A DNA stretch of 62,254 nucleotides, the filler included, from Rhizaria sp. SCN 62-66 (lineage: Eukaryota), in assembly GCA_001724265.1 (NCBI GenBank). It is 7 parts of 7 records of this genome, joined end to end, with 100 filler letters (N's around TTAATTAATTAA, not from the genome) between each part and the next. Parts side by side here need not be neighbours in the genome. Positions count along the whole stretch, not along the records: positions 8,140 to 23,217 come from MEDY01000594.1; positions 23,318 to 31,967 come from MEDY01000596.1; positions 32,068 to 39,882 come from MEDY01000598.1; positions 39,983 to 47,368 come from MEDY01000599.1; 3 more parts are not named here. The stretch is one strand, 5' to 3'. Shown here piece after piece: positions 1 through 62,254 of the stretch; the stretch's first letter is position 1; each line of letters opens with the position of its first letter. The notes below the pieces were generated by a model. It was not told where the DNA came from and did not search any database. It worked only from the letters and a program-made list of their open reading frames with translations. The position numbers and the translations under genes were made by a program.

Positions 1-2136
1 GCCGACGCCGCGCGCGCTGCCGCGGCCGCCGCGCGCGCCGCCGCTACCGCGGCTGCCTCGGCCTCGGCCTCCGCAGGGCCCGCGCCGGTGCCCAGGCCCA
101 CGCTGCCCGGCACGCCGCTCGTGGGCAGCTCAGTCGCCGCTGCCAACGCGGCGGCGGCGGCGCCCGCGGCGGCGGCGGCGGCGGCGGCGGCCCCGCGCCA
201 AATTTCCGTGACCATTGCTCCCGACGCCCCCTTGGCGCCCCCCTCGGCCTCTGCCTCCGCCTCCGCCGCAGCGGCAGCGGCAGCGCAGTCGAGAGGCGGG
301 CACGGCGGGCACGGCGGGCATGCGCAGCACCAGCCGAGCGGCGTGAGCGTCGAGTCTCTGGGCCACGAGGCCCATAGTGGCGGGGCGGGGGGCGAGGACC
401 AGACGTACTTCGCGACATTCGACGCCACTGCGCTGTCCACGGCCTGGACCAGGCTCGGAGGCATGGCTCGGTACGTATTAGTCAACATCTCTCGAAAAGA
501 AGAGGATTGATATGAATTATTACGAATACTTGTACATGAGTGTATTTTAGGATAATCTATGGTGTATTTAATTTTTATCTCAATTAACTGACATATATAC
601 TGGTTTATATTCTCTGTTGCGTTTTACCCTGTTTGGCCCGCTCGCAGGCAACAAGAGGAGCGCATCAACTCCCGCGAGCGCGCCCGCCGCAACCTCCCTG
701 CTGCCGGCGCGCAGCACGACGGGACCGCCACCATGCGCCCCTCTGCTGACGGCGGCGACGAGGACCGTGAGCGCTTCGGCCAGCACCGGCCCGCCGACGA
801 CGCCGCGGCCGCGGCCGCTGCCTTCATCGTGAGCGACCCCTCTGCGCCGTCTCGCACCCCCGCCGAGGCGGCAGCGCTGGCGGCCGAGGCCGCGGCGGCG
901 CTGGCGAGCAGCAACCTGATGCGCGCGATGACGCCGCGCACGAGCATGGAGATCGTGCAGCGCCAGCTGCCGCTGCTGCTGCTGTTGCCCTGCGACTGCG
1001 CGCTCGACGCGCCGCTCACGCGCGCGTTGGCCGCCGTCGAGGCCACGGCCCACAAGCGCAGCTGGCGCTCACGGTTCACCTTCGCGTACGTGCCGACCGA
1101 CGCGCAGAAGGTCTTCGAGCTGACCAACACGTACCAGCTTGACTCGCAGCTCGTGACAGTGGGCATCTGCCCCGAGCAGCGCTGCCCCGGCAACACTAAA
1201 ACGGTCCCCGTGCGCTTCGCGCGGCCCTTCCCACGCGGGCCCCCGCGCGACCTGACGCTGGCGCTGTACAACGAGTGCTGCGGCGACAAGTTCCATCTGG
1301 CCGCCGAGGACGTCACGGCCGTGGGCTTCACCCTGCGCGTGACCCGCGAGGACCCCGCCGGCGACAAGGGCTGGGGCCAGGTCCTCAAGATCCGTTGGAA
1401 CACGCCCGACCTGCCCGCCACCGCGCCGGGGGGGCTGCCTGCCGTAGTGCTCGACAACGTGCCCATGGGTGTGCACGCGGAGAAGCACCGCTTCACGCCG
1501 CCGCGGCCGCTGTGGGACGTGTCCGAGGCGGCCGTGAAGGAGACGGCGGCGGCGCTCGTGTCGTTCCTGGAGGACTTCCAGTTGGGCGCGCTGCCGCTCA
1601 TCGTGCGCTCGCAGCCGCCCGCGGCGACCAACGCGCTCGTCACGATGGGCTCCGCCACGGACGTCGTCGGCGACACGTTCAGCAGCGTGGTGCTGGACGC
1701 CACGCGCGACGTGCTTCTGTTTGTGTACGCGCCCTTCTGCGGCGGCTCCATGGCCGTGATGCCGCTCATCAACCAGGTCGCGCAGGAGCTCTCGGCGCTC
1801 TCCTCGCTCGTGAGCGTGGCGCGCATGGACAAGACGCAGAACGACTTCCCCGTCACGGGCATCAAGGTGACGCACTTCCCGACGATCCTGTACTTTCCCG
1901 CGGGCGACTACGACGACCCCTCGTATCGCGTGTATGACTACAGCGACTACAACGGCTCCAAGGTGCCGCACAACGCGCTGCGCCCGCACTCACACTTCAC
2001 CAAGGACATGCTGCTCAAGTTCATGTGGGAGCACGGCAGGCGCACCAAAGAGTGGCCCGCGCCGCTGGCGCAGCAGATCAAGGACTCGCGCAACGAGATG
2101 TACGTGCATGACCACGATCACGCAGGACACCACTGA
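1..2136 (+). CDS. PDI/thioredoxin-fold protein with H-type-lectin-like insert (5' partial; exons <1-470 and 648-2136)
   Basis: Frame is open from base 1. Intron 471-647 (GTACGT...CGCAG) joins MAR|QQEE in frame with ORF 733-2136. C-terminal PDI a'-like domain (VVGDTF..VVLDATRDVLLFVYAPFCGGS...VARMDKTQNDFP...VTHFPTILYFP). Stop TGA. Confidence 0.75.
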
Positions 2137-2971
2137 GCACGGAAGCCGAGTGTGACTGACTGTGGGCAGCAGTGAGGCTAGCTCCACAGTCGGGAGTATT
2201 ATCTTAGGGACTTATCTTAGTGTGGTTTGTAAAATGCTGTGCGAGTGATGACACTTGTTGGTGTTCGAGAAGACAGCAGAAGTGGCCACATAGATGAAGT
2301 AGGTTATGTTATGGAGTACACGTACGGACGTACGCACATTGTTATGATTGAATGAGTGTGCGTATCGAGTTCAATTGCGCGCAGTTACATTGTAAAAATA
2401 AAGCTAACCTTTTCAAGCTTAGTGTCGTTTAGATGAATCGTGAATTGACGACGTAACTCATATTTATGAAGTCTTCAATTCTTTCGCCTCGATTATAAGT
2501 GGTCGGTCTTCAACGAGCGACTGCGGCAGCTTGGTGCGTGCCACAATGCTGCGATAGACAGCTGCAAACAATACTACAGAGCGCCGACAGTCAACAGCAA
2601 GTTAGTCTCGCTCGAGGCACGCGAGATGTGCATTTATTCATGGAGTGGCAGAGCTATGAGGAGGTTATCACAAGTTAGACAACGTATCACGGACTAAAAA
2701 AGTTATTTTCCAAATAAAAAGTATCAACTGTATGTTAAAATTAAGTCAAATAATTGGTTACGGCTATTTACATCCCAGGGTTACGTCGTTTGGTTCGATT
2801 GCTCGCGCTCAGACCGAAGGTTCCACCACGGTTCGCGAAAATTAAAGTATTTCTGTCCGACCGACCGTCTCGAAGAGGAGTGGCTGGGAGTGCTATTTTT
2901 GTGTGAAACAAGGTGAATATCAGCGTATTTCGCATTCTAATTTTGCCACTAGGTCTAGTGCAAAGGAGGAA

Positions 2972-5602
2972 ATGTGGAGGCTGTTACAGTGCCGGTCTCA
3001 TCGGAGGGTATCCCTCTTTCTGGGATGTCTGGCACTGATTTTCTTCTCTGCTGTTGCTGAGGGTCTCCTTCACAGTACGTCTCCCCACACCACCCCTTTT
3101 CCTTTTCTCAACTTCCTTCCACTTCTGCATGATACCTCCGCTAATTTTCTACATTTACATTTTACTTTTGTGCTTATAGCAGCAGAGCCCGCGGCGCCCG
3201 GCGGACCCGCGCGGTGCTCGTCGCAGGTGGACCATGTCTCGGTCGCCGAACCCTCGTGCTTCGCGCGCGGCATCCACGGCCAGCCGGGCGTCTGCGGCGC
3301 CTACTCGCTCTCGGCCCAGGAGCGCGGCTCGCTCGTCTCTATCTCCGCCGGCTGCGGCGTTACTGCGCGCACCTACGAGCTCGGTCTGCTGCGACTTAAT
3401 TTGCCAGCGGCGCATCGGCTAATCCTCCGCCGCAACCGCGATCGCGACGCGAGCAGCAAGAGCGAAGGGGGCAGTGGTGAGAGCGGCACTGGCTCTGCGC
3501 TGTACGAGGACGTGCCCGTGGACGGCTCGCTGACCGACGCTGCGCTGCTCGGCGACGCGCTGGAGGTCGTCTGCCCCGCCGCTCTCGCCAGCAACATCGA
3601 CAACATCGACAACAACTTCGACATGAGCAGCAAGAGCGAAGACACCGTTGTCTTCCGCCTCGAGGGCTCCGACCGCGCCGCCCTTGCCTCTCACGCCTCT
3701 GCCTCTGCCTTTCCTGCTCCTGCCGCGGGCGGCCGCAACGCCACCACGTCGTCGCCCCTGCTGTCGACCCGCGCGTCCGAGCTCTCTGCGCGCGCGTGCG
3801 GCAGCAGCCTGTGCTGCCTGGGCACGCCCGAGTGGGGCGACGCGCCGCTCTTCCTGCTGCCCTCGCTGCGCCCGCACGCCGCGTCTCCGCTCGCGGCCCA
3901 CCTCCGCGCCGCGGGTCTAGTTGCCCCCGACGAACTCAGTGCCCCGCCGAAGGGCCAGGGCGCGGCTAAGGGGCCCGGGGTGACGCTCACGGCGGCGCTG
4001 GTGCTGTCCATCGCGTCCCCGTTCCACCGCGTCCGCTTCCTTCCCCGCCCCCTCCATAGTAGCGCCCCCAGCGAGGGCGACGGCGGTGCGAGCGCGACGA
4101 GCCGCGAGGCGGTCAGCGCGCTGCTGGCTCAGTGCCGCCTGCGCGTCGTGCCCCCCGCGGAACAGGCGCGTCATCCGCCCGCGCGCCTCCTCGCCGCCGC
4201 GCCACGCTCGCGCCGTGCGCAGGCGCTCAGCAAGCGACGCAGTGCCGGCGACGGTAGCGCCGGTGACCGTGTGTGGCCCGTGCCAGAGTCCACCGTGTGT
4301 CCTGCTGCCGCCGCGACCGTCTCAGACAGCGGTGATGACGCTGACCCCGTCTCTCGCTCGGGACAGCTGGTGGAGCGCACTTTGGTGTACGCGGTGCCGT
4401 CTCAGGCTGCGCTTGCCCGCGGCGCACGCGCCCGCCGTCGCGCGCTCGCCGGCGGCGGCGGCCATAGTAGCGAGGCGGGGGGAGCCCGCGTGGCGCCCGT
4501 CTCCGCGTCTGGCCGCCGCCTGCGCCCGCGCTCCGCCTCGGGCCTCGTCCTCAACCACAACGGCAACGGCCAGAGCGATGGCGCTGGTGCTGGCGCTGAG
4601 GCCGAGGTCTCCGGCTCCGGCGCCGTGCGAGGGCTCGACGATCGTGGCCACGCGCTGCCCGCGGACCACCGCAGCCGCCGTCTGCACGCCGGCGCTGGCG
4701 ACTCCGAGGACTATGGGGACGATGACGATGACGACGACGACGACGCCTACAGCGGCGACGAGGAGGACGAGGAGGGCGGCGTGGCTTACCGCCCGCCGCC
4801 GGTGCCGGGAGCCGTGTCGTTCCTGCAGCTGCGGACCTTCCACAAGTTCGTGGGCATGGCCACCAAGGCCGTGCTCAAGCCGATGATCGAGGAGACTCAG
4901 GACCAGACCGGGCTCGCTGACGGCCAAAGCATGCAGGCGACGCTCAAGGCGAGCACGATGCAGCGCGCGCCGCCGCAGGTGATCCACATGGTCAAGGAGC
5001 CGATGCGGCGCAACATCACCAACATGGTCACCGAGGCGACGTCGTTCGTCGTCACCAACACGCTCGCCAAGTCCATTCCGGGCGTCATCGCGCCGCACAT
5101 CTCGGACGGCATGTACGACAAGGTCATCACCGCCGTCGTCACGGCCATGACGCCGCTACTGGAGCGGTCCATCAGCTACGACGTCATGGTCGCCGTGCCC
5201 GCGACGCTGCGGCGCTCGCTGCCGCTGGCGCTGACGCACACGCTCACGCGCGCCGTCACGCACGCCGTGGTGCCCGCCGTGGCGGCGGCGCTGTCGCACT
5301 CGACAACGGCCAACGAGCACTGTCGGTCCTGCTACTACGAGCAGAAGGGCTGCCACCTGTGCTCGTCGTCGGAGCAAAGCACGTACTACCGCAACTACCA
5401 CGCGACGCACTTCGCCGACTACTACAGCAACTACTACACGCCGTACTACTACAACGCGCTCAACAAGGTCGTCAACAAGGACTCGCCCGACATGGTTCCG
5501 CAGTCGGCTGGCAGTATCGACCACACCGGCGAGGGCACGGAGACGCTGCCCATGGCGGGCATGAGCGTACCATCCGTCCCGGAGGACAAGAAGGAAGAAT
5601 GA
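2972..5602 (+). CDS. Secreted uncharacterised protein with C-terminal helical, CxxC-x6-CxxC and Tyr-rich region (exons 2972-3074, 3180-5602)
   Basis: ATG at 2972 is followed by a signal-peptide-like VSLFLGCLALIFFSAVAEG. A 105-nt AT/pyrimidine-rich in-frame intron lies at 3075-3179 (GTACGT...TATAG). GC-rich coding-like codon use continues to TGA at 5602. Confidence 0.7.
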   Translation: MWRLLQCRSHRRVSLFLGCLALIFFSAVAEGLLHSTSPHTTPFPFLNFLPLLHDTSANFLHLHFTFVLIAAEPAAPGGPARCSSQVDHVSVAEPSCFARGIHGQPGVCGAYSLSAQERGSLVSISAGCGVTARTYELGLLRLNLPAAHRLILRRNRDRDASSKSEGGSGESGTGSALYEDVPVDGSLTDAALLGDALEVVCPAALASNIDNIDNNFDMSSKSEDTVVFRLEGSDRAALASHASASAFPAPAAGGRNATTSSPLLSTRASELSARACGSSLCCLGTPEWGDAPLFLLPSLRPHAASPLAAHLRAAGLVAPDELSAPPKGQGAAKGPGVTLTAALVLSIASPFHRVRFLPRPLHSSAPSEGDGGASATSREAVSALLAQCRLRVVPPAEQARHPPARLLAAAPRSRRAQALSKRRSAGDGSAGDRVWPVPESTVCPAAAATVSDSGDDADPVSRSGQLVERTLVYAVPSQAALARGARARRRALAGGGGHSSEAGGARVAPVSASGRRLRPRSASGLVLNHNGNGQSDGAGAGAEAEVSGSGAVRGLDDRGHALPADHRSRRLHAGAGDSEDYGDDDDDDDDDAYSGDEEDEEGGVAYRPPPVPGAVSFLQLRTFHKFVGMATKAVLKPMIEETQDQTGLADGQSMQATLKASTMQRAPPQVIHMVKEPMRRNITNMVTEATSFVVTNTLAKSIPGVIAPHISDGMYDKVITAVVTAMTPLLERSISYDVMVAVPATLRRSLPLALTHTLTRAVTHAVVPAVAAALSHSTTANEHCRSCYYEQKGCHLCSSSEQSTYYRNYHATHFADYYSNYYTPYYYNALNKVVNKDSPDMVPQSAGSIDHTGEGTETLPMAGMSVPSVPEDKKEE

Positions 5603-6075
5603 GCGTGAGTATGTGAGTATGTGACTAGAAGTGAGTTGGAGGAGGCGAGAGGTGAGTTGTTGGGAAACTCAGTTCTCAGGCCAGGCCACTGTCAATAAGA
5701 TATGACAGGATATCAATCATACAGTATAAGCTTATCAATACAAAATACACATACAAATAGTTTTAACATGCTTAGTTGTTAACTACTCGCAATATTAATC
5801 GCAATTGTACCATCACGTCGCCAATGACTTTCATGGAGTGGGTCAATCCAGCGTGTTATTTTGCTTTGGTATCAAATAGAATTTGTGTTTATTCACATCA
5901 TATATACATATGCTATTATATTACGTTTCACTCATCTTAACAAACCCACATCAGTCTCGTGTGCGTGTGCCGTAGCATAATAATCGCTATTGCTCCGCAG
6001 CAGCACGCAGCACAGCGCACACCTCACGCACACGCACACCTCGTCGTCGCGCGCGCGTCACGTCGTGCAGCGCGC

Positions 6076-7326
6076 TTAGAAGGAGTTCTTGCGCTCTTCG
6101 ACGACGGGGCCGGGGCCAACCGAGGACACGAAGAGGTTGTACACCTTTTCGTCGTCCTTGGTCTTGAGCTCGCCGTCGACGCCCACGGCCTTGACCCAGG
6201 CCTCGGGCACCGCGGGGGCGGCCTCGCCGCGGCCGACGTAGCTCAGCTTCATCGGGTCCGCGGCCCAGTCGGCGCCGGCGGCCTCGGGCTTGAACATCTT
6301 GGTGACGAGCGAGAGCACGAGCTCCATGTTCTCCTCCAGCAGATACAGCACGGCGTTGGGTCCAGCGTCGTAGGTGTATGCCGCCACAGGGGGCTTGTCC
6401 TCGGCGGCAGCCAGCGCGTTGAGCGCGTGGATGACGGCGATGATGCGCTTGGAGGCGGCGTTGAGGTAGAAGATGGGCGGGTAGGTGTCGAGGCAGACGG
6501 CGTGGAACTGGTTCGAGTCCTTCATCGTCTCCTCAGCAAAGGCCGCGAAGTCCTTGGCCTTGATCGCGGCCTCCATGCGCTCCATGCGCGCCGGCACGAC
6601 GTTCTTGATGCGGTGCTGCAGCAGGTCCGAGGTCTGGACGGTGGTCTCCATACCCGAGGTGGACGGCACCTCCTTCTGGCCGCCGTGCGCGACGAGGATC
6701 AACACGCGCATCTCGGGCCAGTGCTGCTCGTCCGCGACCTGCACGGCGTAGGAGTCCGCGCCGTCGGCGCGCGCGCCCTGCTCCCACTTGACCCAGCCGC
6801 CGTAGAGCGAGCGGCAGGCCGAGCCGGAACCCTGGCGCGCGATGGAGCTGAGGTCACCGTCGAAGGTCTCCTGGACGTTGAAGACGGTGGCGAGGCACTT
6901 GGTGAAGCAGGCGAAGCCAGAGGCGGAGGACGCGAGGCCAGCCGCGGTAGGGAAGTTGTTCTCGGAGATGATGCGGAGCTTGTACTGGGGCCAGTCGGCC
7001 TTGGCGATGAGCACGGCACCCTCGTCGGAGAGGAAGTCGCCGGCGCGGGCGCGGAGGGCGGACAGAACGGCAGAGAGACGCTTGGAGCCAGCGATGTTCT
7101 CCTCCTTGCCGTTGAGGGTCATCTCGTCCTTCTCGAAGGTCTTGGACGCGATAATCGTGGTCTTGGAGCGCATGGAGCCCTGGTGGATGGTGCCCGAGAG
7201 CGAGGAGTTGGTGGGCAGGATGAGCTTGCTGTCGCGCTTGCCCCAGTACTTGACGACGGCGATGTTCACGGGGGCGGTGCACGTAACGAGCACGGCGTCC
7301 TTGGGAAGGGTAGCGTCGAGAGGCAT
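6076..7326 (-). CDS. MVD: Diphosphomevalonate decarboxylase
   Basis: Motifs APVNIAVVKYWGKRD, NNFPTAAGLASSASG, ARQGSGSACRSLYGG, DSNQFHAVCLDTYPPIFY, YTYDAGPNAV. Stop TAA. Confidence 0.97.
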   Translation of the reverse strand: MPLDATLPKDAVLVTCTAPVNIAVVKYWGKRDSKLILPTNSSLSGTIHQGSMRSKTTIIASKTFEKDEMTLNGKEENIAGSKRLSAVLSALRARAGDFLSDEGAVLIAKADWPQYKLRIISENNFPTAAGLASSASGFACFTKCLATVFNVQETFDGDLSSIARQGSGSACRSLYGGWVKWEQGARADGADSYAVQVADEQHWPEMRVLILVAHGGQKEVPSTSGMETTVQTSDLLQHRIKNVVPARMERMEAAIKAKDFAAFAEETMKDSNQFHAVCLDTYPPIFYLNAASKRIIAVIHALNALAAAEDKPPVAAYTYDAGPNAVLYLLEENMELVLSLVTKMFKPEAAGADWAADPMKLSYVGRGEAAPAVPEAWVKAVGVDGELKTKDDEKVYNLFVSSVGPGPVVEERKNSF

Positions 7327-7909
7327 TCGAGCGGTCTATATACGTTGGCACAGAGGACAGAAGCAGTGGTTGGAGCACGCACGCGTGGCGGGAAGCGGGG
7401 CAAATGGAGGCGGACACGAGGAAAAAAATGAGTGAGTGCGCCACGATAAAAAAAGCGGAGATACAGTCAGATAAGGAAGATCTTTTAAGATGCCGTTAAA
7501 CGCCACAGCCAATACTATCTAAACAAAGTGGCACGCACTCGCACAACACATGATACATGGCGCATGAAAGGTTGAAATATCACCCAGGTTTCTCTCGTCA
7601 TCCCCGTCGTCGCTTGTTGGCCAGTCAAAACGTGTGGACCGAAAAACTCACGATATTGGACGTAGGATGGAAGCAAAAAACGGGATAGCCAGCACAGATG
7701 ACAGATCTAGAGCAGTTCAGGATAGAACAGAGGAGATGAAGTATCCACAGTGTGTTGTATTGACGCATTTTGGCGTGGATTGGCCACCCTTAAGCAGCGA
7801 ACTAGAGAGGAGAGCCCCAGAGCAAAGCAAGCGAGCGAGACGAGAAAACGCACCACCCACGCGGCGTAGCGACGCGCGCTTTGCCCCAGCGCAAGTGTCG
7901 TTAGGGCAC

Positions 7910-8038
7910 TCACTGGGACTCGGCAGTCTGGAGGCGGGCCGTGCGGTTCATGACGCGGATGTCGAGCTGGTCAGCGCGCTGAACGATCTCCTTGCGGGTG
8001 CGGGCAGAGACGCTGTGGTTGATGACGGCGGCGTACTC
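7910..8038 (-). CDS. RPL32: 60S ribosomal protein L32 (eL32), C-terminal fragment cut by contig end
   Basis: Translates EYAAVINHSVSARTRKEIVQRADQLDIRVMNRTARLQTAESQ*, matching the eL32 C-terminus. Stop TGA. Not present in the ORF track. Confidence 0.9.
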   Translation of the reverse strand, partial: EYAAVINHSVSARTRKEIVQRADQLDIRVMNRTARLQTAESQ

Positions 8039-8039
8039 G

Positions 8040-8139
8040 NNNNNNNNNNNNNNNNNNNNNNNNNNNNNNNNNNNNNNNNNNNNTTAATTAATTAANNNNN
8101 NNNNNNNNNNNNNNNNNNNNNNNNNNNNNNNNNNNNNNN
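8040..8139. other. Artificial contig spacer (N44-TTAATTAATTAA-N44)
   Basis: 100-nt N run with a six-frame stop linker. The same spacer occurs at 23218-23317, 31968-32067, 39883-39982, 47369-47468 and 54855-54954. Confidence 0.98.
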
Positions 8140-8140
8140 G

Positions 8141-8410
8141 CGTCTCATCTTCCAGGGCAAGCAGCTCGATGATGGCCGCACCCTCGCGGACTACAACGTC
8201 CAGAAGGAGTCCACCCTTCACCTCGTCCTCCGCCTCCGCGGTGGTGTCATGGCCCCTGCCCTTGCCGAGCTTGCCAAGAAGACCAACGTCGACCGCAAGG
8301 TTTGCCGCAAGTGCTACGCCCGCCTCTCCCTGCGTGCCGTTAACTGCCGCAAGAAGAAGTGCGGCCGCTCCGCGTCCCTCCGCCTCAAGAAGGTCCCCAA
8401 GTCCAAGTAA
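8141..8410 (+). CDS. UBA52: Ubiquitin-60S ribosomal protein L40 fusion, 5' partial
   Basis: [35 protein letters not shown] followed by an eL40 zinc finger (VCRKCYARL...NCRKKKCG). Stop TAA. Confidence 0.95.
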
Positions 8411-9064
8411 GCGCCCTGTCTCTCCCGACAGTGCTCTTGCTGCTCCGACTGCAAGACACTCGCCGGGCGGCGCCCTGTCCTCTCCCGCTCTCGCCGACTG
8501 TTGCGAGGGCGTACGAGGCGCAGGGCGCAGCGCGGTGGTGCCCCTTCTTACTTCCATCTCCATCCACATCTTCCCCTGCGTGCGAGCGATTGCGCGCGGA
8601 GTTGTTTTACCTACTATGTGCTGCTGACCAGACCAGAAGTGTTGGTGTCTCGAGAACGTGTTGTTGATGCGTAACGTGAAAATGAGTGTATTAATCTATC
8701 TCCTTTTTATAAAAGCAACCCATAATACACATTGAGAGGCACAAGTGCCTGAATGATCCATCTCAACCTTTTTGTCCTCATTTGTGGCTAGGACAACTTT
8801 TTCAGGTCCGTCCTCTCTCCAGTCAAATTTTGGTCAAACCGCATATAGCCGTTGGAGCGTTGTCGTGATGGCCGTTGGCGATGGACTTCTTGGAATTGTC
8901 TATATCTCTATACTACTTGTGTGAAATGTGGATATAGCAAAATGTCTAATTCAATTGCTATAGTTTGTAATTGATCAGTAATTTGTACTTCCGAAAGAAT
9001 GCGTCTTAACCCATTATTTTTCCATGCTTATGTGCGCACGCCACGCCAGAGAGCATCAAGTCCC

Positions 9065-12000
9065 ATGGAGCTCAACACTTCCGCGCTGCTGGACGACGAT
9101 GTTCCCAACGAGAACGTCGTCTACAGCCCGATGTCTTGGAATCGTCGTCCCACCGATGCCAAGTCACCGGTCTCCAAACAGTCCACACAAGAATTACACA
9201 CAACGTAAGTCGCATTTCCCGCAACCAACCCACAGACTTCCATCCCAGCGAGCGCCTCACTTCCCAACACCATAACTCATATTAACCAATACTGCTTTCT
9301 TGCCATACTTTGCTATCTTTTAGTGGCTTTGCGTCTCCGTTTGCTGCTAAGTCTATGACTCAACCGGCGACTCCTGGTGACGGCAAGATTCACTTCGAGG
9401 TGACCATGAACGCCAACGCCGCGTCCCTCCTCTCCGCCGAAGATTCCTTCACCAACGACAATGAGGACAACAAGGCCGCCATTCTCGCTGGGGTGAATGA
9501 GCCTGCCCCGCTGTACACGCGCAACAGCAAGCCTGCCGTGCCCCGTCAGTCTCTCGGCCCCAACAGTCGCCGTGGCTCCCTCGCCGCTGGCCCCGCCGCC
9601 GCTGCTGCTGCAGCTGCGGCGGCCAACGCTTCACAGATCCAGCAACCGCGCTGGTCGCTCGGTGGCAAGTCCCAGATTCCTGTTCTTCGCACAAACGCTT
9701 CCCTTGCAACTTCCGGCTCCCTTAGCAACAATAACAACAACGGTGCCCTGTACAACGCCAACAGCAAGTCTGGCTCCAACAATAGCACCAAGTCCGCTGG
9801 CTCCAAGCGCCCCCACCCCACCAAGGCCTTCGCCGACATGACCGCGTCGGAGCTTGCGCTGGCCTGCGACGGCAAGGGCGGCCGCTTTCACCAGTGGTCT
9901 GAGCTCCTGATGTCGGCCAAGACCGCGTGGAACGACCGCGTCCTCGCGCTAGAGGAGGTATCTGCCTTCGCCAACGCTCTGATGAACCTCAACACGAACG
10001 CCGCCGCTGACAACGACGCCCTCGCTACCATGACCAAGCGCCTTGCCGATGCGTGTACCCACAACCTCGGCAACGCGCTGGCCGTGCAGATTGGCGACGC
10101 GCGCGTGCCCGTGGTCACCGAGGCGTGTCGCGCAACTGAGAGCCTCGCCGCGGCGTTTGGCGAGCACTTCGACAGCCTCGCGCAGAAGGTCTTCTACGTG
10201 CTTGCGGACCTCAGCAAGGTTACCAAGAAGGCCATCTCGGAGCAGGGCGCGGCCACCCTGCGCAAGCTCGTTGCTAACGCGACCCCTCTGCCCGCGCTGG
10301 CGCTGCTGCTGGACCTGGTCGCCACCAGCAAGAGCGAACACGTGCGCACGCTCTGCGCCGACTGCACCGCGATCGCGCTCCGCTCCTGGCCCGTTGCAGC
10401 CTTTGAGACGCAGCGCAAGCAGGTGCACCTGCAGTCGGCCGTCGAGAACGTGATGCCCTACGTCCTCACCGACGCCGCACTCGCAGCGCGCGCCGCTGGT
10501 CGCGATGCCTTCGTCGCGTACCACGCGCTCTGGCCGCAGCGCGGCGACGCCATCGTGCTCCGCATGCTGGCGGGCTCGCTCGGCACGCCGTTCCTGATGC
10601 CGTTGCAGACAGCGCGCCAGCTCGCCGCCGCGCTGCCCGCCGCGGGCTTCACCGCCGCCGTCGCCGAGCGCGCCGCGCGCGAATCCGATGCGCTGCCCAA
10701 CGGCGGCAAGTCGCGCCGCCAGTCGCTCGCGGTCGTTGGCAGCCGCCGCCAGAGCATGCTGCCCTCCGCACCAGCGCTCTCTTCGGCCAATGCCAACGCT
10801 ATGCTTGTCCATAACACCAATGCTGCCGCTGTCGAGGACCTTCCCGTCCCTTCAGTCAACGAGGATGATGACTGCGAGCAGCAGGGCGACGCTGCCGCTG
10901 GTGGTCTCGGCGCTCTCTCCGTCAACTCCGGCTCTGATTCGAGCAACAATAGCACTCCCGAGAAGGACGACTTCATGCGCGCGCGCCGTCTCGACGGCTA
11001 CCGCTTCAACTCGCCCGCCGCGATGTTGTCCAACGCGCGCGAGGCGCAGGACGTCGCCGAGGCCGCACTGTCCCCGCGCTCCGCGGCCTCGGCTGCCCGC
11101 GTGATGTCGTTCACCTTCGGCCAGTCTGGTGGCAGCAACGACGAGGCCTCGAAGGCGCTGCAGAGCGCGTTTGACGACGCTGAGAACAACGACGACGACG
11201 ATAACGACGATGACAAGGAGCAGTTCACTGCTGCTCATGGCGATCACAGTGATGCCATCTGCGAGGGCTCCTTCCTCGTCCCCATCGAGACCGAGTCCGC
11301 CGACGTCAGCACGTGCCACATCAACGCCAGCTCCACCGCGATGCCCGTCGACGCCGCGCCTGGCGGCCGCGTGTCGCGCTCTGGCGTGCTCGTGGCGTGC
11401 GACACCGCCGCCGAGTTCTGCGCCTCCGTCCGCGCTGCCAACGCGAATGCCGGTGCCAACAACTCGCGCCGCGGCTCTGTCACCGCAGACGTCTCCGCGC
11501 CCGGCTCTGCTGCAGGCTCCCGTCGCGGCTCTGTCTCGGGCAACGCGATCAACAAGAGCTCTAGCACTGTCGTGAAGCCCTTTGACTTCTTCGGCATGCC
11601 TGATGTCAGCGCCCGTGTCCCTAAGTCAGTCAAGAAGGCCACTTCGCGCGCTCTGCCCGACGTCGAGGCCACCTCTGGCTCTGTCAACACCAGCTATGGC
11701 GTCATCTCCAACACGCCCAGCAAGGTCCGCGCCAAGACGAGTCTAATGAACGAGATTCGCGCTGCGCAGAGCGTCTCCGCCGCCGACAAGCTGGCCCAGC
11801 TCAAGGATTGGAAGGCGCAGCAGGCTACTCTGCTGCTGCAGCGCGAGATGCATGTGCTGCAGGCCGGCGACATCCACAGCGAGGCCGCCGAGCGCGTGCG
11901 CACTACGGCGGAGCTGCCGAGCATCGCGCACAGTCTCGACGTTGCCGAGGCCATGGTCAAGGCGAAGAAGCGCGTCGACAAGGAAGCCGTTATGTCCAAC

Positions 12001-15000
12001 TACTCGAGCAGCAACACCGTGCTTGGCACCGCTACCCCCAGCAAGCGCGGCGCCCACGGCCCCGTTAACACGCCTGGCAGCGCGCGCACTGCGAAGAACA
12101 TGCTCATCCTGCACCGACAGCGCGTGCTGCGCATGGCGCCGTCGCTGAAGCAGATCGCGCCTGCCGTCGAGGACCGCATTAAGTCGGTTGACGATGCCGC
12201 GCTGCTGGTGGAGATCCATGACATCGAGCTCCAGGCGCGGCTCGCCAAGGAGGAGGCCGCGGCCGCCCGCGAGCGCCGCATTCTGCAGGGCCTGGAGGAC
12301 CGCTGGGGCCAGCGCCTCGACGGCGACCGCGGCGACGCGGGCAGCAAGACGCCCAAGCTCAGCACCAAGGACTTCCTGAAGCGCCAGCGCGAGATGATGC
12401 TGAGCGCTAAGGAGGATCAGCTGGCCGCGAGCGGTGAGCAGATGGACGTGTCGATGGCCGGTCTTGTCAACATGTCTGTCATCCCACACTTGAACGATAA
12501 TGAGAGCTACATTCATGGCGGCAACGATGACGACGACGATGTGGATGTTGTTGACGACGACGCTGCGATGAATCACTCTGCTATGGGCAGCAACACCGCG
12601 GTTGACGCCGCTATTGTTGCTTCGCTCTCGCAGGGCAATAGCAACGACGACAACGAAGCCAGTGACAACGCTATCGACGCATACCTTGCTGCCCAGCAGA
12701 ACAACAGCAACGACGCCGACGACTGCGTCAACGACGACGGTGAGGTTTACGAGGACGAGGACGGCGAGCTCGTGCACCGGAGCATGGCGCGCAGTCTCGT
12801 CTACTCTGACTGTGACGACGACATCGTTGTCACTGACTCCAAGAGCACGAACGCTTCGCACAGTCACAATGCTGTCGATGTGAGTGAGAGTGACTCTGCG
12901 ATTGAGTCTGCGCTTGCTGCTCGCGACACTGCTGCCGCCAACTCCACTGCTGTTAACGCGACCGCTGACATTACCGCTGCTGCTGAGGCTGCTCTTGCCG
13001 CTGCGGCCGAGGCTAAGGCTGCGGCTGAGGCCAAGGTTGCTGCTGCGGAGGCTAAGGCTGCTGCTGCGGAGGCCAAGGCTCAGGCTGAGGCTACTGCCGC
13101 CGCTGAAGCCAAGGCCGCTGCTATCAAGGCTGAGGCTGATGCCGCTGCCGCTGTCGCCGCCGCTAAGGCTGACGCTGAGGCTAAGGCCGCTGCTGTCATT
13201 GCTGCTGCTGAGGCCGCTGCTGCCAAGGCTAAGTCTGACGCCGAGGCTGAGACCAAGGCCGCTGCTGCTGTCAGTGTTAAGTCTGCGCCTGCGCCTATTA
13301 TCGCTTCCGCGTCCGTGTTCGTGTCGTCGTCGACTTCGCCCGTCAACGGCAACGCCTGCAACGACTCGTGGTCCGAGGAGAGCGCGTGGTACAAAAACGC
13401 TGACTCCAACACGAAGAGCAACGCTGTTGTGACCGCAGCTGCTGTTGAGAGTGTCAGTGTGCAGACTCCTGCTTGGGCCTCGGTGGGCGCTGACTTCGGC
13501 GCTCAGTGCGACTTCTCTGCGCTGCACACCGATGCGGCCTGCGGCCCCGACACTCCTGTCAACGCCAACGCTGACAACGGCGACGTCTCGCCTATGAACG
13601 CGAACAATGTCAGCTCTGCCTTTGCTGCCACTCTTCCCAGCACTGATGTCAACGCCTGCGCTGACGCCGTCCCCGTTGCCGTCCCTGTTGCTGTTGCTGT
13701 TGCTGATGAGAGCAAGAGTGTCGTCGCTGCTGAGACCGAGCCCGAGGCCTGGGTGCCCCGCTCTGCCAAGAAGGCCAGCAAGAAGCACCTCCGCGACAGC
13801 ATTCTCGCGCCCCTGGACAGCATGTTCAACGAGATCCAGACCGCGATGGCGAGCGACATGAGCGCCCCCACCCGCCGCACCATCGCTACTGCCAACGCGA
13901 ACGCCAACGCCGCCGATGCTGCCAACGCCGCTGCGTCTGCTTCGAACAGCGCCGCTGTCTCTCGCTCGAGCTCTAACGCCAGTGCTGCCTCTGCCGCCGC
14001 GACTGTTCCGGCTGCGGCTAGCGCGCTCGATGGCACGATGCCGCTGCTGGGCGCCGACATGACTGTCGACGGCATGGACTCTCTCCTGCTCTCCAGTCCT
14101 CCTCGCGTGCGCAACAACCACGCCAACAGTGTTAACGCCAACCTCGCGACCCCCGCCTCGGCCAACACCACCGCCGCTGCGGCCGGTGCGATGTCGACGC
14201 CCACTGCTGCTGCCAACAGCAACAGCAGCGTCCTCGGTTTCAGCCCCGTGCAGTTCGCGCCTGTCGCCTCCGACGCCACTCTCGCCGACGCCGCCGTCGC
14301 TGCCTCCGCCTTCCCTGCCTCCAACGCTAACTTTACTGGCGCCGTTGCAACCCCGGCCGCCCGCATCGCGTCGTCCCGTTCTGCGCTCGCCGCGATTCCG
14401 CTGCCCGCGCTGCCCCCGACTCCCGAGGAGGTCAAGCTGGCCTTCGCCACGGCCGCCGTGCGTCCCCCCAGCAGCACTGAGATCAACGCCGCGCTCGAGC
14501 GGCTTAACTTCACGGCGGACGCGACTTCTGGCAACAACACGACCGTGAACGAGACTGTGGCTGCTGTTGTCAACGTGAACGCGACCGTGAACATGACGAG
14601 CGTTATCGCGCAGCAGAGCCCTCTGTCTGTCACCGTCCACCACACCCTGCAAGCCGCTGAGGCGACCGTGCGCGAGGCTGAGGCCAAGTTCTCTGCCACT
14701 GCCGCCGTCAGCGCTGCGGCAAGCGAGAGTGCTAGTATCAAGTCGCCGGCTGCTGCGCTGTTCTCTCAGTGGTCGACGCGCTTCGAAACCTCGAACGCGC
14801 GCTCCCCGCTCAACTCCACGTCTGACGTCTCTGCGATGATGAACAGCAGCGCTGTTGTGAGCACCCCCAGTCTGCTCACCGGCGCTCCTGTCGTCGGCAT
14901 GAGCGTGTCGCCCATTGCCAGCATCGCTGAGAAGCTCCGCGAGAAGAGCAAGGAGGCCGCCGCGATGGCCCCCGTCGCCTCGCTCATCTCTGCTTCCCCC

Positions 15001-17699
15001 GTCAGCAACGACGAGGTGACTGCTACCACCGGCAAGGCCGAGGCGAGCGAGTCCGCTGTCAAGCTCGCTGTTGCCGCCGAGGCCAAGCCCGCGGCGAAGC
15101 GCGGCGTTCTCGGCACTGTCGTCCTCGCGCTTAAGGCCGTCGCGACTGTCGGCGTGTTTGCGGCTGCTGCCACGCTCGTAGGCAGCGACCTGCTCGCGCC
15201 TGTGGTCGTTGAAGCCGACGTCTCGGCTCTCTCCGTTGCGACTGAGAGTGGCGCTGTCAACGCCGAGTCCGCTGGATACAGCTCTGGCATGGCTGGCGCT
15301 GTTGCCAGCGATAATGTCGTCGTGCTCTCGGTTGCTGAAGCTGAGCCTATTGCCACCGTCGCCGTCGACGCTGTCGTTGCTGAGTCTGTCATTGACGCTG
15401 CCGAGGTCGAGCTAGTTGATTCTGAGGACGTCGTCGTCAGCAGCTTTGATGCTGCCGAGGTTGAGACCGTTGCTGAAACTATTGTCGAGATTGCTGCAGT
15501 TGTTGAGGCTGAGTCGGTCTCCGTCGCTGTGAAGGCTGAGATGGAGGTTGAGGTTGTTGATGTCGACGTTAATGTGTTTGCCTCTGCCCCCGCTGTCGAG
15601 ATCGTCAAGACCAACACCGTCGAGGTTGTCGCAGTGGACGACGTCGAGTCCGCTCTTGCTCAGCGCGCTGCCGCTGAGGCCGTCGCCGCCGCTGAGGCTG
15701 AGGCCGCCGTCGCTGCCGCTCTCGAGGCTGCCGCTGCCGAGGCTGAGGCTGCTGCGATGGTCGCGGAGGCGGAGGCGGCTGCTGCTGCGGAGGCCGAGGC
15801 CGAGGCTGCTGCCCAGGCTCTTGCTGAGGCGGAGGCTGTTGTCACCGCGGCTGCGGAGGCCGAGGCTCTTGCCATTGCTGAGGCAAAGGCTGCCGCTGAG
15901 GCTGAGGCTGCTGCAGCGGCGGCTGCCGAGGCGCTCGCTGCTGCTGAGGCCGAGGCCATTGCTTATGCGGAGGCGGAAGCCAAGGCTGCTGCTGAGGCCG
16001 CTGCTGCTGCTGCTGAGGCCGAGGCCAAGCTTAGTGCTGAGGCTGAGGCCAAGGCCGCCGCCGAGGCTGCTGCTGCCGCTGAGGCTGCTGCTGCCGCTGA
16101 GGCTGCTGCTGCCGCTGAGGCTGCTGCTGCCGCTGAGGCTGCTGCTGCCGCTGAGGCGCTGAGGCTGCTGCTGCCGCTGAGGCTGCTGCTGCCGCTGAGG
16201 CTGCTGCTGCCGCTGAGGCTACTGCTGAGGCTGCTGCTGCCGCTGAGGCTACTGCTGAGGCTGCTGCTGCCGCTGCTGAGGCTGAGGCTGCCGCTGAGGC
16301 TGAGGCTGCTGAGGCTGAGGCTGCTGAGGCTGCCGCTGAGGCTGAGGCTGCCGCTGAGGCTGAGGCTGCTGAGGCTGCTGAGGCTGCCGCTGAGGCTGAG
16401 GCTGCTGCCCTTGCTGCTGCTGAGGCCGAGGCTAAGGCTGCTGCCAAGGCTGAGGCCGCTGCTGCTGCTGCGCTCGCGGAGGCTGAGGCGAAGTTGATCG
16501 CTGAGGCCGAGGTGGTCGCCCTCGAGGAGGCCCGCCTGGCCGACGCCGTCCGCGCCGCCGAGGCCGCAGCCGCCGCCGCCGCCAGCGAGGCCCGTTTCGC
16601 GGCCGAGCTTGCTGCTGCGACCGAGGCAGCCGCGCGCGCCGCGGACACCGCTCGCGCCGCTGAGGTCGTGCGCCTCGCGGAGCTGGCGCGTGCCGAGTCC
16701 GCCGCTTTGCTCGCTGCGGCTGAGGCGCGCGCCGCCGCCGTCGCCGCCGCCGTCTCTGAGGGCACGCGCGCTGCCGAGGCCGAGGCCGTCCGTCTGGCCG
16801 AGGCTGGCCTTGAGTCCAAGGTCGCCCAGGTTCTGGCCGCCGCGCAGGCCTCCGCCGCCGCTGCCGCCGCCTCCGCTGCCGCTGCTGCTGCTGCCGAGCC
16901 CGTGGCCGCCGCCATTGCTGAGGGCCTGTCCCCGCTCACCCTCACCATCGCCGCCGTCGCCGCGCTCGTGGTGATGATCGCGTCTGCGCTCGCGTTCGTC
17001 CCCGCCCCCACCGCGGCAACCGAGTCCGCTGGCGCCGTCGCCCTGGGCCCTGAGACCCCTGCGCCCCAGCGCGCGGCCTCCGCCCTGTTCAAGACACCTG
17101 TGGGCTCGACTTCGTCGTACTCGTCCTCGCTCTTCAACACCGCCGCGCGCCCCGCCAACGCTGCCGCAAACCGCGGCTTCGACTACTCTCCTGCCCGCCC
17201 CAGTGCCGCCGCCGCGAACGCCGCCTCAGCCACCGGCATCGCGCCCGTGCGCTTCGGCGACGTCTTCGGCAGCCGCGCCGCAACCCCCGCCGCGCGCCGC
17301 GGCTCCATCGCGCCCGCCGCGCCCGAGACCCCCGTCGCGGGCTCCAAGAGCCGCGTCGCCGCCGCCGCTGCTGCGGAGCCCAAGACGCCCGTGCGCACCC
17401 CAGCGCGCCGCCTGCCGTCCGAGATTGACGACACCGCCCGTTTCGCGCCCTTCTCCTCGCTCTCGGACCTGCACTCGTTCGGCGACATGGCCGAAGCCGC
17501 GCGCCGCGCCGACGCGAAGCTCAGCATGGCCTCCCCCGCCGTGCGCGCCGCGCTTGCGCAGGAGAACATGCAGGGCGGGAACCGCCGCCTGACGCGTTCT
17601 GCGGCGACCAACAACGTCAACGTCAACGTGAACACCGCTGCGAAGAACGATGAGGTTGAGAAGGAGGAGCCGCGCCGCTCTCGTCGCGCGCGCAACTAA
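9065..17699 (+). CDS. Very large CLASP_N/TOG-domain protein with Ala/Glu-rich stalk and two hydrophobic segments (exons 9065-9204, 9324-17699; apparent 1-nt frameshift near 16157)
   Basis: Intron 9205-9323 (GTAAGT...TTTAG) joins in frame. CLASP_N-like HEAT pattern at ~9895-10580 (WNDRVLAL...QIGDARVPVVTEAC...TKKAISEQG...SKSEHVR...DAALAARAAGRDAF...WP). The Ala/Glu repeat frame shifts at GCTGAGGCGCTGAG and continues into ORF 16494-17699. Stop TAA. Confidence 0.7.
15670..16500 (+). repeat. Coding low-complexity tandem repeat (GCTGAGGCTGCTGCC-like; EAAAAA/AEAEA)
   Basis: Directly visible array of GCT/GAG/GCC units, with perfect 18-mers GAGGCTGCTGCTGCCGCT at ~16063-16152. Confidence 0.9.
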
Positions 17700-19399
17700 G
17701 TTTACTTTTAGTGAAGCTGCGACGAGATTGAGTTCGGCCTTGTGCCTCGTTACAGCACAGCGAGAACGACTTGTTTGTTGTTGTTGCTGTGATTTTCGTT
17801 ACTTTTGTTTATTTTATTTCATGTCATTTTTAATTTTCAAAGATTATGTTTCAAGAAGAAAGATGGTGTTGAGACGAGAAAAGAAGAAAAAAGAACTACT
17901 AAAAATAACAAACAAAGATATGTTGGAATTAAATCCGTAAGTCTGTAACAACTCGAATTATGCCTCTAAACTTTGCTTGTTTGAAGTGTATTTGTGAGTG
18001 GCGCTACTTTTTTTAAAATCCTTTGTGTGACGGCTTAGGGGCAATTAGGTTTGCACCAAGAACTGTCACGCCGCTACTGCAACAGCTTTTGCAACAACAT
18101 CAAATATGGCAGCAAAGAGCAATGCATCATCGCATAACTTAACTGTGACACGTTGTGTAAATAAGAATAGTGACGACCTTGAGATCATGGCGAGGGATTA
18201 GCTGTATCTTTAGGGAGTTACTATTGGTCGCTGTATAACCCGTAATAACGCTTGCAGTTGATGTGGTATGTGTATGCAGCGTCCATGTTGGTGAAGATGT
18301 TGCTTATTTTGTCTGAAGCTAGCGCAAAAAGAGGATGGCTGTTAATAATATCAATAATGTTAGTGCTTTGTGATCTAAAATCACTGCGATGAGCAATAAT
18401 AATACAATTCTTGGTTCAAGAATAACGTCTAAAAAACGCTGAATGCTGTGAGAGAATGGATCGATGTATTCGACAATCTCATTACGACGGATAATGTAAC
18501 GAATGTCTTACTGATAAAAATAAAAACACAAATTGTGTGGTGGTTGGGAGTGCTAATAGGATCTAGGAAAGTAAACGTATACAAGAAGAAATGATCAAAG
18601 AAAACGCGTGAAAAATGTGCATTCTCTTCTCACAACACGACGCTTCAGCGTCTGTGATGGTACGAAGAAATATGCATGCGGAGCGTCAGTGGTAACAAGT
18701 GAGGTGATAAAATGTACAAGATGGTTGAAAAAATATACAAAACCACAGAACGTTGCTCGTGATGCGAAATAAATCGGCAACAGATGACGAAAACTGTGAA
18801 AGACATGAAACAAAAAGTATAACACTGACAAGAAATGACTGAAAATGACGACAGGGAGAAGTAGTAGTAAGCATCAAAGAGCCGAACGTACAGTGGGAGA
18901 AAAGAACTGTGGGAGAGGCAAGTGACGAGGCGTGAACAATACAACAAAGGGCAGACCACTGAACTAAAATAATTCTGCGTGAAGTCTGGCATCACATTGG
19001 GATCGACACATGACTCAAAGTCACTGAAAAGCTATACAATGTGTTTCTCCCGCAACTGATACGGCGGCATAACATAAACTAAAGAACGAAAGACCGCTGA
19101 CTTTGATAGGCCACAGACAGCCAGACAGCAGTTGATTGAAACATCAACAACTAAAGAAACAACATGCGACTAAGACGGCATCAAAACGACGAATATAGCA
19201 TGAAAGATGTGACTAACTAAACAAACGTGCGTACTCCCTGATCCTGCACCCTAAAGCACAACATAGATATCCGCAAATTACCAACACAAACACAATTATA
19301 AGTGAAACGACAAAAGGGAAGAAAAAAAAACTCGGTCATAAATAGAAAAACCGGACAAAAGAAACGCGCAATGTACACGCAAACGCCAATGATGCTGCT

Positions 19400-21494
19400 T
19401 TACGCCAGCGCGAGCCGAATGCGCTAGGCAGCAGCCGCGGCAGCCTTCCGGTCATTCGCACGTCCCGCATTGCTCGCGGCCTGGGTCTGAGCCTGAGCGG
19501 CGTCCAACGCAGCCGAGTGACCGTGGGCGGCAGGGTGACCGTGAGCGCGGCGCAGCGGGACGGCGCCGGGGGCGACGAGCGCGCGCCCACGGTCACTGGT
19601 GTCGTCATAGTAGTCGTACGTCGCCCCAGCAGGAGCGGCGCTCCCAGAGCTTGGGTGCGCGCCATTGTGAGTGCGGCCGACTCCGCTCTCGACATCGCCG
19701 TACTGGCCAGCGTGACCGTGGACAGCAGAGTGACCGTGAGCAGCGGAGTGACCGTGAGCAGCCCCGAGCGCCACACCAGCGCGCTGCTGATCTCGCTCGC
19801 GCCGGCGGCTCCGGCGCCGCTCGGCGTCACCATTATGACCGTTCTTATTACTGCCTGCGTGGTTGTGACTCTGGCTGTGGCCGTTGTGAAGGCCATTGTC
19901 GCTCTCGTCCTCGCCGTCGAGCTTGCCGCCGCCAGCGTTGATGAGCGCGATGCCGTTGTTGCCGTCGTGCTTGCCGCTGCTGAGGAAGGCGTCCTGCGCG
20001 ATGAACTGTACCGCGTTCAGGAACACGGGCCCCAGGAAGAGCACGAAGACAAGCTCGGCGCGCGGGTGCCCGTGGAACGCGCGGCTGATAGCCTGCGCGG
20101 GAACCGTGAGCCGGTCCGCGAAGATAATGAGCAGCGAGCCGCAGAAGAGGCGCGACGGGATCACGCAGACAAAGACCCACAGCAGCAGCTGCTTGACGAA
20201 CAGCGACACGACGGGCGGCCGCAGCAGCCGGCCCGTGACTGGGTCGAGGAGCTGCCCGTAGTTGCCGCTGTCGCCGCTGCCGCCCGCAAGCACGCGCGCC
20301 ATGAGCCGCAGCAGGAGGTAGGCGAAGAAGACGCCCAGGGTGATGTCGACCATGAAGACGAAGATGTACCACGAGCATGGCGACACGTCGATGGGGCTGC
20401 TGGCGCTGGCGCCGGCCGAGAGGGAGCCGTGGCCGCCAGAGGCGTGGATCGCAAAGAACAACGCGATGAAGTGCGCAGCGACCTAGGGAGAGAGAGATAA
20501 GAAAGGCGCAGTGATATCAAAGTGAGTGAGTGGAGTTACACTTCAGCGTAATAGAGTCTAATAACAAAGGACTCGCACAAAGTCAAGTATCTTGTGATAT
20601 AGTGCATATATTGTTACGAAGTACCTGTGCAGCGCAGTTTTTGGTTGCGTCCATGGCCCACACAACGAAGGGTCGCTGCGGGCGTTCCCACTGCCACTTG
20701 ATCACGAGCACAGAAAACGCCGCGAACCCGCCGAGCGACTGCACCCACCAGCCGAAGGAGTCGGTGAGCGTGCACGTGTCGCGCGGGGACACGCCGTCGT
20801 CCTCGTACGCCGCGCTGTCGTCGAAGTAGTTGAGCAGCGCGTGGAACAGCGAGTCGGGCGCGGGGCCGGCGCTAGGTCCCGTCACCGTCCCGCCGCCGCC
20901 GCCGCCGCCGCCGGTGGACTTGGTGTCGCCCGCGGCGCCGTTGGGGCCGACGAAGAGGTCCTTGGGGGTGACGATGTGAGCCGGGGTGAGCGGCGCGGAC
21001 GGGCGCGGGAGCTCCGTGACGGCTGCGAGCGGGCTGTTGTGGCCATCGATGACGAACTCGGACGACAGGTCGCCGTCGAGAGCCGCGGCCGTGGCGGGCA
21101 CGGACGGGAATGACGGGGCCAGCGCGCGCGCAGCGGTCGTGGTGCTCGCAGTCGCGGCCGCGGTCGCGGTCGTCGTGGTCGCCGAGTTGGAGGACGACAG
21201 GGCGAGCGCAGACGCACTGGTGGGAAATAGAACGAGGCAGAGGAAAAGGGCGACGATCATTGCGACAAAGGAGGCTGCGTGCTGTGATGCACGGCGGCCA
21301 CGCGGCAGAGTCAGTGTGGAGTGCCGCTGCAAAGCATCAGTAAGGGAGGACACAGACAATTTAGAAGCAGCAGTGGCGCTTCTGTGGGCAAACAGGGACA
21401 TGTCAAAAGCAGGTGCTGCAGTTGGGGGATCGTGGGTTGCAGCAGCACCGCCAAAGGACAAAGCCTTTAACGAGGAAATGCGCCGTAAAAACAT
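19400..21494 (-). CDS. STIMATE (TMEM110)-family membrane protein (intron 20483-20624; in-frame TAG at 19424-19426)
   Basis: CTLTDSFGWWVQ..LVIKWQWERPQRPFVVWAMDATK, PCSWY..VDITLGV, SGNYG..PP...KQL, ELVFVLFLGPVFLNAVQFIAQDAFL. Intron GTACTT...CCTAG restores AAQ|VAAHF. The start codon is uncertain. The end is TAA at 19400 if TAG is sense, otherwise 19424. Confidence 0.85.
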
Positions 21495-22161
21495 GTCTTC
21501 CGAACGCAACACTGGGTTTCGCGGCACCGACAAGGCAGGCGATGCGAGGAAGCGAGGGCAGATCAACGACGGGGGGCACAGGGCGATGACGTGGGGTCAA
21601 GGGAAGCAGAGGTGAGTCGAAGACCGAGTAATGAAAAAGTAAGATATGGCACCGCAAACTGACTGTGATCAGTAATAAAGAAATATATAACAAACCGGAT
21701 TAATACTTCAGCGCAATTATAACACTTTTTCCGAATTTGACGAAGGAACCGCTGAGAACTGCTCGCTTGCAATTTCCTGCAGAGCTCATGTTGGCGATGA
21801 CGACTGGATGGGTCGGATCGATGCAAACGGGCGGGACGCCGAGTTGGCTGACGATCGACTGGAACGAACGTTTCACTCGATCTGCGAAGTTTAGCCGCGG
21901 GGCAAGGCACCGAGCGACGGTTCAGTCTTCCGAGCGATGGGCGGCGTTCTGCAGAGATTGCGGATGGATACTGTGATTCGTAACGAATATTCTAAGAGAT
22001 GTGTTGTATATGTTCGTGCATTCTGCTACATTTAATAGACTTAAGTTATTTCTAAAGCGCGTTTTAGTGCGGTCCTATGGCAGAAATACGCACACTAATT
22101 CTCACCCGTCGCCTCTTAACGCTCTCTCTGCGCACTTTCGTACTTTTAGACCGTCAACACC

Positions 22162-23217
22162 ATGTCTGACATTGAGGAGGGTTCCTTCCTTTTCACTTCC
22201 GAGTCCGTCAACGAGGGCCACCCCGGTACGTCATTGTTTTCGCTCTTCACGATAACCTCACGCTGCAACTCAACCCACTTTGCGGCCACTCCAACGACGG
22301 TCAGTGAATCTCGCTCGTCGACGACCCGAAACCGCGTCCGCTCTTCGTGTCGCCAGCCCCAATCCTCTGTAGGTTCAATGCATATAATGCTTTTATAACA
22401 AAAACTAACCGTATATCTACCCTTTGCACTTGTTTTCTTCGCATTATCGCCTTTTATAGACAAGATCTGCGACCAGGTCTCCGATGCCGTCCTCGACGCC
22501 CTCCTTGCCCAGGACCCCCTGTCCAAGGTTGCGTGCGAGACCTGCACCAAGACCGGCATGGTCATGATCTTCGGCGAGGTTACCACCAAGGCCAACATCA
22601 ACTACGAGCAGGTCGTCCGTGACGCCGTCCTCAAGATCGGCTACGACGCCGCTGAGAAGGGCATCGACGGCAAGACGTGCAACGTCATTGTCAACATCGA
22701 GGAGCAGTCCCCCGACATTGCTCAGGGTGTCCACATCAACAAGGCCGACGATGACATCGGTGCCGGCGACCAGGGCCACATGTTCGGCTACGCCACTGAC
22801 GAGTCCGAGGAGATGATGCCCGTCACCCACGTCTGGGCCACCCAGCTCGGCGCCCGCCTCACTGAGGTCCGCAAGAACGGCACCCTCCCCTGGGTCCGCC
22901 CTGACGGCAAGACCCAGGTCTCCGTCATCTACAAGAACATCGATGGCGTCCCCGTGCCCCAGCGCGTCCACACCGTCGTCATCTCCACCCAGCACGACGA
23001 TGGCATCCCTATCGAGCAGATCCGCGAGCAGCTCCTCGAGGAGGTCGTCAAGAAGGTCATCCCCGCTAAGTTCCTCGACGACAAGACCATCTTCCACCTC
23101 AACCCCTCCGGTCGCTTTGTCATCGGTGGCCCCCACGGTGATGCCGGCCTCACTGGCCGCAAGATCATCATCGACACCTACGGTGGCTGGGGCGCCCACG
23201 GTGGCGGTGCCTTCTCC
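22162..23217 (+). CDS. MAT: S-adenosylmethionine synthetase (canonical MAT), 3' truncated by contig end (exons 22162-22225, 22460->23217)
   Basis: [76 protein letters not shown]. Intron GTACGT...TATAG. Confidence 0.97.
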
Positions 23218-23606
23218 NNNNNNNNNNNNNNNNNNNNNNNNNNNNNNNNNNNNNNNNNNNNTTAATTAATTAANNNNNNNNNNNNNNNNNNNNNNNNNNN
23301 NNNNNNNNNNNNNNNNNCCCCCCCCAAACGATGTTCGTCTGATTTGAAGGATACGGGTGGATAATAGTTTTGAGACAAAAACACGAAGTGAGATTATGAC
23401 AAGCACAGTAAAACGCATCCAACAGTCCGCTTCGGCACATACGAAAAAGAATCATTAAAGGACTGATTTTGTTTTGCAATCGTAGGAACGATCACATTTT
23501 AGAAATAGGGGAATTACTACGGCTGCGAAGCCCAACAGTGATAAAAAAGAAAAAGAGGTCATCAGAGTATGCTTGATTTGCTGACCTACAAGCAAGTAAA
23601 CATAAG

Positions 23607-25568
23607 TTAAAATTGACCAGATTGGATCTTAGGATAATAAAGCGTCTCGTGCCTGCGGTAATAGCTGCGCTGAAACCGGTTTAGACTTTTGAAAAATGCA
23701 AGGTCCTGTGGCGTCAGTTCAGGCGCAACTAAAAGAAGTCCGTCAACGTCGATACCCGCGTCCGACAACGGCGGCAGCTCGCCGTAGAGCCGCGCGCGCT
23801 GCAGCTCTTTGCTCTCCTACCCGTTAGTGTTAGGCCGGTAGTGCATGCTGTCGGCGCCAAGATTGGGCATCGGCGCGTACCGCGTAACTGTGGCGTTGAG
23901 GAAATCAATGCCGTCGCCCTCTGTGGTTAGGATTTTATTTGCGCCGTCGCTGACGTAAACAAGGAGACGCGCAGTATTTGCTTGCACCAGAGGGCCTTGG
24001 GCGCGCGCGCCAGGAGTCGAATGCTTCAACTGGCCATAGGCGCCGACAGCTGTCGGAATACGGTGGAAACCGACACCGCGTTGAATGCGTCCCTGAATGA
24101 TGTTGTCCTCGGCGCCCCAGCCCCAGATGTCGTTAGGAAAACCCTTAGACTTATCATCGACTCCGGACGCAAATACGCCACCAAAGTGGTGACCAGCCGG
24201 GATAAAACCTTTGTTCTCGCGCGCTGGCAGACCTGTGCAGTAGTGAACAGGCAGGCCGTCATCGGCGAGGTCGTACTTGTTGAGCAGCGAGATGGGAAAG
24301 ATGTCGACGTCATGCGCAACAAAGTAGTCATAGCCCCACTTGCGGGCCACGTGCGCAGCAGCGTTGAACAAAGCGCCCTTGTTGAACGCAACGTCGTAGT
24401 TTTCTTGTTCAATAACGAGCAATGCGTAGTCGCGACCTGGAACTTTGCCAATCTGACGCAAATGACGGTCCATACGCGTGATAAACAAGATCAGCTGTTC
24501 CGACCGTTCCTGCCTGAAGATAGTGATGTTAGTTGCCGGGTCAAAGACCTTCTTGCCAAACTGGTGCTCACGGAATGGAATCACGACAAGCATTTTCCCA
24601 CTTTTTCCCTGCGATGTAAGATTCTTATGCGCAGCGATGACTTCCGGTGCAAACGGGTTGAACCGTGTTGCAAACGCAGGCATCGTTATGTTCTTGAGAG
24701 TGAACTTAGTGTTGCGAGGGAAACGTGGCACCATGCGCGTCACCTTATGCAGAGCGTTCATTGCACGCTTGCCCTGAGGGTTGGTCGCCAACATCGCGGC
24801 GCTGGGCTTAAAACTCGGTGGTGACAGCGTGCCCGTGTACGGCACTGTAGGCAGCGCGCCATAGCGCCGGTGGGATACGCGTTTGGAGGTCGTTGTTGCA
24901 TTAGACGACTCTGTCAATGTTGTGTTGCCCGTTGACGCTGCTAGAGGAAAGATGGTAGCGGAGACTGGGCTGAAATTGGGAGAAAAGGCAGGAGCAACTC
25001 CATAAAGGGTGTTAACAGAGCTCGTCGTCTCGAAAGCCATCCGAGCAAACATGCGGCGCCCATGGTTGCTCGTACTCTCCCAATCCTTGCGATTTGAATT
25101 GGCATCGAAACTGTTGGTGAGATGCCCAGAGAGCGACTGTGGTGCGAAGGTGAAGCCTTCTGCGTCGGACATGCTATCATCCTCACGGACACTATTAGCG
25201 TCACCGTCAAAGTCAGCGCTATCAGCATCGTCGTCGTCGTTATCGGATGAGACAAGGTTGTCCTGGCTTCGTACAACAACGATTTCGTCGTCATCGAATG
25301 TTGTAATTTCCCGTTGGTCGTGATTAAAATCAGGCAGAGGGTTGCTGCTGTGTTGGGTGAGGTGAGCCTGCAAGACGGGTGCGCGCACTATATGGCGAGA
25401 GTGCAGCAAAGTCACACCTTGATAGTACATGTAAATGTAAATGAGGAGGTAGACGGCGACAACGACTCCGCGACTGCCCCACAACGACCGTAGCAGGTTG
25501 CGGAGTTCGTCGTCACCTGTGCTGTCGAAGTCGGCGTCGCGAAAGCCAAAGGTGCACTTTCGCCTCAT
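23607..25568 (-). CDS. GT7 (beta-1,4-galactosyltransferase-like) type II membrane glycosyltransferase; in-frame TAG at 23817-23819
   Basis: N-terminal TM segment (VVVAVYLLIYIYMYY). GT7 motifs VVIPFR, IEQ...FNKGALFN, YFVAHDVD, FGGV, GFPNDIWGWGAEDN. After the TAG the frame stays open for 69 more codons (ESKELQRARLYGELPP...QSGQF) to TAA at 23607. Confidence 0.85.
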
Positions 25569-26041
25569 GAAAGCGGAAAAGCACTCCGCGAGCGCAACCT
25601 AAACAAACCAGAACCAATCCGCGTGACAAACAAAAGAGAAGTGAAGAAGAGCTGGTGCGCCACTGCATTTTGATTTGGCGGATTGTGGGTCAAGAACAGA
25701 GAGATTCGGCACATGGCAAGAAAATCAATTAAATTAACCACAGATATACGTGAAATGCACAAGACAACTGCGGCCGGCATCGACAATGAATGAAAGTGAC
25801 AACGCGCGATAAGCAAAGACAGATGAGCGGAACGAAGTAGACTAACAGGATTACTCCTTCTTCAAGCGCATCCTCACTTCGCCAACTGGTCACATTTTCG
25901 GATGTGGTTGTTTGGGGATATTCTCTTCGTTATATCGTTGTTGTTCTGGGCAATTTGAGCTTTTAATGCTATACTATCCTAACATTTCGTATAATTGTTT
26001 CACAACTACTCGTTTCGTAAGGCAGCAGTGACGTTCTAAAC

Positions 26042-29000
26042 ATGTCCCAGGCGTCATGGGACAATGCACCTGCCGATCTCGAACAACCGCACCGCATACG
26101 TGGCCGAATGGCACTCTTCTTTTTCTGGGGTGCTATTCTGCTTGGTGTGGGGTTTGTTCACAACTTTTTCCTGCAGAGGCAAATCTTCTTGACGAGATTT
26201 TCGCTTTTCTCCGACTCGACCATCCACAACAATCAAACAGTTGACAACGCTGAGAGTGCCGACGGTGATGCAGCTGTATCATTTCATCCTGATGCTAAGA
26301 CAGGGATAAATATTGTTTCTCCTTTTCCTGGTAGTATGCCTGTATCTGCGCGCGACTTCGGCGCCACATCTCTTTTCGTGCCTGATAAAGTTGCCTCACA
26401 ACTCTCACTGTCGCCGTTTCTCGACGTATCGTGTCCACTCTGCTTCACTTCTTCCACTGCACTGAACCCTAATGTTGCAGATGCACTTGCCGCGACATGT
26501 CCACTACCTACCCCTGTTCCAGCACATACCACGCCCATTGACCCGCCGCTGCTTTGGCATACTCACAACGGCGTGTCGCGCCGTCTCCTGCCGCTCTCAC
26601 CCCAAAACGCACATTTGCCGCTTGACCCCGGTGTGTGTCGGCAGTGCTTTGTCCCATATGCGCCACCGACTGCCGCGGCGACTGTGGGCGCTGGTAGTGC
26701 CGAGGCTGTGTTGGAAACATACAACATGTGCCGTGTCCGTGCAAGCCAAGGCCTTGCTCACAATCATAATTTTGGCTAGAGCGAATATTTTTTGTCTCCC
26801 AGTGACGACAAATTGAAGCGTACAGACTCCGATGTTGATCATAATGATGATACCGATGACACCCTTGATGCTGATCTTGACATTGAGCCAGGTGATGAGA
26901 ACAGTGGCGGAGTCAGTAACGGTGAGAAGCTCTCGGGCTGGGTTTCACTCGACGGCTCACGGTACCCTGTATCTGCGTGCGTCGAACCCATGGACTACGT
27001 GTTCCTTTGGGTCAACGGTTCAGACCCCGTTGTTTCTGCTGCGCGTGCGCGAGTTCTTGAGCAGGCGAAGCAAGCTGCTGACAATGCACGCGCAACAAAT
27101 GAGTAGAGCGAGAGTGTGCCACCCCCGAATGACAATGCTGATGCGGCGGCAGCGTCCATGTTGAACGATGACATTAACGCACGCAAGGCCGGTGACAGTG
27201 CCAACAATGCTTCTGAAGATGTACCTCGAGCACCCGTGGCTCCTCCATCCGGGTTTGTCGAGAGCAAATTCTCAACTGGTGAGCAGCGCTTTCGTGATTT
27301 AAACGAGTTGAAATATGCGATGCGCAGCGTCTACGCATACGCGCCCTGGGTGCGCCGCCTTTATCTTGTGACATCTGGCGAGCATCCTGTGTGGCTAAAC
27401 ACGTCACACCCACTCGTACGGCTTGTGCGTCACGAGGATATTGTTTACAATCCGGCTGTTAACGCGCCCGCATTCTCGTCCAATATGATTGAGACCGGTC
27501 TCCACCGCATCCCCGGGCTCTCTGACAATTTTATATACTCTAATGATGACTTCTTAATCACTAAACCTGTGCCTCAGTCTGCCTTCTGGTCACCTGAACA
27601 TGGAACTCGGTTGGAGCCTTCTTATCGTTATGGGTCACTCGCCAGCAAGATAACGTTAATTGGTGACGGGCTTTGTCATCCGGCGTGTATGGGTGAGTTG
27701 ATGCAGTATGATCTTGGCGATTGTGAGCGGAACTATTTGCGGGCACCTGCTGCTTGGGAACTTTATGATATGCTGCTTGTGCTTTCGCAGCAGATGTACT
27801 TGCGAGCTCCTTCAGTTGATGTGAAAAAACTGCCAAGTTACGAGCCACTGCCGGAGCGAGTCCGTGTTAATATCACAGCAATCAAAAATTTCAGCAAAGC
27901 ATTAACTAAAAAGACTAAGGATGATGGTTCTATTGCGAATAGATCATTCACGATGACTCTGGACGGGAAAACTCATGGCTACGTCACGCTTGGTTTGTAT
28001 CAACAGAACATCACATTTGGTCCAACTGATCACACAGCGTTTGTCGCGTACAACAAGCTGTCGCGTCGCCAGCAACGCATGAGCAAACGATCGCCGCCGA
28101 CTTTGTTTGCGCCGACTTATGGTGCGCGCTCTTTTTTTAGCAGTGAGAAAAGCAAAGATCCCACTGACATCTTTTCACCGCTCATGCACCCTGTGCTCGC
28201 CCGCGTTGCGCTTACTGGCAGCCACCTATACGCACATGCCTCTTTGCTCAACGAGTCTGTCTCGATTGCAGAACTCATCATCACGACGCCTTCGGCCGCT
28301 TCAGAGCCCGCGTACTGCGCGCCTGGCTGCCCCGCGTCGTGGGCTGGCGACGGCGTCTGCGACAGCACATGCGACGTCGAGAGCTGCGGCTGGGACCGTG
28401 GCGACTGTGTGCTCTCGCCTACTGCTGCTGGCGCTGCGATTGCGGAGATTGTAGCTGTTTCTGCTGACCGAACCGCGCGCGGATATATTTCAGCTAGCGT
28501 TGATGCCGCTCGTGCTGAGCAGCACTCGCGCGTCAAACGGCTAATGCTCAAGCAGTTGCGCGTGTCTCAGCTTGCTACCGCATTGTTAGAAGACATTGCG
28601 CGCTCTAATGTTGCTGTGTGGTCTCTACGTAGTGCTGCAACCGTGCATAGAACACCTTCTGTAAGTGAATCGCCGGTTCAACCCAACGATGACAAAGAGG
28701 CTACAATACTTATTAGTGATAAGGCGCCTGGCTTGGACGCAAAGGATTACCCTAACGATGTGTCAGCTTTCTATGTCACTGCAATGCCCATTCAAGACTC
28801 TGCTCATCCGAATGTCACCAAAGATACTTGCTACCCAGCTGGCTTGTCGCTGCAGTTGGCACAGGAATGGGTCTCCGCAGTGCTCGCCGAGATGTACCAC
28901 AACAGGCCTCACGGACAGCGGTTTGACGCTGACGTTGACGCGCTACAACGTGGGGCCGGTGTTGCGGCTGCACAAGCTGCTGCGTCCGAGTATGCAAACG

Positions 29001-30445
29001 CATTGCGGAAGTTTCGTGACGACGAGAAAACGAATTTGAAATCTGGCAAGAGCACACACGGACGCGAGAGCCAGAGCGCGGCAGATGATGACATCAGGAA
29101 ATACGAATTCTATCCTAATCTCACGACAATCAAAGCGCACCGCGCTGTTCGTCTGCAATTGGTATCGTCGCTGCAGTGGCCGACGGCCAACAACGCGCAT
29201 CCGTCTCAAGTTCTGTCCGTGCCTGTATCCGTCACGCCGGGTGCGTGGTGGTAGCAGATAGGCAACTTACCGAAACGTTTGGCATCCACGAGTTGGACTA
29301 CTTTTGTGCGTCGCACGATGGTTACGATGCGCAAAATTGTGGTCAACACGATCGCCACAACAATGCCTCATGTCCCAGTATCTCTTAATAAGCACGTTTA
29401 CGCGCGCATGCAGTACTTAGCGCGACATGAGTACTCCAGTACTTATTCAGCTCGTTTCCGCGGGAGAGGAGACATGCAATTCGCGCAGGCAATTGTGTCA
29501 TTTACTGCCGGTGCGCGCCATAGCTCTGTTGAGTCTGTAGCGGAGTCGCTGCTAAGTCATCACGACGCGGACTGTGATGGTACCGTGCGCGGCACTGAAG
29601 TGCGCTCACTACTTGTGGATCTGTTTACGACCCCAGCTGTGCCACCGGCCACAGCCCTCTGCATGCGCGAACAGCGCGCGCCGTGGGCTGTAACCGCGCC
29701 GCTGACGCGACCGCCGTGCAATTCAGAGCGCGAGGCTGCAGTCTCGCGCCGGATTGCCACGATGACAACCAAGAGCGAGGGCGACAGCAAGTTGCGGCCG
29801 TGGCACCTCCGGTGCGTTGCAAAGGGGGCAGTTCAAGGCAATGATACTGATGATGACGCAGTCTCTGCATGGCATGCGTCTGTTGCTTCCGCGCGCACAT
29901 TGCCAACGTCAACGATTCACTCTCCTGTGTTGATGACCGCACTGACACAAGAACCCCTCCTGAGTGAGCTATTGCGCGCGACACCATGGCGTGAATATGG
30001 TGCTGACTCGGCAAAGTCTACTGAAAAGCGTTCCTCAAACAACAAGGACCGTGGCACTGACGACGCAAACGATAGTGACGACGACTTGAGCAGCATCGAC
30101 TATGACGAAGACAGTCTTGTTATCACGCGTGCTGACCTACTGCAGTGGACTCTGAGTCGTGTTGCTCTCCAAGAAGTCCAACTTTTACACAGGCCTTTGT
30201 ACCAGAGGAACTTGAAGACAAAACAGGAGCCTTCAACATGGCGCTATGTTGCGCTTACAAACAAACTTTTGATAAATACTACTGAGCTAATGACGTCTAT
30301 CGCGCGCAATCTCGCGGAAAAGAAAAACAAATTGTTCACATGTATCAACGACGACATTTCAGATTTACTCCCTCCGGGTTTTGTAAGTAATGTGACAGAA
30401 GTTTTTGAGGCAAAGTTCGCGCGTAAAGCGCCGTGGGAACTGTGA
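26042..30445 (+). CDS. GNPTAB-like / Stealth-family GlcNAc-1-phosphotransferase, single frame with three in-frame TAG codons (26777, 27104, 29252)
   Basis: Four track ORFs share one frame and are separated only by TAG. In order they encode the TM anchor, Stealth CR1 (PMDYVFLWVNGSDP), CR2 (RFRDLNELKYAMRSV..APWVR..LVT..P.WL...FSSNMIE..LHRIPGLSDNFIYSNDDF), LNR repeats (CAPGCPASWAGDGVCDSTCDVESCGWDRGDC), CR3 (PHVP..LNK...RFR..DMQFA), an EF-hand-like DADCDG..TE and CR4 (FTCINDD...F..K.PWEL). Stop TGA. Confidence 0.92.
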
Positions 30446-31871
30446 TTCAAGACAACACGTCTTATGATTGTAGTGTATCGCTGTTAAACTCTACGATTCT
30501 GCGGCTACTTAAGCAGAATACCTGCATAGCGTAAAGGCGAAGGAAGTTGTTTTTTGCTCGTCAGGATTTATGTTTTTTTCTGTTTTTTGTATCAGCTAAC
30601 AAGCTATTGCTTAAATTTCTCGATCCAAAAGTTTCTTGACGACTAGTGAGCATCGTATTTTCGTACATGTACACGTCCGATGTTAGTTGTGGCTGGCGTA
30701 ATATATTCTAAATTGCACGTTTCTCGCGCTTTTCGGATCACTAGGTCTGTTAGATATTGCTCTATAAGCTAACTAGTAACGTGCTTTTTTGTTGTTGTAG
30801 TACTGACTATTTAAGTACAAGGATGGCATGACATTCTTACCCCGAATACACTGCCAAGCGTTTGAAGCATCATACGTACGTATTATATTTACAGAAATCA
30901 CTTGATGATGCGTTCAACCCCCCCCAAAAAAGAGAAGAATATTGTCTCAGTATCGTCGGAGCAATCTAGCAATTGTTGTTACCATTTACGAAGCACTGTA
31001 CGTACGTCTACAGATTACGGTCACAACATCACCGCTGTGTTGCATTTGACTATGATGAGAAAGTATGGACAACACCCTGCTAGTTGCAGGACAACTTAGT
31101 TGCAAACCCACAGCGACAAGAGCGACAACGCCACCGATTCTGACGACGAGAGTGACAATGACGACGACGAGAACGACATCGAGATCGAGGAGAAAGTAGA
31201 GCGCGTCGAGAACGGGGTCGACGACCTTGGTCACCTCTCGCACGAGGGCCGCCTTGTGAAAAGCAACGTTGTCCACCCAAGAAGGCTCGGTGACGCAAGC
31301 CACTTATCTATTAATACAAGCTAAACCCCATCAAATCTGTGTAGATCGCATGCTCATGACGCCGTGACCTTGGGAGACAGCGTGCAATAATCACTCACAA
31401 CAAAGAGAAGCTTGAGTATCAACCCTTGCTGGACGTGCGTCTGTTACTGAGGGTCGTATGCGCTCCCCAGAGGACAACATGGCAGCCATCTCGCGCGCAA
31501 ACGAGCTCATGAGCCACTCTAGCGCCCACTCGCTCCCTGCTGCACAACATGCTTCTGCAGCTGCTCCGTCGCACCAACAGTGCCTCTCCCACCTGTGTAG
31601 GCAAGGCTGAGCAGGCAAAAAACAGTAAGTAAAAAGACAACCACATGGTAATCGAGTTTTTATTGGCCGAGAATTGATAATCAAATATATAACTCACATA
31701 TTCATTTAGTCTAACAAATTTCACCAATAAATATATATGTATCAATCCAATTGTATTACAAAATCAATTTCCACCGCAAATTTGTTTGGTCAACTACGGA
31801 TATTTTAGCCACAGCTACGGATATTTTGCCCGCAGTAGTAAGAACAAATTTGAAGACACAATGTTATTATA

Positions 31872-32213
31872 TGTTACCGTCGACATTCTGCATAAAATTC
31901 CAGTCGACAGCTTTTGCCGGTCGCGATTTAAAGGTGGCGTTTCTTGTGTATACACACTTCGTTTTCCNNNNNNNNNNNNNNNNNNNNNNNNNNNNNNNNN
32001 NNNNNNNNNNNTTAATTAATTAANNNNNNNNNNNNNNNNNNNNNNNNNNNNNNNNNNNNNNNNNNNNATATACTTGGTTCTTATTGTTTTCATAGAAAAA
32101 GAGAGTCTGTGTTCACAGGAAAACAAAGTGTGTATACACAAGAAACGCCACCTTTAAATCGCGACCAGCAAAAGCTGTCGACTGGAATTTTATGCAGAAT
32201 GTCGGTTGTGACA
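31872..32213. mobile_element. Pair of 96-bp inverted repeats (31872-31967 and 32118-32213) flanking an assembly gap; putative transposon termini TGT...ACA
   Basis: CGACATTCTGCATAAAATTCCAGTCGACAGCTTTTGC...GTTTTCC is the reverse complement of 32118-32204 with 2 mismatches. The outer ends read TGTTACCGT and TGTCACAAC. No transposase is visible. Confidence 0.6.
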
Positions 32214-32580
32214 ACAGTGCCGGTGTCTCATGGTTTTATAGAGTTTCATAAAACGTGTTGTAATGGAAATTGATCCAATGTCTCTTTATGTGCTCTTTTG
32301 TGGCCGTACGGTCGTAGTTAGGGGGAGAGTCGACAACCTCTTTCGATCGACGATCAGGTTCTTGAGCTAGTTAACTTGTAGACATGATTTCAAGACTTAC
32401 ATGGATAGCTCATCAACAATTGGACCACTTACCCTGTTTGCTGTTTCCTCTTGCAGCTTTTCTGGCATTTCATATTGTCAAACCCTCCATTCGAGCTTTT
32501 CGAGCATCGCTGCTCACCACAACGAACCTGCACATCTCATTCGGGCTCTCAAGTCCCTTACTCAGCCTCATTCCGTAAAC

Positions 32581-35500
32581 ATGTTCCGCTTTGCGTTGTC
32601 ATGGGCTGTCGTTGTATGGTTTGTGCTGTTCACCTTCGTTGAGAACGCAGTCGTAGTCGCCACTGGCCCAACCAACACAGGCCCCGTTTTCAGTACGACA
32701 CTCATTCCTGCATCTACAGTCTGCTATCCAGCACTCGGTTACACATCCGTAACACTTGCTATCACAGTCTCTGGCCTTGATGCAACTACGAACACAGCTT
32801 TAACCTTAAGCTGGTCTTGTCCGTCTCTGTTGCAGCAGCTCAACCTCACCACGACGTCGCTCGTCACTACCTCCAAGGACTGCCTCGACGACGCGGCCCT
32901 GCCCAACACTATACGCTGCACACGCACCACCAGAGCTGCGCTTACTATTTCTGATGTTCGAGTACATTTTTCCGCGTTTCCAGGCTTTAAAGAGTCTGCG
33001 AGCGTTCTCTCGTCGTGTCTTGGACTTACAGCCAACGGTGTAGCAGTCTCAGCCGATGCCTCAGTTGTCGACACGCTGTTACTGAAACCCCCGCTGACCA
33101 AGCCTACTGTCGCTTTGCTGCGCGACGACAACATATTTGTTGACCGCGCTACTAGTGGGACAGCTGACAGTGGGATCCCGCCCACTGGCAGCCACACTGC
33201 GGCACTCGCTGTGAGCGCGATTCTAACTGCGCGCACGGAGGGCGTCATTGTACTCGCAGTTTTGCTTGAGCGCCACGGTCAATTGGAGTACGATATGACG
33301 GCAACCAGTGTTTGGATAGTTGATCGTAAAAACCGAGAAGCTCACACGACCGAGAAGTGTGCCATCAAACGCATTCCTGGTGCGCGCAACATCGAACTGC
33401 GCTGTCTCGACTTGCCTATGGGTCAACTCAATCTCCGAGTCAGTCCAGTGGTCCTTCGAAGCAAGACAAATATTGACAACATCGGTAGTATTGGTCTTAT
33501 TGGGCGTGTGATGCTTGCTTTAAATGGCAAAACTCAAGTTGCAACTGTGGTTGGCGCTCCCAGTGATCGCGGTGACGACTCCAGAACAACGTATAGTTCC
33601 ACTGATCGTGATGGCGGAACTCCACAGCAAATTTCATCGGCGCGCCCAGAACACATGACAACACAAGCGTTGCCTTCTTACAGCTTGATCTCTGGCTCCA
33701 GTGATGGGACTGTGCGTCGTAAACCTTATGACGAATGCGAGTCAGCTGATGAGAAACTCAGCCCTATTTACAGGCACAGGAGCCGTACTTTTGATCTTAA
33801 TACTGAAGATGTCGACAGGTTTGAAACCCTTGCTAAGTTGTGTGGAACTGTGACTGGCTATTTCCAATTCGAAGTTTCTTGGACTTGGGCACAAGTTCAA
33901 GCATACAGCTTAGATGGATTAACTCGTACGGGGAATCTCATTCTTCAAATTGTGTTTCCACAAGCACACTCAACGGCAATGATTGACATTTACTCAGAGC
34001 CAACATGTCCGACGTCGCTTGACTTTCACCTTGCAGAAGGGGAGTACGATATTGCCATCGACGCTAGCAGCACTCAATACCTCATGTTGATTGCAGATCC
34101 TAACATCTACGAGGGAAGATACTATTAGACGACCATCAAGAATGTCATTATCACATCTGCATCAGCGTAGCTTTAGTACACAATAAGTAGCAGCTGCGTT
34201 CGTTTTGTAGATCTTAATTATCCCCAACCCATAGCTGTTGCCTACGCTCCAGAAGATCTGAACCTAGACCCAACGAACGGCTTAGAACCTTCGATCGGTT
34301 TTGACTTCGATATCTCCACTTACAAAGGTGTTTACACACTGTCGCCATATACTGACTACGACAACCGTTTTAACCGTTTACTCTCTGTTAATATATCACT
34401 TAGGGGAATGCGTCTGGGCACGATGATACCCGCGCCTGGTGCCATGACCATTAGCCTAGCTGACACGTGTATGGGTACTTACACCATGGCCCTGTATGGC
34501 GTTGACGAGCGTGTATCAAGTATCACTATTTCAACTCCTTCTGAAACAATGTTTTTATTTCCTTTATTCACGCTATTTGTTCATCCTTCCAACGCGTTGC
34601 CGCAAATCTCTATGAGTTGTTTTCAAATTATGTCGGATGATGGCACTGAAATGCTACCAGCTTTCGAGCTCACGGAGCTGCCATCCGACAAAATCCCACA
34701 CTTTATGAACTACCACATCACTGATGTGAGTGTTACCGGCGTTTTTTCGCCTGAAGATTTCTCATACTCAATCACACGCGAGGTTTCAGTATTGCCAGGT
34801 GCTGATACGATGGTAGGTGCAGCATATATGCTCGCGGGTCGCTTAGACTGCTTCTGCCCCAATGGATCACACTCTATTGAAGTTCCTGTTTTAGAAGCAG
34901 GTACGGAGACGCTAGTTGACTGTGTGGTCCAGATTCAGAATGAAGAGATGATTCTATTTTACTGTGTTGACTCCATGTCAGCCGGAATCTGGCATAAGAT
35001 GATTTTTAAGTGCAGTGGTGGATTCACCGAAGCTATTTTAGATGCGTGTTTTAACGATGGAAATACTGACGAGGTGAGAATTGGTCTGCCGGTTGATTCC
35101 CTCACGGTTGGCGTTGACCACTTTGATACTGTGCAGTTCATGCCGGCCAAAGGCATCCTTATCGGATCTGTCATAACCTCACGTGCACTTGCAAACAACA
35201 TCATAGATCCGCTCTCTGTGATGGGTAAACCGACAACTGTAACAATTACAGTCTATCTACACGTTCTTGCACTTCAAACGTCTATTTTTACCCTATCCGT
35301 TTATTTTAACAGCAGCATGTTTTCCTTGATGTCTCAAACCATTGTGGAGGCTGGGCCAGGACTAATTGCACGCTCGACAATTTTGGCGCGATTAGTTGTG
35401 CTTTTACATCTCGCACATTTCTTAATGAGGACGGTGTAAGTAGCCTACCGACTATTATTCTCCGGGAGGTTCGTGAGCCTAATGGTCCTGTTGTTGAACC

Positions 35501-38500
35501 TTCGGCATCCATGGTTATTTGTGAGGTGTCTTACACAACATCAGAATCAATGCTACTCATTAACAGCGAATCTGACATAGCTTTAGCGTTCTATCCTTAC
35601 AGCACAGCAACAACGGTGGATATTGGTGGTAATTTTATCGATAGTATCACAATCATAATTATACCGCTTTCGCCCCAAGCAGCACGAGTTCCACTTTTTT
35701 TTTCCCCACGTGATCAACAACTCGTTCTAGGAAAGACACTTTCTGCGACTACCAACAATATGTATGCAACAGTAAATGCATCAATTGTAAACTATACTAC
35801 AATTCGCATCGACATGGACGAAATCCCGTCGTTCTTTGGGAGTGCCATATTCGTCACGGGGAGCGATGTTTTGTTTACTGATCAGAGTATGACTATGTAC
35901 GAACCATTCGGCTTTAGCGCTACGTATTTTCACATAGCTGCAGGATCATCCTCATTCATAGCAACTAGTGACACTCAGTTTGGTCCGTACGTAGCCGCCG
36001 AAGCGTATGACCCAACAAAGTTCACACTTACCGCGACCTCGGTTACTGCAACAGATATTTCCACAGCCCGCATACGAAGGTTGACATTCAATTTCGCTAC
36101 AGTTATGGGTGGTAATGGAGGTAGCAATATCAAGCTTCGCCTGAGCACAACCGGTTGTAATGTTGACTTTTCAATGGCAACTATCTCAGGTGCATCACTA
36201 GCATTAGCAGCGATCTCCAGTGGACTTATCTAGTTCAGTGTCCCTCAAGCGTGTACCAAGGGCAGCGCATGTGGTGCTATAATCAGCGTCGTTTTTGTCA
36301 ATGCTCCTGCAGGTGCAGTAAACTGGCCTCACACCATCTTAAAGTCATGCTTTTCAACACAGCTCTATTCCTCCAGTTCAGCTGTCGGAGAAACGGCGAA
36401 CGCAGATAGTGACGTGAAACTCTATGTCACTAGCGATGATCTGCCTATGTACACGATTGTTAGCGACACTAATCCTGTGCCTCCAACGCTTATGACGATG
36501 TCTCCTAGTACCAGTTATTCTTCGCGCTATGAAGGCTATTATGTTTCGAATCCGATCAACATCATCGGCGTTAACTTCGTTGGTCGCACGGACAAGTCAT
36601 ATACTCTCTCTGTTCATAGCTCGTGCATCAGTTGGTTAGAACTGCAAAATGACGCAGGTGTGCAAGTAACATCAACCACGTTTAACATGGACTTTACTGT
36701 CTATGACTTTACGGTTGTATCGACTTTCCGAATCCAGCTGCGCCAAAACAAACCAGCAACATTTCTTAGCATGTGCATTGTTCTCTCGTTGACATCGCCA
36801 ACAGCCGTTATTAACCCAGTCTCTACATCATATGCTAATCAACTATCATATTTACCATCGTTCTCAATTGGGCTTGTTGACACAAAATTAGTATCACTCT
36901 CAGAAGAAAAAGCAGTGCTCAGTGAGTTTTCACTCACATATGAGCTTAACATCATTCTCCCTAAGGATATTTCGTTATCCACGGGCATAGTCTTTGCTGC
37001 TACTCTTGACGATAACTGCTTTTGCCCAGTCCTGTCAGACGCTTTGCTTGTGACTTCTGACGCGACGCCTTACGGACAGAAGCAGCCCACTGTCGGGTCC
37101 AATTGCTCATTTTCAATTACTGAGGCACTAATTGAGGTTTACTGCAGCAGTTCAGTTCCGGAACTAAACTGGTTCTCGTTCAACCTTGTTTGCGCAAGTA
37201 TCTTTTCCGCAGAGACTCTTCACAAGTGCGTTCCTGATCTCGCGACCAAGTCCATTAAGATGTCTTTCGACGGCGGGGCAGCAGTTGATGCCTTATCCGA
37301 CTTTTACAACGCTGGGCCAGAGGTATTTCTTTCCGCGCGTTACATTCGCTGCCAAACCAACATCAACAGAGATTAAGAAATACTGTTCCATGGTTTCACT
37401 GAGCAATCGGACCGAGTGCCAGGTACTACTGAGCAAGGATGCCGCCAATACGTTTGTTATCGAGGACATTGCAGGAACAATCGCTAATAGCTACAATCTT
37501 TTCGGCAGCGGTGCTGTTGCAGTCTTGGTAACAGGCACAGTGAGGGTCACCGAGGTTTTGAAGCAATGGTACGCGACATCTGATGAGTATAGCGGCGACT
37601 ACTTCAGCTATTCAGTCACCGGCGCCAATCCAGTCGCGCTATACAGGACGATCCGATTCACGCCTATTGTCGGGTTAGTCGCGCTACATCCCGCCTATAC
37701 ATTGGTGACTACGTACACAGTTGAATTTGCTTCTACGTGCAGCAACATTATGATTGGTGATAGCTCAGTAGCAATTCTACCGGCTCGTGCTGCGCCTGGC
37801 ATCGGGCTCATGACCATCAACTCAACAAGCTTCACTATTTCAACAGGATCCAATCTCGGCGACTTTGCCGAGTTTAATGGCACCAACGCTGCGTTTGTAT
37901 ATCGCGTGGCATACGCACCATACCTGTCCACTGGTCTGCCCGCTCCGTGTTTTAAGGCTGGTGCGGGGGCATACATCCCAGGTGTTTCGCCAACGAGTAA
38001 TGTCGGGCCGTTCCCGACCGCTGGCCCGCTACAACCGTTATTTCTAATTGTGCCCGTGGGTGTTAGTGTAGAGTCAGATCAGCCCGAAGATACTGTCTAC
38101 AATCTTAGGCTGCTTATCATTCCACGCTACTCTATGCCAACGAGCATCTCAATTGTCATTACATATGATGAAGTCCGGTGTCCACTAAAGGGTGAAGGTT
38201 TGTTCTTCGGTGAATTTTCGTATATCTATGATGTAGCTACAAGTCGTGGCTCGTCGCCGTATACGAGTTGTTCAAAGTTCCCGACTGGCTCCAATCGTAG
38301 CTTTGGAGTAAAGTGCTTGGGTAGCTTTGATACAGCAACACACGGAGACATTTTTTTAACCATCAGCGGCCTCGTTATTGCGCGCACGAGTACTCATTTT
38401 ACAAATAGGCTTGATGGCACGTGCTTCACTGCGTCCATTGAGCGTATGACCGCAGGGTACCCCGATGAAGACACACGCGCAATGACGGGGAGTTTTGTAA

Positions 38501-39882
38501 TACCGTCGTTCTTGAGTGTGCATCAGTCAACGGTATTTGACCATGATGCCAACAACAACACAGGGATATCGATGGCTGTGCTGTTGGGTGCGGCCCATTT
38601 CTCTCCTTTGAGCAGTTGTGAATTCGTGTTTGACTTCCCAAAAACACGTTTTGTTCCCACAGACGCGTGGATTAATCTTCAGAGAGCTATCGACAACACA
38701 CCGCTTCTGGTAATGCCGTCTGGTGGCGTAGTTGGGAGCGCGCTCAACTTGTCAGTGCTGGCACTGTCAGACGTGTGGTGCAATGTACACTCACCATCCC
38801 TTCTCGTTGACGGCTGCTGGTTTGAGTCAACAGGTACTGTGTCTACCACAGCGTATTTGCGCACCGACGTATTGTTTGATCACACAAACATCTGGGTTAA
38901 TAACACTGTGAACGGTGTCAACACAAACGCACTCGCGGGCTTTGTACCTACGCGCCAACTGCCGCTTGCGGCGCAGCGTCTGTCGGCTAGTTTGATATAC
39001 ACGGGCCTCGATTTAGATCCTGCCAGTCTTGGCAATGCAGGAATTACGCTTGTGCTGAGGTACATAACAACTTTTCTCACAACAGCCAAGCATATCATCA
39101 CGCTTCCAAGCACGTTGTCTTATTTTTCAACAAGTATGAGCGGCACTGGCTATGACTCATTTAGTTGCGCCAGTAATATCTGCACAGGCCAAGCGTCAGT
39201 TGACACGATATTTACAATCACAATCGCTGGGATTGTTGTATCGACCGCACCATACGAATTGTTGCGTGCTAACATTGCGATTTATGACGCGGTTACGGTT
39301 CCGGGCAACATTTCTCTTTCAATCGCCGCGTACGCGGCACCGGAGCTGCGCGCAATTGAAGGATATGAGCCTACAGACAGGTTGATTGCGTACAGAGCCG
39401 TCCAGTCTACCGTCTCCTTTTTGGGACGTATTTCTGGCCCTATGCCGCCATATAATGAAGATTACACCGTTAGCGTTACTGGCTCTGGCGGCAGCTTTAA
39501 TCTGACGTCGCGAGTATCACTCGCGTACACGCGCATCTTGATCTAGCCCACTGCAAATTTTAATGTCAAAATCGCGGTAGATTCGCCCCACCTGCTTGCC
39601 GGCGGGTCCCCTACGCTTAATAGCATTGCCGTTTTCCGGCCCGGCACGCCGACTTGTACGGTTCCAGTTGTCGCCAATGTTGCATCACTCGGGGATTGCT
39701 CAGGCTTTCCACAAGACACCATCGTCAACCTGGAGATTACCACAGGGCACACGCAGCTTCCCGTGCTCCCGGTTTGGATTGAAGTGCTGCTTGGCAGCGA
39801 TAAATTTGTGCGCTTCCCAATCAAGCTGCCAACGACTCCGCTCCCATTGACCATTTTGTCTGTGACAGAACCGGTTCCTGAA
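32581..39882 (+). CDS. Large secreted/surface protein, Ser/Thr- and Cys-containing, beta-rich, 3' truncated; five in-frame TAGs and two apparent frameshifts
   Basis: Signal-peptide-like MFRFALSWAVVVWFVLFTFVENAVVVA. ORFs link in frame across TAG at 34126, 34168, 34174, 36231 and 39544. Frame changes occur near 35310-35436 and 37320-37370. The frame is open to the contig end. No family recognised. Confidence 0.65.
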
Positions 39883-39983
39883 NNNNNNNNNNNNNNNNNN
39901 NNNNNNNNNNNNNNNNNNNNNNNNNNTTAATTAATTAANNNNNNNNNNNNNNNNNNNNNNNNNNNNNNNNNNNNNNNNNNNNG

Positions 39984-40190
39984 AAGCCCGCTTGCGAGTA
40001 CCAGGCCCCCGTCCCCCAGCAGCTCACCGCCCTCGGCTGCTGCCCCTGCAACCCCGCCAACGTCAAGGCCTCGATGATCTCTGCCTCCGAGTCCGTGACT
40101 TCCGAGAACCTCCCCTCGTTCGCCGAGGTGATGGCCTCCGTCAAGTACCAGGCCGCCAACGGCCAGGAGTGCTGCGCTTGCAAGGCGTAA
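39984..40190 (+). CDS. 3' fragment of a Cys-rich protein with strong codon bias
   Basis: KPACEYQAPVPQQLTALGCCPCNPANVKASMISASESVTSENLPSFAEVMASVKYQAANGQECCACKA*. Codons are almost all C/G-ending, as in the ribosomal protein genes. The TAA overlaps a possible GTAAGT donor. Confidence 0.6.
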   Translation, partial: KPACEYQAPVPQQLTALGCCPCNPANVKASMISASESVTSENLPSFAEVMASVKYQAANGQECCACKA

Positions 40191-40963
40191 GTTCTTAAAA
40201 CAATTTTTTTAAGGACGGCTGCTGACCTGGTAGGGTTGTGACCGCTGATGAGAGGGTTAGTGGTGCTGGTAGGAGGTTTTCATTCTGAACAACTCAACCA
40301 ACACGCACTCACGCCCCTGCCTCCTCCCTGTCCGCACCTTCACCAACACGCGCGCCATGTAGAATATATGCGGCGCGATCTGGACGACGCGGATAGAAGA
40401 CCAGCAAACTGAGTTTTGTTAGTTAGTTAGGTTCAACAACATAAAAGATGTGTGACTGTCTATGTCAAAAGCTCCTTATTTCCTGTTGGAGTTTTTTCCT
40501 ACTTGTCCCTGAATACACATCATAGATTGAAATATTATCATTCAATATACACTGCTATGACCATGATGTGTGTACTAGTCTAGGTGCAACGGAGCACGCA
40601 GGGCAACAGACTTGCGTATATTAATGTCCTGGGCGTTACATTAATTAATGGTGAACTGGCAGAGAAAATAACACATTATCCATTGATTCTTCATATATAT
40701 TCTATAACTCACAAAATTTAACCCCACAACATAGTTGTTGGCGACTCGTTGACACGGCTTTTTGTGAATTTCTGAGCCGTCCACAAACGGTTACCTCGCA
40801 CACAGCTGCTCATGATTTTGAATGAGGACATTAAGAAAACAGCCATGTTTCTCCATCCTGGCCGTAGTATAGCAGATTGCTTTTTGATTTTTATATAACA
40901 TGTAGTATTGAACTTATATCTTTATTATTCTCTTTCAATTCTGCGTTTGTAGACCACCGTCCT

Positions 40964-42376
40964 ATGTCTGATTCCGACTCTGAGCTCTTCGGCAACGACG
41001 ACGCTATCATTGAGCAGCGCAAGTCCCAGCTCTCTGCTATCGTTGCCCCCGCCGCCCGTGCCCCTAAGCCCTCTGCTGACGAGTTTCCCGTACGTCTTTG
41101 TATCAATTCTGCATCATGTTGTCTCATCATATATCCCTGCGTTTGATGCCTTCTCAATGCAACACTCACTTGTCACCTTCCCGAACCTTCTGTCACTCCC
41201 TTTACTCGGCGCTCTCAGGATGACGACGCCGCGTTCCGCGCCCAGTTCGACCGCGACCACGCTGCGTTTCACGACGGTATTACGACCGAGGTCCCGCTCT
41301 GGGGCTCGCGTGTGCCCGCCGGCATGGAGGACCATGCCAACTGGAAGGACCTGCCCGAGCAGGAGGTCGAGCAGGTCAAGCCCGACGCCTACGGGCCCGA
41401 ATTCGAGCGCATCTACACCGAGCGCCAGACGCTGCTCAACGCCAAGAAGGCGGTCGTACGTTAATTTTGTGGTATTTATCAAAACCTCGTCTCTTGACTT
41501 GTTTTGCTTTCTTGTTTACTCACACTTTATCTTATTTCGCTATTATCATACCATCACTGTTGTTAACCCTGCTACAGTCGATCGTGCTGCCCCAGGTCGC
41601 CGCGCTGGTGACCAACACGCAGAACCTGTCTACGGCGGCGGACGACGAGGCCAAGGCGCTTTATAAGAAGCTTATCGCCAAGAACCTCAAGACGCGCGCC
41701 GCGCTGCTGGCCGAGCTCCAGGGCTACGTCGACATGTACGCCGAGACCGAGTGGGGTACGTCGAAACTATCTTATAACATCCAAATAGGAAGTGTCGAAA
41801 GCATATGGTCAAATCATGCAAATTAAATTGTGCTCGTATCTTTATAATTTGGTTGCCTTCTCTTCAACTGGTGCCGATCAATGATGTCGAGCTAACTATG
41901 TTCCCTTCACTTCTCCCTTCACTTCCAATTCCTGCTTTGTCATTTTGATGTAGGTTCTGACCTCCAGAAGCTCCACGCTGTCGCATCGCAAGACTCCTAC
42001 CCTGATGACCAGCACCCTCGCGTACGTCGACACCAACATCCCTGACCTCAACTATTCCGACTTCTCGTGTGCATAGAGACATGTTCTATGATGAATGTCA
42101 TCGAGGTCGATGAAACTCATCTACTTCTTTAGCATTGATCTTGTAGCACTGGATTCAAGCCTGATTTAAATTATGACATTTGATGCTGCACAACCACACT
42201 TACCTGCTATGTCCCGCATTCCTTATCATGTATTTCTGTGACAATTGGTTCATTTAACATCATAGTTCGTGGAGCAGGCGAAGCGCTTCGTGCAGCGAGT
42301 GTTCCAGCGCCAGTACAAGATGATGCAGGAGATGAAGGCCGTCAAGCAGGCCTTCCTTAAGGCCAAGACCGCGTAA
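40964..42376 (+). CDS. Uncharacterised multi-exon helical protein (exons 40964-41089, 41219-41455, 41578-41755, 41954-42021, 42266-42376; possible upstream exon 40845-40863)
   Basis: Four GTACGT...YAG introns splice GC-rich exons into one frame (MSDSDSELFGND...EFP|DDDAAF...KAV|SIVLP...EWG SDLQ...HPR|FVEQAKRF...KAKTA*). Stop TAA. Confidence 0.8.
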
Positions 42377-42817
42377 GTCCATGTCATACGTATGACAGTG
42401 TTAACAACATATATCACACAGGTACAATAGTAGTTTAGTCAAGTCATGAACCCGCGGTAACGGATCGAATGCTCTCATTCTGAGACTGGATATCCGTACG
42501 TTGTTTTCAATTTTGCGCGGTAAAAGTAAGTAGAAGGTGGACTTCCGCTTATAAAATATGTGAAAACCCGGTTATAATTCTCAAAATACATAAACATAAC
42601 TCTGAACACGTCTGTTTATTTTAGCTATGTCTCCTTTGCTGACGTGTGTGCCGTTTGTGGCGCAGATCGGCCCTCGAAGAGACCGACAGACCAGGATCTC
42701 GTATCATCGCTTATCACATTCAGTCGATCGTCGAATAGCACCAGCGTTGAAGTATCTTATCAAATTGCACTTTGACTTTCTTTTCATTATTTGTAGTGGT
42801 GACGTCGAGGACCTCTA

Positions 42818-45800
42818 ATGCCGGGCTTCGTATCCACCCCTTCTCAACCCTACTCAGGGCAGGAGAAGGGGAGCTCAGGCTCTTCTCACGATGGCGCAGG
42901 CCAGCGTTGGGCTCCCAAGGCTTACTACGCCAATTCCACATTTGAGTCATATGATCCCTATGTATCCTCGACGACTAACGCAAAAGATGGCGTTTTGCCG
43001 TCGCAAATGCACTTTCATGACGCCCTCTTCTTCGACGCCACGGAAACCGTTGAAGGAGCACTCGCCAGCAGCGATGTGCCGTTCGTCGAGATCACTCAGC
43101 GTATCCGATTTGTTGCCGTCGTCGTCCGTGTAGCTTTGCTATGTACCATGGTACGCTTTTTGTCACGTCTTCTTTTCAAACTACGTTGCTTCAAAGTCAC
43201 TTGCTCTCTAACTTCTCACATCACTGTTGTGTCCTATTGCTCGCAACACTCTGCATCTCGTCTAGTTCCTGTCGCTGCCTTTGTTCTTCATTGCGTGGCG
43301 CCTGGCCTCGCACCGCGTCCCCGTGCTGCTGCTGATTGCGCTTGTACTCGCAGTCGTCGCCGGTGGCCTCGTCGTCCTCGCATGCACCGGCGTGCTAGGA
43401 ATGCAGCGTCTCATTGCGCTCGGCACGCCTAGCTCCGGCGCGCACTCGCACTCGCACAACTCTCGTGTCCGCTCCAGTTCCCTTGACGCGGTGAATCGAA
43501 TTTCTGCTCACGCGAGCACTCTTGTTGATAACCAACAGCACTCCCAGGAGAAGCTGCAGCAGCAGCAGCAGCAAGACAGTGGTAGCGCCAAGAGCAAGGC
43601 CGCCTCCAAGACGAAGACTCCCGCGGTGCCGAGCTACTTTGACGCCGCTGCGATGGACACCTTGAGAACCGGTGCAGCCAGTGGCAGCGACAGCGAAGTG
43701 CTTCACGTCTCGGTCACGCGCCCTCAACACAGTAACAACAACAACAACAACAACAACAATAACAACAACGGCACTGCGTCCGGACAGCGGAGCGGTGCTG
43801 GCCAGTACTACGACGCGTACGACCTGGAGAGTAGCGGCGCCGGCCCGCTCCTGCACGGCGACTCTTTCACCCCCGCGTCATCGCTCACCACCTCGCTGTC
43901 CCTGTCGTCCTCTTCGGCAGCAGCCCACGGTCACGCCGCGCCGGTGGGCGGGTACGGCTACTCCGCCGAGCTGCTGGATTATTACGACCCCGATGAGGAC
44001 GAGAGCATTCTCGGCGCGCTGAGCCCGCTACCAGTGCCGGTGCAGTCGAACTACAACGGCAGCGGTGCACACGGGCACACTGCGCACGGCCAACAGCAGC
44101 GGCAGCAGCAGCAGCAGCAGCAGCGGTCGCAGGCTGAGCTAGTCTAGCTGCAGCGCGTGAGCACCGGGGATGAGACTGCGGGCGACAAGAGCACGTCCGA
44201 CTACGGCACCGACTCCGAGGGCGGCGCACTCGTCACCGTGACCAGCTCCCGGCAGCAGGCTGGCCAGCAGGCGAACGGCGCCGGCAAAAGCTCTCTGAGC
44301 CACATCATCGCTGCCAGTCAGTACGACGTGGGCAACGGTACCGGCTTTGACAGCCTCGCCGACAGCAACAGCAGCTACGCGCGCAGCCGCCACTCGCGCA
44401 GCGGCAGCGGCGGCAAGGGTAAGCGCCGCAGCAAGAGCCGCCGCAGCGGCAGCAGCAGCGGCAGCGGCAAAGCTGCGGACCCGGCGACGGCGATCGCCCT
44501 GCTGACGACCTTCTTGACCTTTGCGGTGCCGGTCGCGGCCGTGCTGCTGCTGCTGTCAGGGCTGCTGCTGGCGTTTCCCGCGCACGCGTCAGCCTACGTG
44601 CACGTGCGGTGGCACGAGGCGCTGTCGATGCACGCTGCGTCCTCGGTCACGGCCTCAAGCTCCGCGCTGTCGGTGCTCGCGCCGGCCGCCTCCGCCCTCG
44701 TCCCCGCAGCCGCGCCCGCGGGCCTGGGCCCCACAGCCGCCGCCGCGACTGCCGCTGTCGCGCTGTCCGCGGGCGGCGGCATGCCCCGGTTCGGCGTCCC
44801 GCCCTCGCTGCGTCGCTCGCACCGCTTCGTCACCCTTGCGCTCACGGTCACCTCCACGGTCACGCTCCTCTCCGCGCTGCTCATCGGGCTCGCCGCGGTC
44901 CTGGCCGTGAAGCTGCTGCTGCCCGTTGCGCTGCCGCCCGTGCCCGCCTTCGCCACGGCGACACCCATCGCCGGCGTCGCCGCCTCGGTGCTCACGGTCG
45001 CGGGCGCCGTCCTCGACATCGCCAACGCGGACTGCGCCTACACCGCCGCTGTCGCCACCGCGCTCGCGCGCGCCAACGCCGCCAGACCCGCCGCGGCGGC
45101 GGCAGCCGCGGTGACGGCAGCCGCGGCGGCGGCGGGCGCAGCCACGGCAGCGAGCGCGGCCTCTCCGACGGGTGGTGCGAGTGCGAGCACCGGGCTCGAT
45201 GCGCTGTCCTTCTTCTGGGGCTCCAGCGAGCGCGTGTGTCTGCACGGGCCTGTGCTGAAGCTGACACCCGCGCTGCTGATGCTCGGCGGCGTGTGTCTGC
45301 TGCTGCTGGTGCTGCTTAACGTGCTCACGCTCAGCAAGGCGTTCAACCCGGGCAATCGCGATGGCGGCAACGGAAACCGCATTGCCGAGGTCCAGACAGT
45401 AAAGGGCAACGGTAACTCCGTGCGCTTGCCCGGCATTGCGGGTCACAGCGACAGCGAACATGGCGGCAACGGCAGCGCCGGGGGCAGCAACAGCAGCGTC
45501 AACAGCAACGGCGTGTTCATGCTCAAGGCCCGCACTCTGCCGTCGGTCTCTCTGTTCCTGTCGCAGGCGCGACGCGTGCTGTCTGTGCTCGTTGCCATCG
45601 CGCTGCCGCTGATGCTCATTTCGCTCCTGCGCGCCTCCGTTGGCCTGGAGCAACACCTGCTGCAGTCGCCCGCCGTCGCGCACGACATCTCCATCAAGGT
45701 CATGGGGGCGCATCTTTTGCACGCGCACGCGCACAGCCAGCGCCGCACTGCCGTCGGCGCCCATAGTGGCGAGGCGGGCGCTGCGCGCGGCGGGATGGGC

Positions 45801-46343
45801 CGCGGCCTGGGGCTGGACTCGGCGGCGTGGCTGGGGCCCGACGCGGCGACCGCGATGGGTCCGTTCGAGTCCGTCGCCGACGCCATCAACACTTGGCGCA
45901 AACACGTCACGGCCACGGCGACGGCCAAGCTCGCTGCGGACGGCGCTCTCGCCGACGCCGACGCGGTTGCCGACGCCGCCGTGGACGCGGACGAGTCGCC
46001 CGAGGCTCTCGCAGCGCGGCTGGGGCTCACGAGCGGACTCGCGACGCACACTGACGGCGACGGCGCCGGTGGTCCAAGCCATGACTCTAATGTTGCAGCT
46101 GTCGCCGCTGCGTCTAGCGCTGCTGGGTGGAGCCCCGAGCGGCACAATGTCACTGTGAAGCTGGGGCTCGCGCGCAAGGTGGCGCATGAGTTCGCGAAGA
46201 TTGTCCTCGTGGCCAAGGTCCATCTGACGGCGTTAATCGTGCTAGTCGCCGTGGTCGGCGCTGTGGCAGTGGGTTACGTCACGCTGGGCGCTAAGGCCGA
46301 GCAGATTATCGCGCTTACGGCCGGGGACTACGCTGCGCGGTGA
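42818..46343 (+). CDS. Uncharacterised multi-pass membrane protein with low-complexity loops (exons 42818-43150, 43266-46343; in-frame TAG at 44145)
   Basis: Intron 43151-43265 (GTACGC...TCTAG) gives LCTM|FLSLPLFF. ORFs 43281-44147 and 44157-46343 are one frame split only by TAG (AELV*LQRVS). Several hydrophobic helices. Stop TGA. Confidence 0.75.
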
Positions 46344-47158
46344 ACGTAAAATCTTTTTGGGGACGTTTAAACGTATGTATGGTTGCTGTTGTAAAGTTTA
46401 TGTTACTTAGTCGATTCATGGTCTCTGTAGTAGACAAGGTCTACCAAGGCCATATGATGTGATATACAAATGCAAATGTTATTTTACTATGTATGAACGC
46501 TGTGTGTAAAATATATGGCGATATGAAATTCATAACTGATTTTTCTCTCTCGCTATATAGTAAAATAGAGTCGATGAGCTCGAACTGCTATGATTCTTGT
46601 TCAGTGGCGGGACCGAAAAATGAATAGGCGTGTTTGCTTTCCTTCTGCGAGATTATTTAGGAAAGCTTTGTGACTTTAGGAGTGGAACAAAGTGAAAGAA
46701 AATTGAAATACTAGAATTAACCATGCACGGGACGTACATTAATCTTTAGTGGCATGTTGAGGCGAACAGCTGCAGTCATGGGACGCTGCGACCGCCGCCG
46801 CTTAAACCAACGGACTCGGCAGGCTACTTTTTCCCTTGTTGTCCTTCTGGCCGACCTGTAACGCGGACAAAAGACGCATATGCAAATTAGACGCGTTATA
46901 ATATCATACGTATATGTTATTTTTACCTCTTGCATACTAATTTAAGCCTTCCTTATTGTCCTGTGTCGTTCTTTTTAACCCAGGCTTTGGACTCGTTTGG
47001 TACCCGAGTCACTCTCGTAAGGCCTTTCGATCAGTTCAAAACAGACTCGCGTTTGCGGCGCGCCGCATTGCTCTTACTTCGACAGCCTCGCCGCCGTTGT
47101 TAACGCCCCTGTAGCCCCAGACGCCCCGGTGCTGCTGCGCTGTTTGTAACGCGCCCCG

Positions 47159-47368
47159 ATGAGCTCAAAGTTCGAAAGCACGGCTGAGGAGCTGAACTCC
47201 CTCATCGACAAGAATGAGGACAGCCGCTCCGTCGTCAGCGACCTCACCGAGTCCCGCGACTCTCTCACTACGTTCCTTTTCCGCACCTACGACTCCGCCG
47301 TGTCGGGCGTGTGCTGGCTCATGTACGGCCTGCACCACGACACCTCTGTGCCCACCTGGCTGTCCGTT
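47159..47368 (+). CDS. 5' fragment of an unidentified protein, cut by contig end
   Basis: ATG-initiated GC-rich frame open to the gap (MSSKFESTAEELNSLIDKNED...WLMYGLHHDTSVPTWLSV). Confidence 0.55.
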
Positions 47369-47469
47369 NNNNNNNNNNNNNNNNNNNNNNNNNNNNNNNN
47401 NNNNNNNNNNNNTTAATTAATTAANNNNNNNNNNNNNNNNNNNNNNNNNNNNNNNNNNNNNNNNNNNNC

Positions 47470-47595
47470 TTCTACAAGGTCCTCGGCAACGGCAACTTCC
47501 CCCAGGTCCCCGTCATCGTCAAGGCCAAGATCTTCTCCTCCCTCGCTGAGAAGAAGATCACTGCCGCCGGTGGTGTCTGCGTCCTCACCGCGTAA
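47470..47595 (+). CDS. RPL27A: 60S ribosomal protein L27a (uL15), C-terminal fragment
   Basis: [41 protein letters not shown] matches the uL15 C-terminus. Stop TAA. Confidence 0.93.
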
Positions 47596-48446
47596 AGCGT
47601 CTGTGTGTGTTCGGTGCGGCTGGAGGAGGGATAATGTGTGAATACGATGTCACGTCTTACTTTAGTTAGTCAAGAGCTCCTAGTCAAGAGCTCCTGCTTT
47701 GAGCTTTCTTTTTAGCCTGCCCTCACTCTCGTTATGATTGTAAGTGCTAGCGCTAGCGCGATATGAATTGCCTTTAATGGTTGTCGGCGTGTGTGTCTCA
47801 AATAGAACCTGCAGAATTCTTGATTCCGTGTTCTATACTTCAATATAATGGTCCATCCCACAACTACAACTCTCTGATCATTTGTGGTTGAAATAATGTT
47901 GTAGTGCCACCAAGAGATTGCTCATAAATTTGAAAACCCGGCCATGGTATTTTGTGAAATGCTCTGTTTTTTAACTGAATATTTTGTCATTGAGTCCAAA
48001 CAAGCTCAATCTTGGTCATAATACGTCGCAAACAAAAGGCCGCGATGCCCCTTCAGGGCGACGAGGCGCGACACAGCATGGAATCGACCAGAACGAGAAT
48101 GCCAGAACGAGAATGCAATGTCGGTGTTCCGCGAAAAAGCACATTCGGGTGCATAATCCTTGTGTTTCGGCAAGGAATTGGTTTTTTCGTATACTATCGA
48201 TATTAATTCAAATGGACTCAAAAGGCTGCGTGTGGCCAAGTCGATATATAGCTCATAAATCAGCTAAGAAAACGACAACTTCTCGGTGGAGAAACCTCGC
48301 ACTTCACATCATCCTTCTTATTCAAACCTACCGCACTAAAAGGCCTTGTATATGCAACTTTCATATGTCATAGTTTAAAACATGCATTATTATCTAACAT
48401 ATCTTGTTTTCATATATTTTTTTGCTGATTTTAACCTTGCTATAGG

Positions 48447-51400
48447 ATGTACACTTTCGTCGACAAGGCGAAAAGCGGTACTCCTCCACCCGCAACCGCC
48501 ACCGGCAACGACAGTGGCAGCAGCAACGACGCCGCTCCTGCCGGCAGTGAGCCGTCCCCGTCTCAGTCTTCTCCTGCGGCCTCGGCCGACGCCCCCGCTG
48601 ACTCCACAACCAGTGAGGGCGTTGCTGCCCAGCCCGCGCCCGCCGCCGCGAGCGCTGCTCCCGCAACATCAGAGAACAATATCAGCAACGGCGATGCCAA
48701 CGCGGTCGAGATGGTTCCCCTCCGTGATGCTGCTGCTGCGCCTGCGGCCGCGGCGACTGACGCTTCCGCCGCTGCCTCTGCGGTGGCAAACAACGGCGAC
48801 CTCCCGCAGCTCACCGTCGCGTACCACAACGCGACCTCGAGCGTCACCGTGTCCGCCACTAGCGCTGAGATCCAGACCCTCGCGTCCCCCTTCATCAAGC
48901 TCTTCAAGGGCGTCACTGGCCAGGGCATGGGCACGCACCAGCTCAGCCGCATTGAGGGCGCGTCCGGTCGCGTGAAGCCGGGCTCGATGGTCATGGTGCT
49001 CGCCCCGCCCGGCCACGGCAAGTCCTCGCTGCTGCGTCTCATGGCGCAACGCCTGCGTCCCGACGCAGACGACGACAACGTCTCCGGCCGTGCGCCGGGC
49101 GCCGCTGCGGGCGACGCTGGCGTGCGGTACAACGGCCTGACCGCCGCGCAGGCCGCTGCGGCCGGTTGCAACGTGCGCCGTCTGTGCGCGTTTGTCGACC
49201 AAGTCGATGAGCACCTTCCGCTGCTCACGGTCCGCGAGACACTCGAGTTCGCCAACAAGTGCACGTCAGCCAATCCATCCAAGGAGCGCATCGACAGCGT
49301 CATCTCGCTGCTCGGACTCGGCGAGTGCGAGAACACCATCCTGGGCAACGCGCTCATCCGCGGCGTGTCCGGCGGCCAGAAGCGCCGCGTGACCGTGGGC
49401 GAGATGCTCGTCGGCGACGCGCGCGCCGTGTTCCTCGACGAGTACACTAACGGTCTCGACACCGCGACCGCGGAGGACCTCACGCGCGGCCTTAAGGGGT
49501 GGGCGCGCGAAAACAACGCGACCGTCGTGTCCACCGTGCAGCAACCGACGCCCGGCCTGTTCGCAGAGTATGACGAGATCATCATTCTCAACAACGCGCA
49601 CGTCATGTACCACGGCCCGCGCGACGACGTTGTCCCGTTCTTTGCTTCGATGGGCTTCCAGTGCCCCGATGACGTCGACGTCTGCGACTTCGTCGTCGAC
49701 TGCGTGTCGCAGCCGCAGGTCGCGCTGCAGCGTCTCCAGCACGGCCAGCGGACGCGCGCGCGCGCCGCCGCCAAGGCCCGCTCTGCTGCCGGTGCTAGCG
49801 CTGCTGGCGTGAGCGCCGCCGGGACTGATGAGGAGATGCTGATGAGCACGAAGGGCCTGTTGACCGCGGCTGCTGCGCCATGTGTGACGCAGAGCATGAT
49901 GATTGCGCACTACAAGTCAAGTGTGTTCTACCGCGACATCATGAAGGACGTCAAGGTGTTCTTCCCCGGTGCTGTCGTGCCTACTGCAAGTGACAACAAG
50001 GCTGTCAACGTCAAGGCTAGCGACGACGCTGCCGTGGCTGATGCTTACGTCACCGACTTGTCAGTGGAGCCTCTCCTTCCCTCTGATGCTGCCAAGGCTA
50101 TGTACTCCACGGGCTACATCCTCGCGCTCTCCTCTCTTATGTCGCTGGTGCTGGTGCGTCAGGGTAAGATTATCGGCCGCAACAAGGGCCTCATCATGCC
50201 GCGTATCATGCAGTCCATTGTCATGGGCCTCATTTACGGTAGCTTGTACTGGAACATCGGTGCGAGTGAGTATTTCTTGCGCGTCGCAGTGATTCTTATT
50301 TGTATCGCCCAAGTTGCGTTTGCCAACATGGTTGAGTTGCCTGTGTCCGTTCAAACTGCGCGCATTATCTACCGTCAATGTGCAGGTGGTTTCTATCCAA
50401 CGCTGCTGTACGTCATCACGGCGTCAATTGTCGCGATTCCGCTGTTCATTACCGAGACCGTCATCCTGGTCTCTATTCTTTACTTTATGACCAGCTTCTA
50501 CGTGTCTGCGGCCAATTACTTTACCTTTTTTGCGATCTCCATTGTTGCGTCATTCAACATGGCTGTGTGGTTCCGCTTCCTCGCTTCCGCTGCGACCAAC
50601 GAGTCTGCCGCACAGTCCATCGCCGGCCCCAGTACTGGTATCTTCATGATTCTTGGTGGTTTCTTCATCACCATGAACTCGATGCCCGTCTGGCTGCGTT
50701 GGGCGATGTGGATCTCCCCGTTTAACTGGTCCGTGCGCGCGCTTGCCAACAATGAGTTCCTTTCTCCTCGTTACGATGAGATCACTGACTCAGGCCTGCG
50801 CCTCGGTGATGTGTACCTCAACATGCTTGACATGAAGATCGGCGTCGAATGGATTGGCTTCGCTGTGCTGTATCTCTTCGGCGTTTCTTTTCTCCTCATG
50901 ATTGGACACTCATTCCTGCTCAAGCGGCCGTACTACGAAGCTAGCATCGGCACACGCCGCGTTGAAGAAGCTGAGGTGCTTGAGACTGAGTTGGAGAGTG
51001 CGGCCGAAGATGCGATCCATAGCAAGGATGGCGCCAACCTTGACGCAGTTGATCTCCTGAATAGCGCCGTCGGAGCTCCTGATGCGGCGCCTGATGTCGC
51101 AGGCTTCTCGGGCGCTGACGCGGACGCCGCAGTGCTCGGCACTGCGAGCAACAGGCCTCGCTCTGGCAGCATCGGCTCAGCCCACGAGAGTATTTCCCAG
51201 CTCAGCGGTAGTCAATCTGATGTTCATGGCTCTGCGTTTGGCGCCACTGGCAGTAACCTCGGTGACGCGCTTAAGACGCTGTACACCGCCGTGCCGTTTA
51301 CCCCGATGTGGCTCTCGTTCAAGGACATCTGGTACACTGTCAAGGTGACCACGTCCACCGGGCAGGTCGTTGACCGGCCGCTGCTACAGGGTGTAAGCGG

Positions 51401-53474
51401 CTACGCCGAGCCTGGCAAGTTGACCGCGCTCATGGGCGCCTCCGGTGCCGGCAAGACAACTCTGCTCGATGTGCTTGCTGGCCGCAAGAACACCGGCGTC
51501 ATCGAAGGTGGTATCAAATTTAACGGTCGCGTTCCGTCCGCCGCTGACGTTGCGTATCACACCGGCTACGTCGAGCAGTTTGACTCGCTGTTCCCGTACG
51601 ACACTGTGCGTGAGACGCTGCTGTTCGCCGCGCGTCTGCGTCTGCCTCGGACTGTGAGCGAGGAGGACAAGGAAGCTATTGTTGCCGAGGTCATGGACAT
51701 TCTTGAGCTTACTCCGATCAGTGAGAATATCATTGGTAACGCGCTTATTCTCGGTCTATCGCCTTCGCAGCTCAAGCGTGTCAACATCGGCTGTGAGCTC
51801 GTTGCCAACCCCGCCATTCTCTTCCTCGACGAGCCTACCACCGGCCTCGATTCTCGTGCCGCGCAAACCGTCATGCGCGTTGTGCGCCGTATTGCGCGCT
51901 CCGGCCGCTCCGTCATCTGCACTATTCACCAGCCGTCCGCCGAGCTGTTCTATCTGTTCGACCGTCTTGTGCTGCTTGCGTCTGGTGGCCACCAGGTCTT
52001 CTTCGGCGGTCTGGGTGTTCGTAGCAAGTCCTTCATTCCTTACATTGAGAGCATTCCTGGTGCGACCAAGTGCCCGCCGCGCTACAACCCGTCGTCGTGG
52101 ATGCTCGAGGAGATGGGCGTCGGCCAGGCTAACGCCGCTGCCGCTGGGGCTGCAGGAAGTGCTGGTCGCTACGATGACTCGCGCGTGCTCATCGAGCGCT
52201 TTAAGTCCGCCTGGCTCGCTTCTGCGCAGCATGCGAAGGCCGTGGACCTTCTCACCAAGCTTGACAACATCGGTGCCGCTGCTGCTGCGCACGAGGCCGA
52301 CGCCTCTGCTTCTGGCGCTGCTGCTGCAGTGCACGATAACCACAACGCTGACGCCGACGCTGTTGTTGCTGCACCCTCCGCTGTTTCTGAGGCTTGTGCT
52401 GTTGCTGAAGCGGATGCTGTGCTTGCTGGCAGTCACTCCGGTGTTGAGCCCGACATTGTAGGCATTCCTAGCCACGGTCAGGCTGCTCACAAGGAGGGTA
52501 GGGGCCACAAAGACAGCCGTCGCGCGATGTCGGTCATCAGTACGGCCCAGACGTCGGTCATCGCCGCGCTGCCGACTGCGCACACAACGGTTGCTGCGAA
52601 GAACCCCCCGTCACTGCTGTACACGTTCCTGCAGGTGCAGGCGCGCATGATTCGTGGCTACTTCCGCAACCCTCCCGTGATGTTCACCCGCTGCATCGTC
52701 GTCTGCCTCATTTCGATCTTGTTCGGTCTGATCTACTTTAACCTCCAGCCTAAGACGCAGGGCAACGCTATCTCGCTCATTTCCGTTATTTCCATGGCTA
52801 CCATCTTCGGCTCCATCAATCACGCCGGCTCCTCGCTGCCGAACCTGGTGCAGAACCGCGTGGTGCTGTACCGTGAACTTTCCTCGGCCGTGTACCCGGC
52901 GTGGATGTGGGGCATCGCAGGCTTCGTCAACGAGTGCGTGTGGTGCATCTTTACCGCGTTCATCGTCCAGATCCCGATGTACTTCCTCGTTGGCCTCTCG
53001 CTGTCGCCGGCGATCTTCTTCCAACAGTATTTCGCCACCTACCTTCTCTGCTTGACCTACATCAGCATGTCTTGCTTCCTCTCAAGTGCCTGCCCCAACC
53101 TTGCCGTCGCCGGCGTATTCCAAGGCGTTTATTTCGGCTTGTTTAACAGCTTCAGCGGGGTTGCGGTGCCTTATCCGAGCGTTCCGCGTGGATGGGTCTG
53201 GATGTTTCGCATGCTTCCGACGTCTCACATCACCGAGGCGCTCGTTATGCCTCAGCTGGGCGACTGCTCGCCGCTGCCGCTGTGCGGACCTTTGATCGAG
53301 GTCGTTCAGGGAACGGAGACTAAGATGATGTATCTGGCTGAGTTTGGCAAGGAATATCTCGGCTTTAGCTTCGGAGGATGGGGGTCGTCGATTGGGTGGG
53401 TGATTCTGTACATTGTCGTCGTTCAAATCCTCGCCCTCATCGCGATCACGCGGATGAACTTCTCGCAGCGGTAA
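48447..53474 (+). CDS. Full-size ABCG / pleiotropic drug resistance (PDR)-type ABC transporter
   Basis: NBD-TMD-NBD-TMD order. NBD1 APPGHGKSS / VSGGQKRRV / FLDEYTNGLD; NBD2 GASGAGKTT / LSPSQLKRV / FLDEPTTGLD / CTIHQPS. Stop TAA. A splice acceptor-like TATAG lies just before the ATG, so an upstream exon is possible. Confidence 0.95.
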   Translation: MYTFVDKAKSGTPPPATATGNDSGSSNDAAPAGSEPSPSQSSPAASADAPADSTTSEGVAAQPAPAAASAAPATSENNISNGDANAVEMVPLRDAAAAPAAAATDASAAASAVANNGDLPQLTVAYHNATSSVTVSATSAEIQTLASPFIKLFKGVTGQGMGTHQLSRIEGASGRVKPGSMVMVLAPPGHGKSSLLRLMAQRLRPDADDDNVSGRAPGAAAGDAGVRYNGLTAAQAAAAGCNVRRLCAFVDQVDEHLPLLTVRETLEFANKCTSANPSKERIDSVISLLGLGECENTILGNALIRGVSGGQKRRVTVGEMLVGDARAVFLDEYTNGLDTATAEDLTRGLKGWARENNATVVSTVQQPTPGLFAEYDEIIILNNAHVMYHGPRDDVVPFFASMGFQCPDDVDVCDFVVDCVSQPQVALQRLQHGQRTRARAAAKARSAAGASAAGVSAAGTDEEMLMSTKGLLTAAAAPCVTQSMMIAHYKSSVFYRDIMKDVKVFFPGAVVPTASDNKAVNVKASDDAAVADAYVTDLSVEPLLPSDAAKAMYSTGYILALSSLMSLVLVRQGKIIGRNKGLIMPRIMQSIVMGLIYGSLYWNIGASEYFLRVAVILICIAQVAFANMVELPVSVQTARIIYRQCAGGFYPTLLYVITASIVAIPLFITETVILVSILYFMTSFYVSAANYFTFFAISIVASFNMAVWFRFLASAATNESAAQSIAGPSTGIFMILGGFFITMNSMPVWLRWAMWISPFNWSVRALANNEFLSPRYDEITDSGLRLGDVYLNMLDMKIGVEWIGFAVLYLFGVSFLLMIGHSFLLKRPYYEASIGTRRVEEAEVLETELESAAEDAIHSKDGANLDAVDLLNSAVGAPDAAPDVAGFSGADADAAVLGTASNRPRSGSIGSAHESISQLSGSQSDVHGSAFGATGSNLGDALKTLYTAVPFTPMWLSFKDIWYTVKVTTSTGQVVDRPLLQGVSGYAEPGKLTALMGASGAGKTTLLDVLAGRKNTGVIEGGIKFNGRVPSAADVAYHTGYVEQFDSLFPYDTVRETLLFAARLRLPRTVSEEDKEAIVAEVMDILELTPISENIIGNALILGLSPSQLKRVNIGCELVANPAILFLDEPTTGLDSRAAQTVMRVVRRIARSGRSVICTIHQPSAELFYLFDRLVLLASGGHQVFFGGLGVRSKSFIPYIESIPGATKCPPRYNPSSWMLEEMGVGQANAAAAGAAGSAGRYDDSRVLIERFKSAWLASAQHAKAVDLLTKLDNIGAAAAAHEADASASGAAAAVHDNHNADADAVVAAPSAVSEACAVAEADAVLAGSHSGVEPDIVGIPSHGQAAHKEGRGHKDSRRAMSVISTAQTSVIAALPTAHTTVAAKNPPSLLYTFLQVQARMIRGYFRNPPVMFTRCIVVCLISILFGLIYFNLQPKTQGNAISLISVISMATIFGSINHAGSSLPNLVQNRVVLYRELSSAVYPAWMWGIAGFVNECVWCIFTAFIVQIPMYFLVGLSLSPAIFFQQYFATYLLCLTYISMSCFLSSACPNLAVAGVFQGVYFGLFNSFSGVAVPYPSVPRGWVWMFRMLPTSHITEALVMPQLGDCSPLPLCGPLIEVVQGTETKMMYLAEFGKEYLGFSFGGWGSSIGWVILYIVVVQILALIAITRMNFSQR

Positions 53475-54757
53475 GCCGTCCACTCGTTTGTCGTTGTTGT
53501 TGGCGCCATTGCGGCAGCCTTTTTCCTCCGCGAACTGTGGGCGCTCCAGCGATGACGGCACGGCAGCCGCCAAACTTTAATGCTCTTGCTTGTGTCATGC
53601 ATTCATCTACACTATGAAGTGCACGGTTCTATTGTTTTGGGGTTTAGTCTGATGTTTGTTTACAACAGTGATTGCAGCTGTCTTCGCCGTCTTGTCCTTC
53701 AAGTCTAAAGTCTACTTTCCTTGATTTAGGTGATCTATCGAGTCAAACTAAGTGCTTGTGTAAGCGCCAACATGTGTGTTTGTGTGGATGCCTTTTTTCT
53801 ACGTGTTCGTCCGTTACATCGGAAGCTATCTCGTATGTTCGTTGTCAGTGGTGGTGTGTCTCTGTCTATGCAATCAAGCACGATCCAGAACGCAAGCTCT
53901 TCAGCAGTAGCGCAATGTGTGGGATGTCGTTATGGTGTTCGTAAGTGGCAAGTTTTTAACAAGTGTTGTAAATCTTACTTATCCACACTGTTCTCGCTTT
54001 CTATTGATACCCATAATAAGGTCGCACGCGCTATTCTCGGAGATGTGTTTAATTTTAAAAGTGTCTTTTGCATTTCAGCAACGAATGGCATTGTTGTGTT
54101 TATGTGCTCACTAATGGTGAGTGGCAAATGTCAAGTGTCCGTAATTTATTGTCCTGTGTCTTGTTCTCTTGTATATCTCTGTCTTGTGCACAAAGTAATG
54201 AAACGCGTGCACAAAACTTTGGTGTCAAGTTTTATTTTTTAGTGGTACTGTTTTCACTCATCGTACGATGGGTTCCAGATTGTGTTTCTGTAACCTCCCT
54301 TCACCATGTACATTGCAATAACGACTGCTTGGCTCGCAAACGCACATGCTCTTCTGTTCAGCTTGTGTTCACACGAAGCGTTGCTACTGTGATGTACACA
54401 GTATTAATCTTGTCATTATTACTCGCTGTTGTGTCATTTTGTTGTCTTTATTTGTTGTCTCCTTTACGGCCAACTAGTTCGTTGGTTTTAACTGTTCTGT
54501 GCTTCTTTTCTTGCTCTGTGCTTTTCTCTTCTTTTGAACCTTGCATACTGCCCTCTTGGCAGTCACCTTTGGGGATATGTGCGTTACTGGCTTGATTTGT
54601 GGAGATCATCAGCTATGTGCTTATGCTGCCGTTGTTTTGCGTCTCTGTAGACTTGCGAGACACGACAATTGTGACAATCAAAATGCTTACTCAATATTCA
54701 AAAGCGTCAACACTATCCCAGCTCTTGCACGATAAATACAAGATCATTTGCATCAGT

Positions 54758-54854
54758 TGTCACAACCGACATTCTGCATAAAACACCAAGTCTCACAGGC
54801 TCACACTGGGGCAAACACCACCCACGGTCGTTTCGGGGCGGGTATATAAAGGTG
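54758..54854 (+). repeat. Third, diverged copy of the TGT-terminated repeat at a contig end
   Basis: TGTCACAACCGACATTCTGCATAAAA (54758-54783) is identical to the reverse complement of 32188-32213. Weaker similarity continues (AGTC..CAG, TAAAGGTG). Confidence 0.7.
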
Positions 54855-56671
54855 NNNNNNNNNNNNNNNNNNNNNNNNNNNNNNNNNNNNNNNNNNNNTT
54901 AATTAATTAANNNNNNNNNNNNNNNNNNNNNNNNNNNNNNNNNNNNNNNNNNNNTTTTATTTGACGGAAGTTTGACAAAGTTGTATGGCTATTTCAAACT
55001 GCCCCTTCCAGGCGCGTTTTTGCGTTTTTCATAAACCTCTACATCAGGGGTACTAGTATAATGTATCATACAGATGTTCGTCAAAGGTCGCGGAAGTTTG
55101 TGAAACCTTGAATCGAAGGTGCAATTCACGAAATATACTAACGATTCTTTCTTAACTAGTAACCACTCATATGCATCGACTTCTGTGAGAACTTGTGAAG
55201 ACAAGTTTTTTTGAAGTGAATTTGACTTTGTATAGCTAATTATGGTGGTGTTATTACTTATTGTAGGTATACTGATTCAAATACAACTAAGACAAAGACT
55301 ATTATTATCGCAAATAACAACTACAATACGACAGCATACTTTCTCCGATGAGAATTAGATGACAAAAAAAATACGTAAATTATGATATAACTACTGTGGG
55401 GGTGAATACAAAACAAAAGAGATGTGTCTCGTCTCTTAAAACTCCTCCAATACTGAGCTCAGCGGTGACAGAAACACTAGAGCAACCAGCACAGGTACAT
55501 AGTCTGCAAATACAACTCAGAGCAGAGGCGAAACACGCAGTGCTTTGGCGTTAGAGCATAGGATCAGAAGCGGAAACCAACGGCAGTGAGGTTGGCATCT
55601 TGCGTTAGAGACTGAGAAATAGAGAGAGAGTGATGGGAGCAAACAACATTAACAACAAATCTGGCTATGATAGACAAAACTCGTGACTAAAAAGGCAACG
55701 AAGTACTGGCGGGCTAACGAGAGAGACTGATGACTTAAATTTACAACGATATCTGGTTGCATTTGAGCAACAGCACAGCAACACGAACGAGGCTGTGAGC
55801 AGCGACATGATAGTTAGAATAAAAGAAACAACATCGGTGTAGCGATCGAGTGGCGAAGAAAAAAAGAGTGAATGTTTAAGTATTTCCACGTATTTCCTTT
55901 GCTTTTGTCCAGCTGAACCTAATCATGTAGTTAAGCGAGATGAAACAATCACGTAAACACATTGTGTACCAGCTGTGCGGAAAAGACGAGAAAAAACGGA
56001 GTGAAAGCTATCTCGCGTCGGCGCGAGTCGCTAGCAAACTGGTTTTGTCCAGCTCTGCTTTACAACAGCTGATTTCTGGATACACAACGCAAGCAAAAGA
56101 TCGCGCGACTGTTGACGCATAAGTGATTGCGACGGTAAGAGTGAATACTCGTTATATCTCTCGCAATAACAGCGCCCAGAGTCATTACAATTCCGCTTGA
56201 AAACACGCAGTATTGGCAAGAACTCTGACGGAGACGAGCTTTCTTTCACAATCGCATTCGGTGAGACGTCAGTCGACAGCACACAATGTTACTACAGAGC
56301 GAAATGGTTGCATTACACACTTGAACCGACGGAATACCAATGCCAGGCATCAGTATGCGACTCAAAGCATGATACGATAGGCACTTAAGAGTACAGTACA
56401 GGATGCGATATTTACGCACTCAAGTCCTAGCAAAACACTTAAACTTGCCTTTGTTTGGCACATGACATCAATAGTGCGAATGTGCATTAAACTGACACAT
56501 TCACAACATGAAGTACAGACAAGAAAAGCAAAGGCCGGAGTCGAGTAAGGACTACTTGAACGTCGCGGCGACATACTCCTTACAAGTTGCGTTGTGCTCA
56601 ACACCGAGACCCTTAGACGTGGCGAACGCACTCCACTTCGATGGGAACCACTTAGATGCGAACTGGACCAC

Positions 56672-58039
56672 TTAGACAGGGATGGGCTGTGAGCTGGCAT
56701 CATTACCGCCCACTCCGCCACTCGGGCTATCGCCACCACTGTTGTTATTGGCATTGCCATTCCCACTGTCAGCGCCATCTTCGTCGTTATCATTCGCGAC
56801 GGCGACCGACACCGCGCCGCTCGCATACGTCGGCAGCGGCGGGACAGGGATATTCGGCACAGGCACCATCATCGGCGGCGGCGGCGGCGGCACAACAGGC
56901 AGCGCATACCCTCCGCCCATCGCAGCCGCATTGGCATCGAGCTCATCGCTGTAGCCGTTGTTGCCCGCGCCAGTGCCGTCGTCGTCGTCGTAGTATGAGA
57001 CGGGCCCCATCGGGGGCAGACCGGGGATCTGGCCGTTGGCGGGCGGGATATAACCACCAGACGCGAAATACAGCTTCGACTTGTACAGCACGTCAGCGAC
57101 GTCGGGCGCCTCGGCGAGTGCGTCGAGGAAAGGCAGAAGCTCGTACAACTGCCGGTCCTGAGGGTCGGAGAACCAGGTTGTGATGGGGATCGCGTAGTTG
57201 GGCTGGAACATGTACGACAACGGTGAGTTATCAATGATCGTCGTATCTTGCAGCCGGCGACCGAGCATGGTGAGGTCCTTGACGTAGCTGTCGTGATGAC
57301 GCACGCACGACTCACGGAACAGACGAGCATCGATCACACGCGTCTCGTCCAGCACATCAAGCAGTGGATCCGCGTATTTCGCCAAAGACGCGGTGAAGAT
57401 GACAACTTCCCAGCGCTTGGCCACGTGTTCCAGGAACTTATGTACGCCGGGACGTTTGCGGATATACACACGGTGCAGCGCGCCCGCGAGTTCGATCGTG
57501 ATCTCAAAGTCAGCGTCGGGGATGTACTTAAACGAGCTGTGCACAAGCGTCTCATCGAGGTCGAGTACGAGCGTCTTCTTACCCTTAAGCGCCTGCGTCA
57601 ACGGCGGAAGCAGGTAAGACCGACCGGGGACGCGGCCGTCGTCTGCGGCCGCGGCAGCAGCGGCGCCGCCAGGGGACGCGGGGGAGCGCGCGGGAACGTT
57701 AGTGCCGTGCGCGCCGGAGTTGTTGGTACTCGCGGGGGTGCCGGCGGCGGTGTAGACCTGGTTGCCGTAGGTGCCCGACGCACTCGAGGACTGCTTGTTA
57801 GCGGCCTGGCGACGGGGCTTCTCAGCGCGACAGCACGAGAAGAGGCGGGTGAAGCAGGATTGTGACGGGGGCGCGTCGGCCTCGGTGTCGATGGTCAGGG
57901 GACGCCCGGCGTTGCGGCCCTGCTGCTGCTGTTGTTGTTGTTGTTGTTGTGAGACGTAGGGCGGGGGCGCGCCGCCAGTGTTGTTGTCGGTCTGGTCAGA
58001 GCGCTTGACCTGGGTCACCAGGCTCTCGATTCCGGACAT
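56672..58039 (-). CDS. Small CTD phosphatase (CTDSP/SCP/Psr1-like, HAD/NIF domain)
   Basis: N-terminal SLVTQV and LFSCC motifs typical of SCP proteins; KKTLVLDLDETLVHSSF, KRPGV..FL, FTASLAKYADPLLD, RLFRESC, YVKDL, IIDNSP. Stop TAA. Confidence 0.95.
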   Translation of the reverse strand: MSGIESLVTQVKRSDQTDNNTGGAPPPYVSQQQQQQQQQQGRNAGRPLTIDTEADAPPSQSCFTRLFSCCRAEKPRRQAANKQSSSASGTYGNQVYTAAGTPASTNNSGAHGTNVPARSPASPGGAAAAAAADDGRVPGRSYLLPPLTQALKGKKTLVLDLDETLVHSSFKYIPDADFEITIELAGALHRVYIRKRPGVHKFLEHVAKRWEVVIFTASLAKYADPLLDVLDETRVIDARLFRESCVRHHDSYVKDLTMLGRRLQDTTIIDNSPLSYMFQPNYAIPITTWFSDPQDRQLYELLPFLDALAEAPDVADVLYKSKLYFASGGYIPPANGQIPGLPPMGPVSYYDDDDGTGAGNNGYSDELDANAAAMGGGYALPVVPPPPPPMMVPVPNIPVPPLPTYASGAVSVAVANDNDEDGADSGNGNANNNSGGDSPSGGVGGNDASSQPIPV

Positions 58040-59070
58040 AGAGAGGAGGCGCGGCGAGGAGGCAAAAAGCACGGCAAAACGGGCAGCCGAGGCGGGGTTG
58101 TTGCTGTGGTGCTGTTGTTAAACAGGCGCAAGCGCGGGAGATGTGAGTCGGGTCGCGTGTCGTTTAAAGCGAGCGAACGAGCGAAGCGCGGAGGGGTAGC
58201 CTGGGCGCTGGCGTGGGGGCGTGAGGGACCCGGGTAAAACGCGAGGCAACGGACGACGTGGTGGGAGAGTCTGGGCCGTTCAAGCGCGAGAGCGGTGTCT
58301 CTGTCGCAGCTCTGCCAGTTAAAAGGACACGGGGCTGGGGCGGGGCTGGGAGGGGAGAGGAGAAAAGGAAGGTGGATATGCCTGCTTTACCCGGTGCGGC
58401 TGTGATTCGGCCGCAAGGAAAAGAAATCGGAAAAGATGTGAATATATAAGGTTACTGTTGTGAGCGCCAAACTAACTACAGACGGGCAATATCCGGCTAG
58501 AGAGGGAAGGGTGACGAGGTGGGTGTGGGACTCATTCCAAACGTAAACCAAGGATGCTAGCAGTCCACACATGCGCCGCAGTGCTGCCGCAAAGTTCGCA
58601 CAAATCACACACAAACCATGCCTACATCATATTAAAATCATAACATATTCTGCGCTGCTTTTCATGCGCCACAAGGAGTGTTTCGTTTCCTCGTCCCTGC
58701 TCTCGCTTGGCCCTTAGTTTGGCCCAAGGACACGCTCTCCACAACCGATGGACCGAAAAAAGCTCTTTGTTCTGGGTGGTTGGTCGGTCGGCGGTTGGGC
58801 TCATCGCGACACAGAGGAAACATGTCCACTTCCATTGCGCATGCATTATCTCCGTTGTCTGATCGTCAACAGAGCTGTTGTTTTGATATGGTGTATATGC
58901 CCTCTTTTAAATGTCTGTATTCACTTGAAACCGTCTCATTTTGTGCATATATCGCGATAGACACCTCCCGCAAACTCTCCTTTCCGACCACTTGGTTTGC
59001 CTTATTCTAAGCAGTCCGTCCAAAGACCCTAACTCGCCTCACTGGCACGTGCAACGCTTCTAGACTCGAC

Positions 59071-61183
59071 ATGTCTGTTCGCGAGGCCCTTACGCATGCA
59101 GCGGCTGGCACCATTGCTGGTAAGTTTGTTTATGTTCTCCCCTTTCTGTGCATCCCTTTGTATACCAACATGCTATCTTGCAACCACGCATTGCACTTCT
59201 CAGCAATGAAGCTAACTCTGTCCAATCATGTTTATGTGCTTGCAAACCCCGTTTTCCATAACCAGGTGTCATTGCCTTTGCGTTTCTATACCCCTTGGAC
59301 AACATCCGCACGCGTCTTCAGGTTCAAATTAACACCCGAAAGCTCGCCCCCAGCGATCCCCTGCCCCCTCCCTCGATCGTTAAGTGCGACAGTGGCCGGC
59401 CTTGCGCCCCTGCCTCCGCTGCAGCCTCTGCCGCAGCCGCGCAGACCGCCGCCGGCACCGCGACTGCTGCGGCGGCCGAGGTTGCGCAGAAGCTGCGCGC
59501 ACTTAAGGACGACGCCGCCGCTGGCAAGACTGACTACAAGAGTGCGCTTGACTGCGCTATCAAGGTCATTAGGCGGGAGGGCTGGAGCGCTCTGTACAAC
59601 GGCCTCAGCTCCGGGCTTGTCGGCGTCGGTGTGTCGAACGCGATCTACTTCTGGTGGTATTTCTGGATCAAGCGTCTTGCGCTGCGCGTGACTGGTAAGC
59701 GTAACTTGACTCCGCTGCAGAATATCGCCATCGCGATGGTTGCGGGCACGATTAACATCACCATGACGTCGCCGATCTGGGTCATCAACACGCGCATGGC
59801 GCTGCAGAAGAACCACAACAGCAAGACCGTGAACGGTGCCGCAAGCACTGCTGCTGCGACCGTCAAGACTGGGGCTACAAACGCGACTACCGTAGCAACC
59901 AGCGCTGCTGGCGCTGCTGCTTCAGCGGCCTCTGCCGCCGCGATTGCTGCTGCAAACGCTGCCTCAGCTGCCAGCGCCGCTGCGGCTGAGGCAGCTGCCA
60001 CTGCAACAGCGCTCGTTTCGGGCTCTGCAAGCACTCCTTCGAGCACTGACTCCGCTGCTGCTGCGGTGCCAGCGTCAGTGGAGGCTGCTATGGCGACTGC
60101 GAAGGATGCTGCGGCGTCGTTAACTCAAGCCGCCGCGGACTTGAGTCAAGCCGCGTCGTCTAGTGTCGCCAACGCTGCGACGGCGGCGACGACTGCGGCA
60201 CATAACGTCGCGTCCGCAGTCTCTTCGCTCCCGTCGCAGGTGCAGGCACAGCTGCAACAGCTGCAGCAACAGCAGGCGCAGCAAGTGCAACAGCAGCAGC
60301 AGCAACAGGGAGGTCCGAGGTACACTGGTATTATTGATGCCTGTCAAAAGATCATCAAGGAAGAAGGCATTGAGGCCCTCTATCGGTACGTGTCAAATTA
60401 GTCGCTTCAAATTCATAAAACGAATCAAGCGAACCCAGCGTGTTTCATGCACCTCACACTCCGACCGTACTTCCTGGAAATTCTTACATCTGTGAGCTCA
60501 TATTGGCTTTCTTTTTGTTTTTCTTCCTTTTTCAGTGGCTTCCTGCCGTCGCTGTTCCTGGTGACAAACCCCGCGACCCAGTTTGCCGTCTACGAACAGC
60601 TCTCTCGTCTCGTTCTCCGCCGCCGCGCGCGCGCTGCCGCCGCTGCGGGCGCAGACGGTGCAACGCCCAGTGCCACCGCGGCGCTTGCGGCGGCGGCGGC
60701 GAAGCTAAGTCCCATTGAGTCGTTTGTCATCGGCGCGATCGCCAAGGCAGTCGCGACGGTGGTCACATACCCGTATCAGGTACGCTCACAATGTGTCTTA
60801 TATTTCATAACAAATCTGCCTGTCTGAGGACGCGAATGAGCCTCAAAATGACATGTTACAGAATCTACATGTATCTGCATCATATTTGTGGAACTCACAT
60901 TTCAAATCCCTAATCTATTGGAATCGGCTGCACTTTGTTTTTTTATTGCTCGTCGCGTAAACAGGTTGTCAAGGCGCGGCAGCAAGCCGACACCTCCCCG
61001 GCCGAGTCCGCTCCTTCGATGTGGGCTGTGATGAGCGAAATGTACGCCAAAGAGGGCGCAGGTGCGTTTGTGGCTGGAATGGGGGCAAAACTCTCGCAGA
61101 CGGTGTCCAACTCGGCGTTTATGTTCCTGCTTTATGAGGAAATTCTCGCCGTCATTGTCCGCACGACCGGCGGCTCCAAGTGA
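59071..61183 (+). CDS. Mitochondrial-carrier-family protein, peroxisomal PMP34/SLC25A17-like (exons 59071-59119, 59266-60385, 60536-60779, 60965-61183)
   Basis: Three carrier repeats (YPLDNIRTRLQ; TSPIWVINTRM; TYPYQ|VVKARQQ). PMP34-type SNAIYFWWY, LFLVTNPATQFAVYEQL, GAIAKAVAT, KLSQTV..AFMF..YE. Three canonical introns. Stop TGA. Confidence 0.9.
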
Positions 61184-62254
61184 ATGGTTGGTCCACGTTT
61201 GCTATTTGAAACAGCTGTGCTGTTAAAGTTGTTCTTGCTGTTTGCGAGCGAACGCTCGCAGTCATCACTCGCAGCATTGATGGTTTGAAGTGAGCTCTGT
61301 GACCGTATCCGCCGCAATTTACTTTATGCATGTCATCGAACAGAGTTCGTGTTCGTGCGCACTCTCATTTCCGGTTCGTATAGTCAGTATTATTTTTATT
61401 GTTGATGTTGTACTGTAATGCAACACTGTGTGCAGATTCGTTCACATTGTTGTCTTTATTGCTACCCATAGAAGCATGGCTGAGTGATACAATGCTTGGT
61501 GACAGTGACAACAACACTGAAATGGCAACGGAGACGAGCAGGTTTTGCCACACAACCACAGATATAGACTCTGTGGTCTGGTAAGCGGTGGAGTATTTCA
61601 CGACGACCAAGCGTTGTTGAGCCTTCGCCCTGTAAGTGGAAAGCAATTCTCTTGTCCTCGTGGAGTCGAAATGATCACAGCGACTTACGACAAGTTGCAT
61701 ACAGCGCAACATCCATTTTCAGCTCCAATCTGCTGTGATGTTTTTTGTTTTAAAAAACAATAATATACGTTAAGTGATATTTCTCGTTCTATTCCATAGA
61801 ATCACAGAGTTTTAAAACGACTACCCATGTGGCACCTCTTTCTGCACTTTCACCACGAACGGATTTTGAACCTGTCCTGGTGTCCACGAAACGAAACTCA
61901 CACACACAATCCAATGAAGTGGCTGATTGCGGAAATTGTTATCTAGAAACGAAATGTGGCTGAAATAAAACAAACGTGTGTTCAAACCAATTAAACAGCG
62001 CTTTTAGTTTGGTTTGGAATTTTTGTTCATCTAAAAAACCGTTGATACGTGTGTAGCATCTCGTTTCCGCAACTAGGCATTCAAGCTCACCTCGCCTTTG
62101 ACTGCTGTGGTATTGCCCCGCCTCCTTGTTCGTCTTACACTTTCTTTCTAGCTAATGAGCTCTCTCATGGATATATCTGAGATTCAGATTAATTGTCTTG
62201 CTAGCCATTTTGGCCCCTCTATGGCGAATGACATCGAAATCATCGAGGACGTCT

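Follow-up and report, generated by a model that had tools for sequence, protein, structure and literature searches.

The question raised by this locus is whether UAG serves as a sense codon in a nuclear genome in which UAA and UGA still act as stops. The window, which is the whole stretch of 62,254 nucleotides analysed here, is made up of seven contigs separated by spacers of the form N44-TTAATTAATTAA-N44. The first-pass annotation had claimed 11 in-frame TAG codons in five genes on four contigs, each followed by a continued open frame, with no in-frame TAA or TGA other than those caused by frameshifts. Our results showed that each of the 11 positions holds a TAG in frame with a long ORF and that they lie on four contigs as described, but the gene count may be six, since the contig-4 ORFs change frame twice. 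The core of that annotation, in which TAG is a sense codon while TAA and TGA are stops, was supported by the homology across five TAGs, the coding statistics and the absence of intron signals, and was further backed by the persistence of the TAGs in independent assemblies and by an in-frame TAG in the orthologue of a relative. Taken together, it is likely that UAG stands for an amino acid, with UAA and UGA as stops, in what is probably a cercozoan rhizarian belonging to Sainouroidea or close to it. The ORFs carrying the TAGs are the following.

19400..20542, minus strand: last exon of a STIMATE-family gene (Pfam STIMATE).
23607..25598, minus strand: ORF of Glycosyltransferase family 7 (beta-4-galactosyltransferase-like; GT7), with Pfam Glyco_transf_7N and 7C.
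26021..30445, plus strand: GNPTAB-like ORF of 1474 codons, with Stealth CR1-CR4 and LNR (Pfam).
32371..37376, plus strand: Ser/Thr-rich giant ORF on contig 4 (G4 a+b), ending with TAA at 37374.
37378..39882, plus strand: third contig-4 ORF (G4c), cut off by the contig end, with a TAG at 39544.
43266..46343, plus strand: ORF (C5) whose product is membrane-like and of low complexity, GC3 0.83, ending with TGA.

The TAG-bearing frames, which belong to six ORFs in seven reading frames, comprised 5,979 codons with 11 TAGs; neither TAA nor TGA occurred inside them, the two TAAs in the codon tally being terminal stops. Internal TAA and TGA were also absent from 4,563 further codons, the whole being a small sample from one 62-kb window. 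UAG was rare: it made up about 0.18% of the codons of the TAG-bearing genes, and other genes (CLASP, ABCG, NIF, MVD, and two contig-1 ORFs), with about 6,400 codons in all, had none. Altogether, 11 TAGs were found per about 12,400 codons examined, all of them at variable positions. The gain in ORF length per read-through codon was rejected as a test because it is confounded by spurious GC-rich ORFs; by this crude measure, a clear TAG-specific gain was seen on contigs 3 and 4 only.

The GNPTAB-like ORF contains in-frame TAGs at 26777, 27104, and 29252 and ends with TGA after the conserved ...APWEL. Pfam located CR1 (residues 322-337), CR2 (423-528), LNR (765-796), CR3 (1117-1161), and CR4 (1437-1474) in one frame, with Stealth CR2, CR3, and CR4 and their invariant residues lying downstream of TAGs in that same frame. 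The three TAGs are positioned as follows.

26777..26779, plus strand: TAG within the N-terminal portion of the GNPTAB-like ORF, which is variable, with coding-like flanks.
27104..27106, plus strand: TAG in the spacer that separates Stealth CR1 from CR2 and is missing from homologues.
29252..29254, plus strand: TAG in the conserved block ..GAWW-TAG-..TSWTTFVRRTMVTMRKIVVNT.., 39 codons upstream of Stealth CR3.

The homologues P0002, P0003, and L001 aligned on both sides of the TAG at 29252, with the common flanks WW and TSWTTFVRR..NKHVYAR, and had T, A or V in the TAG column. The sole intron-like candidate at this site is 138 nt long, and its removal would delete conserved residues. The flanks of the TAG at 26777 scored 0.21 and 0.36 LLR per codon, and those of the TAG at 27104, where CR1 and CR2 share the frame on either side, were also positive in coding LLR; neither site had an intron candidate.

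On contig 4, G4 a+b matched no Pfam family and carries in-frame TAGs at 34126, 34168, 34174, and 36231. P0138 aligned through the TAG cluster 34126/34168/34174 with the common block NVIITS......YTI, and the TAG at 36231 is located inside I-x-F-x-VP..C..GS.C, which is common to P0140, P0135, and P0138. In this way, five TAGs in two genes (29252; 34126, 34168, 34174; 36231) have residues conserved in homologues on both flanks, which places them in exons, while five more have coding-like in-frame flanks. The frame change near 35361 is a 1-nt frameshift relative to the homologues P0140 and P0138, which are collinear across it, and could represent decay or an assembly error; the second one, at 37168-37376, is either the gene end or a second frameshift. 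A search for internal repeats in the contig-4 protein gave one match of 25%, too weak for use. In G4c, 792 codons precede the TAG at 39544 and 112 follow it in one frame, with a post-TAG LLR of +38.3 over the 112 codons, and the homologue search with this ORF returned its own fragment alone. The database entries for the GNPTAB-like and G4 proteins of the window are just fragments stopping at a TAG (P0001, P0132, P0133, and P0143).

The codon model was trained solely on stretches independent of read-through. With this model, every TAG followed by more than 13 codons was succeeded by a stretch scoring 0.21-0.66 LLR per codon, and with the contig-3 model the stretches past the TAA of GT7 and the TGA of the GNPTAB-like ORF scored at most +0.7 in all three frames. 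In GT7, the TAG at 23817 is followed by 69 codons and then by the TAA at 23607; these 69 codons scored +19.5, and the stretch past the final TAA scored -6.7. In C5, the TAG at 44145 has 293 and 731 codons around it in one frame, with 0.61 and 0.66 LLR per codon and no intron candidate around it, but the negative controls of the high-GC3 model were noisy (up to +18 for an intron), so the evidence from C5 is weaker than its score suggests. In the STIMATE gene, the TAG at 19424 is followed by 7 codons and then by the TAA at 19400, and it could equally be a sense codon or a true stop. This TAG and, less so, that at 23817 are not evidence alone because they lie near ORF ends.

The organism, which the first-pass annotation could not identify, can be placed approximately by one gene on contig 1, a contig that carries no TAG.

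6076..7326, minus strand: diphosphomevalonate decarboxylase (MVD), 416 codons without TAG, ending with TAA; taxonomic marker.

MVD was 65% identical to that of EP00461 Guttulinopsis vulgaris, the closest named relative, and the next named matches were all Rhizaria (Lapot 57%, Norrisiella 56%, Paulinella 52% and 51%). In a quick ML tree, the sequence from the window and Guttulinopsis fell in an 11-row clade (SH-aLRT 93) nested in a 17-row clade (100) together with all five named Rhizaria and one euglenid, and a search of the ESM Atlas with MVD gave no useful taxonomy. Judged by MVD, the organism most probably belongs to the cercozoan Rhizaria, either within Sainouroidea, the Guttulinopsis clade, or close to it. 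Its habitat, wastewater and bioreactor metagenomes, matches that of the sainouroids, which are described as common in wastewater, with Guttulinopsis vulgaris and Rosculus spp. common in sewage (PMC8827150). No Rfam family at gathering score and no 18S were present in the window. A metagenome scan found relatives and not the organism itself, and two scans of genome contigs for misbinned contigs of this organism gave nothing relevant.

With the placement resting on contig 1, contigs 3 and 4 might come from another eukaryote, in which case the code change would be real and the rhizarian placement inapplicable. GC3 was 0.44-0.61 on contigs 3-4 versus 0.73-0.83 on contigs 2, 5, 6, and 7, and the homologues of the contig-3 and contig-4 proteins include no named relative, both of which would be consistent with a mixed bin. 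However, contig 5, which has a high GC3 like contigs 2, 6, and 7, also has an in-frame TAG between strongly coding stretches, the non-coding GC was alike on all contigs (0.39-0.49 in 2-kb windows), and all contigs belong to one genome window, which makes such a mixture unlikely.

The ends of the genes bear on whether UAG also terminates translation. The first-pass annotation had listed 16 terminators, RPL32 included, none of them TAG; the absence of TAG held among the 14 that were checked (9 TAA and 5 TGA), and RPL32 was not located in the window. TAA ends MVD, RPL40, RPL27A, ABCG, NIF, the 17697 ORF, and the contig-4 a+b ORF, as well as STIMATE and GT7 if their own TAGs are read through, and TGA ends the Trx-like ORF, the 2846-5602 ORF, the GNPTAB-like ORF, C5, and the carrier. 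As STIMATE and GT7 could end at TAG, the unambiguous terminators number 12, and TAG was found at none of them; under a standard code with a TAG share of 20-25%, the probability of this result would be about 0.03-0.07 by hand arithmetic. Six-frame Pfam scans of 39983-43300 and 46300-48500, together with scans of 21560-22450 (plus strand only) and 53400-56700 (four of six frames), gave the C-terminus of RPL27A as the sole match.

An ambiguous or partial code, in which a suppressor or near-cognate tRNA reads UAG in some genes while UAG terminates elsewhere, for example at 19424 in STIMATE, would be consistent with the location of the TAGs at 19424 and 23817 near ORF ends, 7 and 69 codons before TAA, and with UAG being very rare, confined to poorly conserved positions and missing from housekeeping genes. 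This explanation is weakened by the lack of TAG at the 12 unambiguous terminators, by the coding score of the 69 codons past 23817, and by the three TAGs within 17 codons (34126-34174), which would be costly under inefficient read-through, and we regard it as quite improbable compared with UAG as a regular sense codon.

Assemblies from elsewhere addressed whether the TAGs are genuine features of working genes. DNA contigs from two other studies (X3 and X4) kept the TAG at the covered contig-3 sites, with 26777 and 29252 unchanged in both and 27104 unchanged in X3 (contig 26140-28744). In addition, L001 and L002, two alleles of the GNPTAB orthologue of a relative from another metagenome, each contain an in-frame TAG that takes the place of precisely one residue between FWSP..G and C..GC...GDG.C; L001 has spliceosomal introns. 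The 1-nt frameshift in the contig-4 ORF relative to P0140 and P0138, and the CLASP-like ORF, which also shifts frame within a repeat, could suggest that the genes are decaying pseudogenes with untranslated nonsense mutations, or that the TAGs are assembly errors. That is very unlikely, since all 11 codons are TAG, with neither TAA nor TGA among them, whereas random nonsense mutation with equiprobable stops would give 10 or 11 alike with a chance of about (1/3)^10 by hand arithmetic; the ORFs also continue past the TAGs as open, coding-like sequence for hundreds of codons, the downstream catalytic Stealth regions are conserved, the contig-3 TAGs were seen again in the two other studies, and the relative bears its own in-frame TAG at another site.

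Two spliceosomal introns were recognized in the window.

22227..22459, plus strand: intron of the S-adenosylmethionine synthetase gene, with 5' G/GTACGT and a 3' pyrimidine tract followed by AG; used as the reference for intron signals.
60387..60536, plus strand: intron of the mitochondrial-carrier (PMP34-like) gene, with 5' G/GTACGT and 3' TTTTTCAG; it contains a non-coding TAG.

Intron candidates, defined as frame-preserving GT[ATG][ACT]GT...pyrimidine-AG, were found at 2 of the 11 TAGs versus 119 of 498 control positions. RNA contigs of contig 3 (runs X5 and X6) stopped short of every TAG and none bridged one; they lie before, between, and after the TAGs of the GNPTAB-like ORF, and no joint had RNA support, the RNA library being one that may hold DNA. 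Spliceosomal introns do occur in this organism, a verified one of them being open in frame and containing a TAG, and the RNA contigs leave the TAGs uncovered. Even so, removal of the TAGs before translation by editing or within short frame-preserving introns is hardly credible, since five TAGs lie in blocks aligning residue for residue with homologues, candidates were no more frequent than at control positions and homology contradicts both, and the TAG flanks are of coding composition.

In-frame TAGs thus lie in exons of intact genes conserved downstream, on at least three contigs and in the orthologue of the relative. From established knowledge of such codes, a tRNA with the anticodon CUA would decode UAG, and the recognition of UAG by eRF1 would be lost or weakened; for the N-domain of eRF1, Panek et al. 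drew attention to human Leu69 and the GTS motif. ARAGORN found no tRNA genes of any kind in the window and the loci L001-L009, and no eRF1 gene was recognized among the window ORFs scanned.

The amino acid at UAG was assessed from the homologues. Leu was present in none of the nine homologue residues at five window sites (T/A/V; I; E; S; T/V/S), these residues being few, not independent, and at variable columns. In a self-calibrated likelihood, likewise based on few and non-independent observations, T, V, S, A, I, E, and Q were above L, which was 7.6 bits below the best; Gln scored -3.2 bits and Ser +0.4 bits versus +3.6 for the best candidate over the few TAG columns. Leu and Gln are thus not favoured as the meaning of UAG by these alignments. 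The aligned columns faintly suggest Thr, Ser or Val. A run of Thr at the nearest-homologue residues was dropped as an indication, as the TAG column of L001 contained R, R, T, H, P, and P. We propose only tentatively, as a possibility we rather doubt, that UAG encodes a residue other than Leu or Gln (small or beta-branched, such as Thr, Ser or Val) or represents an early low-usage capture separate from that of Rhizaria sp. exLh.

The window, L001/L002, and the relatives in public assemblies are evidence that wastewater harbours members of this clade that read UAG. Gene callers that apply the standard code split the TAG-bearing genes. Genomic DNA of the clade is already in public runs, so the tRNA, eRF1, and the extent of the change can be tested directly. 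If UAG has a meaning other than Leu or Gln, or was captured early and separately, free-living wastewater rhizarians would provide a new nuclear code variant or a snapshot of reassignment.

The nuclear UAG-only reassignments described in PMC5304391 and PMC11687900 are few, comprising those of exLh, Iotanema, Scotinosphaera, Protocruzia, and some phyllopharyngean ciliates. In Iotanema spirale (Fornicata) and the Protocruzia/phyllopharyngean ciliates, UAG is reported to encode Gln with UAA still a stop (PMC5304391, PMC11687900), but these lineages are unrelated to the organism of the window, in which Gln is not favoured. The green alga Scotinosphaera, also unrelated, has UAG=Ser as a UAG-only change, as cited in PMC11687900; Ser was among the better-scoring candidates in the window, though weak at its +0.4 bits. 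By MVD, the named organisms nearest to that of the window are Guttulinopsis vulgaris and Rosculus spp. (Sainouroidea), which, unlike it, are thought to use the standard code; among 147 transcripts of G. vulgaris, Panek et al. found none with UAG in frame, and they reported that one Rosculus gene terminates at UAG (PMC5304391). The genome of R. vilicus has 37.7% GC (PMC10770858), whereas most 2-kb segments of the window have 45-72%.

The closest parallel in kind is Rhizaria sp. exLh (Sainouroidea), for which UAG=Leu with UAA and UGA as stops was described by Panek et al. (2017, PMC5304391), who asked how far the change had spread in Sainouroidea and predicted a tRNA(CUA) without a genome. According to that account, Guttulinopsis vulgaris is the closest sequenced relative of exLh, as it is the closest named one for the MVD of the window; both organisms are rhizarian, and in both UAG alone is sense while UAA and UGA terminate. 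UAG in exLh is reported to be rarest in ribosomal-protein genes (PMC5304391), and none was found in RPL27A and RPL40, the two partial ribosomal-protein genes of the window. The two differ in that exLh has 384 in-frame UAGs spread over 71 conserved genes, often where Leu is conserved, as given by the same authors, versus 11 per about 12,400 codons at variable positions here, and in that exLh lives in an insect (PMC5304391) while the organism of the window was found in wastewater and bioreactors. The first-pass suggestion of an independent case is doubtful, because MVD places the organism in the clade of exLh, for which a UAG-only reassignment has already been published. The UAG-only reassignment in the organism of the window is probably real and a probable second member of the rhizarian case already known from exLh.

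TAG was confirmed at all 11 positions where the first-pass annotation had reported an in-frame TAG followed by continued open frame (19424; 23817; 26777, 27104, 29252; 34126, 34168, 34174, 36231; 39544; 44145), each in frame with a long ORF. Across the 5,979 codons of the seven TAG-bearing frames, TAG occurred 11 times and internal TAA or TGA codons were absent, and the CLASP, ABCG and NIF ORFs (4,563 codons) contained no in-frame stop of any kind. This pattern is real and well beyond chance. UAG was rare (11 in ~12,400 codons examined), was located at variable positions, and was absent from MVD, ABCG, CLASP, NIF and the ribosomal-protein tails. TAG 19424 alone is no evidence for a sense reading because only 7 codons separate it from a TAA. 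Genes were recognised by Pfam or motif. The seven contigs are joined by spacers of the form N44-TTAATTAATTAA-N44.

Contigs of the window and their genes
1-8039, contig 1: thioredoxin-domain ORF; MVD (6076-7326, minus strand)
8140-23217, contig 2: RPL40 tail; CLASP-like giant ORF; STIMATE-family gene (19400-20542, minus strand); SAM synthetase
23318-31967, contig 3: GT7 galactosyltransferase-like gene (23607-25598, minus strand); GNPTAB-like Stealth/LNR gene (26021-30445, plus strand)
32068-39882, contig 4: three very long ORFs without Pfam family (a+b, 32371-37376, and a third, 37378-39882, plus strand)
39983-47368, contig 5: long low-complexity ORF, C5 (43266-46343, plus strand)
47469-54854, contig 6: RPL27A tail; full-length ABCG transporter
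54955-62254, contig 7: NIF/CTD phosphatase; mitochondrial carrier

The 14 terminators checked were nine TAA, five TGA and no TAG. TAA ended MVD, RPL40, RPL27A, ABCG, NIF, the ORF ending at 17697 and the contig-4 a+b ORF, as well as STIMATE and GT7, which count here only on the assumption of TAG read-through. TGA ended the Trx-like ORF, the 2846-5602 ORF, the GNPTAB-like ORF, C5 and the carrier, and the GNPTAB-like C-terminus (...APWEL) matched the position at which P0002, from the protein collection, ends. The earlier count of 16 terminators, all TAA or TGA, is not vouched for, since RPL32 was looked for in the window and not located. Two loci on contig 2 showed odd frames. At 16155-16497 the CLASP-like ORF enters an out-of-frame Ala/Glu-rich repeat (..LRLLLPLRLLL..) and then a TGA, while a second frame stays open up to the TAA at 17697, probably a frame slip within the low-complexity repeat. 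The STIMATE-family gene has an apparent intron at 20500-20590, and the upstream ORF 20583-21596 (minus strand) carries a STIMATE-like N-terminal segment at its end; its TGA is probably intronic and not a terminator.

Homology gave the strongest answer on the exon status of the TAGs. Stealth CR1, CR2, LNR, CR3 and CR4 all lie in one frame of the GNPTAB-like ORF, with TAG sites upstream of CR1, in the CR1-CR2 interval and 39 codons upstream of CR3. P0002 and P0003, the nearest sequences in the protein collection, and the metagenome locus L001 aligned on both sides of TAG 29252, with ..G(A/V)WW, then T/A/V opposite the TAG, then ..(S/D)(W/Y)..(F/Y)(V/L)(R/T)R(S/T).. down to NKHVYAR. The contig-4 protein was searched exhaustively with HMMER against 1.84 billion representatives; only 11 proteins reached E 0.001, including at least two fragments of the window itself (100% identity). 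P0138 aligned across the cluster of three TAGs and shares the conserved block NVIITS......YTI there, and P0140 (45% identical), P0135 and P0138 all aligned across TAG 36231. Homologues of these two proteins thus place five of the 11 TAGs each at one residue position within conserved protein sequence. The contig-4 proteins (32371-39882) form a family of very large, Ser/Thr-rich sequences in which a C.CP / ..VC.. cysteine pattern recurs and Pfam finds no domain. Its gene showed a 1-nt frame change at 35343-35361 relative to P0140 (residues 109 to 110 bridge it without gap) and P0138, both running straight through; this is either an assembly error or a real frameshift or lesion.

The codon was also found in a relative. 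Among nine loci returned by a metagenome scan, L001 and L002, two alleles from one metagenome with 60% identity to the window over CR2, had an in-frame TAG between CR2 and the first LNR repeat. The FWSP-to-GDG spacing in both was 25 residues, the same as in P0003, so that this TAG stands for one residue; in-frame TAG is therefore not limited to one assembly or one species. L001 also contained two spliceosomal introns. At 27600-27720 (..RYGSLASKITLIGDGLCHP..) the first LNR-like repeat of the window protein is missing its two leading cysteines, and this C...C is present in P0003, P0004, P0005, P0006, L001 and L002.

A codon model trained solely on ORF parts independent of read-through scored all post-TAG stretches as coding-like, at 0.21-0.36 LLR per codon on contigs 3 and 4 and 0.61-0.66 around the contig-5 TAG. 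Negative controls of the high-GC3 model were noisy (an intron reached +18), and the contig-5 score is therefore less secure than it appears. The 69 codons past TAG 23817 scored +19.5 and the 68 codons past the final TAA -6.7; the 42 codons directly after 29252 were neutral (-0.9), a stretch covered by homology.

Coding GC3 differed strongly between contigs, and the contigs may possibly come from more than one organism in a mixed bin, although the high-GC3 contig 5 also has an in-frame TAG. Splicing was assessed with four verified 5' sites (GTACGT twice; GTTCGT and GTATGT in L001), including two certain introns, in SAM synthetase (22227-22459) and the carrier (60387-60536), both with 5' G/GTACGT and a pyrimidine tract then AG. 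Frame-preserving candidate introns surrounded 2 of 11 TAGs versus 119 of 498 control positions in the same ORFs, and both were rejected because homologue-conserved residues would be deleted. Sequencing error is excluded for 26777, 27104 and 29252, since contigs of the DNA runs X3 (listed pieces spanning all three) and X4 (26777, 29252), from two studies other than that of the run best covering contig 3, carried the contig-3 sequence with few differences and none at the covered TAG sites. Contigs of the RNA run X5 (25979-26279, 27138-27469, 29463-29731) lay before, between and after the GNPTAB TAGs, with none bridging a TAG in a library that may contain DNA. In GT7, a 6-base insertion relative to the window (AAAAAA or AAAAAG) at 24152-24153 in 4 of 4 runs compared is an in-frame length polymorphism. 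At the end of contig 3 (31121-31967), summed contig depth rose from ~5 to 30-700 in X3 and X4 and also rose in X5, accompanied by numerous variants and loose ends. The pattern suggests a repeat present in many copies or a mobile element, and Rfam gave no match to it.

Intact genes carry UAG within their coding sequence, where it is tolerated and conserved. With homologues aligned through five TAGs, coding scores after the TAGs and no TAG among the 12 terminators that do not assume read-through, the proposal that TAG is a sense codon is upheld as the best, and a likely, explanation. The anticodon CUA pairs with UAG and not with UAA. By analogy with established codes of this kind, a tRNA with this anticodon would decode UAG, and eRF1 would recognise UAG poorly; neither a tRNA(CUA) gene in the window nor an eRF1 gene among its scanned ORFs was found. 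The residues opposite the TAGs were T, A, V (29252), I (34126), E (34168), S (34174), T, V, S (36231), and R, R, T, H, P, P at the L001 site. A likelihood calibrated on the same alignments ranked T (+3.6 bits), V, S, A, I, E, Q (-3.2) and L (-4.0), with W, C, H, Y, P, F, G and N each >13 bits below the best, from nine non-independent observations in five variable columns, too few to identify the residue. Given this ranking, Leu should not be taken for granted.

The organism, which the first-pass annotation could not identify, could be approached through MVD, which had a graded series of relatives (60-88% identity). The best named match was EP00461 Guttulinopsis vulgaris (65%), followed among named or decoded matches, five of nine of them Rhizaria, by Lapot gusevi (57%), Ploeotia (56%), Norrisiella (56%), Echinamoeba (53%), two Paulinella species (52% and 51%) and Cyanophora (50%). 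In a quick ML tree of 31 sequences, for one gene from a contig without TAG genes, the window and Guttulinopsis fell in an 11-row clade (SH-aLRT 93) nested in a 17-row clade (100) with all five named Rhizaria and one euglenid. That euglenid, Ploeotia vitrea, grouped with the chlorarachniophyte Norrisiella (87), which may reflect transcriptome contamination, gene transfer or a single-gene artefact. A rhizarian, Guttulinopsis-clade placement is fairly likely on this gene. Contig 3 was nearly complete in DNA runs labelled bioreactor/wastewater metagenome (three studies), and a small part occurred in an activated-sludge poly-A metatranscriptome and one more wastewater run; the source is accordingly a eukaryote whose DNA was assembled from metagenomes of this kind. 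The placement fits this habitat, since Rosculus and Guttulinopsis (Sainouroidea) are described as prominent in sewage works (PMC8827150). Rosculus vilicus itself is ruled out by the genome GC of 37.7% given in its report (PMC10770858).

Panek et al. 2017 describe 'Rhizaria sp. exLh', a sainouroid that their trees place as sister of G. vulgaris, with 384 in-frame UAG in 71 genes, UAG = Leu, terminators UAA (56) or UGA (15) in 71 of 71, and ribosomal-protein genes poorest in UAG; they state no trace of code change in G. vulgaris transcripts, predict a tRNA-Leu(CUA) and call for a sainouroid survey (PMC5304391). A full-text search, with most subscription journals outside it, found no later report of rhizarian UAG reassignment or such a survey. 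Other UAG-only cases listed by McGowan et al. 2024 are Iotanema (Gln), Scotinosphaera (Ser), Protocruzia (Gln) and phyllopharyngean ciliates (Leu, Gln) (PMC11687900). The independent case proposed in the first-pass annotation is doubtful, and the window is best filed beside these, as a probable second rhizarian lineage with UAG-only reassignment. In contrast to exLh, UAG is rare in the window and lies at variable positions, and Leu, its meaning in exLh, ranks below T, V, S, A, I, E and Q in the window likelihood; the window is very possibly a further UAG-only case from the same clade as exLh.

Follow-up and report, generated by a model that had tools for sequence, protein, structure and literature searches.

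The window analyzed here is a stretch of 62,254 nucleotides from the assembly of Rhizaria sp. SCN 62-66. Contig C596 within it carries the gene of a Stealth-family (GNPTAB-like) phosphotransferase and, divergently transcribed from it, that of a family-7 glycosyltransferase, in which a TAG at 23817 is followed by 69 further codons up to a TAA (Table 1). An earlier note on this DNA had described the Stealth gene as one frame running through three TAG codons, and this was confirmed: the frame opens with ATG, has no frameshift and no TAA, and its only TGA is the terminal one, while the remaining two forward frames contain 38 and 95 TAA and TGA codons. All three TAGs fall in variable linkers of the family alignment, so that the encoded residue cannot be named from this gene's TAGs. 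A WW pair immediately 5' of the third TAG is common to three paralogues.

Table 1. Features of contig C596, in coordinates of the window
Feature	Position	Strand	Description
Family-7 glycosyltransferase	23607..25568	-	
Stealth-family (GNPTAB-like) phosphotransferase gene	26042..30445	+	1467 codons with TAG as sense; TGA end
N-terminal hydrophobic anchor	26108..26170	+	about aa 23-43; translation, judged by eye
In-frame TAG 1	26777..26779	+	codon 246; identical in DNA run X3
Stealth CR1	26984..27031	+	aa 315-330; PF17101, E 5e-4 (below cut-off); alignment
In-frame TAG 2	27104..27106	+	codon 355; between CR1 and CR2; identical in X3
Stealth CR2	27287..27604	+	aa 416-521; PF11380, E 1e-37; alignment to 7s05
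Degenerate first LNR-like cysteine motif	27659..27724	+	about aa 540-561
LNR (Notch) domain	28313..28408	+	aa 758-789; PF00066, E 2e-9
In-frame TAG 3	29252..29254	+	codon 1071; spanned by X4 and X3 contigs
Stealth CR3	29369..29503	+	aa 1110-1154; PF17102, E 3e-3 (below cut-off)
EF-hand-like loop	29558..29599	+	about aa 1173-1186; aligned to GNPTAB EF-hand region
Stealth CR4	30329..30442	+	aa 1430-1467; PF17103, E 7e-3 (below cut-off)

The Stealth protein and its gene

The 1467-codon translation, with TAG written as X, was searched against Pfam. The domains CR1, CR2, LNR, CR3, and CR4 were recovered in this order as the earlier note had anticipated, but CR1, CR3, and CR4 stayed below the cut-offs and the EF-hand was not called. 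Alignment to the GNPTAB structure 7s05 placed the equivalents of human R322, S385, E389, and N406-D407-D408 in CR2 (under an inferred numbering offset). Likewise, H1110, R1140, and Q1146 of CR3 correspond to human H956, R986, and Q992, and N1436 of CR4 corresponds to N1151 (for the roles of the catalytic and substrate residues of GNPTAB, see PMC9388126). The strictly conserved Stealth set H956, R986, and D408, here H1110, R1140, and D503, is invariant in 9/9 rows. The GNPTAB catalytic residues are kept, whereas the substrate-contact residues H959 and N1153 are replaced by V1113 and D1438. Invariant positions were also found in the LNR-like motif (D542, C545, C549, D557, D560, and C561, in 9/9 rows) and in the EF-hand-like loop (D1175 and E1186).

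On its sequence, the product is a member of the Stealth family. It resembles GNPTAB (PDB 7s05, 7s6n; PMC9388126) in the order of CR1 to CR4, the LNR, the EF-hand-like loop, the N-terminal anchor, and the residues listed above. It differs in that one LNR is degenerate, no DMAP match was found, and of the two transmembrane anchors of GNPTAB the C-terminal one is missing, since the protein stops right after CR4. The paralogues P0001 and P0002 end likewise, whereas P0004, P0005, and P0019 run on past CR4 into a hydrophobic tail. Because there is no C-terminal transmembrane tail and His959 and Asn1153 are changed, the name GNPTAB given in the earlier note is too specific and we use GNPTAB-like instead. 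The premise that CR1 to CR4 must lie in one gene product also needs care, since GNPTAB itself is described as cleaved, with a catalytic domain built from two chains (PMC9388126). The enzyme is an ordinary member of an expanded family, with at least six Stealth-like loci in the genome. A TAG between CR1 and CR2 is likewise present in the paralogue on contig C531, and the Stealth paralogue listed as database protein P0002 breaks off at its TAG, an example of how gene callers truncate TAG-containing proteins in practice. If UAG is sense, the gene would encode one membrane-anchored Stealth phosphotransferase of 1467 residues with a complete active site; judging from its homologues, UDP-GlcNAc would most likely be its donor of GlcNAc-1-phosphate and a secretory-pathway glycan the acceptor.

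Other DNA runs carry the TAGs of the Stealth gene, which are not assembly errors. Specifically, a single contig of run X3 covers 26140-28744, including the first two TAGs, without differences. A contig of run X4 spans 28112-29775 with 4 differences, none of them at the third TAG among the matches listed, and an X3 contig crosses this TAG with 0 differences (its short side measures 27 letters). The one listed strain difference inside the gene that was checked, at 30136, is synonymous. A metagenome scan returned one identical piece of unspliced DNA (L191) and no close relative. Of the Stealth gene, RNA run X5 contained three short pieces that cross no TAG, and RNA run X7 contained no piece at all; these outcomes weigh on neither side. 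In tetranucleotide composition, C596 resembles the remaining genome with r 0.60, within the genome's own range of 0.52-0.93, a test of little power because a foreign GC-rich locus reached 0.85. The Stealth gene appears broken by three UAG codons, yet it is most likely one intact phosphotransferase gene, as the earlier note had proposed, because UAG appears to be a sense codon in this organism.

Stop usage, tRNA(CUA), and eRF1

That note had called this gene the strongest single proof of a code change, which proved an overstatement, given that its TAGs sit in variable linkers and the first could in principle be spliced out. Other parts of the genome give stronger evidence: a CUA tRNA, the usage of stop codons, and TAGs within eRF1 and at one column of Stealth CR1. 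Stop usage was counted after 406 coding cores (221,447 codons in 950 kb; about 2.7% of the genome sampled). The first stop-like codon was TAA in 87 cases, TGA in 65, and TAG in only 2 (2/154 stops), as compared with 10 TTA and 8 CTA, used as rare sense controls after the same cores; both TAG-ended cores look intronic or non-coding. All 8 window gene ends checked with TAG left open were TAA or TGA. In-frame TAGs were found in conserved exons of eRF1, three kinases, a Ubc6-type E2, SUV3, a zf-PARP protein, an ankyrin protein, and Stealth paralogues. They are very rare, with at most 95 TAGs inside cores, many of them intron ends. Sequence was coding-like on both sides of 58/1383 TAG, 0/856 TAA, and 8/6639 TGA codons, counts that include antisense matches and are supporting only. 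TAGs in domains of L071, L078, L161, and L184 were dropped as intron acceptors, L076 had no Pfam match at threshold, and another scan covered 40 TAG stretches, in most of which the TAG lay outside any Pfam domain. The change of code appears to extend over the whole genome and to be restricted to UAG, with UAA and UGA still terminating.

A tRNA with anticodon CUA was detected on contig C84 by both ARAGORN and Rfam (58 bits), with eukaryotic genes for Vps39 and formin on either side and a T run after it. One Rfam tRNA search scored 63/506 candidates and missed this suppressor. It matches the genome's own tRNA-Glu(CUC) at 47/73 positions, the next best type at 40, and two tRNA-Gln at 33 and 29, in a comparison set without the genome's tRNA-Asp; the identity to tRNA-Glu is thus only 64%, and a single copy was found. 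The UCCCA/UGGGA acceptor ends are shared with both Glu isoacceptors. No such tRNA was found in the viral contigs searched, and one phage tRNA-Glu gave only a partial match. The minimum-energy fold of tRNA(CUA) did not stand out (z -1.5). The 19 pattern matches included no UUA tRNA, with patterns that miss intron-bearing and long-arm tRNAs. We propose that tRNA(CUA) derived from tRNA-Glu through one anticodon change and is charged with glutamate; it would decode UAG and could not pair with UAA.

The eRF1 gene, with three introns of 134-292 nt, encodes a changed protein. The GTS loop, kept in 119/120 homologues, is GSS here (T32S), and G57S and T58K precede NIKS, while L69 and S70 are unchanged. 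According to PMC5304391 and PMC9161772, UAG is contacted at its G by T32, which in Iotanema is mutated, to G rather than S. Together, T32S, G57S, and T58K would abolish or weaken UAG recognition, but T32S keeps the hydroxyl and so may not abolish it. A UAG inside the coding sequence of eRF1 itself could form a feedback loop on the level of the termination factor, a speculative idea that we consider doubtful at best.

The residue encoded by UAG

The evidence favours glutamate as the best residue for UAG, which the earlier note had left unnamed, with a modest margin over glutamine. The eRF1 TAG column holds E in 103, D in 10, V in 1, and Q in 0 of 114 matched among 120 homologues, the closest relative being the one with V. 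At the Stealth CR1 TAG column, 4/4 in-genome family members have GAA or GAG, and the fifth has TAG. The Ubc6 column is mostly D (98 of 150, with 14 E and a single Q, for a query that had Q there). Eleven residues were scored by Pfam bits summed by hand over 8 TAG sites, leaving out the flat L185 (36.8-37.2 bits): E 543.0, Q 540.6, K 540.5, N 540.3, D 539.0, S 535.0, R 534.8, A 534.1, Y 525.9, L 522.2, and W 520.1. Calmodulin-kinase-type (CaMK) structures have A, K, and Y at the L011 TAG site, which is uninformative, as was a frame-blind polyQ scan. Neighbour-residue context tests yielded nonsense (P, V, H, F), their site lists being contaminated by antisense frames and introns, and were discarded. 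We regard as likely an explanation in which a sainouroid rhizarian reads nuclear UAG as glutamate while UAA and UGA remain stops, with a Glu-derived tRNA(CUA), an altered eRF1, and an intact Stealth gene.

The leading alternative, which we judge unlikely, also takes UAG as sense and the gene as intact, with UAG read as glutamine or as a Glu/Gln mixture from a partly mischarged Glu-bodied CUA tRNA. In its favour is the ubiquitin-S74 fusion L088, where both TAGs, in the conserved ubiquitin domain and an adjoining repeat, align to Gln in close copies (two recent CAG-to-TAG changes), one of them in a half whose changes are mostly synonymous and rarely alter the amino acid (overall 27 synonymous, 8 other). 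Four or five TAGs also lie within polyQ tracts, 1/9 foreign loci has Q, Q trails E by only 2.4 bits, and UAG=Gln is the commonest UAG-only code as listed in PMC11687900. Against this, CAG mutates to TAG most easily regardless of what TAG encodes, and among the one-step neighbours of CAG counted in Q-rich tracts TAG (3) was the rarest (CAA 240, CTG 51, CAC 32, CCG 27, CAT 27, AAG 18, CGG 15, and GAG 15), rarer even than non-synonymous ones and thus unlike a synonymous transition. Moreover, Q is absent or nearly so from the eRF1, Ubc6, and Stealth CR1 columns, the sole CUA tRNA found is Glu-like rather than Gln-like, and a DNA search with tRNA-Gln gave 5 matches, all known Gln(CUG) loci.

A different residue for UAG, be it Asp, Lys, Asn, or Leu, seems improbable. 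Aspartate dominates the Ubc6 column and occurs at the TAG site of human SUV3, the acceptor end of tRNA-Asp is similar to that of tRNA(CUA), whose comparison set lacked the genome's tRNA-Asp, and K and N come within 3 bits of E (2.4-2.7 bits for Q, K, and N). The eRF1 and CR1 columns are however dominated by E, Asp falls 4 bits below it, and CUA is two changes from the GUC of Asp as opposed to one from the CUC of Glu. Leucine, used by the rhizarian exLh of the same group (PMC5304391), falls 21 bits below Glu, and the short variable loop of tRNA(CUA) is unlike that of tRNA-Leu.

Marginally less probable again is leaky suppression, with eRF1 terminating at a share of UAGs and the full-length enzyme a minor product. 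The single tRNA gene, the very low use of TAG, the conservative T32S, and the unchanged L69 and S70 would fit, but coding cores almost never end in TAG, eRF1 itself contains one, and the Stealth gene has three, with catalytic residues on both sides of the third. Least credible of all is a standard code, with the TAGs in unrecognised introns or the gene misassembled or recently turned into a pseudogene: GTACGT/GTAAGT donors were not found, as the earlier note had stated, but weaker frame-preserving GT..AG cuts exist (6 for the first TAG, 1 for the second, and one of 21 nt for the third), several TAG matches elsewhere are intron acceptors, the RNA pieces bridge no TAG, and an intact TAG-free paralogue on contig C376 makes redundancy possible, against which stand the TAGs in other DNA runs, the length of the 21-nt cut relative to the eRF1 introns and its removal of the WW kept in three paralogues, the open frame with its complete catalytic set, and the tRNA(CUA), eRF1 TAG, and stop usage that would be left unexplained.

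Lineage and comparison with known codes

The organism is an uncultured rhizarian and most likely a sainouroid amoeba (Sainouroidea). The nearest named match of its MVD marker, from another contig of the assembly, is G. vulgaris (65%), and a quick tree of this one gene placed it in a 12-row clade with Guttulinopsis (SH-aLRT 100). Neither eRF1 homologues nor the ESM Atlas allowed a placement of the lineage. To our knowledge, exLh is the one known recoder in Sainouroidea, and Rosculus sp. reportedly stops at UAG. The group includes described, isolated members, and Rosculus has been described as highly active in sewage (PMC8827150).

The code of exLh has UAG as Leu and UAA and UGA as stops, with a predicted CUA tRNA (Panek et al. 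2017, PMC5304391). The organism studied here shares with it the UAG-only reassignment, UAA as stop, and, by the one marker tested, the protist group. It differs in that UAG is very rare, Leu scores 21 bits below Glu at the TAG sites, the tRNA has a short variable arm and is Glu-like instead of Leu-type, and eRF1 has L69 unchanged (L69A in exLh) and T32, G57, and T58 changed.

A change of meaning nearly always affects UAA and UAG jointly. In the list of PMC11687900, the few nuclear codes that reassign UAG alone give Leu, Gln, or Ser: Gln in Iotanema spirale, Hartmannula sinica, Trochilia petrani, and Protocruzia tuzeti, Leu in TARA phyllopharyngean MAGs, and Ser in Scotinosphaera (PMC11687900, PMC9161772). 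These resemble the present code in having UAG as sense and UAA as stop, and differ in residue and lineage. On the other hand, UAG=Glu occurs in Oligohymenophorea sp. PL0344 (with UAA=Lys; PMC10553269), in peritrich ciliates (UAR=Glu; PMC11687900), and in Blastocrithidia (UAR=Glu; PMC12153298). The CUA tRNAs of PL0344, 69-93% identical to tRNA-Glu, are a precedent for a Glu-derived CUA tRNA, but in these three UAA is reassigned as well, whereas TAA is the stop used most often here, and the tRNA patterns gave no UUA tRNA.

We found no published description of a code with UAG=Glu and UAA as stop, and it is somewhat probable that this nuclear code (UAG=Glu; UAA and UGA stop) is new to print, in the group of a UAG=Leu recoder. 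The Glu version of a UAG-only code would be a new translation table, and a genome that provides both the CUA tRNA and eRF1 is what Panek et al. lacked for their rhizarian. If true, Sainouroidea would form, outside the ciliates, a second hotspot for changes of the code, with one codon either captured twice by different tRNAs or switched between senses, and two UAG meanings inside the group would make codon-capture and ambiguous-intermediate models testable.

Reading frame and domains of the Stealth gene

Within the window, a chain of assembly contigs separated by N spacers, translation of the Stealth gene gave a single frame of 1467 codons ending at TGA, with three in-frame TAGs (TAG1 to TAG3), no TAA and no internal TGA, against 38 and 95 in the other two forward frames. 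The stretch holding TAG1 and TAG2 was identical in DNA run X3 (0 differences) and TAG3 was covered by contigs of runs X4 and X3, so assembly error does not account for the TAGs and the frame described in the earlier note is real. Three short pieces of the gene were present in the RNA run X5, none spanning any TAG. When TAG was read as X, Pfam recovered CR1, CR2, LNR, CR3 and CR4 in that order, although only CR2 and LNR reached the cut-offs and CR1, CR3 and CR4 fell below them.

Features analyzed (G000, this genome's assembly; C, contig; L, extracted locus)
Feature	Position	Strand	Remark
Mevalonate diphosphate decarboxylase	window 6076-7326		different contig, same assembly as C596
Contig of Stealth gene	G000:C596; window 23318-31967		
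Family-7 glycosyltransferase	window 23607-25568	-	depth peak 23900-24470
Stealth frame	window 26042-30445	+	
In-frame TAGs of Stealth gene	window 26777, 27104, 29252		
Repeat at contig end	window 31120-31967		
Overlapping long frames	window 32230-39930		
In-frame TAG of eRF1	L001:1596; G000:C63	-	human E107 position
CUA-anticodon tRNA	G000:C84 near 76,000; L165:1489-1561	- (in L165)	pattern search

Weak frame-preserving cuts that would splice them out exist around TAG1, TAG2 and TAG3 (6, 1 and 1), but a strong donor was not found in the gene, and the cut at TAG3 is only 21 nt long, as compared with 134-292 nt for real eRF1 introns, and would remove a WW conserved in three paralogues. TAG is very probably a sense codon in this genome and the Stealth gene most likely unbroken, with a full-length enzyme as its predicted product. 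In the alignment with homologues all three TAGs fall in variable linkers and are therefore uninformative on residue identity.

Alignment with the solved GNPTAB and eight homologues placed R416, S480, E484 and N501-D502-D503 before TAG3 (human R322, S385, E389 and N406-D408) and H1110, R1140, Q1146 and N1436 after it (human H956, R986, Q992 and N1151), the offsets being inferred and the residue roles taken from sections of PMC9388126. The enzyme probably resembles GNPTAB in its mode of working, but the equivalents of H959 and N1153 are altered and the C-terminal TM tail is missing; rather than GNPTAB, its first label, it is better classed as a GNPTAB-like Stealth phosphotransferase, its substrate being predicted from homology. 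Its two top database matches were paralogues from the same genome: the C376 copy is intact without TAG, and in the C531 copy a TAG separates CR1 from CR2, which is why its database protein, P0002, is cut short. The Stealth/LNR-like family is expanded to at least six loci (L080-L085; C376, C531, C554, C657, C81), with a CR3 motif different from that of GNPTAB; the highly divergent C81 locus has a TAG inside its CR1-like motif. Head-to-head with the Stealth gene, across a gap of ~470 bp, lies a family-7 glycosyltransferase partly repeated elsewhere in the runs; a common glycan pathway is possible. The contig ends in a high-copy repeat, for which the summed depth in X4 reaches 720.

Stop codons, eRF1 and the CUA tRNA

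In 950 kb of genome sequence with 406 coding cores, the first stop-type codon after the core was TAA in 87 cases, TGA in 65 and TAG in only two, both of which look intronic or non-coding. TAG was the sole stop type in nine of 142 kinase matches (some of these being intron ends), TAA in one and TGA in none. Exonic TAGs occurred in eRF1, where assembly record L191 reads the same, as well as in Ubc6, SUV3, three kinases, one ankyrin repeat and one PARP zinc finger; TAG is scarce, with 95 within coding cores, many of them intronic. Three overlapping long frames with 7 TAGs encode a beta-rich, probably secreted protein without Pfam match, in a region of least similar tetranucleotide composition (r 0.38), where the breaks in frame point to introns or frameshifts. 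Three foreign eRF1-like loci (L209, L210, L212), in which NIKSRV is directly followed by TAA or TGA and the frame seems to change, possibly derive from frameshifting or recoding ciliates.

The eRF1 of this genome has GSS where 119 of 120 homologues have GTS, and YSK instead of [FYL]GT upstream of NIKS; its nearest relative, P0028 (84% identical), keeps GTS and shares T58K. According to parts of PMC5304391 and PMC9161772, T32 touches the G of UAG, and T32G occurs in the UAG recoder Iotanema and is absent from its standard-code relatives. UAG termination has presumably been lost here. The eRF1 gene is strongly codon-biased, yet holds its in-frame TAG, where P0028 has Val; this TAG could conceivably feed back on the amount of release factor.

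The CUA tRNA (Rfam 58 bits, all four stems paired) has Vps39 and formin genes on either side and a T run at its end, which marks it as a eukaryotic nuclear gene. Compared with 23 other tRNA types of this genome (tRNA-Asp not included), it best matched tRNA-Glu(CUC) (47/73), followed by His (40), with only 33 and 29 identities to two Gln tRNAs, and its acceptor ends are those of both Glu isoacceptors. Charging with Glu is predicted. The 19 matches to a combined UUC and UUA anticodon pattern, blind to intron-bearing tRNAs, included Glu(UUC) and no UUA tRNA. The CUA tRNA has A37-A38 and G73, and the two Glu tRNAs A37-C38; A36-A37-A38 is an isopentenylation context. The genome's own tRNA-Glu genes (L179, L239) have unusual D-arms (GTATAG, GGATAA), and the suppressor has GTCTAG, the more typical form.

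Probable residue encoded by UAG

The eRF1 TAG column contained E 103, D 10 and V 1 (114 matched among 120 homologues), and that of Ubc6 D 98, E 14 and Q 1 (of 150). Before the CR1 motif, four Stealth members of this genome have GAA or GAG and a fifth has TAG. Summed Pfam bits, from eight sites (two dropped) and eleven of twenty residues, were highest for E (543.0), followed by Q 540.6, K 540.5, N 540.3, D 539.0, S 535.0, R 534.8, A 534.1, Y 525.9, L 522.2 and W 520.1. Protein evidence alone makes Glu several times as probable as Gln, and the preference rises further because the tRNA body is Glu-like. We consider Glu the likely meaning of UAG.

Gln, or a mixed meaning, is unlikely. Several TAGs lie within polyQ, but CAG-to-TAG is the easiest mutation, and in Q-rich tracts TAG was less frequent than non-synonymous neighbours of CAG. 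In a ubiquitin-S74 fusion, the two TAGs each stand opposite Gln in close copies, one of them within a well-conserved half; although two further Gln positions of its ubiquitin are also altered, these TAGs stay real counter-examples to Glu. Besides an internal repeat, this long ORF (L088/L188, G000:C681) carries a host-like ubiquitin domain as well as a Peptidase_S74 chaperone domain, and it looks like a virus or mobile element derivative. The ubiquitin genes (L086, L089, L090, L093; window from 8140) are single units starting with MSMQIF and ending in GG-HPQ, and head-to-tail polyubiquitin was absent from the loci read; the extra N-terminal residues are reminiscent of the rhizarian junction insertion.

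Lineage and known codes

The closest named match of mevalonate diphosphate decarboxylase was Guttulinopsis vulgaris (65%), and a quick tree using 56 of 120 matches joined both in one 12-row clade (SH-aLRT 100), nested in a clade where most of the named rows belong to Rhizaria. This points to Sainouroidea. Contig C596 was assigned to the same organism because assembly, paralogues and TAG use are shared; the tetranucleotide test of its membership was weak.

The Stealth gene itself is ordinary, and the finding is the code. The literature searched (few subscription journals, no supplements) held no report of UAG as Glu with UAA as stop, nor of a second sainouroid code. UAG probably still is a stop in Guttulinopsis and apparently in Rosculus sp. 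(sections of PMC5304391). In the sections used of PMC11687900, UAG-only nuclear codes assign Leu (the sainouroid exLh, some ciliates), Gln (Iotanema, three ciliates) or Ser (Scotinosphaera). In the sources covered, UAG as Glu is known only together with UAA reassignment, as in PL0344 (PMC10553269), peritrichs (PMC11687900) and Blastocrithidia.
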